Part shown: positions 1-64,000 of the stretch, in pieces
Position numbering within the stretch: position 1 is the first letter of the stretch
How the letters are laid out: each line of letters begins with the position of its first letter
Source: Candidatus Moraniibacteriota bacterium
Lineage (GTDB): Bacteria; Patescibacteriota; Minisyncoccia; Moranbacterales; JAPLXC01
NCBI GenBank assembly: GCA_026396275.1
Contig: JAPLXC010000019.1
Location: 355-64,354 of the forward strand
Direction: 5' to 3'
DNA length: 64,000 nucleotides
The notes under the pieces: generated by a model
Told to the model about the DNA's origin: nothing
The model's database searches: none
What the model saw: the letters and a program-made list of their open reading frames with translations, nothing else
Made by a program: the position numbers and the translations under genes

Positions 1-1
1 T

Positions 2-502
2 AAAAACGAGTGTCAGGTTGTTTATATTTTGTCTCGAATTAGAAAAATTTTAGAAATTAAAAATCAGAAAGATAAATACGAACTTCTTAATTTTTATTGT
101 AACTGGTCATTGCATGTTAATTTGAAATATAAAAATACAACGCAATTTATATCAAAAATGTTCGATCAATATATTGAATTTACGAAAAGTGAGAAGGATA
201 TTGCTCGCGAAATGAAATCTAATCATGCCGATTTTTTTAAGCTCAATGATTTAAAAAACGAGCTAAGGAAATTTTTTGAAGTCCATGATTTGCCATTAAA
301 CTTAGTAGATAAAAACAAATATTGGATTACTTTTATAAAGTTGCTTCTGGAAATAATTGAAGAATGTCCAGTTATTTGTATTAAAAGTTCAAAGAAAATA
401 GAAAGATTGACCCTGATAAAAAATAAAAAAGGAGATTATTGTTATAAATTTAATTTGATTAATTTAAGGCATAAACCAATCATAAAATTAAAGTTCAAAT
501 AA
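2..502 (+). CDS. Hypothetical protein, probably a C-terminal fragment; the frame is open back to the window edge and the listed start is TTG
   Basis: ORF track 29..502. No in-frame stop between positions 2 and 29. Very AT-rich coding sequence. No recognisable motif. Confidence 0.35.
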   Translation, partial: KNECQVVYILSRIRKILEIKNQKDKYELLNFYCNWSLHVNLKYKNTTQFISKMFDQYIEFTKSEKDIAREMKSNHADFFKLNDLKNELRKFFEVHDLPLNLVDKNKYWITFIKLLLEIIEECPVICIKSSKKIERLTLIKNKKGDYCYKFNLINLRHKPIIKLKFK

Positions 503-605
503 AATAATATCTAAAAAAATTTTTAGGCAGCGTGCCAGCCTTGTTGGCACAAAATCCGGTGGGGGAAAATATCTTTTCTAAAAAAGTTATTGCTAAATAA
601 AATTT

Positions 606-1376
606 ATGGATCCATTATCAATTTTGTCTGCAGTTCCAACTATCTGGGATTTTTTTAGACGATTACTAAAAGCGTTACCTAAGGCGATTACCTCCCATAG
701 TCTTAAAAAGTTTTTTGGTAAGCATTTTTTTGATAATAAAAAAATCTATCTGGTACTTGATACATACAGAGATTCACGACCCAGAACAGACAATCGTTAT
801 TATAAGGATTACCCGAATAGAGGAAAAGGACGACAGCCTCTTATAGGTGGTGATATAATTTATGGAACATTTGCTCCCAAATTCGTATCTTTATTTGAGT
901 CAAAATTTTCTGATTTCCGCAAGGGTCAATTTAATGTTGTGATAGACGAAGAGGTAGACACGGTTATGGATGCTACACTAGTTTGTTATGGGAGTTCAGA
1001 TTCAAATCTTAAAACATTTGATATTGAAAAAGAGTATGGCGGGAAATATTACGAATTCGTTTTTGGGAATAATAGACGGAGAGCTTTTAAAATGAAAGGT
1101 AGAATTTTTGAATTTAAACAAGGTACTCCCGCTAAAGATAGAGCAGTATTGCTAAAGATAAAGAATCCAAACGATAAAGAACATTCCTTAATTGTTTGCG
1201 CTGGACTTTCTGAATGGGGATCTCTTGCGGCTGCATACTATTTAGTTAATAATTGGCGAACGCTTTATAAGGATTACAAACAGAAAAACTTCTGCTTACT
1301 TTTTGAGATTACCTATGGTCAATTCGAAAATGCAAATGTTTTAGAAAGAATTACAGAGGAAGATATTGATAAATGA
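606..1376 (+). CDS. Hypothetical protein of the AT-rich island; the C-terminus has a Rossmann-like beta-strand followed by a Gly loop (HSLIVCAGLSEWGSLAAAYYL)
   Basis: 256-aa ORF. The strand-plus-Gly-loop motif resembles nucleotide-binding or sensor folds (SLOG/DprA/LOG-like), but this is inference only. Low GC relative to neighbours. Confidence 0.45.
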   Translation: MDPLSILSAVPTIWDFFRRLLKALPKAITSHSLKKFFGKHFFDNKKIYLVLDTYRDSRPRTDNRYYKDYPNRGKGRQPLIGGDIIYGTFAPKFVSLFESKFSDFRKGQFNVVIDEEVDTVMDATLVCYGSSDSNLKTFDIEKEYGGKYYEFVFGNNRRRAFKMKGRIFEFKQGTPAKDRAVLLKIKNPNDKEHSLIVCAGLSEWGSLAAAYYLVNNWRTLYKDYKQKNFCLLFEITYGQFENANVLERITEEDIDK

Positions 1377-1378
1377 AA

Positions 1379-1408
1379 TCACTTGAGGACTGTCCTCGCC
1401 TCGGCCAT
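1379..1408. repeat. 30-bp direct repeat copy A (tcacttgaggactgtcctcgcctcggccat) containing the GAGGAC/GTCCTC hairpin
   Basis: 27 of 30 positions match the copy at 2239-2267. Together the two copies bracket ORF 1431..2201. Confidence 0.8.
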
Positions 1409-1430
1409 TTTATAAAAAAATGTTATAAAG

Positions 1431-2201
1431 ATGAAACAACTAGAATTTGAAGGAGAATTAAAATGGATTTCTCCGAACAAAATTATCAAAGAGGGTGGCT
1501 ATAATGTGGATAATGAAGTGGCTAGTTTTTTTATAGGATTCGGGGTTATTTTTAATGACCTAAAAGATCTAATTTTATTTGAACAATTGCTCATTAATAA
1601 TTATCGTAAACCGAAGGAAAAAAAGGCGTCTGTTCACTCAGGAAGTTATAATGGAATAATTGTTCATATAAACAAATTAATAGCCAGTACTATTCATGAA
1701 TTTTTTAAATTTTTGAATAAAAATAAAAAAATTTTAGGCACAAGAGAGTTTAACGAAATATTAAATAAGCTTCCCGCAGAAGAAAAAATAATATGGAATG
1801 GACTTGTTGCTGCCTCTCAGGGTAATTTGTTAAAGGCCTTAAATTTTTTAAAAACTATCGTCCGTATTAGAAGTAATATAGCTTTTCATTATGATCATTC
1901 TGGAAAAATTTTAAAAAGAGGATATAAAAGTCGATTTTTTGGTGAATATAAAGATGATAGTAATAAATGTGCTTATTATTCTATAGGGGATAAAATCGAA
2001 CTTACTAGATTTTTCTTTGCTGACGCGGTTGTTGAAGAATCTCTATTTATCGAAGCAGGAAAGGAAGAGAAAAAGAAGTTTATAGAGGATATGAGCTTGA
2101 TAAAATATCAAGCTCAATTAAGAGAGACTGTTAATGTTGTAACTAAAATTATAAAGCTTTTGTTGAAAAATTTTTTACAATCACGGCGTAACCGTCCGTG
2201 A
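1431..2201 (+). CDS. Hypothetical alpha-helical protein with a HEPN-like Rx5H motif (VRIRSNIAFHYD); candidate RNase effector
   Basis: 256-aa ORF flanked by near-identical 30-bp direct repeats at 1379-1408 and 2239-2267. The Rx4-6H pattern is characteristic of HEPN domains. AT-rich. Confidence 0.45.
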   Translation: MKQLEFEGELKWISPNKIIKEGGYNVDNEVASFFIGFGVIFNDLKDLILFEQLLINNYRKPKEKKASVHSGSYNGIIVHINKLIASTIHEFFKFLNKNKKILGTREFNEILNKLPAEEKIIWNGLVAASQGNLLKALNFLKTIVRIRSNIAFHYDHSGKILKRGYKSRFFGEYKDDSNKCAYYSIGDKIELTRFFFADAVVEESLFIEAGKEEKKKFIEDMSLIKYQAQLRETVNVVTKIIKLLLKNFLQSRRNRP

Positions 2202-2238
2202 TTACGTAATTAATTACCCCGTAAAATCCGCGGCGGAT

Positions 2239-2267
2239 CACTCGAGGACCGTCCTCGCTTCGGCCAT
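2239..2267. repeat. 30-bp direct repeat copy B (tcactcgaggaccgtcctcgcttcggccat)
   Basis: See copy A. Immediately followed by a palindromic element. Confidence 0.8.
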
Positions 2268-2278
2268 CAAATCTAATA

Positions 2279-2304
2279 GTTGCTATGGATTGCGTACGCA
2301 ATTT
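2279..2304. repeat. Palindromic element, truncated copy (gttgctatggattgcgtacgcaattt)
   Basis: Matches the near-perfect 37-nt palindrome at 37642-37678 (GGTTGCTAT-aa-ATTGCGTACGCAAT-cc-ATAGCAACC). Confidence 0.7.
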
Positions 2305-2402
2305 ATAAGAGTCATTAAGTTTTTTATCTACGTAGATACCTATGTAGATCCGAAACTTGGCCGGCCCCGGGAGAGCTGGGTTTTTTTGGTTTCTTTAAGC
2401 CC

Positions 2403-2459
2403 TTGACAAAACGCCTAATTTGACTATAATATTGATGTTTTGAATGGAATTGGTATAAT
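2403..2459 (+). promoter_or_regulatory. Tandem sigma70-like promoters upstream of the RNase P RNA
   Basis: TTGACA at 2403-2408, 16-nt spacer, TATAAT at 2425-2430. A second pair: TTGATG at 2432-2437 and TATAAT at 2454-2459. Confidence 0.5.
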
Positions 2460-2467
2460 AATAGCGT

Positions 2468-2762
2468 GTTCTTTTTAGGTCTAATACTCATCAAGGCAAG
2501 CTGGGCAATTACTCTTCTGCAGGGTTCTGCAGCGGGGAGGAAAGTCCGGACATTCGGTCCCGCTTTGGCGGGACAAGGGTAGCGGGTAACGCCCGTCTAG
2601 AGTAATCTAAGAGGTGCGAGCAGAAACGCCGCGTGGCGAAAGCTTTACGCGGGGACCCCATCCCAAGCTAGGTGGTCCAACTCCGCTATAGGGATAAAAA
2701 GGCGGAGATGAAACGGCTAAATCCTTACCTGAATGCAAGGTCGTACTGCCAATGCTTTGCGT
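2468..2762 (+). ncRNA. rnpB: RNase P RNA (bacterial type A-like, compact); boundaries approximate
   Basis: P4 5' strand GGAGGAAAGTCCGGAC at 2536-2550 preceded by the P3 hairpin CTGCAG-ggtt-CTGCAG. AGGGTAGCGGGTAACGCCCG matches the conserved GGUAACGCC region. P4 3'-strand-like GAAACGGCTAAAT at 2709-2721. The minus-strand ORF 2607..2831 is spurious. Confidence 0.75.
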
Positions 2763-3041
2763 TGGCTTTGTGCCGCTAGAGCTCCGCAGTAATGCGGAGT
2801 CGAGATTAATGATTGCCACCGATGTGTTCACCTTGATGTCACCCCAGCACCTTTTCCGGGTATAAATTTACCTATAATGGAAACTTGTTTCACGGAACGG
2901 CTTCGCCTGAACAGGAAATGATATGAAATTTGTACTTAGAAAAGGTGCGGGGTGCTCAATGTGTTACCGAAATTAAAATTTCGAACACATTGGCACAGAA
3001 TCCGGCTTATGGCTTGTCTTGATAAGTATTGGACTTAATTT

Positions 3042-4454
3042 ATGAAAAAGTCAGAATTATTTTTTAGCGCGTTTCAGGTGCCAGTGGACTTTGCAATGAT
3101 TATTCTGGCGGCAATCACCGCTTTTGCCATCCGCGACATTCCCCAGATTTTGGCGCTCAAACCCAAACTGTATAATTTTCCCTTTGAGAGCTACGTTGAA
3201 ATTGCACTTTTAGTAGCTCCTTTTTTTATTCTTATTTACGCCTTGGAAGGGCTTTATGACATCCGGTCAACCAGGAAAATTTGGAAAGAAATAGTAAAGG
3301 TCTTCGTAGCCACTTCAATCGGCCTGGTCATAATTATTGTTGCCATATTTCTTAAGCGCGAATGGTTTTCTTCGCGTTTTATAATTTTAGCCGGCTGGTT
3401 TTTTATGGTCGTTTATGTCGTGATAGCCAGATTTATTCTCCAAAATATCCAGAAGGTGCTTTTGGTTAAAAAAGGAATTGGCATCCACCGGGTGCTTCTC
3501 ATTGGCCGCAACGGTAAAATTGATGAAATTGGCAGAGTGATAAAGGAAAAGCCAAAGCTGGGTTATAAAATTGTCGGGCAGATTGATACCGGAAGCGTGA
3601 AGGCGGTGAAGCAAATTCGCGGGGCTGAGGGAGTAGATGAAATTATCGTCTGCGATCCGACGCTTACCGATGCCGAGCAGGAAAAATTGGTTGATTATTG
3701 CGCGATCAATAACGTTTCCTATAAATTTATTCCCACTACTCTCCAGACATCTCAGCTGGAAATCGGGATGCTGGACGGCGAGCCCATTATTGAGGTTCAG
3801 CATACTCCTTTGGAAGGGTGGGGAAGGATACTCAAAAGAATCTTTGACATTGCGGGATCAGCCGCACTGATTATTATTTTCTCTCCGGTTATGATTGTTA
3901 CGGCCATAATTATTTGGCTTGAGGGAGAGGGGCCGATTATTTATAAGAACGAACGGATAGGAAACGACGGGAAAAAATTTTACGCCTGCAAATTCCGCTA
4001 TATGAAATGGCGTTACAGCATCCATCGTGACAATCCGAATTTAAAAGAAGCGCTTGAATACGAACAAGAACTAATCAGGGAACGGAGCGTCCGCCAGGGA
4101 CCCCTTTATAAAATCAAAAACGACCCTCGCAAGACCACTTTTGGAAAATTTATTGAAAAGTATTCTATTGACGAACTCCCGCAATTTTTTAATGTATTAA
4201 AAGGCGACATGAGCTTGGTTGGGCCGCGCCCCCATCAGGAAAGGGAAGTGGAAAAATACCGCGAATATCACCGCCGGCTGCTCACCATCAAACCGGGGAT
4301 AACCGGCATGGCGCAAGTGGCGGGCCGGTCCGATCTTGATTTCGAGGACGAATATAAAATGGATGTCTATTACATTGAAAACTGGTCGCTGTGGCTGGAT
4401 ATCCAGCTTTGCCTGAAAACCGTCGGAGTGATTTTCAGAAGGAGGAAAAATTGA
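3042..4454 (+). CDS. Polyprenyl glycosylphosphotransferase (bacterial sugar transferase, WbaP/EPS family)
   Basis: N-terminal TM segments. C-terminal bac_transf motifs DELPQFFNVLKGDMSLVGPRP and KPGITGMAQV. Confidence 0.85.
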   Translation: MKKSELFFSAFQVPVDFAMIILAAITAFAIRDIPQILALKPKLYNFPFESYVEIALLVAPFFILIYALEGLYDIRSTRKIWKEIVKVFVATSIGLVIIIVAIFLKREWFSSRFIILAGWFFMVVYVVIARFILQNIQKVLLVKKGIGIHRVLLIGRNGKIDEIGRVIKEKPKLGYKIVGQIDTGSVKAVKQIRGAEGVDEIIVCDPTLTDAEQEKLVDYCAINNVSYKFIPTTLQTSQLEIGMLDGEPIIEVQHTPLEGWGRILKRIFDIAGSAALIIIFSPVMIVTAIIIWLEGEGPIIYKNERIGNDGKKFYACKFRYMKWRYSIHRDNPNLKEALEYEQELIRERSVRQGPLYKIKNDPRKTTFGKFIEKYSIDELPQFFNVLKGDMSLVGPRPHQEREVEKYREYHRRLLTIKPGITGMAQVAGRSDLDFEDEYKMDVYYIENWSLWLDIQLCLKTVGVIFRRRKN

Positions 4455-4456
4455 AG

Positions 4457-4485
4457 TTGACAATTTTCAAAAGATTAGTTATAAT
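4457..4485 (+). promoter_or_regulatory. Sigma70-like promoter for the khpA-trmD unit
   Basis: TTGACA at 4457-4462, 17-nt spacer, TATAAT at 4480-4485. A leader hairpin AAGGTT-tagtca-AACCTT lies at about 4512-4530. Confidence 0.5.
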
Positions 4486-4569
4486 AGGCGATGAGAGATT
4501 GCGAAAAGGAAGGTTTAGTCAACCTTTCGGTCATTCCACTCTCCGTAATCAGTAATAATCAGTACTAAT

Positions 4570-4899
4570 ATGGCGAAAGAGAGCTATACTGATCAGGAAT
4601 TCCTTGAGTACACCGTGAAGTTGCTCGTGGACACTCCTGACGCAGTAAAAGTCGAAAGAAAGATTGATGAAATGGGAGTACTCATCACACTCCAGGTCGA
4701 TCCCAAGGACATGGGTATGGTCATCGGTCGAGAAGGTGCGACCGCCAAGGCCCTGCGAACAATCCTCCGAGTTATCGGCGCAAGAAACAATGCCCGTGTT
4801 AACCTCAAGATCAATGAGCCGGAAGGATCCGAGCGACCTAATCGCAGTCAAGAAGGAAGAAAAAGCATAGAAGATGTGGTCGGAGACATAAAGATTTAA
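4570..4899 (+). CDS. khpA: KH-domain RNA-binding protein KhpA (YlqC/UPF0109)
   Basis: GMVIGREGATAKALRTILRV KH motif. Conserved position upstream of trmD. Confidence 0.8.
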   Translation: MAKESYTDQEFLEYTVKLLVDTPDAVKVERKIDEMGVLITLQVDPKDMGMVIGREGATAKALRTILRVIGARNNARVNLKINEPEGSERPNRSQEGRKSIEDVVGDIKI

Positions 4900-4981
4900 A
4901 ATGCTTTGAATCATTTTCTTTTAGCAAAAAAGCCACAACCGTGGCTTTTTTGTTTCGGGAAAGCGTGATATTATTAGGAAT

Positions 4982-5662
4982 ATGAAAGTAAAATTTCACA
5001 TAATTACCCTGTTTCCTCAAATGTTTGAAGGGTATTTTTCCCATTCGATTTTGAAAAAAGCCGAGAAAAAAGGCCTTATTGACGTTAAGGTTTATAACCT
5101 GCGCGATTACACTGCCGACAAACACCGCACAGCCGACGATACGCCGTACGGCGGGGGAGCCGGGATGGTGTTGAAAATTGAACCGATTTATAGATGCGTG
5201 CAAGATTTAAAATCAAAAATCAAAAATCAAAAATCAAAATTAAGGATAGCTTTGTTCTCTGCTAAGGGAAAGAAATATACACAAAAGGAAGCTGAAAGAT
5301 TGGTAAAGTATAATGACCTAATACTGATTTGCGGCAGGTATGAAGGAGTAGATGAGCGGGTAGCCAAATACATTGCTGATGAGGAAATTTCAATTGGCGA
5401 TTATGTATTGACTGGAGGAGAAATCCCAGCGATGATTTTGGTTGATTCAATAGCCCGCCTAATACCCGGGGTCTTAAGCAATACAGAAAGCTTGAAAAGC
5501 GAGTCGCACAGTAACGAGGGATACCTGGAATATCCACAATACACCAAGCCCGAAAATTTTCGCGGCTGGAAGGTGCCGAAAATTTTGCTAAGCGGAAATC
5601 ATAAGAGGATCGAGGAATGGAGAATTAAAAGTTCAAAAATTAAAATTCAAAAATCAAAATGA
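4982..5662 (+). CDS. trmD: tRNA (guanine37-N1)-methyltransferase TrmD, carrying in-frame heptamer-repeat insertions
   Basis: [27 protein letters not shown] and [12 protein letters not shown] motifs. The [10 protein letters not shown] insert is encoded by (AAAATCA)n. Confidence 0.9.
5207..5241. repeat. (AAAATCA)n heptanucleotide microsatellite, about 4.5 units, in frame inside trmD
   Basis: Read directly from the sequence. Encodes [10 protein letters not shown]. Confidence 0.9.
5628..5660. repeat. Degenerate AAAATCA/AAAATTA repeats at the trmD 3' end, encoding [11 protein letters not shown]
   Basis: Read directly. An inverted copy (cattttgatatttacattttg) lies downstream at about 5700-5740. 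Confidence 0.7.
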
Positions 5663-5742
5663 CATATCAAAGTGTAAAAAGAATAAAATCATTTTTTATT
5701 TTACATTGTCATTTTGCATTTTGATATTTACATTTTGCATTA

Positions 5743-6855
5743 ATGGTCATGTCTCAAAATCAGCCCGACAAAAAACTGCTTTTCACCGTCTTTGCACTGA
5801 TAATATTTGGTTTAGTTATGATCGCCAGCGCCGGGGTGGTGTATTCGCAAACCCGCTTTGGCGACCAGTATTATTTCTTCAAGCATCAGCTTTTTTTTGG
5901 CGTTATTCCCGGACTGGTGGCGCTTTATATTTTCCAGAAAATTGACTATCATTTTTGGAAAAAGATGGCAACGCCCTTTTTCATTCTTTCCCTGGTCTTG
6001 CTGGTCTTAGTGTTTGTTCCCGGCATTGGAGCCAAGGCCTACGGCGCCAGCCGCTGGATTCAATTAGGTTCATTTTCCTTTCAGCCGGCAGAGATGATGA
6101 AATTGGCAATCGTGCTTTACTTGGCGGCCTGGCTGGAAAGCCGCGGATGGAGAAAGGCAAGGGATTTTTTTGAAGGTCTTCTGCCCTTTTTGGTTATCAT
6201 GGGTGCTGTGGGCTTTCTGATTATTAAACAGCCAAATATAGGCACATTGGGAGTAATTATCCTGACTTCCCTTACTATTTATTTCATTGCCGGAGCGCGG
6301 CTCTCTCATATGATCTCTCTAATTTCCGCCGGGGTGCTGCTTTTGGTAGTTCTTGTTAAAATAGCGCCTTATCGTTTTAGCCGCTTTCTTGTCTTTCTCA
6401 ATCCCCAGCTTGATCCCCGAGGAATCGGATATCAGATCAATCAGGCGCTTTTAGCCATTGGCTCGGGAGGGATTTTTGGACTAGGACTGGGACATAGCCG
6501 CCAAAAGTTTAATTATCTTCCCGAGCCAACTGGGGATTCAATTTTTGCTATAATAGGAGAAGAGTTAGGCATTATTGGAGCGGGTCTAATTATCCTCCTT
6601 TTTGTTGCTCTGGCTTTTCGGGGATTAAAGATTGCCGCCAGTGCTCCTGATAATTTTGGAAGGTTAGCAGCCGGCGGAGTTACTGCTTGGATTGTTATTC
6701 AGGCCTTTGTTAACATTTCAGCCATCACGGGAATTATTCCGCTTACGGGCATTCCGTTGCCGTTTATCAGCTACGGCGGAACCTCACTGATGTTCGTAAT
6801 GGCAGGGGTCGGGATATTGCTTAATATTTCAAAACAAGCAAAAATGGAATCATAA
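5743..6855 (+). CDS. ftsW: SEDS-family peptidoglycan glycosyltransferase FtsW (FtsW/RodA/SpoVE)
   Basis: Polytopic membrane protein with the typical N-terminus and a C-terminal GIIPLTGIPLPFISYGG motif. Sits in ftsW-murG-murC synteny. Confidence 0.85.
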   Translation: MVMSQNQPDKKLLFTVFALIIFGLVMIASAGVVYSQTRFGDQYYFFKHQLFFGVIPGLVALYIFQKIDYHFWKKMATPFFILSLVLLVLVFVPGIGAKAYGASRWIQLGSFSFQPAEMMKLAIVLYLAAWLESRGWRKARDFFEGLLPFLVIMGAVGFLIIKQPNIGTLGVIILTSLTIYFIAGARLSHMISLISAGVLLLVVLVKIAPYRFSRFLVFLNPQLDPRGIGYQINQALLAIGSGGIFGLGLGHSRQKFNYLPEPTGDSIFAIIGEELGIIGAGLIILLFVALAFRGLKIAASAPDNFGRLAAGGVTAWIVIQAFVNISAITGIIPLTGIPLPFISYGGTSLMFVMAGVGILLNISKQAKMES

Positions 6856-6928
6856 GTCATGAGTTATGAATTATGGACAGGGAGAAATATTCCTAATTCA
6901 TAATTCCTAATTCATAATTCAAAAATAT

Positions 6929-8035
6929 ATGCGTATTGTTCTAACCGGCGGCGGAACAGGCGGGCACATATTTCCTCTTGTTGCCGTAGCCCAAGAGTTA
7001 AGAAAAAAACTGAGGGAAGAAGCAGAGATTCTCTACGTGGGGTCGCGGGGAGAATTGGAAAAGGAGGTTATGGTCAAAGAAGGGATCCCGGCCAAGCACG
7101 TTTTGAGCGGCAAAAAGCGGCGTTATTTTTCGCTGCAGAACTTTTTGGATTTTTTTAAAATCCCCCTTGGATTTATTCAGTCGCTCTGGATACTTCTTTG
7201 GTATATGCCGGATGTAGTTTTTTCCAAAGGAGGATATGCGTCTATTCCAGTAGTGCTGGCGGCCTGGCTCTACCGCATTCCGGTAATGATTCACGAGTCC
7301 GACGCGGTTCCCGGAACCGCTAATCAGATACTGGCCAAATTTTCCCAGCGGATAGCCGCGGCCTATCCTTCAGCGGAGCAGTACTTTCCGCACTCCCAAG
7401 TGGTGCTTACCGGCAATCCGGTCCGCTCTGAAGTGTCCAAAGGAAGTGCTCATTCCGCCCGGACGAAATTTGAATTTACTGAATCAAAACCTGTGATATT
7501 GGTAATGGGAGGAAGCCAGGGAGCTCAAATCATCAATCGGGCAATTGTTAAAATTCTTCCGCGTCTTTTGGAGCGCGCTCAAGTTGTTCATCAGACCGGA
7601 GAAAAAAATTATGATGAAGTGGTTCATTTAGCGGCAGAATACGGAATTAAAGCGGGAAGAGAGGGATACGCGCCGGTAAGATTTTTAGGCATAGATGACT
7701 TAAAAAATGTTTACGCGGCAGCCATGCTTGTCGTCAGCCGGGCGGGAGCTAATTCCATCGCTGAAATTGCCGCCAATGGAAAAACGGCTGTTCTTGTTCC
7801 TCTGGAAAATTCTGCCAATGATCATCAGCGAATGAATGCTTATGAAATTGCGCGGATTGGTGGTGCGCTGGTGCTGGAAGAAACTAACTTAGGCGAAAAT
7901 ATTTTACTGGATAAAATAATAATGCTTTTGGACGATGAAGAGTTGCGAGGCGCGATGGGCCAAAAAATTCGCGTTTTCCATCACTCCGATGCGGCGGAAA
8001 AAATCGCGGACGGGTTAATTGAACTAGTTCACTAA
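6929..8035 (+). CDS. murG: Undecaprenyldiphospho-muramoylpentapeptide beta-N-acetylglucosaminyltransferase MurG
   Basis: MRIVLTGGGTGGHIFP N-terminus and the GT28 C-terminal domain. Confidence 0.9.
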   Translation: MRIVLTGGGTGGHIFPLVAVAQELRKKLREEAEILYVGSRGELEKEVMVKEGIPAKHVLSGKKRRYFSLQNFLDFFKIPLGFIQSLWILLWYMPDVVFSKGGYASIPVVLAAWLYRIPVMIHESDAVPGTANQILAKFSQRIAAAYPSAEQYFPHSQVVLTGNPVRSEVSKGSAHSARTKFEFTESKPVILVMGGSQGAQIINRAIVKILPRLLERAQVVHQTGEKNYDEVVHLAAEYGIKAGREGYAPVRFLGIDDLKNVYAAAMLVVSRAGANSIAEIAANGKTAVLVPLENSANDHQRMNAYEIARIGGALVLEETNLGENILLDKIIMLLDDEELRGAMGQKIRVFHHSDAAEKIADGLIELVH

Positions 8036-8095
8036 TGAATCGCGAATGGCAAAACAATATTCGCGAATATAGTTTTAACATTTGCGCTGATTCGC

Positions 8096-9490
8096 ATGTT
8101 TAATTTATCAAAAATCAAGAAAGCTTATCTTATCGGCATCAAAGGAGCCGGCATGACCGCCGTGGCGCAGATTTTGAAATCGCGCGGTATTGAAATTTCC
8201 GGTTCGGATACCAGTGAAAAATTTTACACTGATGAAATTTTAAAAAGCAACCGCATCCCTTTTGTGGAAAAATTTTCGGCTGAAAATGTGCCCAGTGATA
8301 ACGATGTTATTATTTACTCCACCGCCTATTTGGAGAAAAATAATCCGGAGATGGCAAGAGCAAAAAAACTGGCTATTCCGCTAGTGAGTTATCCAGAAGT
8401 ATTAGGAATGTTATTTCAAGAGAAAATAGGGATTGCTGTTTGCGGCACTCACGGAAAAACAACAACCACGGCAATGCTTGCTGAATGTCTGCGCCTGGCG
8501 GGGGCAGAGCCAAGCGCCATTGTAGGAAGCAAAGTTATTGGATGGGGAGGAGGAGCGCTTTCCGGAAAAGGCCGGTATTTCGTGGCCGAGGCGGACGAAT
8601 ATCAGAATAAATTCCAGTATTACAATCCTTTTGCGGTAGTGCTCACCAGCGTTGATTGGGATCACCCGGATTTCTTCCCGACATTTACCGAATATAAAAG
8701 CGTTTTTGAAAACTTCGTGGCCAAAATTCCGCGCCACGGATTTTTGGTTTCCTGGGGAGACAGTTCAGATGTTTTAGATATCGTGAAAGAGGCTGAGTGC
8801 CAAGTGTTGAAATACGGATTTAGAGAAGATAATGACATAATTATATCAAATATCAAATATCAAATATCAAAATCCGGACAAAACATTCAAGTTTTTGAAA
8901 TTACTCAAAATGATAATCTGCTGGGAAGTTTTGAAATACAGCTTATTGGGAAACACAACATTCTCAACGCCGCGGCGGCTGTCGCCACTTGCCATAAATT
9001 AAATATTGATATTGATAAAGTACGCAAGGCGCTTAGAAATTTCCAGGGAACGGCGCGGCGTTTTGAGCATATTGGTAAAAAAAACAGCGCGATTTTGATA
9101 GATGATTACGCCCATCATCCGGAGGAAATAAAAGTTACCCTGAAAGCCGCGCGGGAAATTTATCCGGGAAAAAACATCATCACCGTTTTTCATCCTCACA
9201 CATATACGCGCACTAAGGCGCTGCTTTCCGAATTTTCTCAAAGTTTTGATGATGCTAATAAAGTTATAGTCATTGACATTTACGGCAGCGCGCGCGAAAT
9301 TCAGGGAGGAGTTTCCTCAAAAGAGCTGGTTGATCTGATAAATAAATACGATCACGACAAAGCCGAATATATTCCGACGATTAATGAAGTTATTGATAAT
9401 TTAAAAGATGCGCTTGGCGAAAATGATGTTGTGATTTCCATGGGAGCGGGGGATGTTTGGAAGGTAACTTCAGGTTTGCGAACTAACTGA
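8096..9490 (+). CDS. murC: UDP-N-acetylmuramate--L-alanine ligase MurC
   Basis: GIKGAGMTAVAQ and GTHGKTTTTAM Mur ligase motifs. Confidence 0.9.
   Translation: MFNLSKIKKAYLIGIKGAGMTAVAQILKSRGIEISGSDTSEKFYTDEILKSNRIPFVEKFSAENVPSDNDVIIYSTAYLEKNNPEMARAKKLAIPLVSYPEVLGMLFQEKIGIAVCGTHGKTTTTAMLAECLRLAGAEPSAIVGSKVIGWGGGALSGKGRYFVAEADEYQNKFQYYNPFAVVLTSVDWDHPDFFPTFTEYKSVFENFVAKIPRHGFLVSWGDSSDVLDIVKEAECQVLKYGFREDNDIIISNIKYQISKSGQNIQVFEITQNDNLLGSFEIQLIGKHNILNAAAAVATCHKLNIDIDKVRKALRNFQGTARRFEHIGKKNSAILIDDYAHHPEEIKVTLKAAREIYPGKNIITVFHPHTYTRTKALLSEFSQSFDDANKVIVIDIYGSAREIQGGVSSKELVDLINKYDHDKAEYIPTINEVIDNLKDALGENDVVISMGAGDVWKVTSGLRTN
8843..8872. repeat. (ATATCAA)x4 heptamer repeat in frame inside murC, encoding ISNIKYQISK
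   Basis: Read directly from the sequence. Confidence 0.85.
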
Positions 9491-9523
9491 CAGATGTTAA
9501 AACATATCAGCAGGTGTTTACTA

Positions 9524-9547
9524 CCGTATAACAGTATACGGTAGTAA
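9524..9547. repeat. Hairpin CTACCGTATA-acag-TATACGGTAG in the murC/ATPase intergenic spacer
   Basis: 10-bp perfect stem. A related ACGGTAT hairpin followed by AAGGGTAAA occurs at about 18697-18740. Confidence 0.6.
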
Positions 9548-9587
9548 GGGTAAATTATTATTTATTGGATCTTCAATTTAATTCGAG

Positions 9588-12374
9588 ATGATAATGTATA
9601 AAATGCAAAAGCGTATCTATAATTTAACTCCCGAAGAAGTATTGAAGAAATTCAATGCTTCTTTAAATGGTCTTTCAGAAGAAGAATTAAAAGCGCGGCT
9701 TAAAATTTACGGCTGGAATCAGATTGAAAAAAAAGCGCGGTGGAAGTGGCTGAAACTCATCTTTAATCAATTTAACGACGCACTGGTTTTGATCTTGCTA
9801 GTCGCGGCGTTTTTGGCGCTGCTTTTTCATGAATACCGCGACGTAACGATAATTTTGATTATCGTTTTTATTAACGCGCTCATCGGATTTTTCCAGGAAT
9901 TCAAGGCCGAGCGCATCTTGGATAGCATTAAAAAGTTTACCACTGATAAGGCACTGGTGATTCGCGGCAGCATAAAAAAGGAAATTGACTCGCGCTGGAT
10001 AGTGCCAGGAGACATAATTTTTTTAACAGCGGGTGATAATATTCCGGCCGACGGTTATCTTCTGGAAAGCTACGGACTGCGCGTCAACAGTTTCATTTTT
10101 ACCGGTGAGTCAAAACCGGAAACAAAGTCCTCCAAAGTTCTAGCGGATGAGAACATAGTATTGGCCGATGTTGACAACATGATTTTTATGGGTGAAACCG
10201 TGACGACAGGAGAAGGAAGATTTGTCGTGACTGCAACAGGAATGAATACAGAACTGGGAAAAATTGCAGGCCTTACCCAGAAAGTGAAAGACGAGTTGAC
10301 ACCGCTTCAGAAACAAATGCGAAAACTGGGCAAGGACGTCACTATTTTGGCAGTGCTCATTGGGATATTGGTAATGATCGCCGGCCAATATTTCAAATTA
10401 TCATTATATGAAAACTTCCTGTTTGCTTTAGCGCTTGCCGTTTCGGTAGTGCCGGAAGGACTTCCAGCAGCGATTTCAGTGGCTCTTTCACTGGGAATGA
10501 AACGCCTGCTCAAGAGCAATGTTTTAGCCAAAAAGCTGAACGCTGTGGAAACACTGGGGTCAGTTTCTGCGATTTGCACCGACAAAACCGGAACAATTAC
10601 CAAAAATGAATTGACGGTAACGAAAATTATAATTGACAACCGAATTATTAATGTAACTGGCGAGGGCTATAAACCGGAAGGAAAATTCAGCATTAACGGA
10701 AAAATAATTAATGCTCAGGAAATAAGAAATTTTGATTTGCTTTTTAAAATCGGAACGCTTTGCAACGACGCTAGTTTAGTGAAAGAAAATGGCACCTATA
10801 AAATCCTGGGCGATCCGACAGAAGGAGCAATAATTGTAGCCGGCAAGAAATTTAATCCAAAGGATGGCATATACGAAATCGGCGAGTATAAGATTAATGA
10901 AAATCCCTTCTCTCCCGAGCGGCGAAAAATGAGTGTAGTATTCCGGAATAAAAACACAGTTTCTTATGTCAAAGGATCGCCGGATGTGATGCTGGATTTG
11001 TGTGTTCAAAAAATGGCTGGCGATAAAATAGTTGGGTTTACCCAAGAGGAGAAAGAAAAAGTGAAAGCAATTTATAATGAAATGTCTTCCCGGGCGCTTC
11101 GCGTTCTTGCTTTTGCTTATAGGAATTTAGATGAGTTTCCTGAAAATAAGTACCTTGAGGAAAGTGAGAGAAATTTAATCTGGGTTGGCATGATGACTAT
11201 GATTGATCCGCCGCGGAGAGATGTAGCGCGGGCAATCGGACAATGCAGAAGTATGGGAATTAGAGTAATTATGATTACGGGGGATTATGAAGTGACGGCG
11301 CGGGCGATTGCCGAGCAAATAAAACTTATAAACAGAGAAACTGAGCAACTAAGCAACGATAATCTGGTTATTAATGGAAAAACATTAAACACATTAAGCG
11401 ACAAGGAAATTTATAATAAAATTAAAAACGGCGCGCGTGTTTTTGCCAGAATTGCCCCGGAACAAAAACTGCGAATTGCCAATATTTTGAAAAACAACCA
11501 TGAAGTTATTGCGATGACCGGAGACGGCGTTAATGATGCGCCGGCGCTCAAGCGCGCCGACATTGGAGTGGCAATGGGGATTATTGGCACGGATGTTTCC
11601 AAAGAAGCTTCAGATATGATTTTATTAGATGATAATTTTGCTTCTATTGTGGAAGGAATAAAAGAGGGGCGCACTATATTTCAAAATCTCAAAAAATTTG
11701 TTCATTATGTTTTTACCTCGAATGGAAGCGAATTGTTTACTGTGGTGTTTGGAGTTTTGCTGGGCATTCCATCGCCAATAACCGCCATTCAAATTTTAGC
11801 CACCGATCTCGGAACCGATATTTTTCCATCTTTTTCGCTAGGCATTGAGCCGGCCGAGCCGGATCTGCCGGCTCGCCTCGATAAGACCGAGTCGGAGCAG
11901 GCTGCCGGAGAAAAAAATAAAATAATAAGCAGCAAGCAAAAAGTGATGACATGGAAAGGTTTTCGGAGGATAATTTATATAGGAGTGATTATGGCAACGG
12001 GGGCAGTAGCGGCATTTGTCTGGTCTATGCTTCGGGGCGGCTGGTACTTTGGAGAATCAATCGTGTCCGATTCTTTGCTCTATATACAATCTACAACCGC
12101 GGCCTACGCGGTCATATCCATGACTCAAATGGCAAATCTTTTACAATCCCGAAGTGAAAACTTGTCGCCTTTTAAACTAGGATTTTTTAAAAATAAATAC
12201 GCCATCGGCGCGATATTTATTTCTGTCGGAATTCTGCTATCCTTTATATATCTTCCATTTTTCCAAAAATATCTCCACATGCATCCGATTGTGTGGCAGG
12301 ACTGGCTGATTGTCATTGTAACCACCCTTTTGGTATTTTTATGGGAAGAAGCAAGGAAAGCAGAGGAGCGTTAA
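9588..12374 (+). CDS. P-type cation-transporting ATPase (P2-type, Ca2+/Mg2+-like)
   Basis: DKTGTIT phosphorylation motif, MITGDYEVTA, TGDGVNDAPALKRADIGVAMG, and about 10 TM helices. Confidence 0.85.
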   Translation: MIMYKMQKRIYNLTPEEVLKKFNASLNGLSEEELKARLKIYGWNQIEKKARWKWLKLIFNQFNDALVLILLVAAFLALLFHEYRDVTIILIIVFINALIGFFQEFKAERILDSIKKFTTDKALVIRGSIKKEIDSRWIVPGDIIFLTAGDNIPADGYLLESYGLRVNSFIFTGESKPETKSSKVLADENIVLADVDNMIFMGETVTTGEGRFVVTATGMNTELGKIAGLTQKVKDELTPLQKQMRKLGKDVTILAVLIGILVMIAGQYFKLSLYENFLFALALAVSVVPEGLPAAISVALSLGMKRLLKSNVLAKKLNAVETLGSVSAICTDKTGTITKNELTVTKIIIDNRIINVTGEGYKPEGKFSINGKIINAQEIRNFDLLFKIGTLCNDASLVKENGTYKILGDPTEGAIIVAGKKFNPKDGIYEIGEYKINENPFSPERRKMSVVFRNKNTVSYVKGSPDVMLDLCVQKMAGDKIVGFTQEEKEKVKAIYNEMSSRALRVLAFAYRNLDEFPENKYLEESERNLIWVGMMTMIDPPRRDVARAIGQCRSMGIRVIMITGDYEVTARAIAEQIKLINRETEQLSNDNLVINGKTLNTLSDKEIYNKIKNGARVFARIAPEQKLRIANILKNNHEVIAMTGDGVNDAPALKRADIGVAMGIIGTDVSKEASDMILLDDNFASIVEGIKEGRTIFQNLKKFVHYVFTSNGSELFTVVFGVLLGIPSPITAIQILATDLGTDIFPSFSLGIEPAEPDLPARLDKTESEQAAGEKNKIISSKQKVMTWKGFRRIIYIGVIMATGAVAAFVWSMLRGGWYFGESIVSDSLLYIQSTTAAYAVISMTQMANLLQSRSENLSPFKLGFFKNKYAIGAIFISVGILLSFIYLPFFQKYLHMHPIVWQDWLIVIVTTLLVFLWEEARKAEER

Positions 12375-12416
12375 ATTGCTATATGGTTAAATTGTTACAT
12401 TGTTGAAAGTTTTTTT

Positions 12417-13346
12417 ATGCTGGAAATTAAAAAAAATGTTTTAATGAAAAATTATACCACCTTCCGCATCGGCGGACCGGCGAAGTTTTTCGCGGAGGTA
12501 AAAAGTAAGGAAGAGCTACTTGAAGCGTTAAAATATGCAAAGGATAATAAGCTTGATTTTTTTATCCTTGGCGGGGGCAGTAATTTACTAGTGAGCGACA
12601 AAGGATTCAGTGGGATTGTAATTAAAATACATGATACATCATACATGATACATAATACTTTGATAAAATGTGACGCCGGAATTCCACTCGCGCTTGTTGT
12701 TAATTTAGCCACACAAAATAGTTTATCCGGCATGGAATGGGCGGCGGGGATTCCGGGAACAATCGGTGGAGCTATAAGAGGCAACGCAGGAGCGTTTGGG
12801 GGTTGTGTGGCGGATGTGATTGACACAGTCAAGGCCTTGGATACTAACAACTTACAACCTGTAACCTACCGCAAAGAAGATTGCCAGTTTAAATATAAAA
12901 ACAGCATTTTTAAGCAAGATCCGAATCTGATAATTATGTCGGCAATAATTAAACTGCAATCAGGAAATAAAGAGGAGAGCCAAAGGAAGATTCAGGAAAT
13001 TATTGCTAAAAGATCAACCCGGCATCCTTTGGACTTGGGAAGCGCCGGGTCGTTTTTTATGAATCCGGTGGTGGCAAGTGAAGAATTATGTAAGAAATTT
13101 GAAGAGGAAAGTGGCAGCTGCTGTGAAGGGAGAAGAATTCCAGCCGCCTGGCTTGTTGATCAGTCAGGTCTCAAGGGCAAAAAAATCGGCGGAGCAATGG
13201 TAAGTGAAAAACACACCGGCTTCATTGTTAACACTGGTAACGCTACTGCTGAAGATGTTATAATACTGGTAAGTTTAATTAAGCAGCAGGTGAGGGATAA
13301 ATTCGGGGTGGAGTTAATAGAAGAAGTACAGTATCTCGGGTTCTAG
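12417..13346 (+). CDS. murB: UDP-N-acetylenolpyruvoylglucosamine reductase MurB
   Basis: NYTTFRIGGPAKFF...ILGGGSNLLVSD FAD-binding domain. Contains an in-frame heptamer insert. Confidence 0.85.
   Translation: MLEIKKNVLMKNYTTFRIGGPAKFFAEVKSKEELLEALKYAKDNKLDFFILGGGSNLLVSDKGFSGIVIKIHDTSYMIHNTLIKCDAGIPLALVVNLATQNSLSGMEWAAGIPGTIGGAIRGNAGAFGGCVADVIDTVKALDTNNLQPVTYRKEDCQFKYKNSIFKQDPNLIIMSAIIKLQSGNKEESQRKIQEIIAKRSTRHPLDLGSAGSFFMNPVVASEELCKKFEEESGSCCEGRRIPAAWLVDQSGLKGKKIGGAMVSEKHTGFIVNTGNATAEDVIILVSLIKQQVRDKFGVELIEEVQYLGF
12627..12658. repeat. (ATACATN)x4 heptamer repeat in frame inside murB, encoding IHDTSYMIHNT
   Basis: Sequence reads atacatgatacatcatacatgatacataatac. Confidence 0.85.
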
Positions 13347-13348
13347 TC

Positions 13349-13427
13349 TTTACGAATTACGAATTTTGTACGAATATACAAATATTTTTTTAATTAGTAT
13401 ATTAGTATTTGATTAGTAATTAGTAAA
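13349..13427. repeat. Intergenic repeat family B copy 1 (ACGAATTACGAATTTTGTACGAATATAC ... ATTAGTATATTAGTATTTGATTAGTAATTAGTA)
   Basis: About 85% identical to 61811-61884 and related to 25193-25275. Sits between the murB stop and the hpf start. Confidence 0.8.
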
Positions 13428-13439
13428 AATTTACTCAAT

Positions 13440-13808
13440 ATGACAGTTGAAGACATGAAGTTTATGCGCTTATTTTTTAAAGGCGTGAAGATCGACGAGC
13501 GCACGGAAGAATATATTAGAAAGCGGCTGGCAACTATTCAGCGGTTTCTCCCTAAAATTTTGCGGGCAGAAGTTGAAATAGACCTTGATAAAAAAGGAAA
13601 ATTTCGAGTGGAGGTGATGTTAAAAACACCATATCGGCTATACCGGGCTGAAGATATAACTGAAAGCATCGAGGGCTCTGTTGATTCTGTCGCAGAGGAT
13701 CTCAGGACTCAGATTAATCGAAGCAAAGATCGTCTAATATCACTTCGTCGCCGCGGCGGGCGGTCTATCAAGAAAAAAGCGGTGATTGACGAAAACGCGC
13801 GGTTTTGA
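13440..13808 (+). CDS. hpf: Ribosome hibernation promoting factor (HPF/RaiA, S30EA family)
   Basis: VKIDERTEEYIRKRL...LKTPYRLYRAEDITESIEGSVDSVAEDL is typical of YfiA/HPF. Confidence 0.75.
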   Translation: MTVEDMKFMRLFFKGVKIDERTEEYIRKRLATIQRFLPKILRAEVEIDLDKKGKFRVEVMLKTPYRLYRAEDITESIEGSVDSVAEDLRTQINRSKDRLISLRRRGGRSIKKKAVIDENARF

Positions 13809-13931
13809 GTATATATCGAGGTTCAACCCCCATAATTTACTGTGCTGTGCATAACCTGAATTTTGCCAATTTTTTCGTGGTAAAATAGAGAATAGCTAAT
13901 AATAACCAACTTTACTTCCATATTACCTAAT

Positions 13932-14333
13932 ATGGTAGCAGAACAAAAAACAAATATGCAAACCCAAATCAAAACCTGGCTGGGAGTGGTAATTATTATC
14001 ATCTTGGCCATCACTGCGGGTGTATTTGTCTGGCTGGCGCAGAAGAATCAACCGGAAATAATTTCGCCTCCGATACAGCCACCGATTAGCAAGAACCAGA
14101 AATTCTGCACCCAGGAAGCAAAAATTTGCTCCGACGGAACCTCCGTCGGCCGCACCGGACCCAACTGCGAATTCGCGCCGTGTCCCAGTGAGACGAATTG
14201 TGCCAAAGAAGGGGAAAGCATTGGAGCGGTATATCCAGGAGTGGTGCTAAAAGAGTGTTGCGATGGACTAACGCCGATTATTCCCAAAAACATAGTTGGC
14301 ACGCAGGGAATCTGCACGAAGGTGAATAATTAA
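13932..14333 (+). CDS. Hypothetical membrane-anchored Cys-rich secreted protein
   Basis: N-terminal TM helix followed by 10 Cys in about 90 aa. Confidence 0.45.
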   Translation: MVAEQKTNMQTQIKTWLGVVIIIILAITAGVFVWLAQKNQPEIISPPIQPPISKNQKFCTQEAKICSDGTSVGRTGPNCEFAPCPSETNCAKEGESIGAVYPGVVLKECCDGLTPIIPKNIVGTQGICTKVNN

Positions 14334-14453
14334 ATTTCCACTTTCAAATTCACAAACTAGCACTACCATAGATATATGGAAGAAAATATAAAAGCCCCTC
14401 ATCTTTGACCTGGGAGGCTTTTTTTGGTATGATTATTGGGTTATAATTGGTAG

Positions 14454-14511
14454 TGTCATCCCGAACTTAATTCAGGATCTAATTAGATTCCGGATCGAGT
14501 CCGGAATGACA
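14454..14511. mobile_element. MITE-like hairpin element family A (TGTCATCC...GATTCCGGATCGAGTCCGGAATGACA), copy 1, in the secA 5' UTR
   Basis: Terminal inverted ends TGTCAT/ATGACA with two internal stem-loops. Related copies at 19262, 46473, 52606, 54436 and 55265. Confidence 0.75.
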
Positions 14512-14520
14512 AATTTCATT

Positions 14521-17187
14521 ATGTCCCTATTTAAAAAAGTTTTTGGCTCTAATGAAAGAGAACTGAAAAAACTTCGGCCGCTAGTGGAAAAAATCAACGT
14601 GCTGGAGCCGGCTGTTAGCAAGCTTTCCGACGAAGAGCTGAAAAATAAAACAACTGAATTTAAAGAACGTTTAAATCCGCCAGCCAGTGGAGGCGAGGCG
14701 CTGGATGATTTGATTCCCGAGGCCTTTGCGGTAGTTCGTGAAGCCGCCAAACGTGTTATTGGCGAGCGGCATTTTGACGTGCAACTTATGGGCGGAATTG
14801 TGCTTCATCAAGGAAAAATCGCCGAGATGAAAACCGGTGAAGGAAAAACACTAGTATCAACGCTTTCGACATATTTAAACGCGCTTACCGGAAAGGGAGT
14901 GCATATCGTGACAGTCAATGATTATCTGGCCAAGCGTGACTGCAATTGGATGGGAGCAATATATCACGCTCTGGGAATTTCCACCGCCTGCATCGTTCAT
15001 GACACCTCTTATCTTTATGAACCAAAAATTGTTGATGCCGATGAAGTAAGCGTGGAAATGGAAAACCTCAAACCCGTTTCGCGCCGCGAGGCCTACAGTG
15101 CCGATGTTACTTACGGAACCAATAATGAATTCGGTTTTGACTATCTTCGCGACAATATGGTTCCGGGTTTAGATCAAATGACCCAGAGAGAATTAAGCTA
15201 CGCTATTGTGGATGAAGTGGATTCTATTTTAATTGACGAAGCGCGTACTCCTCTTATTATTTCCGCTCCCGACACGGAATCCACTAAGCTCTATCGTGAA
15301 TTCGCGCGAATCGTTCCGCGGCTGAAAGTCAAAGATGACTACGAAGTGGATGAAAAAATGAAAGCGGTAACTCTCACTGAAAAAGGCATTACTAAAGTAG
15401 AAGAACTGCTGGGAATCGGAAATATTTACGAGCCGGGAAAAATAACTTATGTTCATCATCTGGAGCAGTCGCTAAAAGCCAATGTTATTTTCAAACTTGA
15501 CCGCGATTACGTTGTGAAAGACGGGCAGGTGATTATCGTTGACGATTTCACGGGGCGCTTGATGCATGGCCGCCGCTACTCCGAAGGACTTCATCAGGCC
15601 ATTGAGGCCAAAGAAGGAGTAGAGGTGCAAAAAGAATCGCGCACCTTGGCCACCATTACTTTTCAAAATTATTTCCGGATGTATGGAAAACTAGCGGGAA
15701 TGACCGGAACAGCGGTAACCAGTGCGGAGGAGTTTTCCAAAGTGTACAAACTGGAGGTGATGGAAGTTCCAACCAACAAGCCAATGATCCGCAAGGATTT
15801 TCCTGACGTTGTGTACAAAAGCGAAGAGGGCAAATTCAAGGCGATTGTTGAGAAAATAAGGGAACTTCATCAGGCCGGCCAGCCGGTGCTGGTGGGAACC
15901 ATCGCCATTGAAAAATCAGAGTATTTGAGCGAACTTCTTTCCCGGGAGGGAATTACGCATGAGGTTTTAAACGCCAAGCACCATGAAAAAGAAGCTAATA
16001 TTGTGGCCAAAGCAGGGCAAAAAGGAGCAGTAACTATCGCCACTAACATGGCTGGGCGGGGTACTGATATTAAACTGGGAGAAGGCGTAAGAGAACTGGG
16101 CGGACTTTGCATAATTGGAACCGAACGCCATGAAGCCCGCCGGATTGATAACCAGTTGCGGGGACGCGCTGGCCGCCAAGGCGATCTGGGCGCGTCTCAA
16201 TTTTACGCTTCGCTCGAAGATGAATTGATGCGCCGATTTGGCGGTGATAAGCTGCACAATATGATGAATACCCTAGGACTACCCGAAGATCAGCCGATTC
16301 AGAACGCCATTATTTCCAAATCAATCGAAAGTGCGCAGTCAAAAATAGAAGGATTTAACTTTGATATCCGCAAACACGTTTTGGATTATGACGATGTGAT
16401 GAATAAGCAGCGCGAAGTTGTCTACAAAAAGCGACGCCAGATTCTTGAACTGGAGGAAACAAAAAACGAAATTTTCAACTTTCTTTCGGAGGAGCTGGAA
16501 AAAATTGTTTCCCTCTATTGTACCAAAGAGGATTACCAATGGAATACCGAAGGCATTATTGCGGAAGTCAGCACAATTTTTCCTCTTAACGGCGATGATA
16601 AAAAACAATTAGATATAATCCGGGACGATAAGTCAAAAGACGATGCCGAAAAAATCAATTCCCTGATTGAATATCTTTTAGGACAGGCGAAGAAAGTTTA
16701 CAATCAAAAAGAGAAGGAAATTGGAGAAGAAACAATGCGCCAGGTTGAGAAAATGATAATTCTCCAAACAATCGACATGCTTTGGATGAACCATCTGGAC
16801 GAGATTGATTATCTGCGCCAAGGGATAGGACTGCGCGGTTACGGCCAGAGAGATCCTTTGATTGAGTACAAAAGGGAAGCGTTCAATATGTTTTCCCACT
16901 TAATGGATAATGTCCGGTCCACCATTGTGCGGACAATATTCAGAATTAGCCCGGTCCGGCGGGAAGGCGAGCAGCGTGAATTAACGGAGCGGCAGAACTT
17001 ACAGTTTAAGGGAGCAAATGATGCGGTAGAACAGTTTGGAGCGGCTAAGGAAATGCAGTCCTCTTCAGGCGGGGAAGCAAAAAGTGAAGCCAAACAGAAG
17101 CCAATTATAAATAAAAACAAAGTGGGCCGCAACGATCCCTGCCCGTGCGGGAGTGGCAAAAAGTATAAGAAGTGTTGTGGAGCGTAG
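14521..17187 (+). CDS. secA: Preprotein translocase ATPase SecA (start revised to [18 protein letters not shown])
   Basis: DEAD-like motor motifs and a C-terminal zinc finger [14 protein letters not shown]. The ATG listed at 14506 lies inside the MITE-like element. Confidence 0.9.
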
Positions 17188-17197
17188 GGATAGAAAT

Positions 17198-18136
17198 ATG
17201 GCATACAATCCAGAAAAACCATATAAAAATCAAATTTTAGGGCTGATTAAGAAAACCTGGCATACGCCCTATGTTTCTGTCCAGGAAGGAACATACACGG
17301 TGTTTAAGAGAAAATTTGATTATTCTGAAATCGATCATACCGATGGGATAGGTACGAAAGGAATTTACCACTGGGGTAGACGCACTTTTCGGAACGCAGT
17401 TTTAGACGCCTTAGCGATGAATTTGAATGATTTAGCAATGGCGAGGGCGATCCCATATAAACTTCAATGTCATCTTATTGTGCCAAAAGATGATAACAGA
17501 GCAATATTAGAGATTATGAAGAATCTGGTAGCGGAGTGCAAAAAACGCAATATTGTGATTACCGGCGGGGAAACGTCTATTCAGAATAATATACAAGGTC
17601 TTGACATCAGTCTGACAGTTAGTGGTTTTGTAAAAAGCGAGAAGCAAAATCAGTTTCGGGTTGGTGATGTATTGGTAGGCTTGGCAAGTAATGGAGTGCA
17701 TTCAAACGGTTTTACAACGGTACGAAAGACGCTAGGTAACAGATTTTCCGAAGCATTCACAGAGCCAACAAAGATATATATAGAAATGCTACAAGCCATT
17801 CAGGAAAAGTACGTTGTTCATGGCATGATGCATATAACAGGCGGTGCTTTCACAAAGCTGAAAAGTTTGCTTTCTAAAGCCGATGCGATTATTACGAAAA
17901 ATCATTCATTGAAACCTCAAGCTATATTCAGGAAGCTATATACACACGGGATCACAGATAAAGATATGTACAGGACTTTCAACTGTGGAATAGGGTTTGT
18001 GTTGTCAACCCCCAAAGATGACGCATTAAAAGTTGTTTCCGGAATAAAAGGCGCAGATATAATCGGAAAGGTAATACCAGGGACGGGCAAGGTGAGAATT
18101 ACCTCAATTTTTAGCGGTAAAGAGATAAAACTTTAA
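17198..18136 (+). CDS. AIR synthase-related protein (PurM-like)
   Basis: DGIGTK motif and NLNDLAMARA...ITGGETS PurM-family N-domain. Start chosen at MAYNPEKPY; the listed 17153 start overlaps the secA end. Confidence 0.6.
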   Translation: MAYNPEKPYKNQILGLIKKTWHTPYVSVQEGTYTVFKRKFDYSEIDHTDGIGTKGIYHWGRRTFRNAVLDALAMNLNDLAMARAIPYKLQCHLIVPKDDNRAILEIMKNLVAECKKRNIVITGGETSIQNNIQGLDISLTVSGFVKSEKQNQFRVGDVLVGLASNGVHSNGFTTVRKTLGNRFSEAFTEPTKIYIEMLQAIQEKYVVHGMMHITGGAFTKLKSLLSKADAIITKNHSLKPQAIFRKLYTHGITDKDMYRTFNCGIGFVLSTPKDDALKVVSGIKGADIIGKVIPGTGKVRITSIFSGKEIKL

Positions 18137-18142
18137 GAGAAT

Positions 18143-18187
18143 TACTGCGGGAGCGGTAAGAAGTATAAGAAGTGCTGCGGAAAATAA
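18143..18187 (+). pseudogene. Duplicated secA 3' fragment (encodes [14 protein letters not shown]), in frame directly after the purM-like stop
   Basis: Matches secA 17140-17187 ([15 protein letters not shown]) apart from synonymous changes. Confidence 0.7.
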
Positions 18188-18196
18188 AGTGTAGTT

Positions 18197-18664
18197 ATGA
18201 AGATTATCCAAACAGTTGCAATAATCCAAAAAGGAGATGAAATTCTTCTCGGCATGAAAAAGCGCGGTTTTGGAGCTGGAAGATGGAATGGTTTTGGCGG
18301 GAAATTAAAAGAAAATGAAAATGTAATTCAAGCAGCGCAAAGGGAGCTTAAAGAGGAAACCGGGATTGATACAGAAAATTTAATTGAAATGGGCATTATT
18401 GAATTTGAATTTAAGAGGAATCCTGATATCCTTGAAGTTCATTTTTTAAAAGGAACAGATTTTTCCGGAGCGCTGGTAGAAACAGAAGAAATGAAACCCG
18501 CTTGGTTTAAAATTAATGAAATCCCCTACGACTCAATGTGGCCGGATGATAAATTCTGGCTGCCGCTGTTTCTGGAAGGAAAAAAATTTTGCGGTAAATT
18601 CTTATTTGATAATTATAATAAAATCATTAAACATAAACTTGAGATCGTAGATAAGTTACAATAG
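18197..18664 (+). CDS. NUDIX hydrolase (MutT-like)
   Basis: Nudix box GGKLKENENVIQAAQRELKEETGI. Confidence 0.8.
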   Translation: MKIIQTVAIIQKGDEILLGMKKRGFGAGRWNGFGGKLKENENVIQAAQRELKEETGIDTENLIEMGIIEFEFKRNPDILEVHFLKGTDFSGALVETEEMKPAWFKINEIPYDSMWPDDKFWLPLFLEGKKFCGKFLFDNYNKIIKHKLEIVDKLQ

Positions 18665-18757
18665 CTGTTTCCATATATCAATATATGAAAAGACAATACC
18701 GCATTCTAGTATACGGTATGATGGACAAGTAAGGAATAAAGGGTAAAAAAGAAAAGC

Positions 18758-19240
18758 ATGAAACCAAAATTTTCCTTTGAAAAATCAGTCGGTGGAGTAA
18801 TATTTTTTCAGGAGGAAAACACTATAAAATATCTTCTTCTCCATTATGAGTCAGGCCATTGGGATTTTCCTAAGGGCCATGTTGAAAAAGGAGAAAGTGA
18901 TGGAGAAACGCTGAAAAGGGAAATTCAGGAGGAAACCGGGATTACTGGCGTTGGGATTATCCCGGGATTTAAAAAACAGATTAGATATTTTTACCGGGCC
19001 GGCAAGGAAGAAAAAGAAAAAAGGATAAAAGAGGGCATTGGCACAAGCATTATCAAAAGGGTAATATACTACCTTGCCGAAACCAAAACCAAAGAAGTAA
19101 AAATTTCTTTTGAGCATATCGGCTTTGAGTGGCTGGCATACGACAACGCGTTAGAGAGAATTACCTACAAAAATTCAAAAGAAGTTTTAAAAGAAGCTAA
19201 TGATTTTTTGATAAATAATAAGCAGTTGAGCATTCTATAA
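18758..19240 (+). CDS. NUDIX hydrolase
   Basis: Nudix box PKGHVEKGESDGETLKREIQEETGI. Confidence 0.8.
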   Translation: MKPKFSFEKSVGGVIFFQEENTIKYLLLHYESGHWDFPKGHVEKGESDGETLKREIQEETGITGVGIIPGFKKQIRYFYRAGKEEKEKRIKEGIGTSIIKRVIYYLAETKTKEVKISFEHIGFEWLAYDNALERITYKNSKEVLKEANDFLINNKQLSIL

Positions 19241-19261
19241 ACTTAAAAATTGCACATCAAA

Positions 19262-19331
19262 TGTCATTCCTGCCTCTGAGCCGGAATCCAGAACAAATTT
19301 TTCTAGATTCCGCATCAAGTGCGGAATGACA
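19262..19331. mobile_element. MITE-like element family A copy 2
   Basis: TGTCATTCCTGCC...GATTCCGCATCAAGTGCGGAATGACA. Relative to copy 1, one stem base pair has a compensatory change (GG/CC to GC/GC). Confidence 0.75.
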
Positions 19332-19345
19332 TTAAAAAACCCCCC

Positions 19346-19579
19346 ATGACTTACAAAGGCGGAGAATATTCATTCAATGAATTATTAAAAGAGCTGAAAC
19401 AGCGGGCTAAAAAAGAATTGATACAATCCGACTACGAGTACCTGGAGTTAATTGACGGACTAATCGAAGAAAAGAAAAGCCAGGGTTATTTTTCGGAAGA
19501 CGAGGATATGGAGCAACTCAAAAGCGATCTGGAAATTATGTGGCCGGAAGTGGAAAAATATTTGCAGGATGAAAAATAG
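19346..19579 (+). CDS. Hypothetical small acidic protein (start revised to MTYKGGEYSF)
   Basis: The listed ORF start at 19319 lies inside the MITE-like element. Confidence 0.4.
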   Translation: MTYKGGEYSFNELLKELKQRAKKELIQSDYEYLELIDGLIEEKKSQGYFSEDEDMEQLKSDLEIMWPEVEKYLQDEK

Positions 19580-19636
19580 TTTTAATAGTCAGGCCATTCT
19601 TGATAAATTATTTAAGCCGGGATATTATATTAAAAG

Positions 19637-21346
19637 ATGAATATCAGGAAAAAAATCAAGATTAAATTTGCAGGAGTTTTATTTCTTGGCATAATTGCCG
19701 GGCTGATTTCGTATCCTCAAGCAATGAAATTCGCGCCGCCGTTTTATAATGCGCTTAATAAACTTAAGATAAATTTAGGCCTGGATCTTCAGGGCGGAAT
19801 ACATTTGGAATATAAAGCCGATGTTTCCAATGTTGAAAAAAGCAAAGTTAACGATGCTCTTCAGGGGGCGCAGGACGTGATTGAGCGACGCATTAATGCT
19901 TTTGGCGTCGGCGAACCGTTAGTGCAAACAGCGCAATCAGGAGGAGAACGTCGGATTGTTGTAGAACTGCCCGGAGTGAAAGACATTGAAGAGGCAAAAA
20001 AAAGAATAAAAGACACGCCTTTTTTGGAATTTAAAGAAGAGACCAGTCCCGAGGAATTGGCCAAAACCCAGGAATTATTCAATTCCTTGAATGAGCAGAC
20101 AAAAAAACAGGCAGAGGATATCCTTCAGCGCGCGCTGGCCAGTGAAAATCTTGAGGACTTGGCAAAGCAGTACAGTCAGGATCCCGGCTCTAAGGACCAG
20201 GGTGGTGATCTGGGTTTTGTGAAGAAAGGGATTTTTGTTCCTGAATTTAACAAAATTTTATTTGAAGAAAATTTAAAGCCGGGCGAAATTTACCCCAAGC
20301 TGGTTGAATCCCAATTCGGCTGGCATATTATTAAATTTATTGAATCGCGCGGGGAAGGGGATAATCTGGAGGTGCATAGCCAGCATATTCTTTTTGCCAA
20401 GCAGTCGGCGGAGATGGTTCCTGATTTGAAATATAAATCAACCGGGCTTTCAGGAAAAAATCTCAAAAGTGCCGCGGTGACCTTTACCAGCCAGGGCTTG
20501 AGTGAGCCGCAGGTTTCCCTGAAATTCGACGCAGAAGGGACAAAACTTTTCGCGGAACTTACTAAAAAAAATCTGGGGAAAACCATCGCTATTTATCTTG
20601 ATGGCACAGTTATTAGTGCCCCAGTGGTCCAGGCGGAAATCGCCAATGGTGAAGCTGTTATCACGGGAGATTTTTCCCAGGAGGAAGCAAAAGAATTGGC
20701 TCAACGTCTCAATGAAGGAGCGCTTCCGGTACCACTCACGTTAGTCGGCCAGCAAAGCGTGGAAGCGTCACTGGGAGCCGAATCTCTGAAAAAAAGTTTT
20801 GTGGCTGGCCTGGTGGGACTGGCGGCGGTGATGATCTTTATGATTTTTTATTACCGGTTCCTGGGAGTGGTGGCAGTGATAGCTCTTCTTATTTACACCT
20901 GCATAATGGTTTCCATCGTAAAATTATCCGGAACTTTCACTCCCTGGCCGATTACTCTTACCCTTTCCGGAATCGCCGGCTTTATTCTTTCCATCGGAAT
21001 GGCGGTTGATGCCAATATCCTGATATTTGAAAGAACTAAAGAAGAAATCCGAAGGGGGAGAGGCATTATGAACGCACTGGACGAAGGATTTAAGCGCGCC
21101 TGGACGTCCATCCGCGACGGCAATGTTTCTTCCATTATTACCTCTTTCATTTTAATTATGATGGGAACCGGCTTTGTTAAGGGATTCGCCGTGATGCTGA
21201 TTGTCGGAGTGCTGATTTCGATGTTCACGGCAGTGACGATTTCAAGAACGTTGCTTAGGGTTTTGGTGGGAGAGTGGATAATGGATAAGCTGTGGATGAT
21301 GGGGATTTCTGAAAAATCAAAAATCAAAAATCAAAATGAAAAATGA
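19637..21346 (+). CDS. secD: Protein translocase subunit SecD with an inserted parvulin-like (PpiC-type PPIase) segment
   Basis: SecD TM core. Periplasmic region contains [37 protein letters not shown]...[18 protein letters not shown]...HSQHILF. C-terminal KSKIKNQ heptamer insert. Confidence 0.85.
21311..21340. repeat. (AAAATCA)x3 heptamer repeat in frame at the secD 3' end
   Basis: Read directly. An inverted partner ttttgatatttgattttttatttttgatat lies at about 21385-21415. Confidence 0.85.
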
Positions 21347-21412
21347 CAAGGTAAAAATGATAATCGCAGTGCGATACAATAATTTTGATATTTGATTTTT
21401 TATTTTTGATAT

Positions 21413-22171
21413 ATGTTTGATATTATCTCTAAAATAAAATACGCCTACATATTCTCTGGAATACTAACAATCTTGAGCATACTTAGTTTGTTCGTTTGGG
21501 GATTGAATTTCGGCATTGATTTTAAAGGCGGAACGTTGATGGAAGTTCAGTTCAGCGCAGCTGCTCCGGGGGTCTCGGAAATTCAGGAGAAACTTAAAGA
21601 GGTACAAGTTCAGGATCTCACTATCCAGCCTAGCCAGGTAAGTTCCGTGATTTTGCGCTATTTGGCTTCAGACGAGACGCACAACGAACAAGTGCTTGAG
21701 AAACTGCGCGAATTTGATCCCGGCGCCAAACAGCTGAAAGTTGACTTCATCGGTGCTTCTGTTTCCGATCAGATCAAAAAGAACGCTATTTGGGCGATTC
21801 TGCTGGCAGTGGTGGGGATTGCGCTCTATATTGCTTGGGCTTTTCGCAAGGTCTCGCGGCCTGTTTCTTCCTGGCAATATGGGATAAACGCGGTTATCGC
21901 GCTTATTCACGACATCTTGATTACTTCTGGTGTTTTTTCAGTGCTGGGGCATTTTTTCCAAGTGGAGATCGGCGTTCCTTTTATAGCGGCGCTGCATACA
22001 TCTCTTACAGTCATTATTACGCTTCTGGCAATTTATATTTTTGGCGGGGAGTCAGTCAAATTATTTTCCCTCGCGCTTTTGATCGGGATAACTTTCGGAA
22101 CCTATTCTTCAATTTTTATCGCCTCGGCATTATTGGTTACCAGTTATAATCTAAAAGTTAAAACCCGTTAA
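21413..22171 (+). CDS. secF: Protein translocase subunit SecF
   Basis: N-terminal TM helix followed by GIDFKGGT, and a 6-TM C-terminal domain. Confidence 0.85.
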   Translation: MFDIISKIKYAYIFSGILTILSILSLFVWGLNFGIDFKGGTLMEVQFSAAAPGVSEIQEKLKEVQVQDLTIQPSQVSSVILRYLASDETHNEQVLEKLREFDPGAKQLKVDFIGASVSDQIKKNAIWAILLAVVGIALYIAWAFRKVSRPVSSWQYGINAVIALIHDILITSGVFSVLGHFFQVEIGVPFIAALHTSLTVIITLLAIYIFGGESVKLFSLALLIGITFGTYSSIFIASALLVTSYNLKVKTR

Positions 22172-22212
22172 CTCGCGAACTCGTTAACCGGACAATAAAT
22201 AACCAGATAGCA

Positions 22213-22464
22213 ATGTGGAATCCGTTAAAAAAATTTAAAAAATCAGATGATCCTAATAAAATGGGAATATTACAGCGTTTGGCAATGAAAAGAGTGATGT
22301 CGATGAGTGAAGAAGAAAGAAAAAAGTTGGCGGAAAAGGCAATGTCGCCGGAAAACATCACCAAAAACAAGGATAAAATTCTGGAAGTATTAGAACAGAT
22401 GAAAGCTAGCGGACAACTTACTGAAGAACAAGTGGAAGAGGCTAAAAGGAAATTAAACCTTTAA
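22213..22464 (+). CDS. Hypothetical small Lys/Glu-rich protein
   Basis: 83-aa ORF followed by a rho-independent terminator. Confidence 0.4.
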   Translation: MWNPLKKFKKSDDPNKMGILQRLAMKRVMSMSEEERKKLAEKAMSPENITKNKDKILEVLEQMKASGQLTEEQVEEAKRKLNL

Positions 22465-22493
22465 ATCAATTCGTATTCTTTAAGAAAGCAAAA

Positions 22494-22519
22494 AGGCAGA
22501 AAATATCTGCCTCTTTTTA
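22494..22519 (+). terminator. Rho-independent terminator (AGGCAGA-aaata-TCTGCCT followed by CTTTTTA)
   Basis: 7-bp GC-containing stem plus a T-run. Confidence 0.7.
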
Positions 22520-22560
22520 TGCCATTCGGAAAGAAAGAACTACCTCCATTTGGAGGTGAA

Positions 22561-22624
22561 GCGGGAGGGAGGATTCGAACCTCCCCCCAGAAGTGGTCCC
22601 CCTAGGCTCCCAAGGAACTCCCGC
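22561..22624 (-). pseudogene. Truncated tRNA-like element (acceptor stem, D arm and T arm present; anticodon arm missing), 64 nt
   Basis: The reverse complement reads GCGGGAG-TT-CCTTGGGAGCCTAGGG...GGAGG-TTCGAAT-CCTCC-CTCCCGC. There is a perfect 7-bp acceptor stem and a canonical T loop, but no 5+7+5 anticodon stem-loop. Confidence 0.5.
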
Positions 22625-22723
22625 ACATTGATTTTAGCTTTCTTAATTTAATTATATTGCGTCTGCCTGAAAGTGCAATACACCTTTTCTTTTTCGGAAA
22701 AATGCACTAAAATAGGAAAGAAA

Positions 22724-22805
22724 GGGCATTTAGCTCCCCGTACATCCCGCTTGAGCGGGAAACGGGGCAAATAGCTGGCTGCTAATAAATGGGCACATAG
22801 CTCAG
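22724..22805 (+). repeat. Two decayed copies of the tRNA-Val 5' end (GGGCAtTtAGCTC at 22724 and GGGCACATAGCTCAG at 22791) upstream of the intact gene
   Basis: Direct sequence identity with the first 15 nt of the tRNA at 22824. Confidence 0.7.
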
Positions 22806-22823
22806 CCTTGCCCCGCACCATTT

Positions 22824-22897
22824 GGGCACATAGCTCAGTTGGTTAGAGCGCTGCATTCACATTGCAGAGGTCACTGGTTCGAGTCCAGTTGTGCCCA
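22824..22897 (+). tRNA. tRNA-Val (anticodon CAC)
   Basis: GGGCACA/TGTGCCC acceptor stem, GCTC-AGTTGGTT-AGAGC D arm, CTGCA-TTCACAT-TGCAG anticodon arm, ACTGG-TTCGAGT-CCAGT T arm. CCA is not encoded. Confidence 0.85.
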
Positions 22898-22935
22898 CAA
22901 TTGCAAAAAATAAACCGTGCTGATACTATAAGGTT

Positions 22936-24159
22936 ATGGACAAAGATTTTGAGTCAAAAGTTGAAGAAATTCTAACTCGCGGAGTAAGCGAGGTGATTGA
23001 CCGCGAACATCTTAAAAAGTGTCTTTTAAAAGGGGAAAAATTAAGAATAAAACACGGTGTTGATCCAACAACTCCCGATTTACATTTGGGATATGCAGTA
23101 GTTTATCGGAAATTAAAGCAACTTCAGGATTTGGGCCACCAGATAGTTTTTTTAATTGGCGATTTTACCGGCCGTTTTGGCGATCCGACGGACAGAGAAA
23201 AAATAAGGGAGATGAAAAAGAAAGAAGATGTAAAAGAACTTGCGAAAAATTACATTAATCAATTGGGAAAAATTTTGGATATTAAAAAAGTTGAAGTACG
23301 CCATAACGGTGAATGGTACGATAAAATGTCGGCCGAAGAACTGCTTAAATTAATGTCGAAATTTACTACCAGAAGGATGCTTGAGCGTGATATGTTTAAA
23401 GAAAGAGATAGAAAAGGATTAGAAATTGGACTGCACGAGCCAGTATATCCAGTTCTTCAAGGATATGATTCGGTGATGCTCAAATCCGACCTCACGGTCA
23501 TCGGTAGCGATCAAAAATTTAATGAACTTCAAGGAAGAAAAATTCAGGAAATTTATGGTCAGGAACCGCAAGATATTATTATCATGCCTGTTTTAGCTGG
23601 CACCGACGGCAAGCAAAAAATGAGCCAGAGTTTGGGAAATTATATCGGCCTTACTGAAGACTCTGATCAAATGTTTGGAAAAATTATGTCTATTCCTGAC
23701 ACTTCAATAACAAATTATTACGAACTTTGTACAGATGTTCCAATGGAAAGCATAAAAAAGATTGAAAAAGATATGAAATCGGGCAAATTAAATCCGCGCG
23801 ACGCGAAGCTTGATCTGGCGCAGGAAATTGTGAAAATTTATCACGGAGAAGATAATGCCAAAAAAGCAAGGGAATATTTCATTAAGACATTTTCAGAGCG
23901 TAAAACGCCGGAAAATATTCCAGAACAAGTTATAGAATGGGTTGAGGCTTACAATGCGCATCAAAACGTTATGGATTTTATGGTTTCAGCCAAACTTGCA
24001 ACCAGCAGAAGCGACGCAAGAAGAAAAATTGAACAGGGCGGCGTATCAATTGATGGAAAAAAAGTTATTGCAGGAGAATTAATTTTAACACCGGAAATAT
24101 ATGATGGCAAAGTGGTGAAAGTTGGAAAAATACATTTTGTAAAAATAAAATTCAAATAA
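22936..24159 (+). CDS. tyrS: Tyrosyl-tRNA synthetase
   Basis: DPT..DLHLGY (HIGH-type motif), KMSQS (KMSKS motif) and a C-terminal S4 domain. Confidence 0.9.
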   Translation: MDKDFESKVEEILTRGVSEVIDREHLKKCLLKGEKLRIKHGVDPTTPDLHLGYAVVYRKLKQLQDLGHQIVFLIGDFTGRFGDPTDREKIREMKKKEDVKELAKNYINQLGKILDIKKVEVRHNGEWYDKMSAEELLKLMSKFTTRRMLERDMFKERDRKGLEIGLHEPVYPVLQGYDSVMLKSDLTVIGSDQKFNELQGRKIQEIYGQEPQDIIIMPVLAGTDGKQKMSQSLGNYIGLTEDSDQMFGKIMSIPDTSITNYYELCTDVPMESIKKIEKDMKSGKLNPRDAKLDLAQEIVKIYHGEDNAKKAREYFIKTFSERKTPENIPEQVIEWVEAYNAHQNVMDFMVSAKLATSRSDARRKIEQGGVSIDGKKVIAGELILTPEIYDGKVVKVGKIHFVKIKFK

Positions 24160-25188
24160 ATGCTGGAGCAGAAAATTTTAAATATCAAAACGCAGGCATT
24201 TCAGGATACGAAAGACGCCAAAACGGGAGCGGATGTTTTGAATTTGCGCGTGAAATATTTAGGGCGAAAAAGCGAATTCAACAAGATTTTGAAAGGCCTC
24301 AAGGACTTGTCCGCTGCGGAAAAAAAGTTGATCGGGCCGCTGGCTAATTCAGCAAAAAAAGAAATAGAACAGGAGCTTCAAAGAGCCGAAAAAGCGATCA
24401 AGGCGAAGAGTTTTGACGCGAAAAAAGAGAAAATTGACGTGACCATACCAGGAAGAAGAGTTAAGCGCGGCCATCTTCATCCACTCACTAAAATCCAAAA
24501 TGAGATAGAAGACATTTTTGCTTCGATGGGATTTGAAATTGCCGACGGGCCGGAAGTGGAAACGGAATGGTATAATTTTGACGCTCTTAATATTCCCGCT
24601 GATCATCCGGCAAGAGACGCGTGGGATACGTTTTTTATCAAAAATAAAAATGAAGGAAAATTATTATTGCGGACGCATACATCGCCCGTTCAGATACGAT
24701 ACATGCAGACGCATAAGCCGCCATTTCGCATTATCGTACCGGGAAAGTGTTTTCGCCATGAAGCGACTGACGCGGCTCACGAGCATACTTTTTATCAATT
24801 TGAAGCGCTGATGGTAGGCGATGATATTAGCGTTGCTCACTTAAAACACATTGCCCAGCAGTTTTTTTCCCGATTTTTCAAGAAGGAGGTAAAAATTCGG
24901 CTGCGCCCCAGTTTTTTTCCTTTCACCGAACCCAGCTTTGAATTTGATTTGAGCTGCACGGTCTGCTCCGGCAAGGGTTGTCCATCGTGCAAAGGCGGAG
25001 GATGGCTGGAAATGGGCGGAGCCGGAATGGTCAATCAAGCCGTTTTCGTCGCAGCAGGTTATCCGCGCAACCGCTACCAGGGATTGGCCTGGGGATTTGG
25101 CCTGGAGCGTTTGGCGATGATGAGATGGAAGATTGATGATATCCGGCTGTTTCATAGCGGGGATTTAAGGTTTATTAAGCAGTTCTAG
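24160..25188 (+). CDS. pheS: Phenylalanyl-tRNA synthetase alpha subunit
   Basis: FDALNIPADHPARD and GKCFRHEATDAAHEHTFYQFE class II motifs. Also a Cys-rich insert CTVCSGKGCPSCKGG. Confidence 0.9.
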   Translation: MLEQKILNIKTQAFQDTKDAKTGADVLNLRVKYLGRKSEFNKILKGLKDLSAAEKKLIGPLANSAKKEIEQELQRAEKAIKAKSFDAKKEKIDVTIPGRRVKRGHLHPLTKIQNEIEDIFASMGFEIADGPEVETEWYNFDALNIPADHPARDAWDTFFIKNKNEGKLLLRTHTSPVQIRYMQTHKPPFRIIVPGKCFRHEATDAAHEHTFYQFEALMVGDDISVAHLKHIAQQFFSRFFKKEVKIRLRPSFFPFTEPSFEFDLSCTVCSGKGCPSCKGGGWLEMGGAGMVNQAVFVAAGYPRNRYQGLAWGFGLERLAMMRWKIDDIRLFHSGDLRFIKQF

Positions 25189-25192
25189 TAAT

Positions 25193-25275
25193 CTTTACAA
25201 ATTACTAATTTAATACGAATATACTAATCATTTCTTAAAAATTCGTATATTAGTAAATAATTCGTAATTAGTAAA
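25193..25275. repeat. Intergenic repeat family B copy 2 (rearranged)
   Basis: Shares tctttac...tacgaatata...attcgtatattagtaaataattcgtaattagtaaag with copies 1 and 3. Confidence 0.65.
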
Positions 25276-25283
25276 GAATTGTC

Positions 25284-27359
25284 ATGAAATTTTCATATAA
25301 TTGGTTGAAAGAATTAAGCGGAACGAAAAAGTCGCCAAAAGAATTGGCGGAGCTTTTGACAATGCGTTCATTTGAGGTTGAAGGAATTGAAAAAGCAAAA
25401 AGCGATAATGTTTTGGATATTAAAATACTGGCTGATCGGGGACATGATTGTTTAAGTCATATAGGAATTGCCAGGGAAATTACAGCACTCGAAGGAAAAA
25501 AATTTGTCTTACATTACGGAAAATCAAAAATCAAAAATCAAAAATCAAAAATTGTTAAGATAGATATTCAAGACAAGAAATTATGTCCTCGCTATATCGG
25601 CGCGGTAATGACGAATATAAAAATAGGGCCGTCGCCAAAATGGATGCAGGAACGATTAATTACTGGAGGATTAAGGCCGATAAACAATATAGTTGACGCA
25701 ACCAATTATGTAATGCTGGAAACGGGACAGCCACTGCACGCATTCGATGCGGACAAAATCAAAGATCAAAAATCAAAAATCAAAATTATAATAAGGAAAG
25801 CGAAAAAAGGGGAGAAAATTAAATTGTTGGATGAAACGGAAAAAGTTTTAGCAGACGATGATCTAGTAATTGCTGATTCTCAAAAAGCCCTGGCTATTGC
25901 CGGGATTAAGGGCGGGGTGGAGGCGGAAATTGGCGAGAACACCCAAACGATCGTGCTGGAAGCGGCAAATTTCAATCCGACGGCCATTCGCAAAAGCCGG
26001 ATTCGTCTGGGACTAAAAACCGATGCCTCCGACCGGTTTGAAAAAGAAATTGATCCCAATCTTGCGGAAATCGCAATGGCAAGAGTTGTCTGGATAATTG
26101 AGGAATTTGGCGGAAAAACGGAAGGAATGTTTGATGTTTATCCTTCCAAGGTGAATTCTTGGAAAATCAAGTTGGACCTGAATTATGTTAATAAACTTCT
26201 TGGAGAAAATATACCAGTCAAGGCGGTTACAAAAATATTAAAATCGCTCGGATTGCTGGTTACTGGTTACGGATCACAAGTTACGGTTACGGTTCCGACG
26301 TTCAGGATTGATTTAAAAACCCAGGAAGATCTGGTTGAAGAAATCGGAAGAATTTACGGATATGAGAAAATTAAGCCGCAAGCCCCTCACGCTCCGATTC
26401 AGGCGGCGGAGGTGAACGAGCAAAGGTTATTTGAGAGGGAGGTCAAAAATATTCTTGCGGGCAAAGGATTTTCGGAAGTGTATAATTATTCCTTCTACAG
26501 CGCGCGCGACGCGGGACTGGCCGGGCTGGGAGCGATCGAGCATCTGGAACTGGAAAATCCGATGAATCCCGATCAAGCGTTGATGCGGGTGAGCTTGATT
26601 CCTGGAATTTTGAAAAATATTAATCATAATCTGAAATATTTTGACGATTTTCGAATTTTTGAAATTGGGCGCGTATATTGGACAAATAAAACAATATTAC
26701 CTGAAGAAAAAAATATGCTGGCGGGAGCGATTGTTATGGAAGAAAGCAGCAAGAAGGAAGCATTAAGCGGAGTTGAAAAAGCAAAAGGATTTTATGAATT
26801 AAAAAGTTATGCAGATGTATTGCTAAGCAGGATAGGAATTGATGATTATTATTTTGACACTTTTGACGCGGTGCCAAATGATTCATTTTCAACGCTCTGG
26901 CACGAGGGAAGGACAGCGGAAATAAAAATAGAAGGTCATGAAAAAGCCATTGGATTTTTGGGAGAAATAAATCCTTTTTTACTGGCCAATTTTGATATTC
27001 ACAAAAGAGTGGCGTGTTTCGAATTTGATCTGGAAAAGTTGCAGGAAATATCCCAGTCGGAAAGAGAATATCAGCCGGTCAGGAAATATCCGGAAGTTAT
27101 CCGCGATATATCCATGATCGCCCGGAGCAATGTACTGGTAGACGAAATTCTAGCTGCTATTCAAAAAGCTGGAGGAAATTTAGTTCTAGATGTTGACCTC
27201 TTTGACATTTTCGATTTTGCCGACAGCACATCCAGCTACGCTTTTCACATTATCTTCGGTGCGGAAAACCGGACGCTCAAAAGCGGGGAAGTGGATGAAT
27301 TGATGAAAAAAATAAGTTCTGTGCTGGAAAAAGATTTAAAGGTTAAGGTAAGGAAATAA
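25284..27359 (+). CDS. pheT: Phenylalanyl-tRNA synthetase beta subunit, with two in-frame heptamer inserts
   Basis: MKFSYNWLKEL N-terminus plus the B3/4 and B5 domains. Inserts [12 protein letters not shown] and KIKDQKSKIKI. Confidence 0.9.
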   Translation: MKFSYNWLKELSGTKKSPKELAELLTMRSFEVEGIEKAKSDNVLDIKILADRGHDCLSHIGIAREITALEGKKFVLHYGKSKIKNQKSKIVKIDIQDKKLCPRYIGAVMTNIKIGPSPKWMQERLITGGLRPINNIVDATNYVMLETGQPLHAFDADKIKDQKSKIKIIIRKAKKGEKIKLLDETEKVLADDDLVIADSQKALAIAGIKGGVEAEIGENTQTIVLEAANFNPTAIRKSRIRLGLKTDASDRFEKEIDPNLAEIAMARVVWIIEEFGGKTEGMFDVYPSKVNSWKIKLDLNYVNKLLGENIPVKAVTKILKSLGLLVTGYGSQVTVTVPTFRIDLKTQEDLVEEIGRIYGYEKIKPQAPHAPIQAAEVNEQRLFEREVKNILAGKGFSEVYNYSFYSARDAGLAGLGAIEHLELENPMNPDQALMRVSLIPGILKNINHNLKYFDDFRIFEIGRVYWTNKTILPEEKNMLAGAIVMEESSKKEALSGVEKAKGFYELKSYADVLLSRIGIDDYYFDTFDAVPNDSFSTLWHEGRTAEIKIEGHEKAIGFLGEINPFLLANFDIHKRVACFEFDLEKLQEISQSEREYQPVRKYPEVIRDISMIARSNVLVDEILAAIQKAGGNLVLDVDLFDIFDFADSTSSYAFHIIFGAENRTLKSGEVDELMKKISSVLEKDLKVKVRK
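25521..25549. repeat. (AAAATCA)x3 in frame inside pheT
   Basis: Read directly. Confidence 0.85.
25756..25786. repeat. (AAAATCA)-type heptamer repeat in frame inside pheT, second site
   Basis: Sequence reads aaaatcaaagatcaaaaatcaaaaatcaaaat. Confidence 0.85.
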
Positions 27360-27414
27360 GTTTTATCACTTCCATATAAGGTATAAAGTTGTAATTACTA
27401 TGTTATAAAAATAG

Positions 27415-27476
27415 AGGCCTGCTGCTCTATGAGCAACAGGCCTATTTAATTTCTATCGAAGTCGGACTTCGATAGA
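27415..27476. terminator. Convergent terminator pair between pheT (+) and the minus-strand gene
   Basis: Two hairpins: AGGCCTG-n15-CAGGCCT and TCTATCGAAG-tcgga-CTTCGATAGA (10-bp perfect stem). Confidence 0.65.
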
Positions 27477-27477
27477 T

Positions 27478-27795
27478 TTACTCTAAAAAAGCTCTTGTGA
27501 CATCTGATGGGCTATTGAACTTTTTATAATCAACCTCAAATTTAATTTCATCTTCCTGTAAAATAGATGCCACAAAATCTGCTAACTGTCTGCACCAAAT
27601 CTCCTTTCCCTTTACCCCTATTATGTAGGAGTTTGCTGGTGCAGTATCCTGTTCAGTTAAGATATATGAGTTCTTCTTTCTTTTATCCTTTCTAACCGAG
27701 TATCCTCCGGTTCCCAAAGGATAGAAACTCTTATCCTGATCCTCAATGAGTTTTTTTAATACTTCTTCATTTGTATTGGTCTTGAAAATTGTCAT
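27478..27795 (-). CDS. Hypothetical protein
   Basis: 105-aa ORF co-oriented with the DHODH-like gene. No recognisable motif. Confidence 0.4.
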   Translation of the reverse strand: MTIFKTNTNEEVLKKLIEDQDKSFYPLGTGGYSVRKDKRKKNSYILTEQDTAPANSYIIGVKGKEIWCRQLADFVASILQEDEIKFEVDYKKFNSPSDVTRAFLE

Positions 27796-27824
27796 TGTAA
27801 TTTCTTGCTACGCGGTAATTGTTT

Positions 27825-28781
27825 TCATCTTTCACCTCCAAATTGTTTATTGGCTTCTTTTTTTGTTCCCTTTAACCTCCAAGGACGGACTATTTTTACC
27901 GCTCCAACAGCAATCGCACTGGCTCCGGCTTCTTTCATAAGTCGCACGTCACCTCTTTTGTAAATACTCCCGGCAATTATCGGAAGTTCAATATCCGCCT
28001 TTCTTGCTCTCCAAATCCATTCAGCTGTTAGCTGTGTTTGCCAGGGTCCAGAATAGCCACCGCCCCCGTAATTATGAAGGGGTGATATTCCATTCTTGAA
28101 TAATTTTTTTCTGAATTTTTCCGGAAGTTCGTAAAATGGATAGGTATTGGGTATGGAAAAAGCATCGCAAAATCCTGAATGAGCAAGCTTGACTGCCAAA
28201 AAAATGGGAATAAGAAGATTGAATTTTGCAATCAGCGGAACTCCTAAACCGTCCATTATTTCGAAGTGGAGCAAAGATTCTTTCGCAAGTTTTCGGGTGT
28301 CGTGACCAACGTTAGGACAACTTTCATTTATCTCAACAGCAATTTTAGCTTTAAGATCAGGAATTAACCTTTTAAGATGGGTTTTTATTCCTTTCATTTC
28401 TTCAATCCTTTGTTCCAAACTTTTCCCGATAACCATGACGGATATTACAAAGTTTTTAGTCATTTGCTGCCAAATGTTCCTGCTGATAAGATCATCAAGA
28501 CCGGTATTAGTAAGTTCAACAGCATTGAGAACAAAAGACCTTAAAAAATCCACATAAATGCAGTCCGGAAGTTTATCGAGTGGTTGCAATGTTTCCTTAT
28601 TGATTGGCATATTGCCGATTGTTTCTAGAAGCGTTGCGGTTTTTGAGATGTGCGTTATCCCATCCATTGTATAACCGGGAATGAACTTAAAATATTTGTC
28701 GTACGGCCAACCATCTTTGAAAAAATTCATACTTCCCGATGCTCCGAAAATATTTCCAAATTCAACTCCTCTCAGTTTCAT
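27825..28781 (-). CDS. Dihydroorotate dehydrogenase-family TIM-barrel flavoprotein (class 1-like)
   Basis: NESCPNV, GGGGYSGPW and IIAGSIYKRGD...GASAIAVGA motifs match the DHODH/DHPD fold. Confidence 0.65.
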   Translation of the reverse strand: MKLRGVEFGNIFGASGSMNFFKDGWPYDKYFKFIPGYTMDGITHISKTATLLETIGNMPINKETLQPLDKLPDCIYVDFLRSFVLNAVELTNTGLDDLISRNIWQQMTKNFVISVMVIGKSLEQRIEEMKGIKTHLKRLIPDLKAKIAVEINESCPNVGHDTRKLAKESLLHFEIMDGLGVPLIAKFNLLIPIFLAVKLAHSGFCDAFSIPNTYPFYELPEKFRKKLFKNGISPLHNYGGGGYSGPWQTQLTAEWIWRARKADIELPIIAGSIYKRGDVRLMKEAGASAIAVGAVKIVRPWRLKGTKKEANKQFGGER

Positions 28782-28949
28782 AAATTCCTCCTATAATTTA
28801 TGGTTTTATATCCAATTTTTATTCACTTTTTAAAAAACTGCCTAATTTCTTATAGCACAACCTTCATTTCTTGTCACTCTTGACAAAAATAGGTAATATG
28901 TGCTAATCTATGCTGTTACATATTCAGTAAATTTTTAGCTCAAAATTTA

Positions 28950-30020
28950 ATGAAAAGCCCATCTCTTACCAAGGAGGCGCAAAAAGAAGAAAAAGATGTT
29001 TCTGGCGGTGATTTTTGCTTTCAAAAAGCCCTAAATGAGGTTACTTCCGGCTTTCCGGAACGTTCTCGCAGCATAATTTTGATGCGTTACGGGATCAGCC
29101 AGAAGAATCCGAAAACGCTTGAGGAAATCGGCAATTCCTACCGCGTTACCCGGGAAAGAATACGGCAGATAATCCGGGAAGTTATCAAAAAAGTTGAGGA
29201 GAAGAAAGAAAATCCCATTTTGCAGGAGGTAAGCAGAAAAATAACATTTACAGTAAACGAAAAGAGTGGTATAATAAAGAAAAAAGAACTGATAAAACTG
29301 CTTGGTAAGGGGAATGAAAAAGAGTCCGGAGCGGTTGAATTTTTCTTGGATTGCCTGAAAGACCCGGTAATGGCGGAAACCAAAGGCGAAATGGAAGAGT
29401 CCTGTATTCGGATTGAGTTTGACTTGGATTATTGGAAAAAAATAAAAGACATTGCCAAAAACGTTTTGGAAGCCGAGGGGAAACCAATTAATGACGATGA
29501 GTTGGCGAAGAAAATTTTACTCCAGGTTCCAGCCATAACCCGGAAAAAACTGTTTGATTACCTGGCTCCCTCAAAAGAAATCGTAAAAAATAATTTTGGA
29601 AAGTGGGGACTGGATAATTGGCCGGAAATTACTCCTAAAGGAACACGGGAGAAAGCGTATCTCATGCTCAAAGAAAGCGACCGGCCGCTTCATTTCAGAG
29701 AAGTCGCGTCTCTTATTGATCATTACAAGCTTAGCAAGAAAAAGACCCATCCCCAGACGGTTCACAATGAACTTATCAAAGACAGCCGCTTTGTGTTAGT
29801 GGGAAGAGGGGTTTACGCTCTGTCTTCCTGGGGATACAAAAAGGGAACAGTCAAGGAAGTGCTGGAGGAAATTTTAAAAAATAATAAAGGGCCGATGAAA
29901 CGCGGGGATATACTCAATCAGATACTCAAAGTGCGCCAAGTCAAAAAATCGACGGTAATAATCAATCTTAATAATTTTTTTCTGAAAACTGGCAGAGATG
30001 AGTACACCATTCGCCGGTAA
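28950..30020 (+). CDS. DNA-binding protein with a sigma-70 region-4-like HTH and a HARE-HTH (RNAP delta-like) domain
   Basis: LEEIGNSYRVTRERIRQI (region 4). PLHFREVASLID...THPQTVHNELIKDSRFVLVGRGVYALSSWGY (HARE-HTH pattern). Confidence 0.55.
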   Translation: MKSPSLTKEAQKEEKDVSGGDFCFQKALNEVTSGFPERSRSIILMRYGISQKNPKTLEEIGNSYRVTRERIRQIIREVIKKVEEKKENPILQEVSRKITFTVNEKSGIIKKKELIKLLGKGNEKESGAVEFFLDCLKDPVMAETKGEMEESCIRIEFDLDYWKKIKDIAKNVLEAEGKPINDDELAKKILLQVPAITRKKLFDYLAPSKEIVKNNFGKWGLDNWPEITPKGTREKAYLMLKESDRPLHFREVASLIDHYKLSKKKTHPQTVHNELIKDSRFVLVGRGVYALSSWGYKKGTVKEVLEEILKNNKGPMKRGDILNQILKVRQVKKSTVIINLNNFFLKTGRDEYTIRR

Positions 30021-30048
30021 AAAACAAAAATAGTTAACAAAAAATTCA

Positions 30049-31332
30049 ATGGATTTTTTTGTACAAATTTTTAAAGATCTCTTTGAAAACGCAAAAGCCA
30101 TAGGGAACATATTTTCGTATGTCTGGTTTATCGTGTTGCCTATGGCTTTTTATTATTTGTTCAAAGTTCTGTGGCTGGAATATATTCGCACCCGGTACGG
30201 GAAATCCATTAAATACGTTCTTTTAGAGATCATTCCGCCGCGCAACGTTGAAAAAAGCCCCAAGCCGATGGAGTCGCTCTACTGGGGAATATCAGGAGTG
30301 TTAAAGACATTCAACGCTCTGGAAGAATTTGTAAAGGGAATGACCACCTTCAAATTCAGTTTGGAACTGATGAGCAGTGAAGGCACGGTCCATTTTTACA
30401 TTAGGACCCCGGTGCAATTCCGCAATTTGGTTGAGGCCCATCTCTACGCCCAGTATCCGGACGCGGTAATCAAAGAGGCCCCGGATTATATTAATGAAGT
30501 TCCCAAGATCGTTCCCAATCGCGAATGGAATCTCTGGGGAACGGACTTTGAGCTGGTAAAACCCGATCTTTATCCCATCCGGACTTTTCGCTATTTTGAA
30601 GAAGATATCACCGGAAAAATGATTGATCCTTTATCCGGACTAGTGGAAACAATGGGAAAATTGGGACCAAACCAAAAAATCTGGTTTCAGTATGTTATCG
30701 TGCCCGAATATGAAGTTCATAAACCCTGGGTAACTGCGAGCCGGGCGGTAATAGATAAACTAGCCGGAAGAGACAAGAAACAGGAAAGTGTCTGGAGCAG
30801 AATCTGGAGCGATATTGTTGATGTTATTTCCAATATCGGAAACGCTCTTTTCGGACCGGTTGAATTTACCAAGAAGGAAGAAGCCAAAGAAGAAGCGCCG
30901 CTTGAATTCCGCCTTACTCCAGTAGAAAAAGAAATACTCAAAGCGGTGGAAAACAACTTCGGAAAAAACGCTTTTAAGGTCAAAATGCGCTTTATTTATT
31001 TTGGGAAAACAGAAAATTACGACCCGACTTTTATTTCCGCATTCGTCGGCGGGATCAAGCAGTTCAATGACATCAATCTCAACAGCTTCAAGCCCTATGA
31101 TAAAGCGAAAACATTCGCTGATTATATTTTAGTAGAACCCCGTTTGCGCCACCGGCAAAGAAAAATTTTCCGCCGTTACCGGGACCGGGACACCGATGGC
31201 AAGACCTTTTATCTTAGCACCGAAGAACTGGCCACTGTCTATCATCTTCCCGATATGTCGGTAGTGGCGCCGTCTGTTACCTATGTGGAAGCCAAAAGGG
31301 GAGGAGCGCCGGCTAATTTGCCAGTTGAATGA
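30049..31332 (+). CDS. Hypothetical membrane-anchored protein, partner of the downstream ATPase
   Basis: Single N-terminal TM helix. 427 aa with no recognisable catalytic motif. Only 85 bp upstream of the ATPase gene. Confidence 0.45.
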   Translation: MDFFVQIFKDLFENAKAIGNIFSYVWFIVLPMAFYYLFKVLWLEYIRTRYGKSIKYVLLEIIPPRNVEKSPKPMESLYWGISGVLKTFNALEEFVKGMTTFKFSLELMSSEGTVHFYIRTPVQFRNLVEAHLYAQYPDAVIKEAPDYINEVPKIVPNREWNLWGTDFELVKPDLYPIRTFRYFEEDITGKMIDPLSGLVETMGKLGPNQKIWFQYVIVPEYEVHKPWVTASRAVIDKLAGRDKKQESVWSRIWSDIVDVISNIGNALFGPVEFTKKEEAKEEAPLEFRLTPVEKEILKAVENNFGKNAFKVKMRFIYFGKTENYDPTFISAFVGGIKQFNDINLNSFKPYDKAKTFADYILVEPRLRHRQRKIFRRYRDRDTDGKTFYLSTEELATVYHLPDMSVVAPSVTYVEAKRGGAPANLPVE

Positions 31333-31416
31333 TACGAATAATAATCCGAATTAGATCCGAATAAGATGCGAATTTGAATTCAGATTTGGATGTAATTTGG
31401 ACAATAATTCGAATAT

Positions 31417-33168
31417 ATGTCAGATGTAACATTCTTCGCCAAAACCAATTTCCGCAACGAGGAGCAGACATTTGGAATTAAAACCGACGACCGGCGCCGG
31501 CATATGTATGTTATTGGAAAAACCGGAATGGGGAAAACTAATCTTCTGGAGCACATGGCGATTCAAGACATCAAAAACGGACACGGCATAGCCTATGTTG
31601 ATCCCCATGGCGACACGGCGGAAAAAATAATTAAAACCATTCCTTCAAACAGAATAAACGATGTCATATATTTTAACCCGGCTGACCAGGATTATCCGAT
31701 TGCTTTCAATGTGATGGAAAAAGTTGATCCGGAATGCCGCCATTTAGTAGCTTCCGGACTGGTAGGCGTATTCAAAAAAATCTGGGCGGATTCCTGGGGG
31801 CCGAGATTGGAATATATTTTAAGAAACGCGATTCTTTCCCTTCTTGAATATCCCGGAGCGACACTTCTGGGGGTCACCAGAATGCTGGTTGATAAAAATT
31901 ACCGCATTCGGGTGGTAAATAAATTAACCGATCCGGTAGTAAGATCTTTCTGGGTGGATGAATTCACCAAATGGAATGAGCGGGTTCTGCAGGAAGTCGT
32001 TTCTCCGATTCAAAATAAAGTTGGGCAGTTTTTATCAAGCGCGCTTATCAGAAATATAGTAGGCCAGACCAAATCTTCCTTTGATATAAGGGAAATTATG
32101 GATAATAAAAAAATACTTATCCTTAATCTTTCCAAGGGGAGAATCGGGGAGGATAATAGCGCGCTTCTGGGAGCGATGATGATAACGAAGATCCAGCTCG
32201 CCGCCATGGCGAGGATTGATATTCCCGAAGAAGAACGGAAAGATTTTTATCTTTATGTCGATGAATTTCAGAATTTTGCGACGGAATCCTTTGCCAATAT
32301 ATTGTCCGAAGCGAGAAAGTACCGGCTTAATTTGACTTTGGCCAATCAATATATCACGCAAATTGACGAAATAGTGAGAGATGCCATTTTTGGAAACGCG
32401 GGGACGCTTGTTACTTTCCGGGTAGGGGCGGTTGACGCGGAATTTATGGAAAAAGAATTTGAGCCGATATTTATGCTGAACGATCTAGTTAATCTTCCAA
32501 AATACAACATTTATCTTAAATTGATGATAGACGGAATAGCCGGCGATGCGTTTTCAGCTGTGACGCTTCCGCCAATTGACATCAGAGATACCGAAGGAAA
32601 TGCCGGCAAAGTGATAAAAGTTTCCCGCGAGCGATACGCGTCAAGCCGGGCCGAAGTTGAGGATAAAATTAACCGCTGGAGCGGGATGCTGCCGGCAGAA
32701 ACAGTACAAAAAATAGAGAGGCCAAGCAACCAGAAAACTGAAGAACTAAGCAGTCCTGTAGAGCCAGTGGTAGTTGGACGCGAGGCAAGCCAAGTGGCTA
32801 AACAGCTATTTAACGCCGTCTGCGACACCTGCGGTGTGGGAATTCAGGTTCCCTTTGAGCCGGACGGGAGAAGGCCCACGTTTTGCAGAGAGTGTCTGAA
32901 AGATTACCAGCGGACGATGGCGCGGGGCAAAGACCAGGAATCAAGAATTAGAAATCCGGAACTAGTGAGAAAAAATAATATAGACAGGAATAAAGAAAAA
33001 GAAGTTAAGAAAACAGAATTGAAGGCCTATATTCCGCAAGAAAACCCCCTAAAACTTTCTCAAATTCAGCACGTGGCTCCGAAAAAATTTCAGTCCACCC
33101 GCAAAAAGCCGGAAGTGAATCTGGAGGAAGTGAGGAAGTTGATTAAGGAAAGCAGAAATGAAAATTAA
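31417..33168 (+). CDS. FtsK/HerA-superfamily P-loop ATPase (VirD4/TraG coupling-protein-like) with a C-terminal CxxC...CxxC zinc ribbon
   Basis: Walker A VIGKTGMGKT at residue ~36, VDPHGD, Walker B LYVDEFQNF, ARKYRLNLTLANQ, and a terminal CDTCG...CRECL ribbon. No TM segment. Confidence 0.6.
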   Translation: MSDVTFFAKTNFRNEEQTFGIKTDDRRRHMYVIGKTGMGKTNLLEHMAIQDIKNGHGIAYVDPHGDTAEKIIKTIPSNRINDVIYFNPADQDYPIAFNVMEKVDPECRHLVASGLVGVFKKIWADSWGPRLEYILRNAILSLLEYPGATLLGVTRMLVDKNYRIRVVNKLTDPVVRSFWVDEFTKWNERVLQEVVSPIQNKVGQFLSSALIRNIVGQTKSSFDIREIMDNKKILILNLSKGRIGEDNSALLGAMMITKIQLAAMARIDIPEEERKDFYLYVDEFQNFATESFANILSEARKYRLNLTLANQYITQIDEIVRDAIFGNAGTLVTFRVGAVDAEFMEKEFEPIFMLNDLVNLPKYNIYLKLMIDGIAGDAFSAVTLPPIDIRDTEGNAGKVIKVSRERYASSRAEVEDKINRWSGMLPAETVQKIERPSNQKTEELSSPVEPVVVGREASQVAKQLFNAVCDTCGVGIQVPFEPDGRRPTFCRECLKDYQRTMARGKDQESRIRNPELVRKNNIDRNKEKEVKKTELKAYIPQENPLKLSQIQHVAPKKFQSTRKKPEVNLEEVRKLIKESRNEN

Positions 33169-33324
33169 TTTTGATTTTAAATGGAACGAAAAAGTATCAA
33201 GCGGGCTGTGCTTTATTTTGATTTGTCTTTTGAGTTTAATCACGGCTTGGTATGTTGTCAAAGCAGGCGAGAGCATTATTGAAAACCCGCCGCAAGCGAT
33301 TGTGAAAAATATCACGGAGTAGCG

Positions 33325-34545
33325 ATGGATAAATCTTATAAAAAGCAAGTTATTGTAGCGATATCCCCGAAGGAATCCCTTCGGGATCCTACGGGGCAAG
33401 CCGGCGGGCACAGCAAGAAAGTCATTATTGCCATGTCAGGCGGAATTGATTCTTCAGTCGCCGCTTATTTGCTAAAAAAACAAGGTTACGATGTTACCGG
33501 ATTTCATCTCCGGCTTTTTAAGGATGAAAAAAAAGAGAAACAAATTAAAAAAATTGCTAAAATGATTGGCATACCGCTTGTTGTCAGAGACGCCAGAAAA
33601 GAATTTAAGAAAAAAGTGATTGATTATTTTTTGCGCGAATATGAAACAGGAAGAACGCCTAATCCCTGCGTGGCGTGCAACCGGGAAATTAAATTTAAAT
33701 TTTTATTTGACGAATTATCCAAACAAAACGCGGATTATGTGGCGACGGGACACTATGCGCGAATCATGAAACATATAACATATAACATAAAACATGGCAT
33801 TTATAAACTTTACAAGGCCAAAGACAAAACTAAGGACCAGTCATATTTTCTTTACACTCTGGCACAAAAACAATTGGTGAAAATCATATTTCCTCTTGGT
33901 AATTATACCAAAACCGAAGTAAGAAAATTGGCGAAAAAATTTAGGTCTCCAGTGACTCAAAAAGATGAATCGCAAAATGTTTGTTTTCTGGCGGGGAAAT
34001 GCCCGGATGATTTTTTGAAGCGTTATTTAAAATTAAGAAAAGGGAATATAGTTGACAGCCGGGGCAAAATAATCGGACGCCATGAGGGACTTCCCTTTTA
34101 TACTATCGGCCAGCGCCGAGGCATAAAGATCGGCGGAACGGGGCCGTATTATGTAGTAGGGAAGAATAAAAAGCAAAACCGGCTTATTGTAACAAACAAA
34201 AAAGATGATCCGCTAATTTTTCGAAAATCCGCTTTTCTCCAAAACGTCAATTGGATCGCGGGGAAGCCCGCTTCGACTCGGTCTCATCGAGGCGAGCCAA
34301 AACTGCCACTGAAAGTGCTAGCAAGAACCCGCTACCGAAATCCGCTGGTTGGTGCTATAATAGAATTAACCAACAACCGACCCGCCCGCTTCGATTCGCG
34401 AAGCGATTCGGGCAGGCAACTAATAACTAAAAACTTTAAATGCAAAGTCGTGTTTGAAAAACCGCAGAGAGCGGTGACACCGGGGCAATCGGCTGTATTT
34501 TACGGGAAAAATGGCGAGGTTTTGGGAGGAGGAGTCATCAGCTAA
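33325..34545 (+). CDS. mnmA: tRNA-specific 2-thiouridylase MnmA
   Basis: SGGIDSSVAAYLL PP-loop, NPCVACN, ATGHYAR. A C-terminal insertion of about 50 aa. Confidence 0.85.
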   Translation: MDKSYKKQVIVAISPKESLRDPTGQAGGHSKKVIIAMSGGIDSSVAAYLLKKQGYDVTGFHLRLFKDEKKEKQIKKIAKMIGIPLVVRDARKEFKKKVIDYFLREYETGRTPNPCVACNREIKFKFLFDELSKQNADYVATGHYARIMKHITYNIKHGIYKLYKAKDKTKDQSYFLYTLAQKQLVKIIFPLGNYTKTEVRKLAKKFRSPVTQKDESQNVCFLAGKCPDDFLKRYLKLRKGNIVDSRGKIIGRHEGLPFYTIGQRRGIKIGGTGPYYVVGKNKKQNRLIVTNKKDDPLIFRKSAFLQNVNWIAGKPASTRSHRGEPKLPLKVLARTRYRNPLVGAIIELTNNRPARFDSRSDSGRQLITKNFKCKVVFEKPQRAVTPGQSAVFYGKNGEVLGGGVIS

Positions 34546-34581
34546 TCACAAATCTTAAAGAGCAACCTTTAATTTTAAAAT

Positions 34582-34866
34582 ATGGCTCTGGGAAATTTAA
34601 ATTTTAGAGGAAGCGGGAAAACGTTGGGCGGAAAATTTACGCCCGCGAGCGCTAGAAGAGTTTTACAGTCCCAGTTTAAAGACCTGACTCTGGAAGCAAG
34701 AAATTACTTTAGCAGGGAACTTGGCCGCGGCAGGATGATTCACGGAGCTGATTTTGACAAAATTGTGACCGAAGCCCACAAAAGGGGTCTTATTAGCAGT
34801 ACTCATGCCGAGCAAATAAAGGACGTAGTGAAACTTCCCGACGAATTTAATGAACACTGGAAATAA
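34582..34866 (+). CDS. Hypothetical protein
   Basis: 94-aa ORF. Confidence 0.4.
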   Translation: MALGNLNFRGSGKTLGGKFTPASARRVLQSQFKDLTLEARNYFSRELGRGRMIHGADFDKIVTEAHKRGLISSTHAEQIKDVVKLPDEFNEHWK

Positions 34867-34872
34867 ATAATT

Positions 34873-35130
34873 ATGGAAGACCAAGGACAAAGCAAAGGGG
34901 CGCAAGTTCGGCGGATCCAATTGGATCTGACAATACTTGAATCGGATTACCGGAAAAATGAAAGAGAATTGGAGGACTTGAGATTGGAGCTAACTAAAAT
35001 GAAAAGACAAAGGAGCCAGTTGGATTTGGAAATCGGCGAAGAAGAGGAAAAGGTAAAAAAACTGCAAAACGAACAAATGATACTGGTTGACGAACTGAAG
35101 CGACTAAAGCACAAAATGAACCTTTTATGA
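34873..35130 (+). CDS. Hypothetical coiled-coil protein
   Basis: 85-aa ORF rich in charged heptads. Confidence 0.4.
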   Translation: MEDQGQSKGAQVRRIQLDLTILESDYRKNERELEDLRLELTKMKRQRSQLDLEIGEEEEKVKKLQNEQMILVDELKRLKHKMNLL

Positions 35131-35155
35131 AACTTTTAAGTATTAAGCTAATTTT

Positions 35156-35389
35156 ATGGCGTCAAAAGATAAGTATTTTTCAGTTGTTAAGGACGTAGCC
35201 GGGAAATACGGAATTTCGTTATCAAGCGACAGTGAAAGCAGGATAAAAAGCTTTTACGGTTCGGATGTTGAGGGGATGGTCAAAAGCGCTATCCAAGAGC
35301 TTCGCGACAGAGCTATCGAGACGGGAGTAAAATTTGACGAGGGCGATGAACGCTACGCTGAAAAAGAGATAAGAAACAGAATTAAGTAA
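35156..35389 (+). CDS. Hypothetical protein
   Basis: 77-aa ORF. Confidence 0.4.
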   Translation: MASKDKYFSVVKDVAGKYGISLSSDSESRIKSFYGSDVEGMVKSAIQELRDRAIETGVKFDEGDERYAEKEIRNRIK

Positions 35390-35392
35390 ATC

Positions 35393-37336
35393 ATGACCGC
35401 TCAAGAATTACGGCAGAAATTTCTGGACTTTTTTAAGTCGAAGGAGCACGCTATTATTCCTTCGGCGTCTTTAATTCCGCGCGAAACCGACCCGACAGTG
35501 CTTTTTACCACGGCTGGAATGCACCCGCTAGTGCCATATCTTCTGGGGGAAGACCATCCCGGCGGCCGGCGCGTCGCTAACGTGCAAAAATGCATTCGTA
35601 CGGTGGATATTGAAGAAGTAGGGGATAATCGCCACCTTACCTTTTTTGAGATGCTGGGAAACTGGAGTTTTGGCGACCCTGCCTCGCCCGACGGCATTGG
35701 CGGGGCGGGCTATTTTAAGCGCGAGGCGATTGAGTGGAGCTGGGAATTTTTAACTGGCAAAAAATGGCTTGAATTGGATCCGAAAAGAATTTATGTGACA
35801 GTTTTTCAGGAAGAACAGGGGATACCTAGAGACGAAGAGTCAATTATGATTTGGCAGGAAGTGTTGGCTAAAGCCGGAATTTCCAGCAGCGTTGCCGGCG
35901 AAAATTCAATCATCAAAGACGATATCAGAATCATTTCACTGGGAACGGACGACAATTTCTGGATTGCAAGCGCCACTGGTCCCTGCGGTCCGGACACGGA
36001 AATGTTTTATGACACGCGCCCGGCAGATGGCCCAATAAATGATACTTTTGAGAACCTGGTTAATTCCGGCCGCCTGATTGAAATGTGGAACGATGTTTTT
36101 ATGGAGTTTAATAAAACCACCGATGGAAAGTATGAAAAGTTGAAGCAGAAAAATGTGGATACGGGAATGGGAGTGGAACGGACACTGGCGGTGCTTAACG
36201 GAAAAGAAACCGTCTTTGACACGGAATTGTTTGAACCGATTTTCAAGAAAATAAAAAACGTCATCCCGGACTCGATCCGGGATCCAGAAATGGATTCCCG
36301 CCTTCGCGGGAACGACAATGATGATCAGAAAAGCTATAGAATTATCGCTGATCATATAAAAGCTGCTGTTTTTATTCTGGCTGATAGCGTTGTTCCTTCC
36401 AATGTTTTGCAGGGCTACGTCTTGCGCCGCTTAATTCGCCGGGCGATCAGGCACGGAAAAATCATCGGGATTCAGAATAATTTTACCCGGGCAATCGCGA
36501 AAGTGGTGATTGAAACGTACGAAGATTTTTATCCGGAAGTAGGGGAGAATAAAAATAGGATTTTGGAGGAGCTGGAAAAGGAGGAGGATAAATTTAGAAA
36601 AACGTTGGAGAAAGGATTAAAAGAACTTGATTTGTTACTTAAGATTGACCAAGCTATGCCATTTTCTGTTGCTACTTCTAAATCTGGATGGGTGAGCGGA
36701 GAAGAAGCGTTTAATTTATATCAATCTTATGGTTTTCCGTTGGAATTGTTTTTTGAAGAATTGGACAGAAGAAATATCATGTATGATAAAAACAGTATAA
36801 ACAGAGATTTTAATAAAAGATTTATAAAACACCAAAAATTGTCAGAAACAGCGGCGGCCGGGCAATTTAAAGGCGGACTGGCGCAAGTAAGCGAAGAGAC
36901 AGCCCGGCTCCATACGGCCACCCATTTGCTTTTGGCGGCTCTGCGAAACGTTTTAGGGCCGCATGTTTATCAAAAGGGTTCAAATATCACTGCCGAACGG
37001 CTGCGATTTGATTTTTCTCATCCTCAAAAAATGACTTCCGAGGAAATTAAAAAAGTGGAAAGAATTGTGAATGATTATATTGAAAGAAATCTTCCCGTCG
37101 TTGCGGAAGAAATGAGTATTGAAGAAGCCAAAAAGATCGGAGCAATGGGGGTCTTTGATGCCAAATACGGGGAGAAAGTCAGGGTTTACACGATAGGGGA
37201 AAAGATGTTTCCCATAAGCATTGAGATCTGCGGCGGACCGCATGCTAATTCTACCGGAGAACTGGGACATTTCAGAATCGTCAAAGAAGAGGCTTCTTCG
37301 GCGGGAGTGAGAAGAATTAAAGCAATTTTAGAGTAG
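35393..37336 (+). CDS. alaS: Alanyl-tRNA synthetase, short form (catalytic, tRNA-recognition and editing domains; no C-Ala domain)
   Basis: PSASLIP..DPT.LFT.AGM and FEMLGNWSFGDY class II motifs. Editing-domain HTATHLL...H motif present. Confidence 0.85.
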   Translation: MTAQELRQKFLDFFKSKEHAIIPSASLIPRETDPTVLFTTAGMHPLVPYLLGEDHPGGRRVANVQKCIRTVDIEEVGDNRHLTFFEMLGNWSFGDPASPDGIGGAGYFKREAIEWSWEFLTGKKWLELDPKRIYVTVFQEEQGIPRDEESIMIWQEVLAKAGISSSVAGENSIIKDDIRIISLGTDDNFWIASATGPCGPDTEMFYDTRPADGPINDTFENLVNSGRLIEMWNDVFMEFNKTTDGKYEKLKQKNVDTGMGVERTLAVLNGKETVFDTELFEPIFKKIKNVIPDSIRDPEMDSRLRGNDNDDQKSYRIIADHIKAAVFILADSVVPSNVLQGYVLRRLIRRAIRHGKIIGIQNNFTRAIAKVVIETYEDFYPEVGENKNRILEELEKEEDKFRKTLEKGLKELDLLLKIDQAMPFSVATSKSGWVSGEEAFNLYQSYGFPLELFFEELDRRNIMYDKNSINRDFNKRFIKHQKLSETAAAGQFKGGLAQVSEETARLHTATHLLLAALRNVLGPHVYQKGSNITAERLRFDFSHPQKMTSEEIKKVERIVNDYIERNLPVVAEEMSIEEAKKIGAMGVFDAKYGEKVRVYTIGEKMFPISIEICGGPHANSTGELGHFRIVKEEASSAGVRRIKAILE

Positions 37337-37369
37337 CTCTTTTTAAATTTTTAGGGACAAGGGAGGTGG

Positions 37370-37564
37370 ATGATGGCTGGATATATTAAACATATCATAG
37401 AAGGTGCAGCAGCAGCTGCTTTAATTACTACAACAGCTGTCACAGTTTACAGAAGTGAGAAATTTGAAAATTTCATAAGATTTGTTAGATCTGTAATTGC
37501 TGAAGGTTATAAAATGGCCTTTGTAAGATTAAAGGAGAGGAAAAAGAAAGGAGCTAAAAAATAA
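37370..37564 (+). CDS. Hypothetical small membrane protein
   Basis: 64-aa hydrophobic ORF with an upstream RBS GGGAGGTGG, followed by a hairpin and T-run. Confidence 0.3.
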   Translation: MMAGYIKHIIEGAAAAALITTTAVTVYRSEKFENFIRFVRSVIAEGYKMAFVRLKERKKKGAKK

Positions 37565-37641
37565 AAAAGGTGTTGCGGAGTCAGCACCTTTTTTTAAATT
37601 AAAGCATTCCGCCATTCGCGCGAAAGTTCACCAGCGTCAAT

Positions 37642-37678
37642 GGGTTGCTATAAATTGCGTACGCAATCCATAGCAACC
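37642..37678. repeat. Near-perfect 37-nt palindrome GGTTGCTAT-aa-ATTGCGTACGCAAT-cc-ATAGCAACC
   Basis: Self-complementary. A truncated copy lies at 2279-2304. Confidence 0.8.
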
Positions 37679-37741
37679 ACTCTAATTTTTTAAATTTTCC
37701 TATTAGAGCGTGCCTGTGTCGAATCTAACTTTAATAGGCAA

Positions 37742-38353
37742 TTATTCAAATGGCAAGGGCGAGGTCTTTTCTGTTTCTTTTGACTCTGTTTTTGATAACT
37801 CGGCCAGTTTCTTTTTAAAATAGTAAAGATAGAAGGCATAAATTATGATCCCGACTTCTATTACCGTCGGAGCAAACCAGGAATTTTCCCGGCACCCGTC
37901 AAACCGGTCCCAGGCGATGAGAGCCAGTATTGTGTAGAGCGACTCCCAAAACCAGCGGAGGCGATTGTCTTTTTCAAAGCCGTAAGAAAGATTGAAAAGA
38001 ATGAGAAATAAATAAGCGCCTAGAAGAAAAACCCAAAGACCTTCCGGAAGAGAAGAACAGGGCGGTATCTTTTGTGCCACTTTTTGCATTTCTGTCTTGC
38101 TCTTTGGCTGGCTCTCTTCTTCTTTCACGACGGATGCCGCTTCCTCGTCAATGCGCGGCTCGGGATTCAAAAAAGGGGAATCAGAAGGAACTTTGGTCTT
38201 GTCAATAATGAAGTCCTCCGGAGTGTCGGCATCGGAATTTTCGCCTTCAGCGGCCAGAGAAAGAGAAGCGGGAAAAGAAAAAATAATCAGTAATGATATT
38301 ATTACTGACGCTGAAAACATGACGGCTTTATTAAAGCATCCAAACGCTCTCAT
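37742..38353 (-). CDS. Membrane protein, paralog of the 38350..39261 product (shared C-terminal 2-TM domain WFWESLYTILALIAWDRFD)
   Basis: The two C-termini align with each other. N-terminal signal/TM segment. Confidence 0.5.
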   Translation of the reverse strand: MRAFGCFNKAVMFSASVIISLLIIFSFPASLSLAAEGENSDADTPEDFIIDKTKVPSDSPFLNPEPRIDEEAASVVKEEESQPKSKTEMQKVAQKIPPCSSLPEGLWVFLLGAYLFLILFNLSYGFEKDNRLRWFWESLYTILALIAWDRFDGCRENSWFAPTVIEVGIIIYAFYLYYFKKKLAELSKTESKETEKTSPLPFE

Positions 38354-39261
38354 AATTTTTTATCATTGGGAGGGTAAGCTTCCAAATCGCTTCCGGATTG
38401 GATTTTTTTTCTGAAGAAGTAGAGATAAGCGAGATAAATGGCAAAGCCGGAAATTATAGTAGCGTAGACAAACCAAGTATTCGTCCGGCAGCGGTCAAGA
38501 TAGTACCAGCCAATAAGCGCCAAAACTGTGTAGATTACCTGCCAGAACCAGCGAATACTTTTTTGTTCCTGGAATCGATAGGAAAGAGTGAAAATCATAA
38601 GTAGCACATAAGCGGCTAGAATCAGAGCGAAAATCCACCACCTAACCGGAACACATTCTTCCTCGCCGGCTACTAGCCCTTCTGCGCCGGGTCCTGCTTC
38701 AGCGGCGGCTTCCGGTGTTACGCCTTCTTCTGTTACTGCGCCGGCGGCTTGCCCGGGGCGGTAGGGAGGCGGCGCGCCGAGAGCGGTCAAAATTCCGAAT
38801 CCGAAAACCATATCAAATTTCACTTTCTCGTCCTGAAATTCATTTCCGGCTTCCTCGTCAAATTTCACTTTTACTTCGTATCTATTGGATTCGCCGGGCT
38901 CCAGCCGTTCAATGAAAACATCTCCGGCCTTGTCCATTTCGTGGAGAGTGAACCGGTCACCCGGCCCGCCGATGAAATATTTTCCGCTGCTCTTGTCAGT
39001 GAGGTAAAATTTGAGTTCGTCCGCCAAATCGTCATTGCTGACATCGTCAATATTAAGATAAAGGTCTTCCGCTTCAGTGCCGACATTTTCCGCCCGCACT
39101 TCCTTGGTTTTGGAATATCCCGGCGCGGCGTTTTTCACGTCAAAAAGCGGATCATCTTCGGGATTAATGTCTATTTTAACTTCGGCGCAGGCATGACTGG
39201 CCATTCCCAAAACTAGCAGGGAAAATACGCCGAAAATAAATAAAAATTTTAACTTATTCAT
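38350..39261 (-). CDS. Secreted/membrane protein, paralog of the preceding gene
   Basis: Signal peptide, Ala/Gly/Pro linker, and the conserved C-terminal membrane domain WFWQVIYTVLALIGWYYLDRC. Confidence 0.55.
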   Translation of the reverse strand: MNKLKFLFIFGVFSLLVLGMASHACAEVKIDINPEDDPLFDVKNAAPGYSKTKEVRAENVGTEAEDLYLNIDDVSNDDLADELKFYLTDKSSGKYFIGGPGDRFTLHEMDKAGDVFIERLEPGESNRYEVKVKFDEEAGNEFQDEKVKFDMVFGFGILTALGAPPPYRPGQAAGAVTEEGVTPEAAAEAGPGAEGLVAGEEECVPVRWWIFALILAAYVLLMIFTLSYRFQEQKSIRWFWQVIYTVLALIGWYYLDRCRTNTWFVYATIISGFAIYLAYLYFFRKKIQSGSDLEAYPPNDKKL

Positions 39262-39319
39262 AAATTATTTCAAACCTGTTTGAAACTCGGTAACGTTATA
39301 CTGCGGCTGCGGTATAATG

Positions 39320-41308
39320 TTACGCATCTTTTGCCGAGTCATTATCTGATTTAGAATCACCTTTAGAATCATCATCTTTCTGGCTGTCTTTTTTATCCCC
39401 GTCTTTTTTCTTGTCATCATCTTCATCTTTCTTATCGCTGTCGCTATCATCGTCTTTTTGCTGGATAGCACTGGACTTTCCATCAGTTTTTTCCTCATCA
39501 TCTTCTGCCTTATCTCCCTCATCATCCTCGTCTTTCTTTACTTCGGCGGATTCTTCCTCATCGTCACCACTGTCTTTTATTTCTTCTTTAGTATCGCTTG
39601 AAGTGGTATCACCGCCGCCATCGTTATCACTGTCAATATTATCCGCGTCTTCATCCGTTCCGGCATTTTCTTCCGGCGCGGAAGCTGCCGGATCTTCGGC
39701 TTCGCCGCTTTCATCCTCGCCATTTTCTTCCGGAACGATTGCCGGCTCGTCCGTTGTTTCGGCTGTTTCATCAGTGTTATTTTCTTCAGTTGCTTCCTCG
39801 CCACTGGCGCTTTCTTCACCTACTGCTTCATCGGCATCTTCTGAATCCGCTTCTGACCCGTCGGACATTTCGGATTCCTTTTCTTCCTTTTTGTCAAAGT
39901 ATTCTTTTTCCATGAATTCTGGATCGTATTCTTCCGAAGACGGATCATTAACCGATAAATTGGCATGTCCCGGCGTTCCGAAATTCACGCCCTCGTGATC
40001 CCAATAAGTCGTGTTATTGCAATGGAAATCAACGCAAGTATGCCAGCTTCCGGAATCCAAACCGTCGCCCGGAGTATTATTTCTTTCCATTGACATTTGG
40101 AATAATATCCCATGCCAGCCAGCCGGCCAGTGTGGAGTGCCTTTGGCCTGATCAATTATGTTTACGTCTTTGTCTTTTAATATTAAATTGCCATTGTTTG
40201 AATTATAGAGAGAAATACTGTCATTCACTACATCCACATCAACGTTTAACTCCGTATTGGAACTGGTTTTGGGATAATTGGCGATGAGGAAATATCCATG
40301 GGCGGCAATTGATTCGCTTGCAGGGATTTGAATTTTATTATTGCCAGTATGCTTGGCGTTTTCAATTTCCCACTGGCCGATGTCAATTTCATGCCCGGTC
40401 ATATTGCGCAGTTCTATCCATTCGTCGGCAGTATGGCCGAAAGAACCCATCCACATCACTTCGTTAATAATCACATCCCCAGCTTTGGCTGTCACGGAGT
40501 TATTAACCTTAACGTCAATCCAATCCACGGAGTCACTGGGATTTTCCGGATCGGCCGGCACCGGCGCCAGATTCGGGCACTTGTTTCCGGCTTCGTCGCG
40601 GGCTTCCAGCTTGATCGTATAATCGCCGTCATTAACCCCGGTCGTATCCCAGTCAAAAAATTTTTTGTTGGTGAAAGAATTTGTGTCATTAACTGTTCCG
40701 GGTCCTGCAACAATGCTTCCACCGGAATTTTGGATTACCAGCCAGTAATGATGCGGGTTAGCGTCGGTGACAGTGCCGCGAATTTCAACTGTTCCGGAAA
40801 GAGTGTCCCCGTCGTCCGGATTAGTGATTTCTACAACCGGGCATTGAGTGTCCACTTTGAAACTTCCCGTAACAATATTGCTTACCCAGCTTGAATTGTC
40901 ATTATTGGCGGCATGAGCCGAAAAATCCCATTTGCCTTCCGGAACCGGGATGCAGGAGCCGGGATAGAGGTAACTTCCGCTGATTGAGCTTGAATTATGG
41001 GTGAATTCCCAGTAAATAGTAACATCGCTGATGCTCGAGGTGAGCGTAATGCAAGGCGTGCTGGCGTACCATCCGTTATCTCCATCCGGGCTTGAAGGGC
41101 TTACACTCATCGTAAGCTCCGGAATCCAATATCCCGCCGTCATCGTGTTCCCGCCGGAAATCGCCGTATCGGAAAAATAAGAATTAGTCCCGGAAACGCT
41201 GGCAAAAACAACGGCCAAAAACAAGACAGCAAAAACCGAGCCGATTTTCTTCGCCGACCGAAAAATCCTTTTATTGATTATGGATTTATATTTCTTTCTT
41301 TTCTTCAT
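39320..41308 (-). CDS. Large secreted protein with a SipW-cognate (TasA/camelysin-type) signal region, a lamin-tail domain and a long acidic low-complexity tail
   Basis: SGTNSYFSDTAISGGNTMTAGYW (SipW-cognate motif). GDVIINEVMWMGSFGHTADEWIELRNMTGHEIDIGQWEI (lamin-tail domain). About 200 aa of D/E/S-rich tail. Confidence 0.6.
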   Translation of the reverse strand: MKKRKKYKSIINKRIFRSAKKIGSVFAVLFLAVVFASVSGTNSYFSDTAISGGNTMTAGYWIPELTMSVSPSSPDGDNGWYASTPCITLTSSISDVTIYWEFTHNSSSISGSYLYPGSCIPVPEGKWDFSAHAANNDNSSWVSNIVTGSFKVDTQCPVVEITNPDDGDTLSGTVEIRGTVTDANPHHYWLVIQNSGGSIVAGPGTVNDTNSFTNKKFFDWDTTGVNDGDYTIKLEARDEAGNKCPNLAPVPADPENPSDSVDWIDVKVNNSVTAKAGDVIINEVMWMGSFGHTADEWIELRNMTGHEIDIGQWEIENAKHTGNNKIQIPASESIAAHGYFLIANYPKTSSNTELNVDVDVVNDSISLYNSNNGNLILKDKDVNIIDQAKGTPHWPAGWHGILFQMSMERNNTPGDGLDSGSWHTCVDFHCNNTTYWDHEGVNFGTPGHANLSVNDPSSEEYDPEFMEKEYFDKKEEKESEMSDGSEADSEDADEAVGEESASGEEATEENNTDETAETTDEPAIVPEENGEDESGEAEDPAASAPEENAGTDEDADNIDSDNDGGGDTTSSDTKEEIKDSGDDEEESAEVKKDEDDEGDKAEDDEEKTDGKSSAIQQKDDDSDSDKKDEDDDKKKDGDKKDSQKDDDSKGDSKSDNDSAKDA

Positions 41309-41906
41309 AATCTTTATCTAAATTCTCATTCCGTTTTTCAATGCGCTTTTTGTAATCCATCTTTTTTCTTATTTCATTCCTGATTTTCTGCATTTCGTCA
41401 TAAATTATTATCACCGCCGGAATGATTATCAGTAAAATTAATCCGGGCGTTGTTTTGGCGTAACTCACCGGATAGCCGAGAAGGGGGACAGAGATAAATG
41501 CTTTTCCCACAATTCCTTCTTTGGTGAACTTCTCGCCGTCCGGCGCGTCGTTGGCGTCTCCCTTGGTTTCAAACGCGATTTTGCCGCCTGCTTCGCCAGC
41601 CTCGCCGAGTCTAGGCGGGCCGAGTTGAGGCGAGTTAATTTCTTCTTTGCTGACGATCCGGTGGGTGATGGTTATTTTCGGGTCTCTTGTTCTTCTGGTT
41701 ATCACATCGCCGACATTGTAATCAGCCAGCGGTTTAACGAATATCAAGCTCCCTGCGTGGATCGCCGGGGACATTGACCCGGACATTACGGTAAAGACCT
41801 TATAGTTTCCCGGAAATGGAATGAATGAGAATACCACCAGAACGCCGATGAGAACGAGCGCAACCAGCAGGGTATTTACAGTGTACTTAAAAATTTTTCC
41901 GATCAT
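41286..41906 (-). CDS. sipW: Signal peptidase I of the SipW/archaeal type (S26B)
   Basis: SGSMSPAIHAGSLIFV Ser box and GDVITRRT. Confidence 0.75.
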   Translation of the reverse strand: MIGKIFKYTVNTLLVALVLIGVLVVFSFIPFPGNYKVFTVMSGSMSPAIHAGSLIFVKPLADYNVGDVITRRTRDPKITITHRIVSKEEINSPQLGPPRLGEAGEAGGKIAFETKGDANDAPDGEKFTKEGIVGKAFISVPLLGYPVSYAKTTPGLILLIIIPAVIIIYDEMQKIRNEIRKKMDYKKRIEKRNENLDKDYEEKKEI

Positions 41907-41929
41907 TTTTATTTAAACATTCAAACATC

Positions 41930-42139
41930 TTAACATTTCAACTCTTTTTTCAATTTTTCTATTTCTTTCTTCCCTTCTTCTCCAACAATTTTTCCGCACT
42001 CTGGGCAATAGCCATGAGATATTGATCCTTTCGGCACATCTTCAACGGTTCCATATTCTTTCCCGCACTTTAAACACTTCATTATTCCTTTACCAATCTT
42101 CTGTTCTGGCGGTTTTATAAAACTATTTTCTCCTTCCAT
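41930..42139 (-). CDS. Small zinc-ribbon protein
   Basis: CLKCG...CPECG double CxxC. Confidence 0.5.
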   Translation of the reverse strand: MEGENSFIKPPEQKIGKGIMKCLKCGKEYGTVEDVPKGSISHGYCPECGKIVGEEGKKEIEKLKKELKC

Positions 42140-42233
42140 ATTTGTAAATTTTGAATTTGGGATTTTGGATTTGATTTGTCATTTGACATTGGGATTTTGA
42201 ATTTCCGAAGCAGAACTTCGGTTCCTCCCTCTA

Positions 42234-42270
42234 CTTGTTACGTAACTTGTTAAGTAACTTGTTACGTAAC
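42234..42270. promoter_or_regulatory. Three tandem 12-mers CTTGTTACGTAA / CTTGTTAAGTAA / CTTGTTACGTAA upstream of the sipW operon; candidate operator array
   Basis: Read directly. The TTACGTAA palindromic core also occurs at 2209 and, as AATTACGTAATT, at about 59497. Confidence 0.45.
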
Positions 42271-42284
42271 AAAAAGAGATCGGA

Positions 42285-42860
42285 TTAGCGGTGAGGATTA
42301 TACGCATTCATAACAAAATCAAAGGTACAAGTTTTTCCTTGCAAAGTATCGCCAGCAATTGTTGGTAAGCAAACTTCATATTTAGTGGTTATTGAACTTC
42401 CTGCAATAAGCCCTCCACCGTACCATGACATTAACAGATTTGCTTCAGTTACTCCGTTAAGAGCACCGGTCGCATATGCAGTTTCACAAGTACCAGAGCA
42501 TCTTTCAATTTTTGCTGTTAAAGCGTTGCAAAGTCCTGTGTCTCCAGTAAAATCGGCTGTGCTAATTACTAATTCCTTAGCAGTTAGAGTACTTGGTCCA
42601 GCAAACCAAGGTGCGCCGTAGTTTTGAACATCAAATTCTCCTGTCTTACAATCGCCAGGAGCCATATCTGAAGCAGTAAATCCTGCTATCGTTGGCTGGC
42701 CATTTACTCTAATTTGCAAGGTTCCAGTTGCGAAACTGTTATTATCTACAGTTGCAGTAGAGCTAAATATTGCCCAGGTGGCGACGGATGCGACGGCGGC
42801 GACGGCGACGACGATTACCAAGCTCTTAATTATATTTTTCATTTCATATACACCTCCCAA
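42285..42860 (-). CDS. TasA/camelysin-like secreted protein with a SipW-cognate signal
   Basis: Signal peptide followed by AIFSSTATVDNNSFATGTLQI. Confidence 0.6.
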   Translation of the reverse strand: MGGVYEMKNIIKSLVIVVAVAAVASVATWAIFSSTATVDNNSFATGTLQIRVNGQPTIAGFTASDMAPGDCKTGEFDVQNYGAPWFAGPSTLTAKELVISTADFTGDTGLCNALTAKIERCSGTCETAYATGALNGVTEANLLMSWYGGGLIAGSSITTKYEVCLPTIAGDTLQGKTCTFDFVMNAYNPHR

Positions 42861-43089
42861 TCTAGTTGGATTTCTCTATAATAAGCAGTAAATCTTTTAA
42901 ACCCTCCTCCTTGGGGGATCGCCCTCCTTTTTATAGAGGGCTTAAATCATCGGCTGCCTATTTAAAAAGCCAACGGGCGCGCGCTATCCGAAAATAGCAA
43001 GCACCAGTCGGCTTTCTAAAAATGAATTACTTCTTTGTAGCCAAAGAATATCCATAAATCACCCGTATTTAACTTGTCCCCCACCACTT

Positions 43090-43344
43090 TTATTCTAAAC
43101 TTTTCTTTATTCTTTTTTTTAATTCTTGCAGGCCTCTCGCGTTCTTCTTTAATTTGCTTTCTCTTCTGAAAGCGTCTTCTTTTGAGTAAAACGCTTCGTA
43201 ATATCTGACTTCCCATGGTCCTCTAAATCGGGTAAATACTGATTTGTTTTGGTTATGCTTGTTTACTCTTTCTTTTAGATTGTTCGTGCAACCAATATAT
43301 ATCCCGCTATCCCTCCGGCTTTTAATAATATAAACGTAATACAT
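43090..43344 (-). CDS. GIY-YIG nuclease-domain protein (small standalone)
   Basis: YVYIIKSRRDSGIYIGCTNNLKERVNKH. Confidence 0.7.
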   Translation of the reverse strand: MYYVYIIKSRRDSGIYIGCTNNLKERVNKHNQNKSVFTRFRGPWEVRYYEAFYSKEDAFRRESKLKKNARGLQELKKRIKKSLE

Positions 43345-43595
43345 AGAATAAAAGTGGTGGGGGATAAAAACAAAACCGGCCTAAACCAACAAGCGCAGCA
43401 CTTATTAATTCAGGCCGGTTTCGCTATTTTGCTCCCCGCGCTTCACTGGCGACCAATGGTATCTTTCGTCACGAGAGTTTCTGGCGCGGATCCACGCTTT
43501 CCCGAACGGTTTTGTTTTTTTGTTTTCCTTTGTTATCTTATGCTACTATAGCGCCAGTTGAATATTCTGTCAACGAAATTATCCACAGTTTTTGG

Positions 43596-43633
43596 CTTGA
43601 CAAAAGGAAAATTTATGTTTTAATTTTTTACTG
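43596..43633. repeat. 38-bp direct repeat copy 1 (cTTGACAaaaggaaaatttatgTTTTAATtttttac), promoter-like
   Basis: About 85% identical to 44526-44564. Overlaps the stop codon of the metalloprotease gene. Confidence 0.7.
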
Positions 43634-44422
43634 ATAAATGGCAGTCACCCCATCAATATCTCCTGTTGTTAAAGTGTCTTTATTAATTTCTCCTTTAAAG
43701 CCGTAGCCGTACATTGTGTTGTTTCTATAAATTGTAGTGTATTCGTCATCCAAACCGACCCAGTGTCCAAGTTCGTGGGTCAAAATGTCTTGAGCGTCAT
43801 AGGTAACAAGATTCGGGCAGGCGGTCGGTGAAAATGGCGTCCAAGTCCAGGAAAACTTTTTGTTCATAATCGTGTCGGTTTCTACTGCCAGTCCGGTGCT
43901 TTGGTAATACCATATATAAGTAATTCCCAATGCGCTGCCGGGCGCGCTCCCAAAAGCCACTATATTTTTCCCATCCAAAGCTTTTTTTGAAAGGGTTGTT
44001 ACTCCGGCATTTTTGAAGATTACTCCCGCCGCATTAATCTCTGTACCTTGCCAAGTTTCAAAAGATAAATTCGTCAAATTACTGAACTTGGAAGAACCGA
44101 CCGAACTAGGAGCACTGCCCGCATTCAAGTAATATTTCCATTCGCCTGCCGGAAGCTCCCAGCCGGCTGGACTGACCATGGCAGTTGAATCAGGATCACT
44201 GTAACTGCATTGCAGGGGCTTGGTTTCTTTCACTTTCGGATAATGCACAAACACCCTGACTTTGAGGTTAGGATGCCCCGGCACGTCGTAAACGCCGTTT
44301 TGTTCAGGAATTGCCCAATCATCATCGGTATTGTCGTCATTTTTGGCTAAAACCGGACTTACCGACAAAACCAGCGCGGCCATTGCAAGAATCAAAGAGG
44401 TAAAAATAAGTTTTTTAAGCAT
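43628..44422 (-). CDS. Secreted matrixin-like zinc metalloprotease (metzincin)
   Basis: Signal peptide. HELGHWVGLDD (HExxHxxGxxD) and C-terminal GDIDGVTAIYQ. Confidence 0.7.
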   Translation of the reverse strand: MLKKLIFTSLILAMAALVLSVSPVLAKNDDNTDDDWAIPEQNGVYDVPGHPNLKVRVFVHYPKVKETKPLQCSYSDPDSTAMVSPAGWELPAGEWKYYLNAGSAPSSVGSSKFSNLTNLSFETWQGTEINAAGVIFKNAGVTTLSKKALDGKNIVAFGSAPGSALGITYIWYYQSTGLAVETDTIMNKKFSWTWTPFSPTACPNLVTYDAQDILTHELGHWVGLDDEYTTIYRNNTMYGYGFKGEINKDTLTTGDIDGVTAIYQ

Positions 44423-44525
44423 AATTTTTTTGGGTCAAGATTAAGAATTATGAGTAAATAATAGCAATGTTAAATCAGGGTGTCAACAAAAAAAACAGCC
44501 TGCCAAAATCGGGCAAATTATTTCG

Positions 44526-44564
44526 GCCTGACAAAAAGGAAAAATATTGTTTAATTTTTTCCCA
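44526..44564. repeat. 38-bp direct repeat copy 2 (cCTGACAaaaaggaaaaatattgTTTAATtttttc)
   Basis: See copy 1. Positioned as a possible promoter for the wHTH gene. Confidence 0.7.
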
Positions 44565-44570
44565 CTCATT

Positions 44571-44620
44571 CGCTATCCATCGCTATCCATATTCCACATA
44601 CTTGCGGCCGCGAATATGTG
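44571..44620. repeat. Left inverted-repeat arm: (CGCTATCCAT)x2 followed by the palindrome CACATACTTGCGGCCGCGAATATGTG
   Basis: Mirrors the right arm at 45404-45464 (CACTTATCTGCGGCCGCAAATAAGTG followed by GATAG-type repeats). Confidence 0.75.
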
Positions 44621-44727
44621 TTATACTGGATATAGGTACTTTATACAGGTATTTTATGCAGATATTTTGCGCAACAGAAAATTGCTAAGACGGCCAATAA
44701 ACAATAAACGCAAGCTGACTAAAGCTA

Positions 44728-45311
44728 TGGCAAGAAGGGAGAAAATGAAAAATGTGATCGCGAAAAATATTTTAAGCGGCACCTTGAGCGCAACGGCTTG
44801 GGCATTTGAGTTATTGATTAATGCTGGTGTTTTGACTATTGAAGCGTTTCTTAACCCGTCTGTGTACGCGGACATGCCGAGCGTATTGTATCAAAGGAAC
44901 TTTATCAAGAAGAAAAAAGCTAAGTTTCGGGAAATGACAATAAGGCAAAGCCTCTGGAGACTTAAAAGAGCTGGCTTTGTGGCTAAAAAAGAAAATAGAT
45001 ATTTTCTTACAAAAAAGGGGAAGAAACTCGCTCTTTTTGTGCGTGGCAGAAGTGATGTGATTACTAAGCAATGGGACAAGAAATACAGAGTAGTTATTTT
45101 TGATATCCCGGAAGAAAAAAAGAAAATCCGTGACTGGTTAAGGCAGGAGTTAAATATGCTGAACTACAGAAAACTCCAGGAAAGCGTTTTTATCGGCAAA
45201 TATCCTCTGCCGCAGGACCTGATTGAGAGTATTAAAGAATATAAAATAGGGAATTGTGTCAATTACCTTCTTGTTGAAAAAGTGTATAAAAACGTTGAAC
45301 AGAGCTTTTGA
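44728..45311 (+). CDS. Winged-helix DNA-binding domain fused to a Cas2/VapD-like C-terminal domain (PaaX-like architecture); start revised to MARREKMKNV
   Basis: LWRLKRAGFVAKKENRYFLTKKGKKL (wHTH-like). YRVVIFDIPEEKKKIRDWLRQELNMLNYRKLQESVFI resembles the Cas2 beta1-alpha1-beta2 core. Confidence 0.5.
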
Positions 45312-45403
45312 ATTTCCAGAGCAAGTTATGGAAATTAAAAATTAATCAGTTTGCCAAAAACGGAAAACTTTAGCTTCATTTTAAACCATTTTACACTATT
45401 TTA

Positions 45404-45464
45404 CACTTATCTGCGGCCGCAAATAAGTGTAGTAAGATAGTAAGATAGTGGGATAGTAGGATTG
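45404..45464. repeat. Right inverted-repeat arm: palindrome CACTTATCTGCGGCCGCAAATAAGTG followed by (GTAAGATA)-type tandem repeats
   Basis: Read directly. Preceded by a tandem (TATTTTACAC)x2. Confidence 0.75.
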
Positions 45465-45598
45465 TTATTGCAATCCTTGCAATTCTTACTAACTATATTT
45501 ACTTGGTTTACTTGTTGTTGGCAGAATGTAGTTTTTTTGTTGACAAAATTATATTATTGGAGTAAATTAGTAAGAGTAATCATTGATTTGTTTTTATT

Positions 45599-45907
45599 AT
45601 GCTAGCAGTCATCAAAACCGGCGGGAAGCAGTATATCGTCAAAAAAGGCGCGCGGATTAAAATTGAAAAAATTGAAGGAAAAGAAGAAAAAGCGGTAAAA
45701 TTTTCCGAAGTGCTTTTTATTGGGGACGAAAAGGGAGTAAAAATCGGGACGCCGAAAGTGAAAGGAGCAATAGTGGAAGGAAAGATTATTCAGCAGGGGA
45801 GAGGCAAAAAGGTCTGGGGCATCAAGCATAATCCCAAAAAGCGCTACAAAGTGAAATTCGGTCATCGCCAGCCGTTTACGGAGGTGGAAATCATTAAAAT
45901 CGCGTAA
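45599..45907 (+). CDS. rplU: 50S ribosomal protein L21
   Basis: MLAVIKTGGKQYIVKKG. Confidence 0.9.
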   Translation: MLAVIKTGGKQYIVKKGARIKIEKIEGKEEKAVKFSEVLFIGDEKGVKIGTPKVKGAIVEGKIIQQGRGKKVWGIKHNPKKRYKVKFGHRQPFTEVEIIKIA

Positions 45908-45949
45908 CCTGTAACCTATAACCTGAAACGATTTTTGGAAAATTTAAAA

Positions 45950-45981
45950 CACCTGGCAAGAATTTTTGTCAGGTGTTTTTT
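45950..45981 (+). terminator. Rho-independent terminator after rplU (CACCTG...CAGGTG followed by TTTTTT)
   Basis: Hairpin plus T-run. Preceded by the tandem repeat taacctg-taacctataacctg. Confidence 0.7.
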
Positions 45982-45988
45982 GGTTGCT

Positions 45989-46204
45989 TTAAAATAGAGC
46001 ATAATCTTCAAAAGTACTTCTTTCGGGACGGGGGATTTCGTCAACAGGAGTGTTCACAATAGTGAAAGACCGACAGTTAAATCCCTGGGGGTATAATCGG
46101 TAACAATCATCGCAAGTGATACCACATTGAAGAAGAGTTGGTTTCTGAATCATCTGCAACGACATTCCCATCTTTTGGATGTTAGGACTTTTTTGCGAGC
46201 TCAT
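45989..46204 (-). CDS. Hypothetical Cys-containing small protein
   Basis: 71-aa ORF. Possibly a fragment of a CxxC-rich protein. Confidence 0.3.
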   Translation of the reverse strand: MSSQKSPNIQKMGMSLQMIQKPTLLQCGITCDDCYRLYPQGFNCRSFTIVNTPVDEIPRPERSTFEDYALF

Positions 46205-46437
46205 AGTCCCTCCTTTTCCAAAAGCGATTTTATGAGGTCATACGGTACCATCTCTTCGCAAAATATGCCGTGGATTATTATTCTCCTTTCATAGAGGCTG
46301 TTTTTCCCAAAACATACTCCTACGCATTTTTTACCGCAGTATCCGCTTACTTTCATAAGAGAAACATCATCTGGGATCATGACCCCTTGATCTTTTAGAT
46401 CCCTCCTTACTATTGCTTCATATCCCGGTAATGGCAT
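46201..46437 (-). CDS. Hypothetical small protein with a CGKKCVGVCFG motif; start trimmed to exclude the MITE-like sequence
   Basis: The listed ORF start at 46515 runs through MITE-like copy 46473-46500. Confidence 0.3.
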   Translation of the reverse strand: MPLPGYEAIVRRDLKDQGVMIPDDVSLMKVSGYCGKKCVGVCFGKNSLYERRIIIHGIFCEEMVPYDLIKSLLEKEGL

Positions 46438-46472
46438 TTTTCTACCTCCTCTTTTTTTATAATATTTTTTAC

Positions 46473-46500
46473 TGTCATCCTGAACGCAGTGAAGGATCCT
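46473..46500. mobile_element. MITE-like element family A, partial copy (TGTCATCCTGAACGCAGTGAAGGATCC)
   Basis: Matches the left half of copy 54436. Confidence 0.55.
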
Positions 46501-46577
46501 TGAATAATACAGCAAGTGATATTTAGGACGGGATTCTTCGCTTTGCTCAGAATGACTTTATTTTAACGAACTCACCA

Positions 46578-47171
46578 TTATACCAACTCCTTCCGATTTG
46601 TCAAGGCCTCACTTAAAGTTATCTCATCGGCGTATTCAATGTCGCCGCCCGTGGAAAGTCCCCGTGCCAGGCGGGTAATTTTGATTTTTAGCGGTTGGAG
46701 TTTACGTTTGACGTAGAGTGTTGTTATGTCGCCTTCGGTAGTCGGATTGGTGGCGATAATGACTTCTTTAATTTTCTCGTCTTTGATGCGTTTCAGCAGC
46801 TGTGGTATTTTTAGGTCCTGTTGCGCTCCGGAAAGGGGAGAATCAATCGTTCCTCCCAGCACGTGGTAAAGCCCCCGGTACGCTTTTGTCTTTTCAATGG
46901 AGATAATATCCAGCGGTTCCTCAACAATGCAGATCGCGCCTCGTTCGCGATGAGCGTCTTTGCAAATTTCACAAAGATCTCCTTCGGAGATATTAAAACA
47001 CTGCCGGCAGCTTTTAAGATTTTGTATCCCTTCAAGATTTTCGGCGAAGTCCTTAATTTTTTCTTTGTCCTGCTTGAACAAAAACAAAACCAGCCGCTCG
47101 GCCATTTTTGGACCGACAGAAGGCAATGAAGCGAAGTTTTCTATTAGTTTTCGAAATGGCTTAGGAAACAC
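46578..47171 (-). CDS. recR: Recombination protein RecR
   Basis: C4 zinc finger CRQCFNISEGDLCEIC plus a Toprim domain. Confidence 0.9.
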   Translation of the reverse strand: MFPKPFRKLIENFASLPSVGPKMAERLVLFLFKQDKEKIKDFAENLEGIQNLKSCRQCFNISEGDLCEICKDAHRERGAICIVEEPLDIISIEKTKAYRGLYHVLGGTIDSPLSGAQQDLKIPQLLKRIKDEKIKEVIIATNPTTEGDITTLYVKRKLQPLKIKITRLARGLSTGGDIEYADEITLSEALTNRKELV

Positions 47172-47301
47172 AAATTTTAGTGAATTTTGAATTGAGAATT
47201 TAGAATTTTGAATGGGAATACTGAATAAATAATTTAGATTCTATTTCCAATATTCTATATTCCAATTCTAAATTCCATATTCCAAATTCACAATTCTAAA
47301 A

Positions 47302-48660
47302 TTACTCAGTATGCGTTCTCTCCAACGACCTAAATGTTGTGCTTGTTTCATCGAAAAACAGCGACACCCGCCCCAGCGGGCCGTTTCGGTGCTTGGAGAC
47401 GATGACTTCCACGATATTCTTGTTGGGGGTATCTGGTTTTTCCCGGTCTTCCCGGTAAAGGAAAAGCACCACGTCGGCGTCCTGCTCAATGGAACCGGAC
47501 TCGCGAAGGTCAGAGAGTTTGGGAATCTGGGGAGAGCGAGATTCAACGGCGCGGGACAATTGAGAAATAGCCAGAACCGGAGTGTTAATTTCCCGAGCCA
47601 GATTTTTGAGAGAGCGCGATATTTCGGAAATTTCTTGAACCCGGTTTTCCGTGCGGCGCCCCTCCATCAATTGAAGATAATCAATGATAATAAGCCCCAG
47701 TTTATGTTCGGACTGGAGGCGCCTGGCCATTGTTCGCATCTCAAGCACATTGGCAGTGGCGGTATCGTCAATGAAAATCGGCGCTTCAGAAAGGATTCCC
47801 ATCGCGTCGCCGATGCGCTGAAAGTCATTTTGTTCGGGATCACTACGGAGCCGTCCGGTGCGCAATCGCCACAGATCCACTCCTGACTGAGCCGCCAGCA
47901 GCCGGTCGATTAACTGATCGGAAGACATTTCCAGAGAAAAGATCCCCACTGGTATTTTATGTTTCACGGCTGCATAGCGGGCGATGTCCAATGAAAGTGC
48001 TGTTTTTCCGATAGAGGGGCGAGAGGCGAGAATCACAAGATCTGATTTTTGCAGTCCCGCCAGAATATTATCCAAATCGGGAAATCCGGTTGGTACGCCG
48101 CGCAGCGTGTGCTCCTCCCGATGAAGTTCATCAATGCGGTTGAAGGCCGCTTCCAGAATTGACCGGATGGGAATAAAATCCTGCTTGATGTATTTTTGCG
48201 AGATGCTGAATATTTTCTGTTCCGCTTCATCCATTATTTTGTCCACGTCTTCTCCTTCCCGGTAACCCATTTCCACTACTTCACTGGCAGCGGTAATGAG
48301 TCGCCGCAGGAGCGATTTTTTCTGCACCACTTTGGCGTAGTGCACCACATTGGAAGCCGAAGGAACAGTATTGACAAGAGACGCCAGATAACTTGAGCCG
48401 CCGATTTCATCCAGCTTCTTTTTTTCTTCCAGCTTATTGGACAAACTCAAAACATCAATCGGCTCGCGCTCTTCATAAAGTTCCAGCATATTTTCATAAA
48501 TCACGTTGTGGTCGTCTTTGTAGAAATCCCCGACGCGGAGAAGATCAGCGATTTTGACAATCGCGTCTTTATCCAGCATCAAGGAACCCAGCACCGACTG
48601 CTCGGCTTCGATGTTGTGGGGAGAAACACGCAGGTTTTCGTTGGAAGTATTAGCTGCCAT
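47302..48660 (-). CDS. dnaB: Replicative DNA helicase DnaB
   Basis: N-terminal domain NIEAEQSVLGSLM. RecA-like core with Walker A/B motifs. Confidence 0.9.
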   Translation of the reverse strand: MAANTSNENLRVSPHNIEAEQSVLGSLMLDKDAIVKIADLLRVGDFYKDDHNVIYENMLELYEEREPIDVLSLSNKLEEKKKLDEIGGSSYLASLVNTVPSASNVVHYAKVVQKKSLLRRLITAASEVVEMGYREGEDVDKIMDEAEQKIFSISQKYIKQDFIPIRSILEAAFNRIDELHREEHTLRGVPTGFPDLDNILAGLQKSDLVILASRPSIGKTALSLDIARYAAVKHKIPVGIFSLEMSSDQLIDRLLAAQSGVDLWRLRTGRLRSDPEQNDFQRIGDAMGILSEAPIFIDDTATANVLEMRTMARRLQSEHKLGLIIIDYLQLMEGRRTENRVQEISEISRSLKNLAREINTPVLAISQLSRAVESRSPQIPKLSDLRESGSIEQDADVVLFLYREDREKPDTPNKNIVEVIVSKHRNGPLGRVSLFFDETSTTFRSLERTHTE

Positions 48661-48917
48661 AAGTGAACTTAGTATACAATAGCAATGATAAAAATCAACC
48701 TTGCATTATGCGCAGTTTGTGCAGTATTTATTGACTTTTATAAGTCAGCTTGAAATTAAAGTTCTCCTAAATTTAACTTTAGGATTTATATAACACTTTT
48801 AATATTTGACAAGTTATATAAAGTATGATTGAATAGGATGCCACAGTACATTAAAAGCAAATTTAGCAGAAAGGTTCCGCTTTGCGGAATTAAAAAAAGA
48901 AAAATAGGAGGATAAAG

Positions 48918-49508
48918 GTGAAAAAATTTGGGTTGCTAGTAATATTAGCTATTGCTATTTCATTTGCAACTGTATCAAATGCGCAGGGTGAAGTTGAATA
49001 TGCTTATATGAATGGTTCGGATTATTCATTCGAAAGAATTGAATGGCCTGCCGGAGTTTCAGTGGAAGTTTCCATAGGCAAAGTGCAACAGTATGGAGGC
49101 GATTTGGTGGATGTTGTTTTTATCACGGCCTATGGTGCCGAAGAAATGGAAATCGTTGGAAATCTTGCTCCGCGATTCGACCAAAACTGGGGAGGATTCG
49201 AATTAGGGCCAATTTTTATGGAGCAATTGGCAGATGGCAGTATACATCCCATTTCCATGTACGTTAGTAATAAGAAAGAAGCACTTCCATTCCAGAAAAA
49301 AGGAAGTATATGGCAGACATACTTCATAAGGGAATGGCTTTGCAGGAATACGGATGGATATACGCTTTCGCTAGTGTTACATGATTATGCGATACGGCAC
49401 GATTACGAGATAGATCTTGATTTAACGCAAAATTATTTTGTAGCCGGCAACGGAGTTGAAAAGCATATCTCAGCACATGGCCCGACAATGATTACGGTTT
49501 GTAAATAA
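48918..49508 (+). CDS. Hypothetical secreted protein
   Basis: Signal peptide with an SNA-QG cleavage site. RBS AGGAGG. Confidence 0.5.
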   Translation: MKKFGLLVILAIAISFATVSNAQGEVEYAYMNGSDYSFERIEWPAGVSVEVSIGKVQQYGGDLVDVVFITAYGAEEMEIVGNLAPRFDQNWGGFELGPIFMEQLADGSIHPISMYVSNKKEALPFQKKGSIWQTYFIREWLCRNTDGYTLSLVLHDYAIRHDYEIDLDLTQNYFVAGNGVEKHISAHGPTMITVCK

Positions 49509-49624
49509 TAGTAAAAGCAGGTTTGCGCCGAGTCGCGAACCTGCTTTTCAATTACTTTGAAAATCTCCTAAAGTTCAACTTTAAATGAAAAAGAGTGAGC
49601 GCTGTTAAGATCTGCTCACTCTTT

Positions 49625-50107
49625 TTAAGTTGCCTTTCGTTTTCTTCTCTTTAGTGCAAATTTCAGGCCAACCGATGTAACGATAATTGAGATTAGTATG
49701 AATTTCAAGGGTATTCCTCCTAAATTTACAAGAGCGGCGTAGCCCAGCAATGGAATTCTAAAAAAATATATCCCCCTCACATAGGAAATCAGGACTACCT
49801 CAGAATCATTGTTAGCGTCTCCCTTGGCAATGATATACTGATCTGAGACCCAAAGCACTCTGTGCAGTACTTCATAGTAGGAGTTAAGTTTATAATAGAC
49901 AATATCTCCTATCTCAATTTTCTCAGGTCGGCTTATCAATCTGGTTACTATTAAATCACCTTCTTTCAAAGTCGGGTGCATGCTCTCGCTGCAAAATGAG
50001 CGAATCTCATATTTACCGGAGAAGCGGAAAAAACAGAGGCAGGCAATAAAGATTATAAGAATTGCCGTAATAAAATACCTGAAGTATTTTTTCATTTTTC
50101 CCTCCAA
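49625..50107 (-). CDS. Signal peptidase I (S26, SipW-like short form)
   Basis: SESMHPTLKEGDLIVT and IGDIVYY. Confidence 0.7.
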   Translation of the reverse strand: MEGKMKKYFRYFITAILIIFIACLCFFRFSGKYEIRSFCSESMHPTLKEGDLIVTRLISRPEKIEIGDIVYYKLNSYYEVLHRVLWVSDQYIIAKGDANNDSEVVLISYVRGIYFFRIPLLGYAALVNLGGIPLKFILISIIVTSVGLKFALKRRKRKAT

Positions 50108-50152
50108 AACGTCCTTATTTTTTTTGAAAAGATCTAAAAGCAGTGGCGGTTT

Positions 50153-51577
50153 TTAGCTTTTTGGTTTTATTTTATATCCCTCTCTTACGTCTTCTATTAA
50201 ATATCCTTTTTCTTCAATTTTTTTCCTTATATTATCAGCTTTCTGGAAATCTTTATCCATTCTAGCAGTTTCTCTTTCCTCGGCAAGTTTTCTAATATCT
50301 CCAGGAATTTCAATTTTCTCTTTTTTAATGACAAAACCAAAAACTTTATTCATTTTTTCCCAAACATTAAGATATTCCTTAGCTTCATCAGCTCCTAACT
50401 TATTATCTTGAATTTTTTTGTTAGCTTCTGTTATCAGCTCGTATAAAACCGCCAGAGCCACCGGGGTGTTTAAGTCATCATTCATCGCCTCCTCAAACTT
50501 TTTTTCATATGAAGCCAAATTAAGACCGGAAGCCGATTTGGAGGTTGAACCTCCAAATCCGGTTTTCAGGATGGAAACAAAGTCGGAAATTCTCTGTAGG
50601 TTTACTCTGGCTTGTTGAAGAGCATCTTCAGTATAGTTTGTGACACTCCGGTAATGGGAACTCAAAATCCAAAGTCGTACCACCATCGGATCGTATTTTT
50701 TGAGGGCGTCTTTAATATAGACAAAATTTCCTAGGGACTTTCCCATTTTCTCGCCGCTCACCGTCACCATATTCCAGAGCGTCCAAAAATTGGCCATTGG
50801 TTTTCCCAAGAAGGCCTCGCTCTGGGCAATTTCATTTTCATTGTGAGGGAAAACGTTTTCATTTCCGCCGCCGTGAATGTCAAAAGTATCCTGGCCGAGA
50901 AGATCATAAGACATCACCGAACACTCAATATGCCAGCCGGGATATCCCACCCCCCAGGGACTTTCCCATTTTAAAATGTGCTCTTTGGGCGCTTTTATCC
51001 AAAGGGCAAAATCCAAAGGATTTTTTTTGTCGGGATTCACTTCCACGCGGGCGCCGGCAATAAGGTTCTCCTTTTTCTTGCCGGAAAGCTTTCCGTAATC
51101 GGGGAATTTCTCCACCGAAAAATAAACCGATCCGTTTACTTCATAAGCATATCCTTTTTTAATCAGTCCCTGAACAAAATTAATAATCTGGGCAATATAT
51201 TTCGTCGGTCGGGGATTAAAATGAGCCGGCTTGATATTGAGAGAGCGAAAATCATCTTGGCAGGACTGAATGAAGCGGTTGGCGATTTCCATCGGATCAA
51301 CTTTTTCCGTTTTGGCTTTCTTCTCAACTTTATCTTCGCCAATTTCCGCGTCCGCCACTAAATGCCCCACATCGGTATAGTTCATAATATGACGCACTTC
51401 AAATCCGGAATATTCCAGATAACGGCGCAGCACGTCCATCATCGTATAGCCGCGGGCGTGCCCCAGATGGCAGTGATCGTAAACCGTCGGACCGCAGACA
51501 TAAAGGCCGGCCTTGCCGGGATGGATAGGGTTAAAAATCTCTTTTTTCTTCGTTAAAGTGTTATAAAGTTTTAGCAT
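50153..51577 (-). CDS. cysS: Cysteinyl-tRNA synthetase
   Basis: CGPTVYDHCHLGHARGY (HIGH motif), KMGKS, and zinc-binding Cys residues. Confidence 0.9.
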   Translation of the reverse strand: MLKLYNTLTKKKEIFNPIHPGKAGLYVCGPTVYDHCHLGHARGYTMMDVLRRYLEYSGFEVRHIMNYTDVGHLVADAEIGEDKVEKKAKTEKVDPMEIANRFIQSCQDDFRSLNIKPAHFNPRPTKYIAQIINFVQGLIKKGYAYEVNGSVYFSVEKFPDYGKLSGKKKENLIAGARVEVNPDKKNPLDFALWIKAPKEHILKWESPWGVGYPGWHIECSVMSYDLLGQDTFDIHGGGNENVFPHNENEIAQSEAFLGKPMANFWTLWNMVTVSGEKMGKSLGNFVYIKDALKKYDPMVVRLWILSSHYRSVTNYTEDALQQARVNLQRISDFVSILKTGFGGSTSKSASGLNLASYEKKFEEAMNDDLNTPVALAVLYELITEANKKIQDNKLGADEAKEYLNVWEKMNKVFGFVIKKEKIEIPGDIRKLAEERETARMDKDFQKADNIRKKIEEKGYLIEDVREGYKIKPKS

Positions 51578-51664
51578 TTAGCTTTATTAGCTTTATTAGC
51601 TTTATTAGCTTGTTAGCGAAAGTTAATCTAATAAAGCTAACCAAGCTGAAAGCTAAGAAGCTAA
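51578..51664 (-). promoter_or_regulatory. cysS 5' leader built from (TAGCTTTAT)x3 plus an inverted partner, forming a long hairpin; closely related to the dnaK leader
   Basis: The reverse complement ends ...ttaactttcgctaacaagctaataaagctaataaagctaataaagctaaATG. Compare the dnaK leader ...ttaactttgaagctaatcaaactaacaaagctaatgaagctaataaagctATG. Confidence 0.6.
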
Positions 51665-52573
51665 TTATAGCCATTTTCGCAGTTTGAAAATCGTAATTGT
51701 GAGAAAAGAAATAAAAAGCATAATGGAGGTATGGATCCAGAAGCCGTAGGGATTTTTTCCGAAAGGGATATCAGCGCTCATTGCCAGGATATTAGAGTAC
51801 ACCGTCATTGGAAGCATTATGGCGGAGAAAATAGTGAGCACTTTCATGGTGAGATCGAGTTTGTTGGAAAGCAGTGAATTGTTCGTTTCTTCGAGCGATT
51901 CTATGGTTTCTTTCTTACTTTCCAGGTCGTTCCAAATCCGGGTGTTAGTGCCGATAAGATCATAAAAATAGGGCTTTAATTCTTTAGGGATAAGAGGAGA
52001 GTCCTTTTGAACAAGGGATTCCAAAATTGACCGCTGGGGCTTGAGCGTTCTTCTGAAATTGAGAATATCTCTTTTAACTACCGATATTTCAAAAACCATT
52101 TCTTTTTCTTTTCCGGCGAAAACGTCTTTTTCAATACGATCGAGATTTTCAGAAATGTGATCGAGCCGGGGAAAGCAGGATTCAAAAAGAAGCTCAAGAA
52201 GATTGTAGAGCAGATGAGCCGGGGTCTTGTCCATATAAAGGCGCCGTTTCCCCTCGCTTTCGGAAAGGGTGTCAAAAAAGTCGCTCAACTGGTAGATGTT
52301 GTTGGCATGCCCGGTGATTAAACAATTTTTCGTAATCACAATGTCCAGTTCTTCCGGATAAGTGGTTCTGGACGCAACGTCAAAAAGGGGAAGATGGACA
52401 GTAAGAAAAAGGCAGTTGTCGTACTGGGTCGCTTTGGGGCGGAAGGTAGGCGTGGTGAATTCCTCAATGGCCAAAGGATGAATGTTAAAGTTTTCCTGGA
52501 GATACAAAATATCATCCGCCGAGGGATTTTCAAAATCAATCCAGGTTATATCTTTGAATTTTACTGACTTCAT
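51665..52573 (-). CDS. CorA-family divalent cation transporter-like protein with a degenerate GMN motif (AMS)
   Basis: CorA-like soluble domain and 2 C-terminal TM helices. LPMTVYSNILAMSADIPF occupies the position of YGMNF. Confidence 0.65.
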   Translation of the reverse strand: MKSVKFKDITWIDFENPSADDILYLQENFNIHPLAIEEFTTPTFRPKATQYDNCLFLTVHLPLFDVASRTTYPEELDIVITKNCLITGHANNIYQLSDFFDTLSESEGKRRLYMDKTPAHLLYNLLELLFESCFPRLDHISENLDRIEKDVFAGKEKEMVFEISVVKRDILNFRRTLKPQRSILESLVQKDSPLIPKELKPYFYDLIGTNTRIWNDLESKKETIESLEETNNSLLSNKLDLTMKVLTIFSAIMLPMTVYSNILAMSADIPFGKNPYGFWIHTSIMLFISFLTITIFKLRKWL

Positions 52574-52605
52574 GGCATGTTAAGTTTTATTTTTATGTCA
52601 TTCCC

Positions 52606-52690
52606 GCGAAACTTGTCCTCGAGAAATCGGGGAGCGGGAATCCAGAAAACTTTTTTCTTTACTGGATTCCGCATCAAGTGCGGAATGACA
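52606..52690. mobile_element. MITE-like element family A copy 3 (long loop variant), in the divergent corA/yidD spacer
   Basis: TGTCATTCCCGC...GCGGGAATCCAGAAAAC...GATTCCGCATCAAGTGCGGAATGACA. Confidence 0.75.
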
Positions 52691-52745
52691 TTAAGTTTAT
52701 CATACACCATTTTCTGCCTTGACGGAAGGGCGATAAACTGGTAGA

Positions 52746-52991
52746 GTGTTGATAATGTTTAAAAAAGCATCGTTGTTGTTAATTCGGCTGTATCAGAGAA
52801 CATTATCGTTAGATCATGGTCTATTGTCCTATGTCTATTCCGAGCGATGGTGTCGGTTTCATCCGACCTGTTCGCAGTACACCTACGAAGCGATTGATAA
52901 ATTTGGAATAGTAAAAGGCGTGTGGCTCGGAATTAGAAGAATAGTAAGATGTCATCCCTGGAACGATGGAGGGTACGACCCGGTTCCATAG
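52746..52991 (+). CDS. yidD: Membrane protein insertion efficiency factor YidD
   Basis: [18 protein letters not shown]. Confidence 0.8.
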
Positions 52992-53056
52992 CAACCATAA
53001 AGTTTCATAAATTTTATAGCTATTTGAAAATTCAGCTCTAAAGGAAGGAGATTTTA

Positions 53057-53242
53057 ATGAATGGATTATATGAAGCACCAAACTGCGAGCTGTTACTGAC
53101 AGAAATTTTCGGGGTAAAAGTTGAAGTTCCTGGCACGGCTTGCAACCCGAGATGTCAGAAAGAAATGTGTTCCAAGGTAAACCAAGTTTGCGGGGTTTGC
53201 CCGTGTTTGGCTTACTGTGTTCAGGAAGGATTAATAGAATAA
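53057..53242 (+). CDS. Small Cys-rich peptide (8 Cys in the C-terminal 35 aa)
   Basis: Strong RBS AAGGAAGGAG. CNPRCQKEMCSKVNQVCGVCPCLAYC. Confidence 0.45.
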   Translation: MNGLYEAPNCELLLTEIFGVKVEVPGTACNPRCQKEMCSKVNQVCGVCPCLAYCVQEGLIE

Positions 53243-53266
53243 AACATAGCAAAAAAGGAGGAGAGT

Positions 53267-53563
53267 ATGAGAGATATTTTTGGGGGTTTTAAACCGACAG
53301 AAAGGGAAGAAACCAAGGGAAAAAATTTAGGAATAGAAATTGTTGATTACAGCAAATGGGCCGGGGCCGGCAGGGGAAAAGGCAGCGACTACCCGGCTGG
53401 CAAGAGTATTCACTCTGATGAGATGGGATTCATTTCTTATTGCCGTGTGGTTAGTGAATTCAAAAAGGACAAGGATGCGAGAGAAATTAATAATTCAGCC
53501 TCGTCGGAAACTAAAGAAGAGATCTGTTCGAAAATATGCAAACTCAACTGCTTCTTAAATTAA
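53267..53563 (+). CDS. Small protein with a Gly-rich core and a Cys-rich C-terminus (ICSKICKLNCF)
   Basis: Strong RBS AAAGGAGGAG. Confidence 0.4.
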   Translation: MRDIFGGFKPTEREETKGKNLGIEIVDYSKWAGAGRGKGSDYPAGKSIHSDEMGFISYCRVVSEFKKDKDAREINNSASSETKEEICSKICKLNCFLN

Positions 53564-53687
53564 GGAATTAGTTATTTTTACACCGCTTAGCGCTAATGGC
53601 TAAGCGGTATTGTTTTTCTGGAGTGCTTTTTCATTTTGCAAAAAATATGGTAGAATAAATTAGCAGGTAATAATTAAAACAAACCAA

Positions 53688-54287
53688 ATGAAGAAAATTG
53701 CCGTTTTTGCGCTGGTAGTAGGATTGTCAATCTTTGTCGCCGGATGCAAAAAAACAAACCAAAATGATAACCAGGACCAGGGAGCAATACAGAAACAGGA
53801 AAAAGGCGGTGTTGTCAGTTCTATTAAGGACGCGATGGGTCTGGGCAAAAAAGTGAAATGCACGTATCGTTACGCAATTGCCGGACAAACAGATGAATCA
53901 GTAGTGTATATTGAAGGAAAAAAATACAAATCAAGCTATGAGATAGAAGGCCAGAAAACCAACAATTTTTTTGACGGAGAAATAAGCTACACCTGGACTG
54001 AAGGACAAAAGACCGGGACGAAAATTTCCATGGCCTGTCTTAAGGAAATCGGGGACTCATATAAAAGCGAAGAAAAGAACACTGGCCAAAATCAGAACCA
54101 ATTAAAAGCCGGGCAAGAAGCGTTTGAAAACGCGGTTGACACAAAATGCGAACCAACTAATGAGGATATTTCACTTCCCATTGACATAACTTTTACTGAC
54201 CAGTGCGATCAAATGAAAGGGCAGATACAATCAATGCAGGAAATGATGAAAAAATATCAGAATATGGGACAGGGTGCCGGACAATAA
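53688..54287 (+). CDS. Hypothetical lipoprotein (lipobox FVAGC)
   Basis: Signal peptide plus lipobox. Gln/Asn-rich. Confidence 0.55.
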   Translation: MKKIAVFALVVGLSIFVAGCKKTNQNDNQDQGAIQKQEKGGVVSSIKDAMGLGKKVKCTYRYAIAGQTDESVVYIEGKKYKSSYEIEGQKTNNFFDGEISYTWTEGQKTGTKISMACLKEIGDSYKSEEKNTGQNQNQLKAGQEAFENAVDTKCEPTNEDISLPIDITFTDQCDQMKGQIQSMQEMMKKYQNMGQGAGQ

Positions 54288-54306
54288 AAAATCCTTGATT
54301 TGCCAA

Positions 54307-54331
54307 GAGCCCGCAAAAACGGGCTCTTTTG
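54307..54331 (+). terminator. Rho-independent terminator (GAGCCCG-caaaaa-CGGGCTC followed by TTTTG)
   Basis: 7-bp stem plus a T-run. Confidence 0.75.
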
Positions 54332-54342
54332 TATTGAAATAT

Positions 54343-54401
54343 TGACCCATTTTCAGAGTAGTATATAATCACAATTAGCACTCGGACTTGACGACTGCTA
54401 A
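54343..54401 (+). promoter_or_regulatory. hrcA promoter (TTGACC ... TATAAT) overlapping a CIRCE operator TTAGCACTC-N9-GACTGCTAA
   Basis: CIRCE consensus is TTAGCACTC-N9-GAGTGCTAA; this copy has one mismatch. It spans 54375-54401. Confidence 0.8.
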
Positions 54402-54435
54402 TGGAAGGTTTATAATGGAAATATAAAGTTAAGAA

Positions 54436-54504
54436 TGTCATCCTGAACTTGTTTCAGGATCTAATGATATCGGATTAGATTCCGGATCAAGTCCGGAATG
54501 ACAA
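54436..54504. mobile_element. MITE-like element family A copy 4, in the hrcA 5' UTR
   Basis: TGTCATCCTGAA-cttgtt-TCAGGATC...GATTCCGGATCAAGTCCGGAATGACA. Confidence 0.75.
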
Positions 54505-54511
54505 GCCAAAA

Positions 54512-55255
54512 ATGAACACTCGTCAGAAAAAAATTCTATCCGCCGTCATTGAGGAATATACCAATACTGCTATTCCGGTGGCTTCGGAATTATTGGTAAA
54601 AAAATATAATGTCAAAATGAGCCCGGCGACGATTAGAAATGATATGAATGAACTGGAAAAAGACGACTTGCTCTATCAGCCGCATATCAGCGCCGGAAGA
54701 ATTCCCACCGATAAGGGCTATCGCTATTTCGTGGAGGAGATAATGAAGGACCGCGAGCTTTCCAAAGAGGATCAAAATAAATTACAGAGAGAATTACTGA
54801 AGCTTAAGGGTCAAAATAAAAGGATCACCAAGACCACAGCGAAATTACTTTCTATTCTAAGCGGAAATTTAGCGGTAAGCGGACTTTTGAAAAAAGAAGA
54901 ATTTTCCGAATTCGGGATGTTGGAACTGCTGGCTGAACCGGAATTTAAAAAACTGGATGAGGTCTGCCGTCTGGTTGAAGTGATGGATTCTATTGACGAG
55001 AATGTTGATAAATTAACCAGGGGTTTGAGAATAGGGGAGACAAAAATTTTCATCGGCAAAGAAAATCCGCTGGCAAAAATGCCCAACTGCGCGATGATGG
55101 TGTCGCCCTATAAATTAAAAACCGGAGAAAAAGGAGTGCTGGCTCTCATTGGCCCTAAAAGGATGGAATACGCCAAAAATAAGTCGCTAATTGAGTATAT
55201 GAAGAAGTTGTTGAGTTCGGCGGTAGTAGTAATATTAGTGGTAAATTTATTGTAA
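54512..55255 (+). CDS. hrcA: Heat-inducible transcription repressor HrcA (short form)
   Basis: N-terminal wHTH ILSAVIEEYTNTAIPVASELL and GRIPTDKGYRYFV. Confidence 0.85.
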   Translation: MNTRQKKILSAVIEEYTNTAIPVASELLVKKYNVKMSPATIRNDMNELEKDDLLYQPHISAGRIPTDKGYRYFVEEIMKDRELSKEDQNKLQRELLKLKGQNKRITKTTAKLLSILSGNLAVSGLLKKEEFSEFGMLELLAEPEFKKLDEVCRLVEVMDSIDENVDKLTRGLRIGETKIFIGKENPLAKMPNCAMMVSPYKLKTGEKGVLALIGPKRMEYAKNKSLIEYMKKLLSSAVVVILVVNLL

Positions 55256-55264
55256 TAAAATGTT

Positions 55265-55295
55265 ATTCCGGGCTTGACCCGGAATCCAGAAAAAT
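55265..55295. mobile_element. MITE-like element family A, partial copy (ATTCCGGGCTTGACCCGGAATCCAGAAAAAT)
   Basis: Shares CCGGAATCCAGAAAA with copies 2 and 3. Confidence 0.5.
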
Positions 55296-55301
55296 AAAGA
55301 C

Positions 55302-55895
55302 GTGAGAAAGAGTAACGACAAAATTATGACCAAGAAAAAAGAAAAAGAAGAAGATGTAATAAAGGAACAGGATATTGAAAAAGCCGCTAAAGAAGAAATT
55401 GAACTTGCTGAAGGCGAGGTTGAGGCGGAAAAGATCGACAAAAAGGTGCACGAAGAACTGATAAAAACAGCAGAAAATTATATTTCCGGCTGGAAACGCT
55501 GCCAAGCCGATTTTGAAAATTATAAAAAAGACCAGGCGCGAAGAATGGAGGAATTTCGAGAGTTCGCCACTCTGGACTTTGTGTTCCAAATTTTTCCGGT
55601 GTTAGATAGTTTTGAAAGTTCACTCACTCATGTTCCTGAAGACCAGAAAGAAAGCGCGTGGGTCGGCGGGATATTGCATATAAAAAAGCAGCTAGAAGAG
55701 CTTTTAAGGAATAATAAGGTAGAGGAGATTGAAGCCAGAGCCGGAGATGAGTTTAATCCGGAGGTGCATGAAGCCGTAAAACAGGAATCAGGAATCGCGA
55801 ATCAGGAATCAGGAAATAAAATAAGTAAAGTTTTGCAGAAAGGATACAAAATGGAAAAAAGAGTGATTAGACCGGCAAGAGTAATAGTAGAATAA
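55302..55895 (+). CDS. grpE: Nucleotide exchange factor GrpE (listed start is GTG; the true start may be the ATG at 55326)
   Basis: RCQADFENYKKDQARR and a conserved C-terminal domain. In-frame (AGGAATC)n insert. Confidence 0.85.
   Translation: MRKSNDKIMTKKKEKEEDVIKEQDIEKAAKEEIELAEGEVEAEKIDKKVHEELIKTAENYISGWKRCQADFENYKKDQARRMEEFREFATLDFVFQIFPVLDSFESSLTHVPEDQKESAWVGGILHIKKQLEELLRNNKVEEIEARAGDEFNPEVHEAVKQESGIANQESGNKISKVLQKGYKMEKRVIRPARVIVE
55783..55817. repeat. (AGGAATC)x5 heptamer repeat in frame inside grpE, encoding QESGIANQESGNK
   Basis: Read directly. Confidence 0.85.
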
Positions 55896-56008
55896 CCCGC
55901 GAATAAAAATAGTTCATTTTAAAATAAAATAAAAAAGCCCGATTCGCTCTAAATTTCTATATTGGTTTGTGAACCCGTTAGAAAGTTAGGCGAACCGAGC
56001 TGGGACAG

Positions 56009-56203
56009 CTACGAGTTTTCAGGATTAAAACCGTAGAGCTTTTTCATTAGTTTTCGCAAGCGAGGACTAACGCCCTTGTTTATTTTGTTAAGAAATTTTT
56101 CGCCGCCATCACCGAGAAGATCGGTGCGAACGGCATTAATTTTCTTTTTCATTGGGAGCGGGTTCCGGACAAGTTTGTCACGAACTGGTAAATCGTCAAA
56201 CAT
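56009..56203 (-). CDS. Hypothetical small basic protein
   Basis: 64-aa ORF in the 685-bp grpE-dnaK spacer. Confidence 0.25.
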   Translation of the reverse strand: MFDDLPVRDKLVRNPLPMKKKINAVRTDLLGDGGEKFLNKINKGVSPRLRKLMKKLYGFNPENS

Positions 56204-56227
56204 TTTTCACCTCCGTTTGCACTAGGA

Positions 56228-56467
56228 TTATCTAAGTAGTTCTCTCCGAATCTCAATGTATCCATTTTCTCTGCTATTCCTAATAAGATTAGTCAAGTAA
56301 ATGCTTATTTGCTTTAAATGATCCGATGAAAATTCCAACGCTTGAGAAAAAAACCAGTTTCTAAGCTCCACTGCTTCGGGCAAAGTTATTTTTACCATAA
56401 AAAGAACTACCTCCTCGTATAAATTTTTTGATGTCCAAAGGTTAACATAAATAAATATTTTAGTCAA
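56228..56467 (-). CDS. Hypothetical small protein
   Basis: 79-aa ORF immediately upstream of, and co-oriented with, the 64-aa ORF. Confidence 0.25.
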   Translation of the reverse strand: MTKIFIYVNLWTSKNLYEEVVLFMVKITLPEAVELRNWFFSQALEFSSDHLKQISIYLTNLIRNSRENGYIEIRRELLR

Positions 56468-56580
56468 AATTGATTATCGACTTTTGCCTTAAATAAAGCT
56501 AAAAGCTGGTAATTAATAAATTTTTGCTAATTAACTTTGAAGCTAATCAAACTAACAAAGCTAATGAAGCTAATAAAGCT

Positions 56581-58554
56581 ATGGGTAAGATATTAGGAAT
56601 CGACCTCGGCACCACTAACTCGGCAATGGCTGTAGTTCAGGCCGGAAAGCCGCAGATTTTAGAAAACAAAGAGGGAGCGCGCACCACTCCTTCAATGGTG
56701 GCAATTTCCAAAAATGGCGAGCGTCTCGTGGGTCTTTTGGCCAAACGCCAAGCGGTAACTAATCCGGGAAATACTTTGTTTTCCATCAAACGGCTCATTG
56801 GGAGAAGATTTGAGGATGCTGAAGTGCAAAGGGATTTAAAACTAATGCCCTACAAAATTGTAAAGGCCAATGGGGGAGTAAAAGTCATAATGGGAGACCC
56901 CTCGAGTTCCTCGGGGCAAGCAGAATATACACCGCAGGAAATTTCGGCCATGATTTTGGGGAAACTGAAAGCCGATGCCGAAGAGCGATTGGGAGAAAAA
57001 ATTACTGACGCGGTGATTACCGTTCCGGCCTATTTTGACGACTCACAGAGAAAATCAACTAAAGAAGCGGGAGAAATCGCCGGGTTTAATGTCAAAAGAA
57101 TAATCAACGAACCAACAGCCGCGGCGCTGGCTTATGGATTTAGCCAGAAGTCCGCCCAAGGCGGATCCGCCTCCGGCGGAAAAGAAGAAAAAATTGCGGT
57201 TTACGATCTGGGAGGTGGGACTTATGACATTTCTATTCTGGAAGTAGGCGGAGATACGGTGGAAGTGAAATCCACCAACGGCGACACTCACTTGGGGGGA
57301 GATGATTTTGACCAGCGGCTCATTGAGTGGATTATTGGCGAATTTAAAAAACAGGAAGGAATTGATTTAGGGAAAGATCCGTTGGCTTTGCAAAGGATTA
57401 AGGAAGCGGCGGAAAAGGCGAAAATTGAATTATCCACCGCGATGGAAACGGAAATTAATCAGCCGTTTATTACTAGCGGCACCGATGGCCCCAAACACTT
57501 GGTAATGAAAATGAGCCGGGCAAAATTGGAAGAACTAGTGCACGATTTAGTAGAAAAAACGATTGAACCAATGAAGAAAGCACTCTCCGACGCTAAAATG
57601 GACGCAAAAGATATCGATGAGGTAATTATGGTTGGCGGAGTTACCCGAATGCCTCTGGTTTTGCAGACGGTAGAAAAATTTTTCGGCAAGAAACCGAACA
57701 TTTCAGTTAATCCAGATGAAGTGGTGGCCGTCGGCGCAGCCATTCAAGGCGGGGTGCTGGAAGGATCAGTGCGTGATGTATTGCTTTTAGATGTGACACC
57801 TTTGACGCTGGGAATTGAAACACTGGGGGGAGTGCGAACTCCTTTAATCGAAAGAAATACGACTATTCCCACTGCCAAGTCGCAAATATTTTCTACGGCC
57901 GCTGACAGTCAGCCCAGCGTGGAAATTCACGTGCTTCAGGGCGAACGGGAGATGGCAAGCGATAATAAAACACTAGGGAGATTTATTCTGGACGGCATTC
58001 CGCCGGCTCCGCGCGGTATTCCCCAGGTTGAAGTTACTTTTGACATTGACGCCAATGGAATTTTAAGCGTTACAGCCAAGGACAAAGCCACCGGAAAGTC
58101 GCAATCAATCCGTATTGAAGCATCAACCGGGCTTTCCAAAGAAGAAATTGAAAAGATGAAAAAAGACGCGGAAGCGCACGCCGAAGAGGATAGAAAGAAA
58201 AAGGACTTAGTTGAAGCGCGAAACATGGCCGACACGCTGGTTTACACCACTGAAAAAGCCCTGCGCGATGCCGGCGGCAAAATCACGGCGGATGAAAAGA
58301 AACCGATTGAAGAAAAAGTTGAGGCGCTGAAAAAAGTAAAAGACAGCGATGATGCGGAAGCGATCAAGCGCGCAACGCAGGAACTTTCCACCGAAGCGCA
58401 AAAGATAGGGGAGAAGTTGTATAAAGCGGCTTCCGAGGCGCAAAAACAACAGGGCGGACAACCAGGCGAACAGCCGAAAAAAGAGGGAGAAGTGAAAGAC
58501 GCGGAAGTGGATAATGAAAAGAAGGACGAAGGAGCTTCAGAGGATAAAAAGTAA
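56581..58554 (+). CDS. dnaK: Molecular chaperone DnaK (start revised to [14 protein letters not shown])
   Basis: HSP70 signatures [16 protein letters not shown] and VGGVTRMP. The listed TTG start at 56524 reads through the repeat leader. Confidence 0.9.
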
Positions 58555-58561
58555 TCTTTTA

Positions 58562-58588
58562 GCGGGGGCATACGCCCCCGCTTTATAC
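58562..58588 (+). terminator. Rho-independent terminator after dnaK (GCGGGGGC-atac-GCCCCCGC followed by TTTAT)
   Basis: 8-bp GC stem. Confidence 0.8.
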
Positions 58589-58597
58589 ATAAAGTAA

Positions 58598-58987
58598 ATG
58601 AAACAAGATTCCATATTGACATTGCATAGATATTATATTTGGGCGACAACAATGAAGTTTCACTTTGAGGAAGAATTAAAAAAACATAATATATCTAAAA
58701 ATAAAGATATTACTATAGAGCAAATGATGTATATGTCGATTTGGTATGGATTATTATATGTTGTAGCTGAAGGATGGAAAAATCTAAAACTGCACGATAA
58801 GGTTATTGATTCGTTGCTTCAATCTAAAAATATTAATTTACTTAAAAGATATAGAAACGGAGTATTCCATTTTAATAAAAAATATTATAATGATAAATAC
58901 CTAGATTTTTGCAAAGAAAAATCATCTGCAGATTGGATTAGAAAATTAAACTTAGAGCTCGGAAAGTATTTTTTTGGAATATTTTAA
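58598..58987 (+). CDS. Hypothetical protein (AT-rich islet)
   Basis: 129-aa ORF with about 28% GC. Confidence 0.4.
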   Translation: MKQDSILTLHRYYIWATTMKFHFEEELKKHNISKNKDITIEQMMYMSIWYGLLYVVAEGWKNLKLHDKVIDSLLQSKNINLLKRYRNGVFHFNKKYYNDKYLDFCKEKSSADWIRKLNLELGKYFFGIF

Positions 58988-59010
58988 AAAATAATTTTTA
59001 AATTAAAAAT

Positions 59011-59316
59011 ATGGAAAACGAAACAATCAAAGAAAATAAATCAGCAAAATTAGACAAAATAATGAAGCTAAGTATAATTTTTGGAGTGTTGATAGTAGCA
59101 TTGTCAATTGCTTATTATCTGGTAGTTTTTTTGCCCCTTAAAAATAAAGAGCAGTGGAAGCAAGAAGAAGAAAAACAGAAAATGACGCAAGAGTGTTCAA
59201 ACAAGACACTGGATGATATCAGAAGATGGGCAGAAGGAAGACAAGTTTCCGATGATAATTCAATCAAACAATATAATTTCTTTTTTGAAAAATGTTTAAA
59301 AGAAAAAGGATTATAA
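59011..59316 (+). CDS. Hypothetical single-TM protein (AT-rich islet)
   Basis: 101-aa ORF with one TM helix. Confidence 0.4.
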   Translation: MENETIKENKSAKLDKIMKLSIIFGVLIVALSIAYYLVVFLPLKNKEQWKQEEEKQKMTQECSNKTLDDIRRWAEGRQVSDDNSIKQYNFFFEKCLKEKGL

Positions 59317-59600
59317 AAATAATTTCACAAACCAACCCTCCGACCGGGGCAGTAAAACAAAACAGCTTGTAAAATTAGTGATAATTAGAAATACTGACGA
59401 TTTACCATATTTGCATATATAATAAAAAGTGTTGCTTGACCTGTTCAGTAACTTGTTACTTAACAATGTAAGTAATTTCCTCCAAAGGCGGACAAGAATT
59501 ACGTAATTCTAAAATCAGCTTTTAAGCTTGACAAAAGTCCGATAATGAAATAGGATAAACAGTTGTAGTTGAGATGTTTTTTAAAAAATAAAAGCCTGAA

Positions 59601-59852
59601 TTGGCAAAAGGAAAAGGAGGAAAAATGAGTGGAAAAATAATAACAAAGAATATGAAGATCGGAGAAATAATTGCCTTCAAAGATGAGAGAGCGAAAAAAA
59701 TTATTGAAGATTATTTCTTTGATTTCAAAAATCTCCCACTCTATGCTAAGAAGATTACTCTTGAAGAAGCTGCCCGCAAGAGCGGCAAGGATTACAAAAT
59801 CTTAGCTGTTTTACGGGCAATCAATAATTTGCCCGAGAAAAAGAAGAAATGA
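59601..59852 (+). CDS. Hypothetical small protein (DUF1858-like pattern; low confidence)
   Basis: IITKNMKIGEIIAFKDERAKKIIEDYF. RBS GGAAAAGGAGG. Confidence 0.35.
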   Translation: MAKGKGGKMSGKIITKNMKIGEIIAFKDERAKKIIEDYFFDFKNLPLYAKKITLEEAARKSGKDYKILAVLRAINNLPEKKKK

Positions 59853-60122
59853 TTTTTCTTGGGAGATATTACAGGCGGAAAAAAATCTGCCTGTATTTTT
59901 TACTGCATTATTCCGGCATACTATAATGTTACTACTACATAACCTTATATGGTAGTGATGAATTTATGAACCAATAAGCGACCGGAAATTTTGGAATAAT
60001 TCGGTGACCGAAATCAGTCACCCACTTTTATTTTCTAAGGTCGTAATTTTTGACAAAATGAGCTTATTTGTTAATCTGGATATGCTTTTTAACAACATGT
60101 CACATATTAGAGGAGGATAAAA

Positions 60123-61052
60123 ATGAAAGTAATTAGTGGTAACAGCAATCCCGATCTGGCACTTGCCATTGTGGAGTATTTGGGAATATCGTTAACCGAT
60201 GCAACCATTTCCAGATTTAGCGACATGGAAATCAGGGCAGAAATCAATGAGAACATTCGAGGCAAGGATGTGTTCGTCATCCAGTCAATCTGTACACCGG
60301 CCAATGAGTATATAATGGAACTTCTCATTATAATCGATGCGCTCGTGCGTGCTTCGGCAAAACGCATAACGGCGGTAATACCATACTATGGTTATGCCCG
60401 TCAGGATCGGAAAACCGAATCCAGAGCGCCGATTACCGCGAAACTTGTGGCTAACTTGATTACCGCTGCAGGCGCCAACCGCGTGCTTACTATGGATCTT
60501 CATGCTGGACAAATCCAAGGATTCTTTGACATACCAGTTGATCATCTTTATGCCTCTACCGTGCTCTTGGATTATCTAAAACGGAACTTCTCGGGCCATC
60601 TGGTCATTGTTTCACCTGACGCTGGGGGAGCAGACCGAGCGAGAGCGTACGCTAAACGGCTCAATGCAGATCTAGCTGTCGTTGACAAAAGGAGAGAAGA
60701 GCCGGGCAGGTCAGAAATACTGAACATTATTGGAGAGGTGTCAGGTAAAACGGCCATTATCATCGATGATATGGTGGATACAGCGGGGACTATTTGCAAC
60801 GCTGCTCAAGTGATCGCGGAGAAAGGAGCGCAAGCGGTATATGCTTGCTGCAGCCATGCAGTGCTGTCTGGCCCTGCTGTTCAAAGAATCAGCCGATCAG
60901 CCATTGAACGATTGATTGTGACTGACTCAATTCCACTTTCGGAAAGTGCCAAGACACTGGGGAAGATTACAGTGGTTTCTGTAGCGGAGCTTCTGGCAAA
61001 AGCCATACATTCTGTCCACAATTCCGAGTCATTAAAACCATTGTTCGTTTAG
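60123..61052 (+). CDS. prs: Ribose-phosphate pyrophosphokinase
   Basis: Typical Prs N-terminus and PRPP-binding loop VIVSPDAGGADRAR...IIDDMVDTAGT. Confidence 0.9.
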   Translation: MKVISGNSNPDLALAIVEYLGISLTDATISRFSDMEIRAEINENIRGKDVFVIQSICTPANEYIMELLIIIDALVRASAKRITAVIPYYGYARQDRKTESRAPITAKLVANLITAAGANRVLTMDLHAGQIQGFFDIPVDHLYASTVLLDYLKRNFSGHLVIVSPDAGGADRARAYAKRLNADLAVVDKRREEPGRSEILNIIGEVSGKTAIIIDDMVDTAGTICNAAQVIAEKGAQAVYACCSHAVLSGPAVQRISRSAIERLIVTDSIPLSESAKTLGKITVVSVAELLAKAIHSVHNSESLKPLFV

Positions 61053-61194
61053 GAAAAATAACAGGTGATTGATAAATCAGTCACCTGCTATTTATTTTTG
61101 ATGGCTCAACCGGCTATTGACAAAACTCTAATTTCTTGCTAGTATTAGGTGTTTCACGGGCATAAAATAAAAGGAGGTTGCTATGGGCGTGAAG

Positions 61195-61347
61195 ATCTTT
61201 GAAATAATAAAGCAGAAAGAAAGAGAAAGGGTAAATGAGTATAAGCGTGAGCTCTGGCTTAAGATTTTTATCCCCTGGCTGCAGGAGCTTAAAAAAGAGC
61301 GTTGCAAAAAGACACCTAATATAGTATTTGACGAATAGGAGGAAAAG
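61195..61347 (+). CDS. Unlisted 50-aa ORF with a strong RBS (AAAGGAGGTTGCTATG)
   Basis: Translates to MGVKIFEIIKQKEREVNEYKRELWLKIFIPWLQELKKERCKKTPNIVFDE. Below the ORF-track size cutoff. Confidence 0.3.
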
Positions 61348-61653
61348 ATGGAAAAATTTGATTTTAACGATGAGTTTTTCGCTCTTCAGGATAAATATGA
61401 AAAGATGGAGATAAAATTCAGAAAATCAATTGCCGAGGAGAATAGTGATATTCCAGGGAAAATCCTAGAGATTTTCAGGAAAGGAGATTTTAAAAAACTG
61501 GATGCCTTGGCGAAATTCGTAATGCGTTCTCTTAATACGGCAGAAGTTGGAGTATTAATAATGAAGTTTTACCGGAGCACTAGCACTGGGGATTACATCG
61601 AAAAAGAAGCTATCATAAATTATTTCAGGGTTATTTCCGGGTTTTGCCGTTAA
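61348..61653 (+). CDS. Hypothetical protein
   Basis: 101-aa ORF, followed by the terminator GCGGG...CCCGC plus T-run at about 61664-61702. Confidence 0.4.
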   Translation: MEKFDFNDEFFALQDKYEKMEIKFRKSIAEENSDIPGKILEIFRKGDFKKLDALAKFVMRSLNTAEVGVLIMKFYRSTSTGDYIEKEAIINYFRVISGFCR

Positions 61654-61810
61654 AAAATTTCGAAGCGGGCAGTTGACAAAGTCAATTTCCCGCTTTTTTG
61701 TTTTTCTGTCTGACAAAATTTTCACTCGGCCTGAATTAGCACTCGGGAGGTGGGATTGCTAATTTTGCTGAATTGTTGTATAATCTGATAAGCTTGTATA
61801 GTTGCTTCCT

Positions 61811-61884
61811 CTACGAATTACGAATTTGGTACGAATATACGAATTATGGGTATTAGTATATTAGTATATGATTAGTAATTAGTA
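61811..61884. repeat. Intergenic repeat family B copy 3, immediately upstream of dnaJ
   Basis: ctacgaattacgaatttggtacgaatatacgaatt...attagtatattagtatatgattagtaattagta. Confidence 0.8.
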
Positions 61885-61896
61885 GCCATTGCCATT

Positions 61897-62982
61897 ATGG
61901 ATTATTACAAAATTTTAGGAGTCAATCGTAACGCTTCCGATGACGAAATAAAGAAGGCCTACCGGAAGCTCGCTCACAAATACCACCCGGACAAAGCCGG
62001 CGGCGATGAGAAAAAGTTCAAGGAGATTAATGAGGCCTATCAGGTTTTGTCAGACAAGGCAAAGCGTCAGCAGTACGATCAGTTTGGGCGGACGTTTGAG
62101 CAAACCGGAGCTGGCTTTGGCGGATTCGAGGGATTTGACTTTGGCAGTTTTTCCGGAAGAGGCGGATCAAGCTGGGATTTTGGCGGCTTTGAGGATATTT
62201 TTTCTGATATTTTTGGGGAAGGATTTACTGGAAGGACTGGAACTCGCCGGCGAGCCGGCAGGGATATTCAGGTTGATGTGGAGATAAGTTTTGAGGAAAT
62301 GGTCCAAGGAACCCGGCGCGATGTCAATCTTTATAAGAGTGTTGTCTGTAGTGTCTGCCATGGAACGGGAGGAGAACCAGGAGCCAAAGAGCAATCCTGT
62401 CCCACTTGCGGTGGGTCGGGTCAAGTGCGAAAAACAACGCGCAGTTTTTTTGGAAGCTTTACCCAGGTTTCCACATGTCCAACCTGCGTAGGTACGGGAA
62501 AGACATATTCCCAGAAATGCCACAAATGCGGCGGCGACGGCCGGGTGAAAGAATACCAGGCAGTCGCGATTAATATTCCCGCCGGTATCCAGGACGGGCA
62601 GACCATAACGCTTCCCGGACAAGGAGAGGCGGGTGAACATGGCGGCGCTGGCGGCGATCTTTATACCAGTGTCCATGTGCGTCCGCATCCGAAATTTCAG
62701 CGGGAAAGAGACAACATTACTTCCACCGAACAAATAACTTTTTCCCAGGCGGTGTTGGGTGACAAAATCGCAGTGGAGACGGTTGAAGGATCAGTGAAAA
62801 TGAAAATTCCGGCCGGAACTCAGTCAAGCGAAATCTTCAGAATTAAAGATGAAGGCATTCCGCATTTGGGAAAACGGGGACGCGGGGATCATCTAGTAAA
62901 AATTGTTGTTAAAATTCCGCGGCATCCCAGCCGGGAGCAAAAGGAATTAATCGAAAAACTGAGGAAATTGGATGAACGATAA
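61897..62982 (+). CDS. dnaJ: Molecular chaperone DnaJ
   Basis: J domain with HPDK (HPD tripeptide), G/F region, and four CxxCxGxG zinc-finger repeats. Confidence 0.9.
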
Positions 62983-63988
62983 TTCAAGATATTGGTATTC
63001 TCACCTGGCGGTTTTTTTACTGTTGGCTGTATTGATTGCAGCTGGCGGTTTTTTGTTTTTTTCCAGAAGTAAGTGGTCAACAGAAGAAATAAGAGTATCA
63101 GGTGAGATTGATAGTGTCCATGAAAGTGTCGCGGAAAAACAAGAAAGTGTGGAGGAAATTAAAATACTATTTCTCGGCGACATTATGTTTGATCGCTATA
63201 TTCGCCAAGTGGCGAAAAGAAAGGGTTATGACTTTGTCTTTCAGGACGTTGATAATTTACTTAAAGAAAAAGATCTCGTCGTTGCTAATTTAGAAGGACC
63301 GCTAACTGATAATAAATCAGTAAGTGCTACCAGTGAATTTGGAGAGAGAAATAATTACATTTTTACTTTTGATCCGCAAGTGGCGCCGATTTTAAAAAAT
63401 CACAACATTAACCTAATTAATTTAGGAAACAATCACATTCTTAATTTTAGACAAAACGGTCTTGAACAAACGAAAAAATATTTAAGCGACGCAGGAGTAA
63501 AATATTTTTGCGACAAAGATATACGTTATACTTTATACAAAATACCTGCCTCGCCGGCAGGCGGGCATAATACAACCCTAAGTTTCGTTTGCTATAACCA
63601 GTTTGAGTCCGATGCGGTCGAGAAGGCACTGGCCGATATCGGGGAGGTGAAAAAAAGCGCCGATGTTGTTATTCTTTACGCTCACTGGGGAAAAGAATAT
63701 GAAACAAAAGCTGATGCCAAACAAAAAGAATTAGCTCATAAATTTATTGACGCTGAAGCGGACTTGATTATCGGCTCCCATTCTCACGTAGTTCAGGAAA
63801 AAGAAATATATCAGGGTAAAACAATTTATTATTCACTAGGAAATTTCATTTTTGACCAGTATTTTAATTCGGAGACGATGAAAGGACTGGCAGTGGAAAC
63901 AATTATTAATCCCGTTACAAAAGATATTAAGTTTAAGGAACATCAACTTCAAATGAAAAATAACGGACAGACAGAATGGAAAAAATAG
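62972..63988 (+). CDS. CapA/PgsA-family metallophosphatase (poly-gamma-glutamate capsule biosynthesis-like)
   Basis: [35 protein letters not shown] and YAHWGKEY...[10 protein letters not shown] motifs. Confidence 0.8.
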
Positions 63989-64000
63989 TATATAATTGAA

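Follow-up and report, generated by a model that had tools for sequence, protein, structure and literature searches.

A probably acquired AT-rich islet beside rnpB in a Candidatus Moranbacteria genome and its candidate HEPN toxin gene

Described HEPN and conflict systems compared with the locus

Proteins of the HEPN superfamily share an all-alpha core of four up-down helices, in which an insert frequently separates helices 2 and 3, and carry an Rx4-6H motif at the end of helix 3 (PMC3710099). Among the known families closest to ORF3, the third gene of the locus described here, is the HEPN family of integron cassettes (Vpc_cass2, PDB 3jrt; Anantharaman et al. 2013, PMC3710099; Sureshan et al. 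2013, PMC3548836). The HEPN-MNT type II/VII toxins (SO_3166, PDB 5yep; 7ae2; 8xdj) are proteins of ~130-140 aa that always occur with an MNT nucleotidyltransferase antitoxin, which AMPylates the toxin, whereas ORF3 has 256 aa and no MNT neighbour. Furthermore, no nucleotidyltransferase was found among the 25 commonest families of the 149 genes flanking ORF3 homologs, and the gene preceding ORF3, ORF2, does not encode a nucleotidyltransferase fold: the locus is thus not a HEPN-MNT pair.

AbiD/F, AbiU2, AbiV, ApeA and the C-terminal domain of PrrC/RloC are single-gene HEPN effectors of defence islands, often located by restriction-modification (RM) operons (Anantharaman et al. 2013, Table 1). 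Similarly, type I and IIG RM genes adjoin ORF3 homologs in several loci, but the Pfam/PADLOC models of these effectors miss ORF3 and its relatives, and ORF3 has no fused ABC ATPase or other domain. An S24 LexA-like repressor gene lies upstream of the ORF3 homolog in ~8 of roughly 60 loci; the terms "LexA" and "S24" are absent from Anantharaman et al. 2013 (PMC3710099), and our literature search found no account of a LexA-linked or CPR HEPN family.

For ORF2, the closest frame is that of the EAD-/STAND-coupled effector domains of NTP-dependent conflict systems, in which the positions fused to EAD/STAND are those of effector or signalling domains (Kaur et al. 2020, PMC7159879). A domain of the ORF2 type is located C-terminal to an EAD11 adaptor in one protein (P0230) and is joined to an AAA_35 STAND-like ATPase in another (P0176). 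Unlike these systems, ORF2 itself has neither an EAD nor an NTPase, and the nearby genes do not encode a partner of this kind.

Composition, extent and right edge of the islet

The genomes of CPR/Patescibacteria are tiny, and few defence systems have been recognised in them; therefore, any defence or toxin gene found there is informative on how these episymbionts deal with phages and stress. The window, i.e., the whole 64-kb stretch of Ca. Moranbacteria DNA that was analysed, opens with a patch that an earlier note had described as AT-rich, holding three ORFs and, for its composition, possibly acquired by horizontal transfer. The composition analysis supports this description. GC content is 29-30% over positions 1-2200 (29.3% at 1-1000 and 29.9% at 1001-2000), compared with 42% for the whole window, and almost all the other 1-kb bins range from 36 to 49%. 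Indeed, the 2.2-kb segment with the lowest GC of the 64 kb starts at position 1 (0.299; mean 0.415, sd 0.026). Codon composition is not uniform with the window either: GC3 is 0.25, 0.24 and 0.22 in ORF1, ORF2 and ORF3, respectively, against 0.42 ± 0.07 in 45 long ORFs. GC rises at ~2200, where ORF3 stops.

The three ORFs, all annotated as hypothetical, lie on the plus strand (Table 1; the reading of ORF1 begins at position 2 or 29) and are separated by intergenic gaps of 103 and 54 nt. The two motifs quoted in the note are found at residues 195-213 of ORF2 (LIVCAGLSEWGSLAAAYYL) and 145-153 of ORF3 (RIRSNIAFH), and its statement that none of the three proteins belongs to a nameable family holds, with zero matches in Pfam, PADLOC, NCBIfam and PHROGs. 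The families are sporadic and multi-phylum, with variable neighbourhoods that include RM genes, integrases, AIPR, defence-type reverse transcriptases and S24/LexA. A viral origin was considered and rejected, as the IMG/VR contigs searched contained no ORF2- or ORF3-family gene.

Judging from composition, the region from 1 to ~2400 looks horizontally acquired, and it would represent the right-hand end of an acquired variable or defence-type islet, whose left end falls outside the window. The explanation that we favour, with moderate confidence, is that of an acquired mosaic islet of three independently mobile genes beside rnpB, with ORF3 as a likely HEPN toxin RNase.

Table 1. Coordinates of the features of the islet and of its right-hand neighbour
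Feature	Position	Strand	Description
ORF1 (NT136_03930), C-terminal 166 of 184 aa	2..502	+	Small family, motif FYCNWxLH
GC-rich hairpin GUGCCAGCC UUG UUGGCAC plus CCGGTGGGGGAA motif, 3' of ORF1	530..570	+	
ORF2 (NT136_03935), 256 aa	606..1376	+	N-terminal helix 3-37, then alpha/beta domain
31-nt direct repeat, copy 1 (ATCACTTGAGGACTGTCCTCGCCTCGGCCAT)	1378..1408	+	2 nt after ORF2 stop; short GC hairpin inside
ORF3 (NT136_03940), 256 aa	1431..2201	+	Predicted HEPN superfamily
ORF3 candidate active site	E90, R147 (codon 1869-1871), S148, H153 (codon 1887-1889)		
ORF3 further candidate active-site residues	N42-D43, T192-R193-F194...D198		
31-nt direct repeat, copy 2 (28/31 identical)	2237..2267	+	36 nt after ORF3 stop
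Terminator-like GC hairpin, then T-run	2366..2389	+	
Sigma-70-type promoter, TTGACA-16-TATAAT, 12/12	2403..2430	+	~60 nt upstream of rnpB
RNase P RNA gene (rnpB), bacterial class A	2492..3021	+	Rfam core match 2493-2878; islet neighbour, not member

The islet had also been placed directly upstream of rnpB, and a full-length class A RNase P match confirms this position (E=1.2e-25; 83.7 bits, below the Rfam gathering score of 100). A second, partial RNase P match covers 2936-3025. By direct reading of the sequence, ACAGAATCCGGCTTA is found at 2995-3009, and 2492-2501 pairs with 3012-3021; the gene probably extends to ~3021, with an insertion of ~130-170 nt preceding the P4 3' strand. About 290 nt separate the end of ORF3 from the start of rnpB. 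Within this interval, the hairpin followed by a T-run likely ends the islet transcript, and rnpB has its own promoter, with transcription separate from that of the islet. The RNA gene adjoins the islet and would have no functional link to it.

The possibility that rnpB served as an att site was rejected: the sole rnpB-like repeat (16 nt, 544-559 vs 2990-3005, TTGGCACArAATCCGG) lies upstream of rnpB, on the wrong side, and no integrase gene is present within 1-5000. The copy at 2990 is the P4 3' strand of RNase P, while the copy at 544 overlaps the motif that follows ORF1, which is kept in a relative without ORF2 and ORF3.

ORF3 as a candidate HEPN ribonuclease

The proposal that ORF3 is HEPN-like stood with regard to its motif and its predicted fold, and found no significant profile match. 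R147 and H153 are invariant in 51 ORF3 homologs, thus the RIRSNIAFH motif is more than a chance occurrence. Across a set of 72 sequences from CPR and non-CPR phyla, reaching down to ~25% identity, the arginine of R147-x5-H153 is present in 72/72 and the histidine in 71/72, a spacing within the Rx4-6H of HEPN proteins. The residue following the arginine is polar (S, N or H) in 66/72, and E90, located in helix 68-97, is conserved in 71/72, in agreement with the acidic residue of HEPN helix 2. Overall, the family spans at least nine phyla.

In the predicted structure, ORF3 has an all-alpha core of four up-down helices. Helix 134-151 ends in R147...F152, with H153 in the loop 152-157, so that the motif would span the C-terminal tip of helix 3 and the first part of the loop behind it, in agreement with the HEPN description in PMC3710099 ("helix 3" being assigned by topology). 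A motif outside a four-helix bundle, which the earlier note had named as evidence against its proposal, is therefore not what the model depicts.

Searches with ORF3, 10 distant relatives and the family consensus retrieved nothing from Pfam, NCBIfam, PADLOC and PHROGs, and when the 51 members were compared with HEPN-family profiles only 4/51 matched PF18735 (HEPN_RiboL-PSP), all with E >= 0.006 and thus well short of significance. Foldseek of ORF3 against the PDB gave no significant match, with 3jrt outside the top 50; therefore, a single method, run on a predicted structure, underlies the fold assignment. A marginal match to NifU among PDB sequences (E 2.9e-4), falling in the non-catalytic region 47-139, was judged compositional or spurious. 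ORF3 is a credible HEPN protein, with RxxxxxH as the invariant motif of its family, and a good candidate for a new, uncurated family of HEPN toxin RNases.

ORF3 would be a stand-alone HEPN protein of ~250 aa, most likely dimeric. By analogy with HEPN RNases, it would cleave RNA in a metal-independent manner through R147, H153 and E90, and would work as a toxin that arrests growth or as an effector of abortive infection; this combination of metal-independent RNase and toxin or abortive-infection effector is, by the same analogy, its most likely function. Clustering of the neighbours of ORF3 homologs returned only the LexA-like S24 gene (8 loci) and the RM genes (~6 loci) as recurrent. The LexA-like self-cleaving repressor probably controls the homologs in a minority of genomes, and this occasional coupling suggests damage-induced RNase toxins. 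In raw counts, many of the neighbours are housekeeping genes, and ORF3 has no evident antitoxin or immunity partner that would restrain a constitutively encoded RNase, which counts against the toxin reading.

It is possible, although we consider it unlikely, that ORF3 is a non-catalytic helical protein, such as a HEPN-like or another four-helix bundle with a regulatory or nucleic-acid-binding role; the conserved R, H and E would then serve for binding, and the islet would play no part in toxicity or defence. Under the preferred reading of ORF3 as a HEPN RNase, the family constitutes a well-conserved and easily testable HEPN branch, unrecognised by Pfam, NCBIfam, PADLOC and PHROGs. More tentatively, and with rather low confidence, the family could be a widespread, uncurated family of stand-alone HEPN ribonucleases with the extended catalytic constellation N-D / E / R-x5-H / T-R-F...D, in which one gene by itself would bring about abortive infection or SOS-triggered suicide. 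In this lineage of Moranbacteria, it would have entered as a repeat-bracketed cassette beside two further conflict modules, namely an accessory gene of RM methyltransferases and a new effector or sensor domain of STAND/EAD systems, and the three genes might cooperate locally.

The bracketing repeat is a pair of 31-nt copies flanking ORF3, for which 0 occurrences are expected by chance. The hairpin inside it is thermodynamically ordinary. No comparable bracket was found in 68 other ORF3-family loci, and the repeat sequence is absent from all the other loci fetched; a family-wide cassette or recombination site was thus rejected, the bracket being local only. Since ORF3 is flanked by a repeat of its own, a separate arrival of this gene is suggested.

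ORF1, ORF2 and the relation among the three genes

ORF1 had been described as a partial gene at the window edge. It does run off the edge, but it is almost complete: the database protein has 184 aa, so only the first 18 residues are missing. Its family has four invariant residues (K9, W53, H56 and F109), and a profile search against PDB sequences gave no match. In 3/3 independent contexts examined, a DNA methyltransferase gene precedes the ORF1 homolog by 4-55 nt: an N6_N4_Mtase, a type I HsdR plus HsdM/S, and an EcoRI_methylase followed by RhuM. For the nearest relative (72% identity), a SAM methyltransferase gene comes next. Given the methyltransferase genes that precede the homologs, the suggestion that the locus continues upstream is probable, and a methyltransferase gene is predicted in the ~1.4 kb by which the contig extends beyond the start of the window. 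Downstream of ORF1, the hairpin has a fold z of -1.8; the contig of the closest relative (L009) has a hairpin of other sequence, then the same motif (CCGGCGGGGGAA).

The constant position 3' of a methyltransferase gene could also indicate that ORF1 encodes the endonuclease of a type II RM pair, with the methyltransferase just upstream of the window and ORF2 and ORF3 as unrelated cargo. We regard this as improbable: the methyltransferases that precede the homologs are of three mutually unrelated families (the type I one being an HsdM/S fusion), one of the contexts already holds its own HsdR nuclease, the invariant residues form no PD-(D/E)XK, HNH or GIY-YIG motif, a PLD motif is absent as well, and the Pfam, PDB and PADLOC searches are all without a match. 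An accessory gene riding with RM modules fits ORF1 better, and its family would be a small one that travels with such modules, directly after the methyltransferase gene.

In the alpha/beta domain of ORF2, a strand-Gly/Ser-loop-helix unit occurs twice in conserved form, as TLxCxGxSDxNxKT and as CAGLSEWGSLAA; the string CAGLSEWG-LAA is invariant across 16 homologs, which makes the motif more than a chance occurrence. The idea that ORF2 is Rossmann-like or nucleotide-binding did not survive the fold comparison, which found no Rossmann, NTP-binding or nucleotidyltransferase fold, nor the three-layer Rossmann/P-loop arrangement with a Gly-rich nucleotide-binding loop. Its fold is similar to that of non-catalytic carbohydrate-enzyme or S-layer anchoring domains; Pfam contains no model for the domain, and a profile search of ORF2 against PDB sequences found no match. 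Elsewhere, the domain is fused to membrane anchors in addition to the STAND-like ATPase and EAD11 fusions mentioned above, and the majority of the family consists of stand-alone or membrane-anchored proteins. These fusions suggest that ORF2 could be an effector or sensor in conflict systems.

In soil bacteria, the ORF2 domain belongs to a conserved operon with a transporter. In the largest clade sampled, the syntenic neighbours are genes for an ANTAR regulator and for an amino-acid permease/Usp; this operon does not look like a defence locus and counts against a conflict role.

Then, we evaluated whether the three families occur together, using 154 loci (78 of the ORF3, 69 of the ORF2 and 7 of the ORF1 family) with flanks of up to 6 kb. 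No locus carried two of the three families, and neighbour comparisons found no conserved partners for the islet genes; the conservation of neighbourhood that the earlier note had asked about is thus lacking, and its pairing of ORF2 with a HEPN partner is not maintained. We conclude that ORF1, ORF2 and ORF3 are independent mobile conflict-type genes in a mosaic fragment of a defence island.

A single lineage-specific defence or toxin system of two or three genes, made up of ORF2, ORF3 and perhaps ORF1, in which ORF2 would sense a ligand or neutralise the toxin and ORF3 would be the HEPN RNase effector, is very improbable: the shared strand, the short gaps, the common extreme AT-richness, the sole terminator-like site detected coming after ORF3, the fusion of the ORF2 domain to modules typical of conflict systems and its two loop units, which could bind a phosphate-containing ligand, are outweighed by the lack of co-occurrence, by the different neighbours of the nearest relatives of ORF1, of ORF2 (61% identity, followed by an SDH/ClpP-like protease) and of ORF3 (61% and 57%), by the repeat belonging to ORF3 alone, and by the absence from ORF2 of a nucleotidyltransferase or Rossmann NTP-binding fold. 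Coherently, the pairing of a HEPN with this alpha/beta gene was seen in this locus only, which carries a lesson for genome scanning: the adjacency of a HEPN and an alpha/beta gene within AT-rich DNA did not amount to evidence for a system. The families of ORF1 and ORF2 also count as unannotated "dark matter", for which guilt by association provides clear leads.

Three independently moving families on a foreign segment

The three plus-strand genes adjoining rnpB at the start of the window (ORF1, ORF2 and ORF3, all annotated in the database as hypothetical proteins) lie on a segment that is compositionally foreign. Indeed, the first two 1-kb bins had a GC content of 29.3% and 29.9%, nearly all other bins of the window ranging from 36 to 49%, and the first 2.2 kb was the most AT-rich stretch of that length, ~4.5 sd below the mean. 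Likewise, GC3 was 0.25 for ORF1, 0.24 for ORF2 and 0.22 for ORF3, against 0.42 +/- 0.07 for 45 long ORFs. GC is thus not uniform along the window: the AT-rich island described in the earlier note was borne out, and its horizontal acquisition is supported by this foreign composition. The rise in GC at ~2200 coincides with the stop of ORF3, and a GC-rich hairpin element is present 3' of each of the three genes. Another low-GC ORF of the window (158 aa) is also unlike its surroundings.

Coordinates of features in the window and in related loci (L-numbers)
Feature	Position	Strand	Details
ORF1	2/29-502	+	NT136_03930; database protein 184 aa, 18 residues missing from the window
ORF2	606-1376	+	NT136_03935; 256 aa
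31-nt repeat, first copy	1378-1408		just 3' of ORF2
ORF3	1431-2201	+	NT136_03940; 256 aa
31-nt repeat, second copy	2237-2267		just 3' of ORF3
Terminator-like hairpin with T-run	2366-2389		between ORF3 and the rnpB promoter
Sigma-70 consensus promoter	2403-2430		TTGACA-16-TATAAT, 12/12 match; ~60 nt upstream of rnpB
rnpB, probable span	~2492-3021		about 530 nt
P1 helix, possible	2492-2501 with 3012-3021		CAAGGCAAGC with GCTTGTCTTG; 10 bp
RNase P match, full-length class A	2493-2878		83.7 bits, E 1.2e-25
Apparent extra hairpins of rnpB	~2843-2952, 2958-2993
RNase P match, fragmentary	2936-3025
P4 3' strand	2995-3009		ACAGAATCCGGCTTA; 14/15 model positions
Other low-GC ORF	18188-18661	+	158 aa; 34.8% GC, GC3 0.30
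Second AT-rich patch	~58.6-59.9 kb		31.5% GC in bin 59001-60000
ORF in second AT-rich patch	58598-58987	+	129 aa; RYRNGVFH
Gene right 3' of ORF1 homolog	L147 6551-7276	+	241 aa; DYRNHRLGH
LexA-linked ORF3-family locus	L011 2401-3147
LexA-linked ORF3-family locus (with L003)	L002 5430-5996
SAM riboswitch	L017 6183-6289
DUF3800-IX RNA	L018 7065-7133

The earlier note had read the genes as a paired system, a HEPN effector with a Rossmann-like partner. Neighbourhood conservation did not sustain this reading: of 154 fetched loci, each carrying a homolog of one of the families, a member of the ORF3 family was present in 78, of the ORF2 family in 69 and of the ORF1 family in 7, and none had two of the families together. 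Moreover, the nearest relatives have differing neighbours. The gene next 3' encodes a SAM methyltransferase for ORF1 (72% identity) and an SDH/ClpP-like protease for ORF2 (61%); for two ORF3 relatives (61% and 57%), the neighbours are a dCMP deaminase in one, and a Schlafen-like helicase and MazG in the other. ORF1-ORF3 are therefore three sporadically distributed, independently moving families and not a conserved system. The locus offers three unannotated families with good leads, neither a new principle nor a demonstrated system.

Coherently, ORF3 is bracketed exactly by two copies of a GC-rich 31-nt direct repeat (28/31 identical), a match with a chance expectation of 0 in shuffles. These are the only copies in the 64-kb window. 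None of the 154 related loci has the repeat, and no comparable bracket was seen around any other ORF3 homolog, making the bracket unique to this locus. Target duplication, recombination site and shared 3' element are candidate origins, and the bracket suggests that ORF3 was inserted beside ORF2 in an event of its own.

The gene for RNase P RNA (rnpB) is a neighbour of the island and not a part of it: it has its own promoter, and a terminator-like site stands between it and ORF3. The promoter is unusually perfect for a CPR genome. No RNase P match in the window reached the Rfam gathering score, which is 100 bits for this model; with an E-value threshold, Rfam splits the gene into two matches. 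Direct reading of the sequence located the P4 3' strand and a possible P1 pairing, on the basis of which an insertion of roughly 130-170 nt is probable in rnpB. This insertion, which seems to consist of two extra hairpins between the P2 and P4 3' strands, would explain the sub-threshold score. The gene would escape annotation pipelines that depend on the gathering score. Similarly, no RNase P RNA reached that score in 15 related loci scanned, a weak test given that rnpB of the window is itself below the cutoff.

ORF1 and ORF2

The ~85 ORF1 homologs fall into two size classes (~160 and ~180 aa), with invariant K9, W53, H56 and F109 and the motif FYCNWxLH. In all three independent contexts examined, the homolog lies directly 3' of a DNA methyltransferase gene: N6_N4_Mtase (L009, L010), a type I HsdR plus a separate HsdM/S fusion, the gap being 4 bp (L147-L149), or EcoRI_methylase, with a RhuM gene 3' (L150, L151). 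This fits ORF1 travelling with DNA METHYLTRANSFERASES, and from the same linkage a methyltransferase gene is predicted in the 1.4 kb upstream of the window. A dedicated restriction enzyme is the less likely reading of such linkage; as the three methyltransferases belong to three different families, an accessory gene riding with restriction-modification (RM) modules is the better fit.

In L147, downstream of the type I RM operon, the ORF1 homolog is followed by a gene whose product has an R-x5-H motif, no Pfam match and no place in the ORF3 family, and then by a serine recombinase. This product may be another unrecognised HEPN-like protein travelling with ORF1-type genes.

ORF2 has 16 close homologs, and an exhaustive profile search retrieved 404 representative clusters. 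Its invariant blocks are TLxCxGxSDxNxKTFDIE and CAGLSEWGSLAAxYYL. The model, of moderate quality (pLDDT 75.7), shows a helix at the N terminus (residues 3-37) and, after it, an alpha/beta domain not recognisable as the Rossmann-like partner proposed earlier. The best functional hints come from fusions of the ORF2 domain in database proteins: with AAA_35, a STAND-like ATPase (P0176), with EAD11 (P0230), with a pseudopilin and a transmembrane segment (P0231) and, in several others, with N-terminal transmembrane segments directly ahead of it. EAD- and STAND-coupled positions are occupied by effector or signalling domains (Kaur et al. 2020, PMC7159879). Soil metagenome loci hint at a transporter- or stress-linked role in those bacteria rather than defence: an amino-acid permease/Usp gene lies directly 3' of the ORF2 homolog in 48/62 of them, 29 of which have a DUF4118-ANTAR regulator 5'. 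The order regulator, ORF2 homolog, permease with Usp domain is strongly conserved across these loci (L083-L144, ~55% GC).

ORF3 as a probable HEPN-type family

The 64 database homologs of ORF3 are uniform in length (~250 aa). Relatives occur in 72 species-level genomes, of which Patescibacteria make up about half; the others (24-35% identity) belong to Acidobacteriota, Myxococcota, Gemmatimonadota, Bacteroidota, Ignavibacteriales, Elusimicrobia, Nitrospira, Verrucomicrobiota and Bdellovibrio. Across 72 sequences, R147 was conserved in 72, H153, E90, D43, R193 and D198 in 71 each, and N42 in 70, while the position after R147 was S, N or H in 66. The RxxxxxH noticed earlier is therefore the core motif of the family, (I/V)R(S/N/H)xxx(F/Y)HY.

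The AlphaFold model, a confident one (pLDDT 89, pTM 0.86), is entirely helical, with R147-F152 at the C-terminus of helix 134-151, H153 in the next loop and E90 in helix 68-97. R147/H153, the polar residue after the arginine and E90 are thus placed as described for the Rx4-6H motif, post-Arg polar residue and helix-2 acidic residue of the HEPN superfamily (PMC3710099). No curated sequence model of Pfam, NCBIfam, PADLOC or PHROGs recognised the family, the sole hint being HEPN_RiboL-PSP (4/51 members, E >= 0.006), and Foldseek gave no significant match against the PDB. The invariant motif and its helix placement support the identification as a HEPN protein: at sequence level ORF3 carries an invariant HEPN-type residue constellation, from which we infer the active-site correspondence with known HEPN proteins. 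ORF3 quite probably belongs to this well-known superfamily, within which it is a new, uncurated family.

By analogy with HEPN RNases (PMC3710099), ORF3 would dimerise and cleave RNA without metal, with H153 as general base assisted by R147, S/N148 and E90. The outcome could be growth arrest, ORF3 acting as a toxin or abortive-infection effector; ORF1 and ORF2 would probably be cargo in their own right, carried by the same variable region.

The second AT-rich patch of the window contains an ORF with an R-x4-H motif, Asn following the Arg, and no PDB sequence match. It could represent a further, minimal HEPN-like gene on a separate AT-rich islet.

Among 149 genes flanking ORF3 homologs, a domain census revealed no dominant partner. 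Recurrent families were Peptidase_S24/LexA (4), phage integrase (3) and, with 2 each, type I specificity subunit, AIPR, defence-type reverse transcriptases, PD-(D/E)XK and ResIII; housekeeping genes were also present. On this census, the defence-island context is a qualitative statement. By clustering, a LexA-like repressor (LexA_DNA_bind and Peptidase_S24) is no more than three genes away from the ORF3 homolog in eight loci (L011, L002/L003 and 5 others); in three of these it is the next gene upstream, in the same orientation, and in one case a mere 4 bp separate the two. Such an arrangement suggests an SOS-inducible HEPN module of two genes in these genomes; in the roughly 13% of loci that have such a repressor upstream, expression of the homolog would probably be induced by DNA damage. 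Near ORF3 itself, no LexA, no minimal nucleotidyltransferase antitoxin (MNT) and no other evident antitoxin was found in the window. One LexA-linked neighbourhood includes an impB/mucB polymerase. A SAM riboswitch just 3' of one ORF3 homolog and, close to another, a DUF3800-IX RNA are probably incidental.

Follow-up and report, generated by a model that had tools for sequence, protein, structure and literature searches.

Two near-identical copies of a short, hairpin-containing repeat lie on either side of a single gene near the start of a metagenome-assembled contig of Candidatus Moranbacteria (CPR), which raises the question of what these copies are and whether they mark the gene as mobile. 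A preliminary description of the locus had answered that the gene is a swappable, HEPN-like cassette delimited by attC-like recombination sites or by duplicated terminators. We analyzed a window of 64 kb (the whole stretch of DNA under study), which starts inside the island that carries the gene. The features discussed below are listed in Table 1.

Table 1. Positions of the features of the repeat locus within the 64-kb window
Feature	Position	Strand	Remarks
AT-rich foreign island	1–2400	+	ORF1–ORF3; GC3 0.22–0.25; absent from the syntenic relative L011
ORF2	606–1376	+	256 aa; stop codon 1374–1376; small CPR family
Repeat copy 1 (ATCACTTGAGGACTGTCCTCGCCTCGGCCAT)	1378–1408	+	Starts 2 nt past the ORF2 stop; ends 22 nt short of the ORF3 start
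ORF3	1431–2201	+	256 aa; stop codon 2199–2201; sole gene between the repeats; all-alpha; CPR-restricted family
Palindromic motif ATTACGTAATTAATTACCCC	2201–2220	+	Abuts the ORF3 stop
Repeat copy 2 (ATCACTCGAGGACCGTCCTCGCTTCGGCCAT)	2237–2267	+	Starts 36 nt past the ORF3 stop
Degenerate copy of the 36-nt palindrome (GGTTGCTATRRATTGCGTACGCAATYYATAGCAACC)	2278–2313		11 nt past repeat copy 2
Canonical terminator	2361–2390	+	Hairpin + T7; ends the ORF2–ORF3 transcription unit
Right-hand core boundary	2403–3025	+	Perfect sigma-70 promoter 2403–2430; RNase P RNA gene (rnpB) about 2490–3025
Full copy of the 36-nt palindrome	37643–37678		Core genome, between convergent genes, 35 kb away

A 31-nt direct repeat around one gene

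Sequence comparison revealed a direct repeat of 31 nt (ATCACTYGAGGACYGTCCTCGCYTCGGCCAT), one nucleotide longer than the 30-bp unit described previously owing to an additional shared A on its 5' side. The two copies are identical at 28/31 positions, with a start-to-start distance of 859 bp, and their three differences (repeat positions 7, 14, and 23) are all pyrimidine (C/T) transitions. ORF3 was the single plus-strand ORF of at least 50 aa between them, which bears out the earlier delimitation of a one-gene unit of approximately 860 bp; the GAGGAC/GTCCTC inverted repeat noted at that time was likewise found in each copy. The palindrome GAGGAC-N-GTCCTC, absent from the rest of the window, is 13 nt long with arms 1 nt apart and constitutes the sole symmetry within the repeat, and the conservation around it is asymmetric, extending over 7 nt on the 5' side and 11 nt on the 3' side. 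Both copies are extragenic.

Chance fails to account for this pair. Two matches were obtained in 0/100 shuffles, the flank alignment score was 47, whereas shuffles averaged 19.5 and did not exceed 28, and blastn of the pair gave an E-value of 2e-5. The edges of the repeat are sharp, as the 150 nt upstream and the 150 nt downstream of both copies aligned no better than shuffled sequences.

Folding as RNA and as ssDNA, a check proposed in the preliminary description, yielded a hairpin in both copies, although of ordinary stability: the RNA values were -7.2 and -7.8 kcal/mol (z about -1 relative to shuffles) and the ssDNA values were -3.3 and -5.2 kcal/mol. The hairpin is weak and its folding unremarkable. 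The predicted stem-loops are GAGGA-CYG-UCCUC and a GC-YUCG-GC mini-hairpin. One of the three differences exchanges a possible U.G closing pair for C-G, a change that preserves pairing in plus-strand RNA only, and the other two fall in loops, with both hairpins surviving; such structure-neutral placement is expected by chance with a probability of ~0.17 and has no statistical weight. A T run begins 11 nt past the stem in copy 1, and copy 2 has none. A TATAAA hexamer follows 2 nt past the end of copy 1.

To the extent of the sequences scanned, the 31-mer appears to be private to this locus. The window contains exactly two copies, both within 900 bp, and a covariance model of the two, run with filters off, detected no third copy in the window and none in 11 related loci (75 kb); the 31-mer was also absent from 8 independent loci of ORF3 homologues. 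Scanning 185,579 species genomes with GAGGACNGTCCTCGCNTCGGCC gave 3 matches, all in GC-rich bacteria, and scanning JGI metagenomes with GAGGACNGTCCTCGCNTCGG gave 43, all on contigs of 54–79% GC, while viral contigs (IMG/VR) gave 0 matches to GAGGACNGTCCTCGCNTCGG. The matches from the genome and metagenome scans were treated as chance occurrences in GC-rich DNA. This includes a 27-nt exact match to copy 2 in an alpha/beta-hydrolase gene on a JGI contig (L036), for which the best-of-43 probability was estimated at ~0.01. Blastn of positions 1360–2400 against phages and plasmids returned nothing relevant, and no Rfam family matched at the repeats. The additional copies that the preliminary description had suggested looking for were thus found in none of these places, although the two copies themselves are real.

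Two other origins of the 31-mer were considered and rejected. Its alignment as a fragment of rnpB was no better than that of shuffles. A coding relic came into consideration because the minus strand of the 31-mer reads as an exact ATG...TGA mini-ORF, in which 2/3 of the differences are synonymous, and because of the match in the alpha/beta-hydrolase gene. This interpretation was unsupported: a ribosome-binding site is lacking, sequence similarity is confined to the block, and the match has the best-of-43 probability given above.

Single genes in a foreign island

The whole segment from 1 to 2400 is compositionally foreign, with a GC content of 25–34% and a GC3 in ORF1–ORF3 that is well separated from that of the core genes downstream (0.42–0.50). 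The island ORFs all have the same orientation, and the spacer between ORF1 and ORF2 (503–605) contains no copy of the 31-mer. In the syntenic relative L011, whose sugar transferase is 81% identical, ~10 bp separate the end of the PBP2 gene from the homologous rnpB promoter; both the island and the 31-mer are missing, and homology resumes at about 2399. The preliminary description had held that a repeat confined to this place, together with an uninterrupted related locus lacking it, would speak against a cassette. This was observed in part, as the 31-mer occurs here alone and L011 lacks it, but L011 is not a decisive empty site because the whole island is missing there, not ORF3 alone.

The ORF3 family comprises 64 proteins, all from CPR bacteria. 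ORF3 showed no match in Pfam, NCBIfam, or PADLOC, and its AlphaFold model, which is all-alpha and confident (pLDDT 91.6), had no significant Foldseek match in PDB or BFVD. Across 46 sequences of the family, R147 and H153 do not vary and N149 is almost invariant. Against the criteria for HEPN proteins, the Rx4-6H motif is present and a profile or fold match to known HEPN families is absent. The earlier label "HEPN-like" would accordingly be carried solely by the invariant R147-x5-H153 pair; that pair stands, and the searches for domains and folds added nothing to it. No relatives of ORF3 were detected in viral contigs.

The homologues of ORF3 adjoin different genes in every locus fetched. Their neighbors include type I restriction-modification genes with an NYN-domain protein, an Eco57I-like enzyme, a MutH-like nuclease with a methylase, an SLFN-like helicase, a PD-(D/E)XK/Cas4-like nuclease, and an S24 peptidase, and the putative function of ORF3 is probably defensive. 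ORF2 belongs to a family of 16 proteins and likewise showed no match in Pfam, NCBIfam, or PADLOC, nor did its model (pLDDT 72.9) have a significant Foldseek match. The gene that follows ORF2 homologues is either PD-(D/E)XK-like or encodes an S49 protease, and ORF2 is not a conserved partner of ORF3. Because the homologues of both genes have varied neighbors, ORF2 and ORF3 are, on genomic context, independent one-gene modules. The idea of a swappable gene is supported independently of the repeats. The idea of a swappable cassette was right about the gene, in view of these varied neighbors and of a foreign segment that is absent from the syntenic relative, and wrong about the kind of site, while the feature itself is real, non-random, and private to one locus. 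Flanking repeats are not a property of the ORF3 family, and that proposal was rejected; no significant pair was found at 6/8 independent ORF3 loci tested.

The sequences on the two sides of copy 2 are unlike. On the left, 15- to 17-mers of ATTACGTAATTAATTACCCC recur 3–4 times in intergenic spacers of a Parcubacteria island (L004), which carries an ORF3 homologue. On the right lies one arm of the 36-nt palindrome, and the full palindrome in the core genome matches positions 2279–2307 exactly over 29 nt on the opposite strand (E = 1e-10). Since the left-hand motif is shared with L004 and the right-hand palindrome has a core copy, copy 2 separates mobile-pool-type sequence from resident-type sequence. 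In L004, weaker hairpin-bearing direct repeats flank the ORF3 homologue; their score was reached by 15/500 shuffles, and the pair is a possible second instance of the arrangement. In the same island, a 34-nt palindromic repeat occurs on both sides of a MarR gene.

Short intergenic hairpin repeats are also present elsewhere in the window as several dispersed families, including one of five copies with compensatory stem changes (CCGCA/TGCGG, CCGGA/TCCGG, and CCGGG/CCCGG), and in the spacer at 2202–2400, four or more small palindromic motifs are combined into a BIME-like mosaic. We rejected the idea that such islands generally carry repeated intergenic modules, as L088, L090, and L092 have none. 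Scans of viral contigs with the AT-rich palindromes gave 4 and 29 matches, which were presumed to be chance.

A proposed insertion of a one-gene module behind ORF2

Our preferred explanation, which we hold tentatively, is that the two 31-mers are junction repeats that arose when a one-gene module carrying ORF3 inserted into a 31-nt site located behind ORF2. The 3' flank of ORF2 would originally have consisted of the 31-mer, the 36-nt palindrome, and the terminator at 2361–2390. An 859-bp module made up of ORF3, a short leader, and a ATTACGTAATTAATTACCCC tail would then have recombined with the single 31-nt site by Campbell-type integration of a circular intermediate, either catalyzed by a trans-acting recombinase or mediated by the short homology of a hairpin repeat. 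After this, ORF3 would have a copy of the site on either side, like attL and attR. Whatever their origin, both copies are now part of one transcript, in which they would form small stem-loops. The expected junction of an empty site would read ORF2 stop, 31-mer, CAAATCTAATAG (also given as CAAATCTAATAGTTGC), and that of an excised circle GCGGCGG, 31-mer, TTTATAAAAA (also given as CCGCGGCGG, 31-mer, TTTATAAAAAAATG). The insertion event, its direction, the circular intermediate, and the enzyme are what we infer from the arrangement described above.

Several observations argue for this explanation. Sharp edges without flank similarity fit a crossover site and not a segmental duplication. Exactly one gene is enclosed, the genes of the ORF3 family occur singly among varied neighbors, and ORF2 homologues are followed by other genes. 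Excision on paper would leave ORF2 with a complete 3' end and a real terminator, whereas the ORF3 module has no terminator of its own. Copy 2 sits between mobile-pool-type and resident-type sequence. In the sequences searched, the 31-mer is not a multi-copy family, and the L004 pair provides a weaker parallel. Other observations argue against it. Fresh junction repeats are usually identical, but these copies differ at 3/31 positions (10% diverged), which would require an old event or imperfect parental sites. Neither the DNA between the repeats nor that beside them encodes a recombinase or transposase, and the same is true of ten further small ORFs tested in the window. An empty site with ORF2, one 31-mer, and the downstream flank was not found, and the sole syntenic relative, L011, lacks the whole island. 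A 6-1-6 palindrome with asymmetric flanks fits no known recombinase core, most ORF3 loci (6/8) have no flanking repeat, and the ORF1 spacer has no copy.

Of the known systems, attL/attR junctions and non-autonomous element ends come closest to how the arrangement works. As in attL/attR, two copies of a short core flank the insert in direct orientation, with sharp edges and unrelated flanks, and the insert is foreign in composition and adjacent to a structural RNA gene, rnpB. Unlike in attL/attR, there is no recombinase gene in or next to the insert, ORF3 matches no recombinase family, the insert contains only one gene, of 771 bp, the copies have diverged, the site lies outside the RNA gene, and no empty site is known. 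At each end, IS200/IS605 elements and PATEs carry subterminal hairpins that are alike and located on one strand, so that the ends appear as direct repeats (PMC3201880). This is a resemblance only; no TnpA or TnpB and no second copy of the element were found in the window, and the hairpin here is a perfect 5–6-bp stem without imperfect-palindrome features, to which cleavage and guide sequences are not assignable. The 31-mers could nevertheless be the same-strand hairpin ends of a gene cassette of CPR bacteria that is minimal and non-autonomous and is mobilized in trans by a single-strand (HUH) transposase or an unrecognized recombinase, with the L004 repeats and ATTACGTAATTAATTACCCC as a second instance, a reading that we consider unlikely. 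In Acinetobacter, dif modules of one or a few genes, which shuffle between contexts, are bracketed by sites of ~28–31 bp (PMC6449649). These pdif Xer sites have a 6-bp spacer between two 11-bp arms, and those on either side of a module are in inverted orientation (PMC6449649), whereas here the palindrome has a 1-nt center and the copies are direct. The arrangement did not qualify as an integron cassette, an Xer dif module, or a REPIN, nor as an IS200/IS605 element, with which it shares only the same-strand end hairpins.

Alternative explanations and what the locus means

The palindromic surroundings of the repeats suggest the main alternative account, which is possible but, in our estimation, rather less than likely: the 31-mer may be a low-copy member of a REP-like extragenic repeat acting in RNA, whose hairpins would punctuate the ORF2–ORF3 mRNA and retard degradation of the upstream cistron in the 3'-to-5' direction, the flanking of ORF3 being incidental. 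REP, BIME, and REPIN sequences are likewise 20–40 nt long, GC-rich relative to their surroundings, hairpin-forming, extragenic, located past stop codons, and surrounded by a mosaic of further small palindromes (PMC3116915, PMC3337134). Consistent with this account, both copies lie just past stop codons in the direction of transcription and upstream of the real terminator, the window harbors several dispersed hairpin-repeat families (one with compensatory changes), the spacer past ORF3 is BIME-like, and both hairpins tolerate the three differences. Such families number tens to hundreds of copies, however, whereas the structure-aware search found two in the 64 kb examined, and these are direct and 859 bp apart, not inverted as in REPIN pairs (PMC3116915). 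None of the ORFs tested encodes a RAYT, and the scan of the ten small ORFs revealed no Y1 transposase; the hairpin is no more stable than shuffles, and the structure-neutral substitutions carry no weight. The insertion and REP-like accounts are not exclusive, and a resident hairpin repeat could have provided the short homology for insertion. If the 6-1-6 palindrome GAGGACnGTCCTC were instead a putative dimeric-regulator site, ORF3 would be under the control of copy 1, and a promoter further downstream under that of copy 2. The perfect 13-bp palindrome confined to the two copies, the position of copy 1 just ahead of TATAAA and the ORF3 ATG, and the MarR gene of L004 between its own palindromic repeats would suit such an operator, but the visible part of the island has no regulator gene, the promoter scan called none at either copy, a symmetric operator does not need asymmetric conservation, and past copy 2 there are only palindromes and the terminator. 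We therefore regard a protein-binding operator as improbable.

A role for the ORF3 product itself, as a putative Rx5H RNase that would bind or cut the flanking hairpins in the manner of autoregulation or type III toxin-antitoxin logic, is very improbable. In its favor are the invariance of R147 and H153, the location of both repeats on the strand of the ORF3 transcript, and the U.G/C-G difference, which keeps pairing in that RNA only. However, ORF3 has no HEPN profile or fold match, and the two copies 859 bp apart form no tandem or CRISPR-like array comparable to those of ToxIN-type systems. Because the 31-mer is at no other ORF3 locus and 6/8 of these loci have no flanking repeat at all, the family does not depend on such sites. 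The site types named in the preliminary description, integron attC boundaries and duplicated intrinsic terminators, fared worst; both were rejected, and we give them hardly any chance. One promoterless, terminatorless ORF with one site per unit, a unit size of ~860 bp typical of cassettes, co-oriented island genes, and cargo of a type found in defense islands are all reminiscent of integron cassettes, which are known to carry defense genes (10.1101/2024.07.02.601719). Nevertheless, when attC core sites were defined as R'' (RYYYAAC) and R' (GTTRRRY) 50–160 nt apart, positions 1–2500 yielded one RYYYAAC and no GTTRRRY on the plus strand, the reverse on the minus strand, and no candidate pair on either; R''/L''/L'/R' boxes are absent. 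An attC site is a long bulged hairpin (an imperfect dyad of about 57–140 nt), whereas the 31-nt block is about half the minimal attC length and is symmetric only in its 13-nt palindrome. No integrase or attI was seen in the window, which starts inside the island, and there are two sites only, with none past ORF1. As for terminators, the scan called neither copy, neither has a stem directly followed by a U tract, and the element that it did call is the canonical terminator at 2361–2390.

Insertion of a one-gene module remains the explanation that we prefer. At present, the finding consists of one locus with two copies and yields no general rule, and it is a local curiosity and not a new cassette system. 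Useful by-products of the analysis are the assignment of ORF2 and ORF3 to CPR-restricted single-gene families, the travel of ORF3 homologues in restriction-modification and nuclease neighborhoods, and the presence of several small hairpin-repeat families in this genome. The mobile-element biology of CPR bacteria is poorly known. If the minimal-cassette reading were true, it would imply integron-independent movement of single defense-type genes; if the insertion reading is true, single genes would be slotted into the islands of very small CPR genomes with no recombinase nearby.

The 31-nt direct repeats and their minus-strand reading

Scanning the JGI metagenomes for further copies of the 31-nt direct repeat that brackets ORF3 in the AT-rich island returned 43 hits. 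In one of them, locus L036 from an organism with 62% GC, repeat copy 2 is matched exactly over 27 nt (L036 positions 4123–4149). This match lies within an alpha/beta-hydrolase gene, where it reads ...GRSEDGPRE..., with a best-of-43 probability of approximately 0.01, and no similarity between L036 and copy 2 was found beyond the 27-nt block. Read on the minus strand (1379–1408 and 2238–2267), the repeat corresponds precisely to a mini-ORF of 9 codons, ATG GCC GAR GCG AGG ACR GTC CTC RAG TGA, with the product MAEARTVL[K/E]*, and two of the three differences between the copies are synonymous. No ribosome-binding site was found upstream of the mini-ORF, which is therefore probably a coincidence.

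RNase P RNA gene and the rnpB-like stretch in the island

The RNase P RNA gene (rnpB) of the window scored 83.7 bits, below the Rfam gathering threshold of 100, because it carries an additional long helix at approximately 2830–2990. The orthologue in L011 (6180–6860), the syntenic relative's locus without the island, has two AT-rich insertions of approximately 120–130 nt at positions other than that of the window helix. The helix and the L011 insertions are lineage-specific rnpB expansions in Moranbacteria.

The ORF1–ORF2 spacer of the island contains TTGGCACAAAATCCGG (544–559), preceded by a GTGCCA...TGGCAC hairpin and identical at 15 of 16 positions to window positions 2990–3005, in the conserved P4 3' strand region of the neighbouring rnpB. 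A match score as high was reached by 7 of 1000 shuffles; TTGGCACAAAATCCGG may be a relic of rnpB-targeted integration, or the match may be due to chance.

Other repeats in the window and in a Parcubacteria island

Several further repeats were identified in the window (see table). The 36-nt palindrome GGTTGCTATRRATTGCGTACGCAATYYATAGCAACC occurs twice. Members of the GATTCCGNNTCAAGNNCGGAATGACA hairpin family show compensatory stem changes and are often accompanied by TGTCATCCTGAAC...TTCAGGATC and GCCGGAATCCAGAA; one related copy lies in the alanyl-tRNA synthetase gene and is translated as ...DPEMDSRLRGNDN... By appearance, the family and its partners are small mobile hairpin repeats, of which some seem to be tolerated within coding regions. 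A three-copy composite repeat, consisting of 36 nt (CTTTACGAATTACGAATTT...) and 33 nt (ATTAGTATATTAGTA...), ends 11–15 nt upstream of the starts of three unrelated genes, which it could serve as a common promoter or leader module. AAAATCA heptamer runs were found both at gene ends and within coding sequences, namely a 691-aa ORF (25284–27359) and gene 4982–5662, which occupies the place of the Pfam tRNA_m1G_MT (TrmD) gene in L011.

Features of the window and their positions
Feature	Position	Context
GGTTGCTATRRATTGCGTACGCAATYYATAGCAACC palindrome, degenerate half	2278–2313	island spacer
GGTTGCTATRRATTGCGTACGCAATYYATAGCAACC palindrome, full copy	37643–37678	between convergent core genes, directly past terminator
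RNase P RNA gene	2490–3025	promoter 2403–2430
GATTCCGNNTCAAGNNCGGAATGACA hairpin repeat family	14486–14511, 19306–19331, 52665–52690, 54478–54503, 55261–55286(-), 36250–36284	
TGTCATCCTGAAC...TTCAGGATC	14454, 46473, 54436	
GCCGGAATCCAGAA	19280, 52634, 55278	
CTTTACGAATTACGAATTT/ATTAGTATATTAGTA composite repeat	13348–13425, 25193–25273, 61809–61884	
AAAATCA heptamer runs	5193–5232, 5620–5659, 21304–21343, 25504–25543, 25746–25785	

L004, a Parcubacteria island locus with an ORF3 homologue, carries a 55-nt promoter-like repeat with TATAAT ahead of three different genes (3947–4001, 5425–5479, and 6771–6825), and a 34-nt palindromic repeat flanks its MarR-family gene on both sides (6310–6343 and 6696–6729). 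The arrangement resembles a small set of unrelated one-gene modules that are regulated together.

ORF2 and ORF3

ORF2 (606–1376) and ORF3 (1431–2201) each encode exactly 256 aa and are unrelated in both sequence and predicted fold. Neither family matched a known domain, and both are confined to CPR bacteria. ORF3 relatives reside in restriction-modification and nuclease neighbourhoods, which makes ORF3 a candidate new defence gene.

Follow-up and report, generated by a model that had tools for sequence, protein, structure and literature searches.

The window, namely the whole 64-kb stretch of Moranbacteria DNA analysed in this study, contained 13-17 period-7 tandem arrays, in which 7-nt units were arranged head to tail, as detected by TRF and exact-run scans. 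Host gene identities were assigned with Pfam. Seven arrays were located in frame inside genes, namely trmD, murC, murB, pheT (two arrays), mnmA, and grpE, and two further arrays encoded the C-terminal tails of TrmD and SecD. In addition, five inverted array pairs abutted stop codons. The arrays listed in the original prediction (two each in trmD and pheT, and one each in secD, murC, murB, and grpE) were all found within a few bases of the positions assigned to them, and the mnmA array and approximately nine intergenic or gene-end arrays were additional to that list, as indicated in the last column of Table 1.

Table 1 Heptanucleotide arrays of the window. Positions are those of the window; aa, amino acid positions in the encoded protein.
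Position	Strand	Location	Array	Remarks	Originally listed
5209-5239	+	trmD, internal, in frame	AAAATCA x4.4, perfect	aa 76-86	yes
5623-5660	+	trmD tail, last 13 codons	AAATTCA/AAAATCA type, degenerate	left arm of 3' inverted pair	yes
5690-5741	.	intergenic	CATTTTG/TTTTGAT, ~7.6 units	inverse orientation of trmD-tail array	no
6847-6921	.	ftsW stop and ftsW-murG spacer	GAATCAT-type arm (6847-6873); TAATTCA/TAATTCC arm (6889-6921)	inverted pair; 27-nt arms, 78% complementary	no
8843-8871	+	murC, internal, in frame	ATATCAA x4.1, perfect	aa 250-259, ISNIKYQISK	yes
12627-12658	+	murB, internal, in frame	ATACATG/ATACATC/ATACATG/ATACATA (ATACATN x4.6)	aa 71-81	yes
13349-13427	.	directly after murB stop	TTACGAA type and TAATTAG type, degenerate	inverted pair; 35-nt arms, 77% complementary	no
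21312-21346	+	secD tail, last 10 codons and stop codon	AAAAATC x3, AAAATGA x2		yes
21384-21407	.	secD-secF spacer	TTTGATA/TTTGATT	inverted partner of secD tail array	no
25520-25552	+	pheT array 1, internal, in frame	AAAATCA x4.7, perfect	aa 79-90; linker where B2 domain is missing	yes
25755-25785	+	pheT array 2, internal, in frame	AAAATCA/AAGATCA x4.4	aa 158-168; beta-hairpin of B3/4 domain	yes
33770-33795	+	mnmA, internal, in frame	AACATAT x3.7	aa 149-157	no
42148-42172	.	intergenic	ATTTTGG type, 3.6 units, 83%	weak; below threshold of a further array scan	no
45904-45924	+	begins at rplU (L21) stop codon	GTAACCT x3		no
47181-47300	.	dnaB stop to recR start	TGAATTT type (47181-47213); ATTCTAA/ATTCCAA type (47238-47300)	inverted pair; folds as long hairpin, one mismatch per 7 nt	no
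55782-55815	+	grpE, internal, in frame	CAGGAAT x4.9 (one unit CGCGAAT)	aa 161-172, QESGIANQESGN	yes

The excess of repeats was confined to period 7 and its multiples. When exact runs with 12 or more matched positions were counted in the window, there were 6 at period 7, 6 at period 14, and 2 at period 21, against 0-1 at the remaining periods, and the mean over 30 dinucleotide-preserving shuffles was 0-0.1 at each period. With at most one mismatch, AAAATCAAAAATCA occurred 14 times in the window versus 0.46 expected. Per 100 kb, the window held approximately 20 arrays, the range being 20-29 once the relatives L001-L003 were included, whereas 80 control pheT loci held 2.1, two-thirds of these control arrays coming from three Acidobacteriota loci. 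The array-rich state was restricted to lineages, and the relative L087 contained no array in 20 kb. Units of the AAAATCA family made up approximately 9 of the 17 arrays and the ATTCCTA/ATTCCTG family made up three, indicating that many unlinked loci of the 64 kb covered share a small number of favoured motifs. Arrays were approximately 3-5 times denser in the part of the window not covered by ORFs of at least 100 aa (17%); the internal coding arrays still accounted for seven of approximately 17.

The arrays within genes show a selective filter on reading frame and stop codons. As originally stated, the AAAATCA arrays encode K-S-K-I-K-N-Q peptides and are in frame, three heptamer units giving an identical cyclic 7-residue peptide whatever the frame. 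AAAATCA, ATATCAA, and CAGGAAT contain no stop codon in any of the three sense frames, whereas their antisense frames are not stop-free. The murB and mnmA arrays were broken exactly where a perfect unit would give TGA and TAA, respectively. Two arrays that had been regarded as internal insertions, the second in trmD and the one in secD, turned out to be the last 10-13 codons of their ORFs, and the secD stop codon comes from a mutated repeat unit.

The available structures support the view that the arrays lie at the periphery of conserved enzymes, in segments that vary. AlphaFold models placed the TrmD array at a helix end and loop, and PheT arrays 1 and 2 in a coil linker and a beta-hairpin, respectively, in agreement with the expected placement in loops. 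However, a clean 7-residue insertion was not the rule, the net gaps against solved homologues being 0 to +5. TrmD and MurC were longer than solved homologues by 5 and 4 residues, respectively, MnmA was longer than PDB 9hln by 5, and the GrpE array loop was longer by 2-5 than in solved GrpE structures. PheT gained 5 residues at site 2 and none at site 1 relative to E. coli PheT, and MurB showed no length change relative to PDB 3tx1 or the L085 and L086 orthologs. Array-free TrmD orthologs differed in length by 4-5 aa, and the SecD C-terminus was approximately 8 aa longer than that of L003. Only MurC, compared with its array-free L087 ortholog, differed by exactly +7 aa.

Judging from their sequences, the intergenic inverted pairs can fold as hairpins behind stop codons. 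The hairpin at the dnaB 3' end had a folding energy of -36.7 kcal/mol (z = -5.56), which was equalled in 0 of 200 shuffles. The trmD 3' fold (5615-5750) was modest (z = -2.55), and that of secD was not significant in the window (z = -1.05) and modest in L003 (z = -2.4). The arms at the secD 3' end were complementary both in the window and in L003, although the motif differs (AATTTTC/GAAAATT in L003). A 3'-end or terminator-like role of these hairpins is plausible.

Arrays of two units, at about the background level, numbered 28 in 152 kb of Moranbacteria DNA, against 11 of three, 24 of four, and 1 of five, and 56 of 80 metagenomic AAAATCA arrays measured 31-34 nt. The preferred size was thus approximately 4.5 units (approximately 31 nt) in coding and non-coding DNA alike. 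Because the mode was identical in non-coding DNA, which is free of frame constraint, selection for frame cannot explain it.

The coding arrays had been presumed to be lineage-specific insertions. In contrast, comparison of orthologs revealed heptamer arrays of the same size, approximately 31 nt, at the same sites of trmD, murC, and pheT (site 2) in other Moranbacteria genera, with proteins 57-77% identical; the nearest relative of this genome is itself only approximately 70-77% identical in protein. At these orthologous positions the units had changed in concert. The trmD site of L085 carried AAAGTCA x4.7, and its only four differences from the window were an identical A-to-G change repeated in each unit. 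The murC site held three related motifs in three genomes (ATATCAA in the window, AATTTCC in L085, and CAATTTT in L086), and pheT site 2 held AAATCCC/AAATCCA in L001, AAATCTC/AAAATCC in L002, and AACTAAC in L003. A decayed copy of the array remained at the trmD site of L087, and TrmD array peptides such as KSKVKSQKSK were widespread across the Moranbacteria clade. Nor are the arrays private to this lineage, since the gene for a verrucomicrobial TrmD with 54% identity, in a genome of 56% GC (GC3 0.64), has an array of identical DNA sequence at the corresponding loop.

The Verrucomicrobia also provided a natural population in which unit switching without length change was observed. Among trmD genes with 92-100% DNA identity, some had AGCAATC in place of AAAAATC at the second unit, others at both the second and the third, and still others at neither. 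Of 120 related TrmD proteins, which matched the L141 query at 93-100% identity, at least 117 kept a segment of 11 residues, its sequence coming in approximately 20 variants, and polymorphism in the array segments was approximately three times that in the remainder of the protein. The array lengths were also equal in L135 and L148, the only near-identical locus pair found.

On this evidence, the arrays probably constitute a genome-wide heptanucleotide simple-repeat family that typifies this Moranbacteria clade and scattered other bacterial lineages. Such arrays would originate and be homogenised in place, likely through misalignment in a 7-nt register during replication or repair together with length-neutral copying from unit to unit, and would settle around 4.5 units (approximately 31 nt). 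The intergenic arrays, mostly inverted pairs directly after stop codons, would form long imperfect hairpins. Because non-coding DNA is so scarce in the genome, arrays would persist inside genes too, where they would survive only in tolerant places (surface loops, linkers, and termini) and only with the frame preserved and stop codons avoided. We infer the slippage and conversion mechanism and the neutrality of the coding arrays, which would then be tolerated passengers, neither switches nor mobile insertions. The doubt raised originally over plain slippage was reasonable, as one-unit slippage accounts neither for the origin of arrays in essential genes nor for the size of approximately 4.5 units; the propagating repeat proposed in its place was unsupported. 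One-unit slippage would frameshift essential genes, and therefore growth from a seed of 1-2 units to 4.4 units requires either three units gained at once or single steps in very quick succession; such growth was not observed among the loci compared here. The arrays of MurB and PheT site 1, which bring no net length change, fit awkwardly with expansion. Furthermore, the same AAAATCA array in the TrmD loop of Verrucomicrobia at 56% GC exceeds what simple neutrality predicts, and it could have a function.

Such a function is central to another reading, in which the arrays are cis-elements under selection at the DNA or RNA level and the effect on the protein is secondary. They could be a multi-site platform for a single-strand nucleic-acid-binding protein, each monomer of which covers approximately 7 nt, or else act as signals for structure or translation rate. 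At the trmD site, the window and L084 were identical at 33 of 33 positions (31-nt array, same site), versus 42% at third codon positions elsewhere in the gene, so that conservation of the DNA exceeded codon need. The identical array in the verrucomicrobial TrmD in spite of GC3 0.64, the uniform size in coding and non-coding DNA, and the covarying arms at the secD 3' end point in the same direction. Heptamer repeats altered recF and recO expression in Nostoc (bioRxiv 10.1101/2022.06.06.494920), and CspB binds one heptamer per monomer, as cited in a passage of PMC4679880. We nevertheless consider this reading unlikely, because the motifs differ at orthologous sites (three at murC and at least four at pheT site 2), the L087 lineage let its array decay, and the array segments are more polymorphic than the rest of TrmD. 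The host genes have no pathway in common, and no Rfam family matched any array.

Quite improbable is the proposal that a mobile or enzyme-written cassette of approximately 31 nt was placed at new sites by a transposase-like or template-switching activity. It would account for the recurrence of one unit in unrelated genes, not only in the window but also across metagenomes, where AAAATCA x4-5 lay within genes for MiaB-like protein, PGK, Mur ligase, AlaRS, MetRS, TsaD, GuaA, and ThrRS, and for the presence of AACTAAC in both pheS and pheT of L003. Uniform array size and the required one-step, in-frame origin also fit, and a Y1-transposase-like gene adjoins trmD in L084, whereas no transposase was tied to the arrays within the window. 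The 25-nt flanks on either side of 74 AAAATCA arrays, however, were unconserved and had no conserved termini or target duplications, and the arrays lie at orthologous positions across genera, where the units drift in place and in concert. Composite arrays of neighbouring related motifs resemble local mutation and turnover, and the array-free state of MurC holds a related seed (YKIVKQ versus YQISKS).

That the arrays are contingency loci, in which a change in unit number switches genes on and off or yields alternative C-termini, is hardly credible: although a one-unit change would shift the frame and heptanucleotide repeats drive phase variation at the Haemophilus hmw promoters (according to a passage of PMC8262952), the hosts are single-copy essential housekeeping genes (TrmD, MurC, MurB, PheT, MnmA, GrpE, and SecD), every ORF is intact, and length is constant both in the close verrucomicrobial TrmD variants and in the L135/L148 pair, which bears out the original opinion that such loci were unlikely. 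Phase-variable loci of Haemophilus and Neisseria resemble the arrays in having a short tandem repeat in or near genes, where gain or loss of a unit would shift the frame, but differ in that the hosts here are essential, the population data show a constant length (at least 117 of 120), and no link to surface or restriction-modification functions was seen.

Rickettsia palindromic elements, mobile palindromic elements of 100-150 bp with conserved sequence, were reportedly described by Ogata et al. in 2000 as selfish DNA lying in frame within essential genes. They are similar to the present arrays in that repeats are tolerated in frame in surface-exposed parts of conserved housekeeping proteins, which remain functional, and in many unrelated genes; the arrays differ in being tandem and approximately 31 nt long, with unconserved flanks and motifs that drift in place. 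REP stem-loops stabilise upstream mRNA or help termination. The intergenic inverted pairs resemble REP/BIME sequences in lying directly after stop codons and being hairpin-capable. Unlike those sequences, their arms consist of heptamer units with approximately one mismatch per 7 nt, the motif varies by locus and genome, and no association with RAYT was seen within the window. The terminal features of a mobile miniature element of the MITE, REP, or RPE kind were lacking, the flanks of the 74 AAAATCA arrays being featureless.

The closest counterparts are the known heptamer repeats, which include STRR of Calothrix and Nostoc, GGGAATC of Xanthomonas, GGGGA(C/T)T of Nostoc, and TAACTGA of Beggiatoaceae (PMC4692102, PMC4679880). 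According to passages in PMC4679880 and PMC4692102 that cite Mrazek 2007, heptanucleotides are the most over-represented class of long simple repeats in many bacteria, and slippage related to the polymerase footprint has been proposed for them. Rehm et al. (PMC4692102) reported that the repeats favour four units, come in inverted pairs, and lie close to gene ends. These features recur here, as do head-to-tail 7-nt units, a period-7-specific and lineage-confined excess, a few favoured motifs at many loci, arrays that overlap coding-sequence ends, and an occasional in-frame 7-residue repeat. The Moranbacteria arrays are a new lineage and setting for the known bacterial heptamer repeats and not a new kind of element. 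They differ from STRR-type repeats in their host, a candidate-phyla-radiation bacterium, for which no such report was found in the literature searched. The literature compared does not describe three features seen here, namely orthologous array positions in different genera, units that change in concert, and recurrence in the TrmD loop of another phylum. Moreover, the preference for four units holds here with A/T-rich motifs, which are incapable of forming G-quadruplexes, and the share of arrays inside essential housekeeping genes, seven of approximately 17, is unusually large.

The window, which has a GC content of about 41%, was searched with Tandem Repeats Finder (TRF), and periods 7 or 14 accounted for about a third of the 89 rows obtained. 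When exact runs with 12 or more matched positions were counted, six were found at period 7, six at period 14, and two at period 21, a multiple of 7, versus 0-1 at all other periods; 30 dinucleotide-preserving shuffles gave a mean of 0-0.1 runs at every period. A mismatch-tolerant scan detected 13 period-7 arrays, compared with 0-3 for periods that are not multiples of 7, and TRF added four weaker period-7 arrays. All arrays listed in the original prediction were recovered by the TRF, motif, and exact-run scans, and Pfam bore out the host genes trmD, murC, murB, secD, pheT, and grpE. Most of the arrays described there as internal in-frame insertions were indeed internal, whereas two, the second in trmD and the one in secD, proved to be extreme C-terminal tails; overall, the observation was confirmed and its interpretation was supported in part. 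Because the same arrays recurred in independent assemblies from different samples, chance or an assembly artefact was ruled out.

Seven arrays in the window are internal and in frame, and the others are intergenic or lie at gene ends. Most of the latter form inverted pairs directly 3' of the trmD, ftsW, murB, secD, and dnaB stop codons; a mutated repeat unit (AAAATGA) provides the stop codon of secD, and owing to the array tail the window SecD is about 8 residues longer than that of a relative. For the dnaB pair, the fold is a long hairpin (-36.7 kcal/mol, z = -5.6) in which one position in every 7 nt is mismatched; the remaining inverted-pair folds were weaker or not significant. The intergenic inverted pairs may plausibly act as 3' hairpins. 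A 12-nt tandem repeat in another spacer, ACTTGTTACGTA x3.2, is itself palindromic, with 24-nt arms that are 83% complementary.

Table Location of the internal heptamer arrays and of other features (nucleotide positions are those of the window unless a locus is named; net length is relative to solved structures)
Feature	Position	Net length (residues)	Remark
TrmD array	aa 76-86	+5	
MurC array	aa 250-259	+4	
MurB array	aa 71-81	0 or -1	
PheT array 1	aa 79-90	0	
PheT array 2	aa 158-168	+5	
MnmA array	aa 149-157	+5	absent from the original prediction
GrpE array	aa 161-172	+2 to +5	
pheT	25284-27359		
secD	19637-21346		PpiC-type domain, aa 152-237
secF	21413-22171		
12-nt repeat	42229-42278		in spacer between 41906 and 42285
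9-nt array, cysS	51578-51611		minus strand; abuts cysS ATG at 51577
9-nt array, dnaK	56540-56581		abuts true dnaK ATG at ~56582
Y1-like gene	L084, 2628-3275		between trmD and ftsW

At the protein level, in the AlphaFold models the TrmD array covers the last part of helix 66-80 together with loop 81-86, PheT array 2 lies in a beta-hairpin, and PheT array 1 belongs to a coil linker (aa 70-90) at the point from which the B2 domain is missing. The window PheT (691 aa) lacks this B2 (tRNA_bind, OB-fold) domain, which corresponds to E. coli residues 39-153 and is kept (PF01588) by Moranbacteria orthologues of about 800 aa; the first pheT array lies exactly at the deletion junction. At the array position, the array-free MurC of the relative L087 has exactly 7 residues fewer. 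The units AAAATCA, ATATCAA, and CAGGAAT contain no stops in the three sense frames and their complements are not stop-free, and the murB and mnmA arrays are substituted exactly where a perfect unit would yield TGA or TAA. Selection has left visible marks in these sequences. Protein-level selection for Lys-rich tRNA-binding loops in TrmD, PheT, and MnmA fails to explain the identity at synonymous positions, and it also fails for the non-basic arrays of MurC, MurB, and GrpE. Programmed frameshifting was set aside, since every host gene reads as an uninterrupted ORF and there is no other open frame downstream.

Subsequently, we examined DNA of Moranbacteria relatives, retrieved via homologues of PheT (L001-L003) or TrmD (L084-L086). 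An exact-protein look-up of the window PheT gave no match, and its nearest relatives were about 70-77% identical. For the window and L001-L003, the period-7 density came to 20-29 arrays per 100 kb, compared with a mean of 2.1 per 100 kb in a negative control of 80 unrelated pheT loci (1.28 Mb, distant phyla) obtained by a PheT-alignment pattern scan. Three Acidobacteriota/Pyrinomonadaceae loci supplied two thirds of the control arrays, and a single control array lay inside a Portnoybacteria pheT. The Pyrinomonadaceae locus L023 had 10 arrays in 22 kb, inverted pairs included, with AAAGTCC x4 inside its pheT near the position of window array 1; L013 and L058 (Acidobacteriota) were likewise very rich. 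Therefore, the phenomenon also occurs in Acidobacteriota.

The arrays were found at the same gene sites in each of L084-L086, and those of the window are positionally orthologous with those of relatives. They are thus not private to this genome but extend through the lineage, contrary to the lineage-specific insertions expected earlier. At the trmD site, the 31-nt AAAATCA array is identical in the window and L084, and is represented by AAAGTCA x4.7 in L085, a 64-nt composite of AAAATCC/AAATCCA in L086, and a decayed copy in L087, a relative of 33% GC in which no arrays were detected in 20 kb. Many TrmD orthologues from Moranbacteria contain array-encoded peptides such as KSKVKSQKSK. At the murC site (gene nt ~745-775), the motifs of three genomes are ATATCAA, AATTTCC, and CAATTTT, and PheT site 2 carries, by genome, AAAATCA, AAATCCC/AAATCCA, AAATCTC/AAAATCC, or AACTAAC. 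L084, whose trmD array is that of the window, also has a gene with a weak Pfam hit to Y1 (IS200/IS605 or REP-associated) transposases.

Codon alignment of trmD between the window and L084 showed 33/33 identity inside the array; outside it, trmD nucleotide identity was 67% and third-position identity 42%. Only four differences separated the array from that of L085, each being the same A-to-G change, one per unit; therefore, the evolution of the units is concerted. A scan of metagenomes for AAAATCA x4 gave at least 120 stretches, of which 80 loci were examined. The length of the perfect array peaked sharply at 31-34 nt (56 of the 80), no conservation was seen in the flanks (25 nt on either side of 74 arrays), and 47 arrays ran in the sense direction of open frames 180 aa or longer. 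Host proteins included a MiaB-like enzyme, PGK, a Mur ligase, AlaRS, MetRS, TsaD, GuaA, and ThrRS. A search for near-identical metagenomic loci with differing array length found only one near-identical pair, whose lengths were equal.

Two of the 80 loci encoded a TrmD whose corresponding loop holds the identical array. One of them, L141, is a soil Verrucomicrobia TrmD with 54% identity on a contig of 56% GC (GC3 0.64), and the surroundings of this and five further verrucomicrobial trmD loci (L208-L212) are 55-57% GC and not generally rich in heptamer arrays. Among 120 proteins 93-100% identical to the L141 query, the segment had 11 residues in at least 117, occurred in about 20 sequence variants, and was about 3 times as polymorphic as the rest of TrmD. 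At the DNA level, the genes had AGCAATC instead of AAAAATC in unit 2 alone, in both units 2 and 3, or nowhere, a pattern that we take as unit switching without length change. The peptide L-K-S-K (TTAAAATCAAAA) is a candidate seed for the array in the TrmD loop.

The number of whole units was then counted in 152 kb of Moranbacteria DNA. Period-7 arrays of two, three, four, and five units numbered 28, 11, 24, and 1, respectively, the two-unit count being near the background judged from periods 6 and 8. As intergenic DNA had the same size mode, selection on reading frame is not sufficient to account for it. Rehm et al. found that G-rich Xanthomonas arrays also prefer four units and ascribed this to G-quadruplexes (PMC4692102). 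The Moranbacteria arrays, in contrast, are A/T-rich and cannot form quadruplexes; the same preference in them shows that it is independent of G-quadruplexes.

Taken together, the arrays are best regarded as a heptanucleotide simple-repeat family of a known kind, such as the cyanobacterial STRR, Xanthomonas GGGAATC, Nostoc GGGGAYT/TTCAAAA, and Beggiatoaceae TAACTGA repeats (PMC4692102, PMC4679880, bioRxiv 10.1101/2022.06.06.494920). According to the summaries of Mrazek et al. (2007) in PMC4679880 and PMC4692102, those with heptanucleotide units are the most strongly over-represented among the long simple repeats of bacteria. The lineage is new for such arrays, since a literature search found no report of them in the candidate phyla radiation (CPR). 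The high share of arrays inside essential genes is also new, and positional orthology, concerted and length-neutral unit change, and cross-phylum TrmD recurrence are new relative to the cited papers. The arrays are probably generated and homogenised in place by misalignment in the 7-nt register and conversion, and then filtered by frame, stop codons, and structural tolerance. One-unit slippage would be lethal in essential single-copy genes, so perfect, fixed-size, concerted arrays there constrain the mechanism and favour conversion that leaves length unchanged, or multi-unit events, over stepwise slippage.

Several features leave room for other origins: growth from a seed of 1-2 units to 4.4 units would cross lethal frameshifts, about 4.5 units are preferred everywhere, the MurB and PheT site 1 arrays brought no length change, and AAAATCA in particular recurs widely. 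Such features would suit a functional cis-element, which is possible although unlikely; an Rfam search matched only a tRNA. It is quite doubtful that a dedicated length-controlled process writes and re-homogenises units without length change, giving arrays of about 31 nt (about 4.5 units, or three helical turns) that are not ordinary microsatellites. If so, the process would act alike in coding and non-coding DNA and be common to scattered lineages, namely Moranbacteria and other CPR, Verrucomicrobia, Pyrinomonadaceae, cyanobacteria, and Xanthomonas. Its general signature would then be the four-unit rule for which G-quadruplex formation was previously held responsible, and site-directed regeneration, not chance, would be why the TrmD loop has the identical AAAATCA array in different phyla. 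A written or propagated cassette, for which the same features leave room, is decidedly improbable. Phase variation, already disfavoured in the original prediction, is scarcely credible.

With arrays in essential genes that stay perfect and fixed in size, alter all their units jointly, and reappear in one and the same loop in different genera and phyla, the locus and its relatives offer an unusually clean natural experiment on bacterial heptamer repeats. Many low-complexity Lys/Ser/Asn/Gln inserts in the housekeeping proteins of CPR bacteria are explained by heptamer arrays, which could also produce assembly, gene-calling, and alignment artefacts.

Other repeats and gene oddities were also observed. 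A second family, a 9-nt unit AAGCTAATA repeated about 4 times, ends directly at the cysS and dnaK start codons, and AAGCTAANNAAGCTAA had 12 matches versus 1.1 expected. The start codon of cysS is covered by a hairpin (-33.7 kcal/mol, z = -4.0) in which the 9-nt array pairs with inverted TTAGCTT copies upstream of the gene; no fold was obtained for the dnaK leader. The window SecD has a PpiC-type peptidyl-prolyl isomerase (rotamase) domain within its periplasmic P1 region, as does the L003 orthologue. The window SecF (252 aa) has about 45 internal residues fewer than the L003 orthologue (...LLTILGFSVHDTIVVYDRTRENLIR...SIN); this in-frame deletion of a conserved membrane segment is either real or an assembly collapse. 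Other in-frame inserts occur in PheT orthologues P0002-P0045 (alignment A1 columns about 380-405, 540-560, and 575-600) and in the host proteins of loci L091 and L120. These are G+C-rich or palindrome-like peptides, such as PPLNLPLEKGER, SVPLSKASAGKS, PHLSRPHPPRRYRRD, and GEPALTRRGRPALTRRG, suggesting that housekeeping genes of CPR bacteria also tolerate repeat DNA of a second class.
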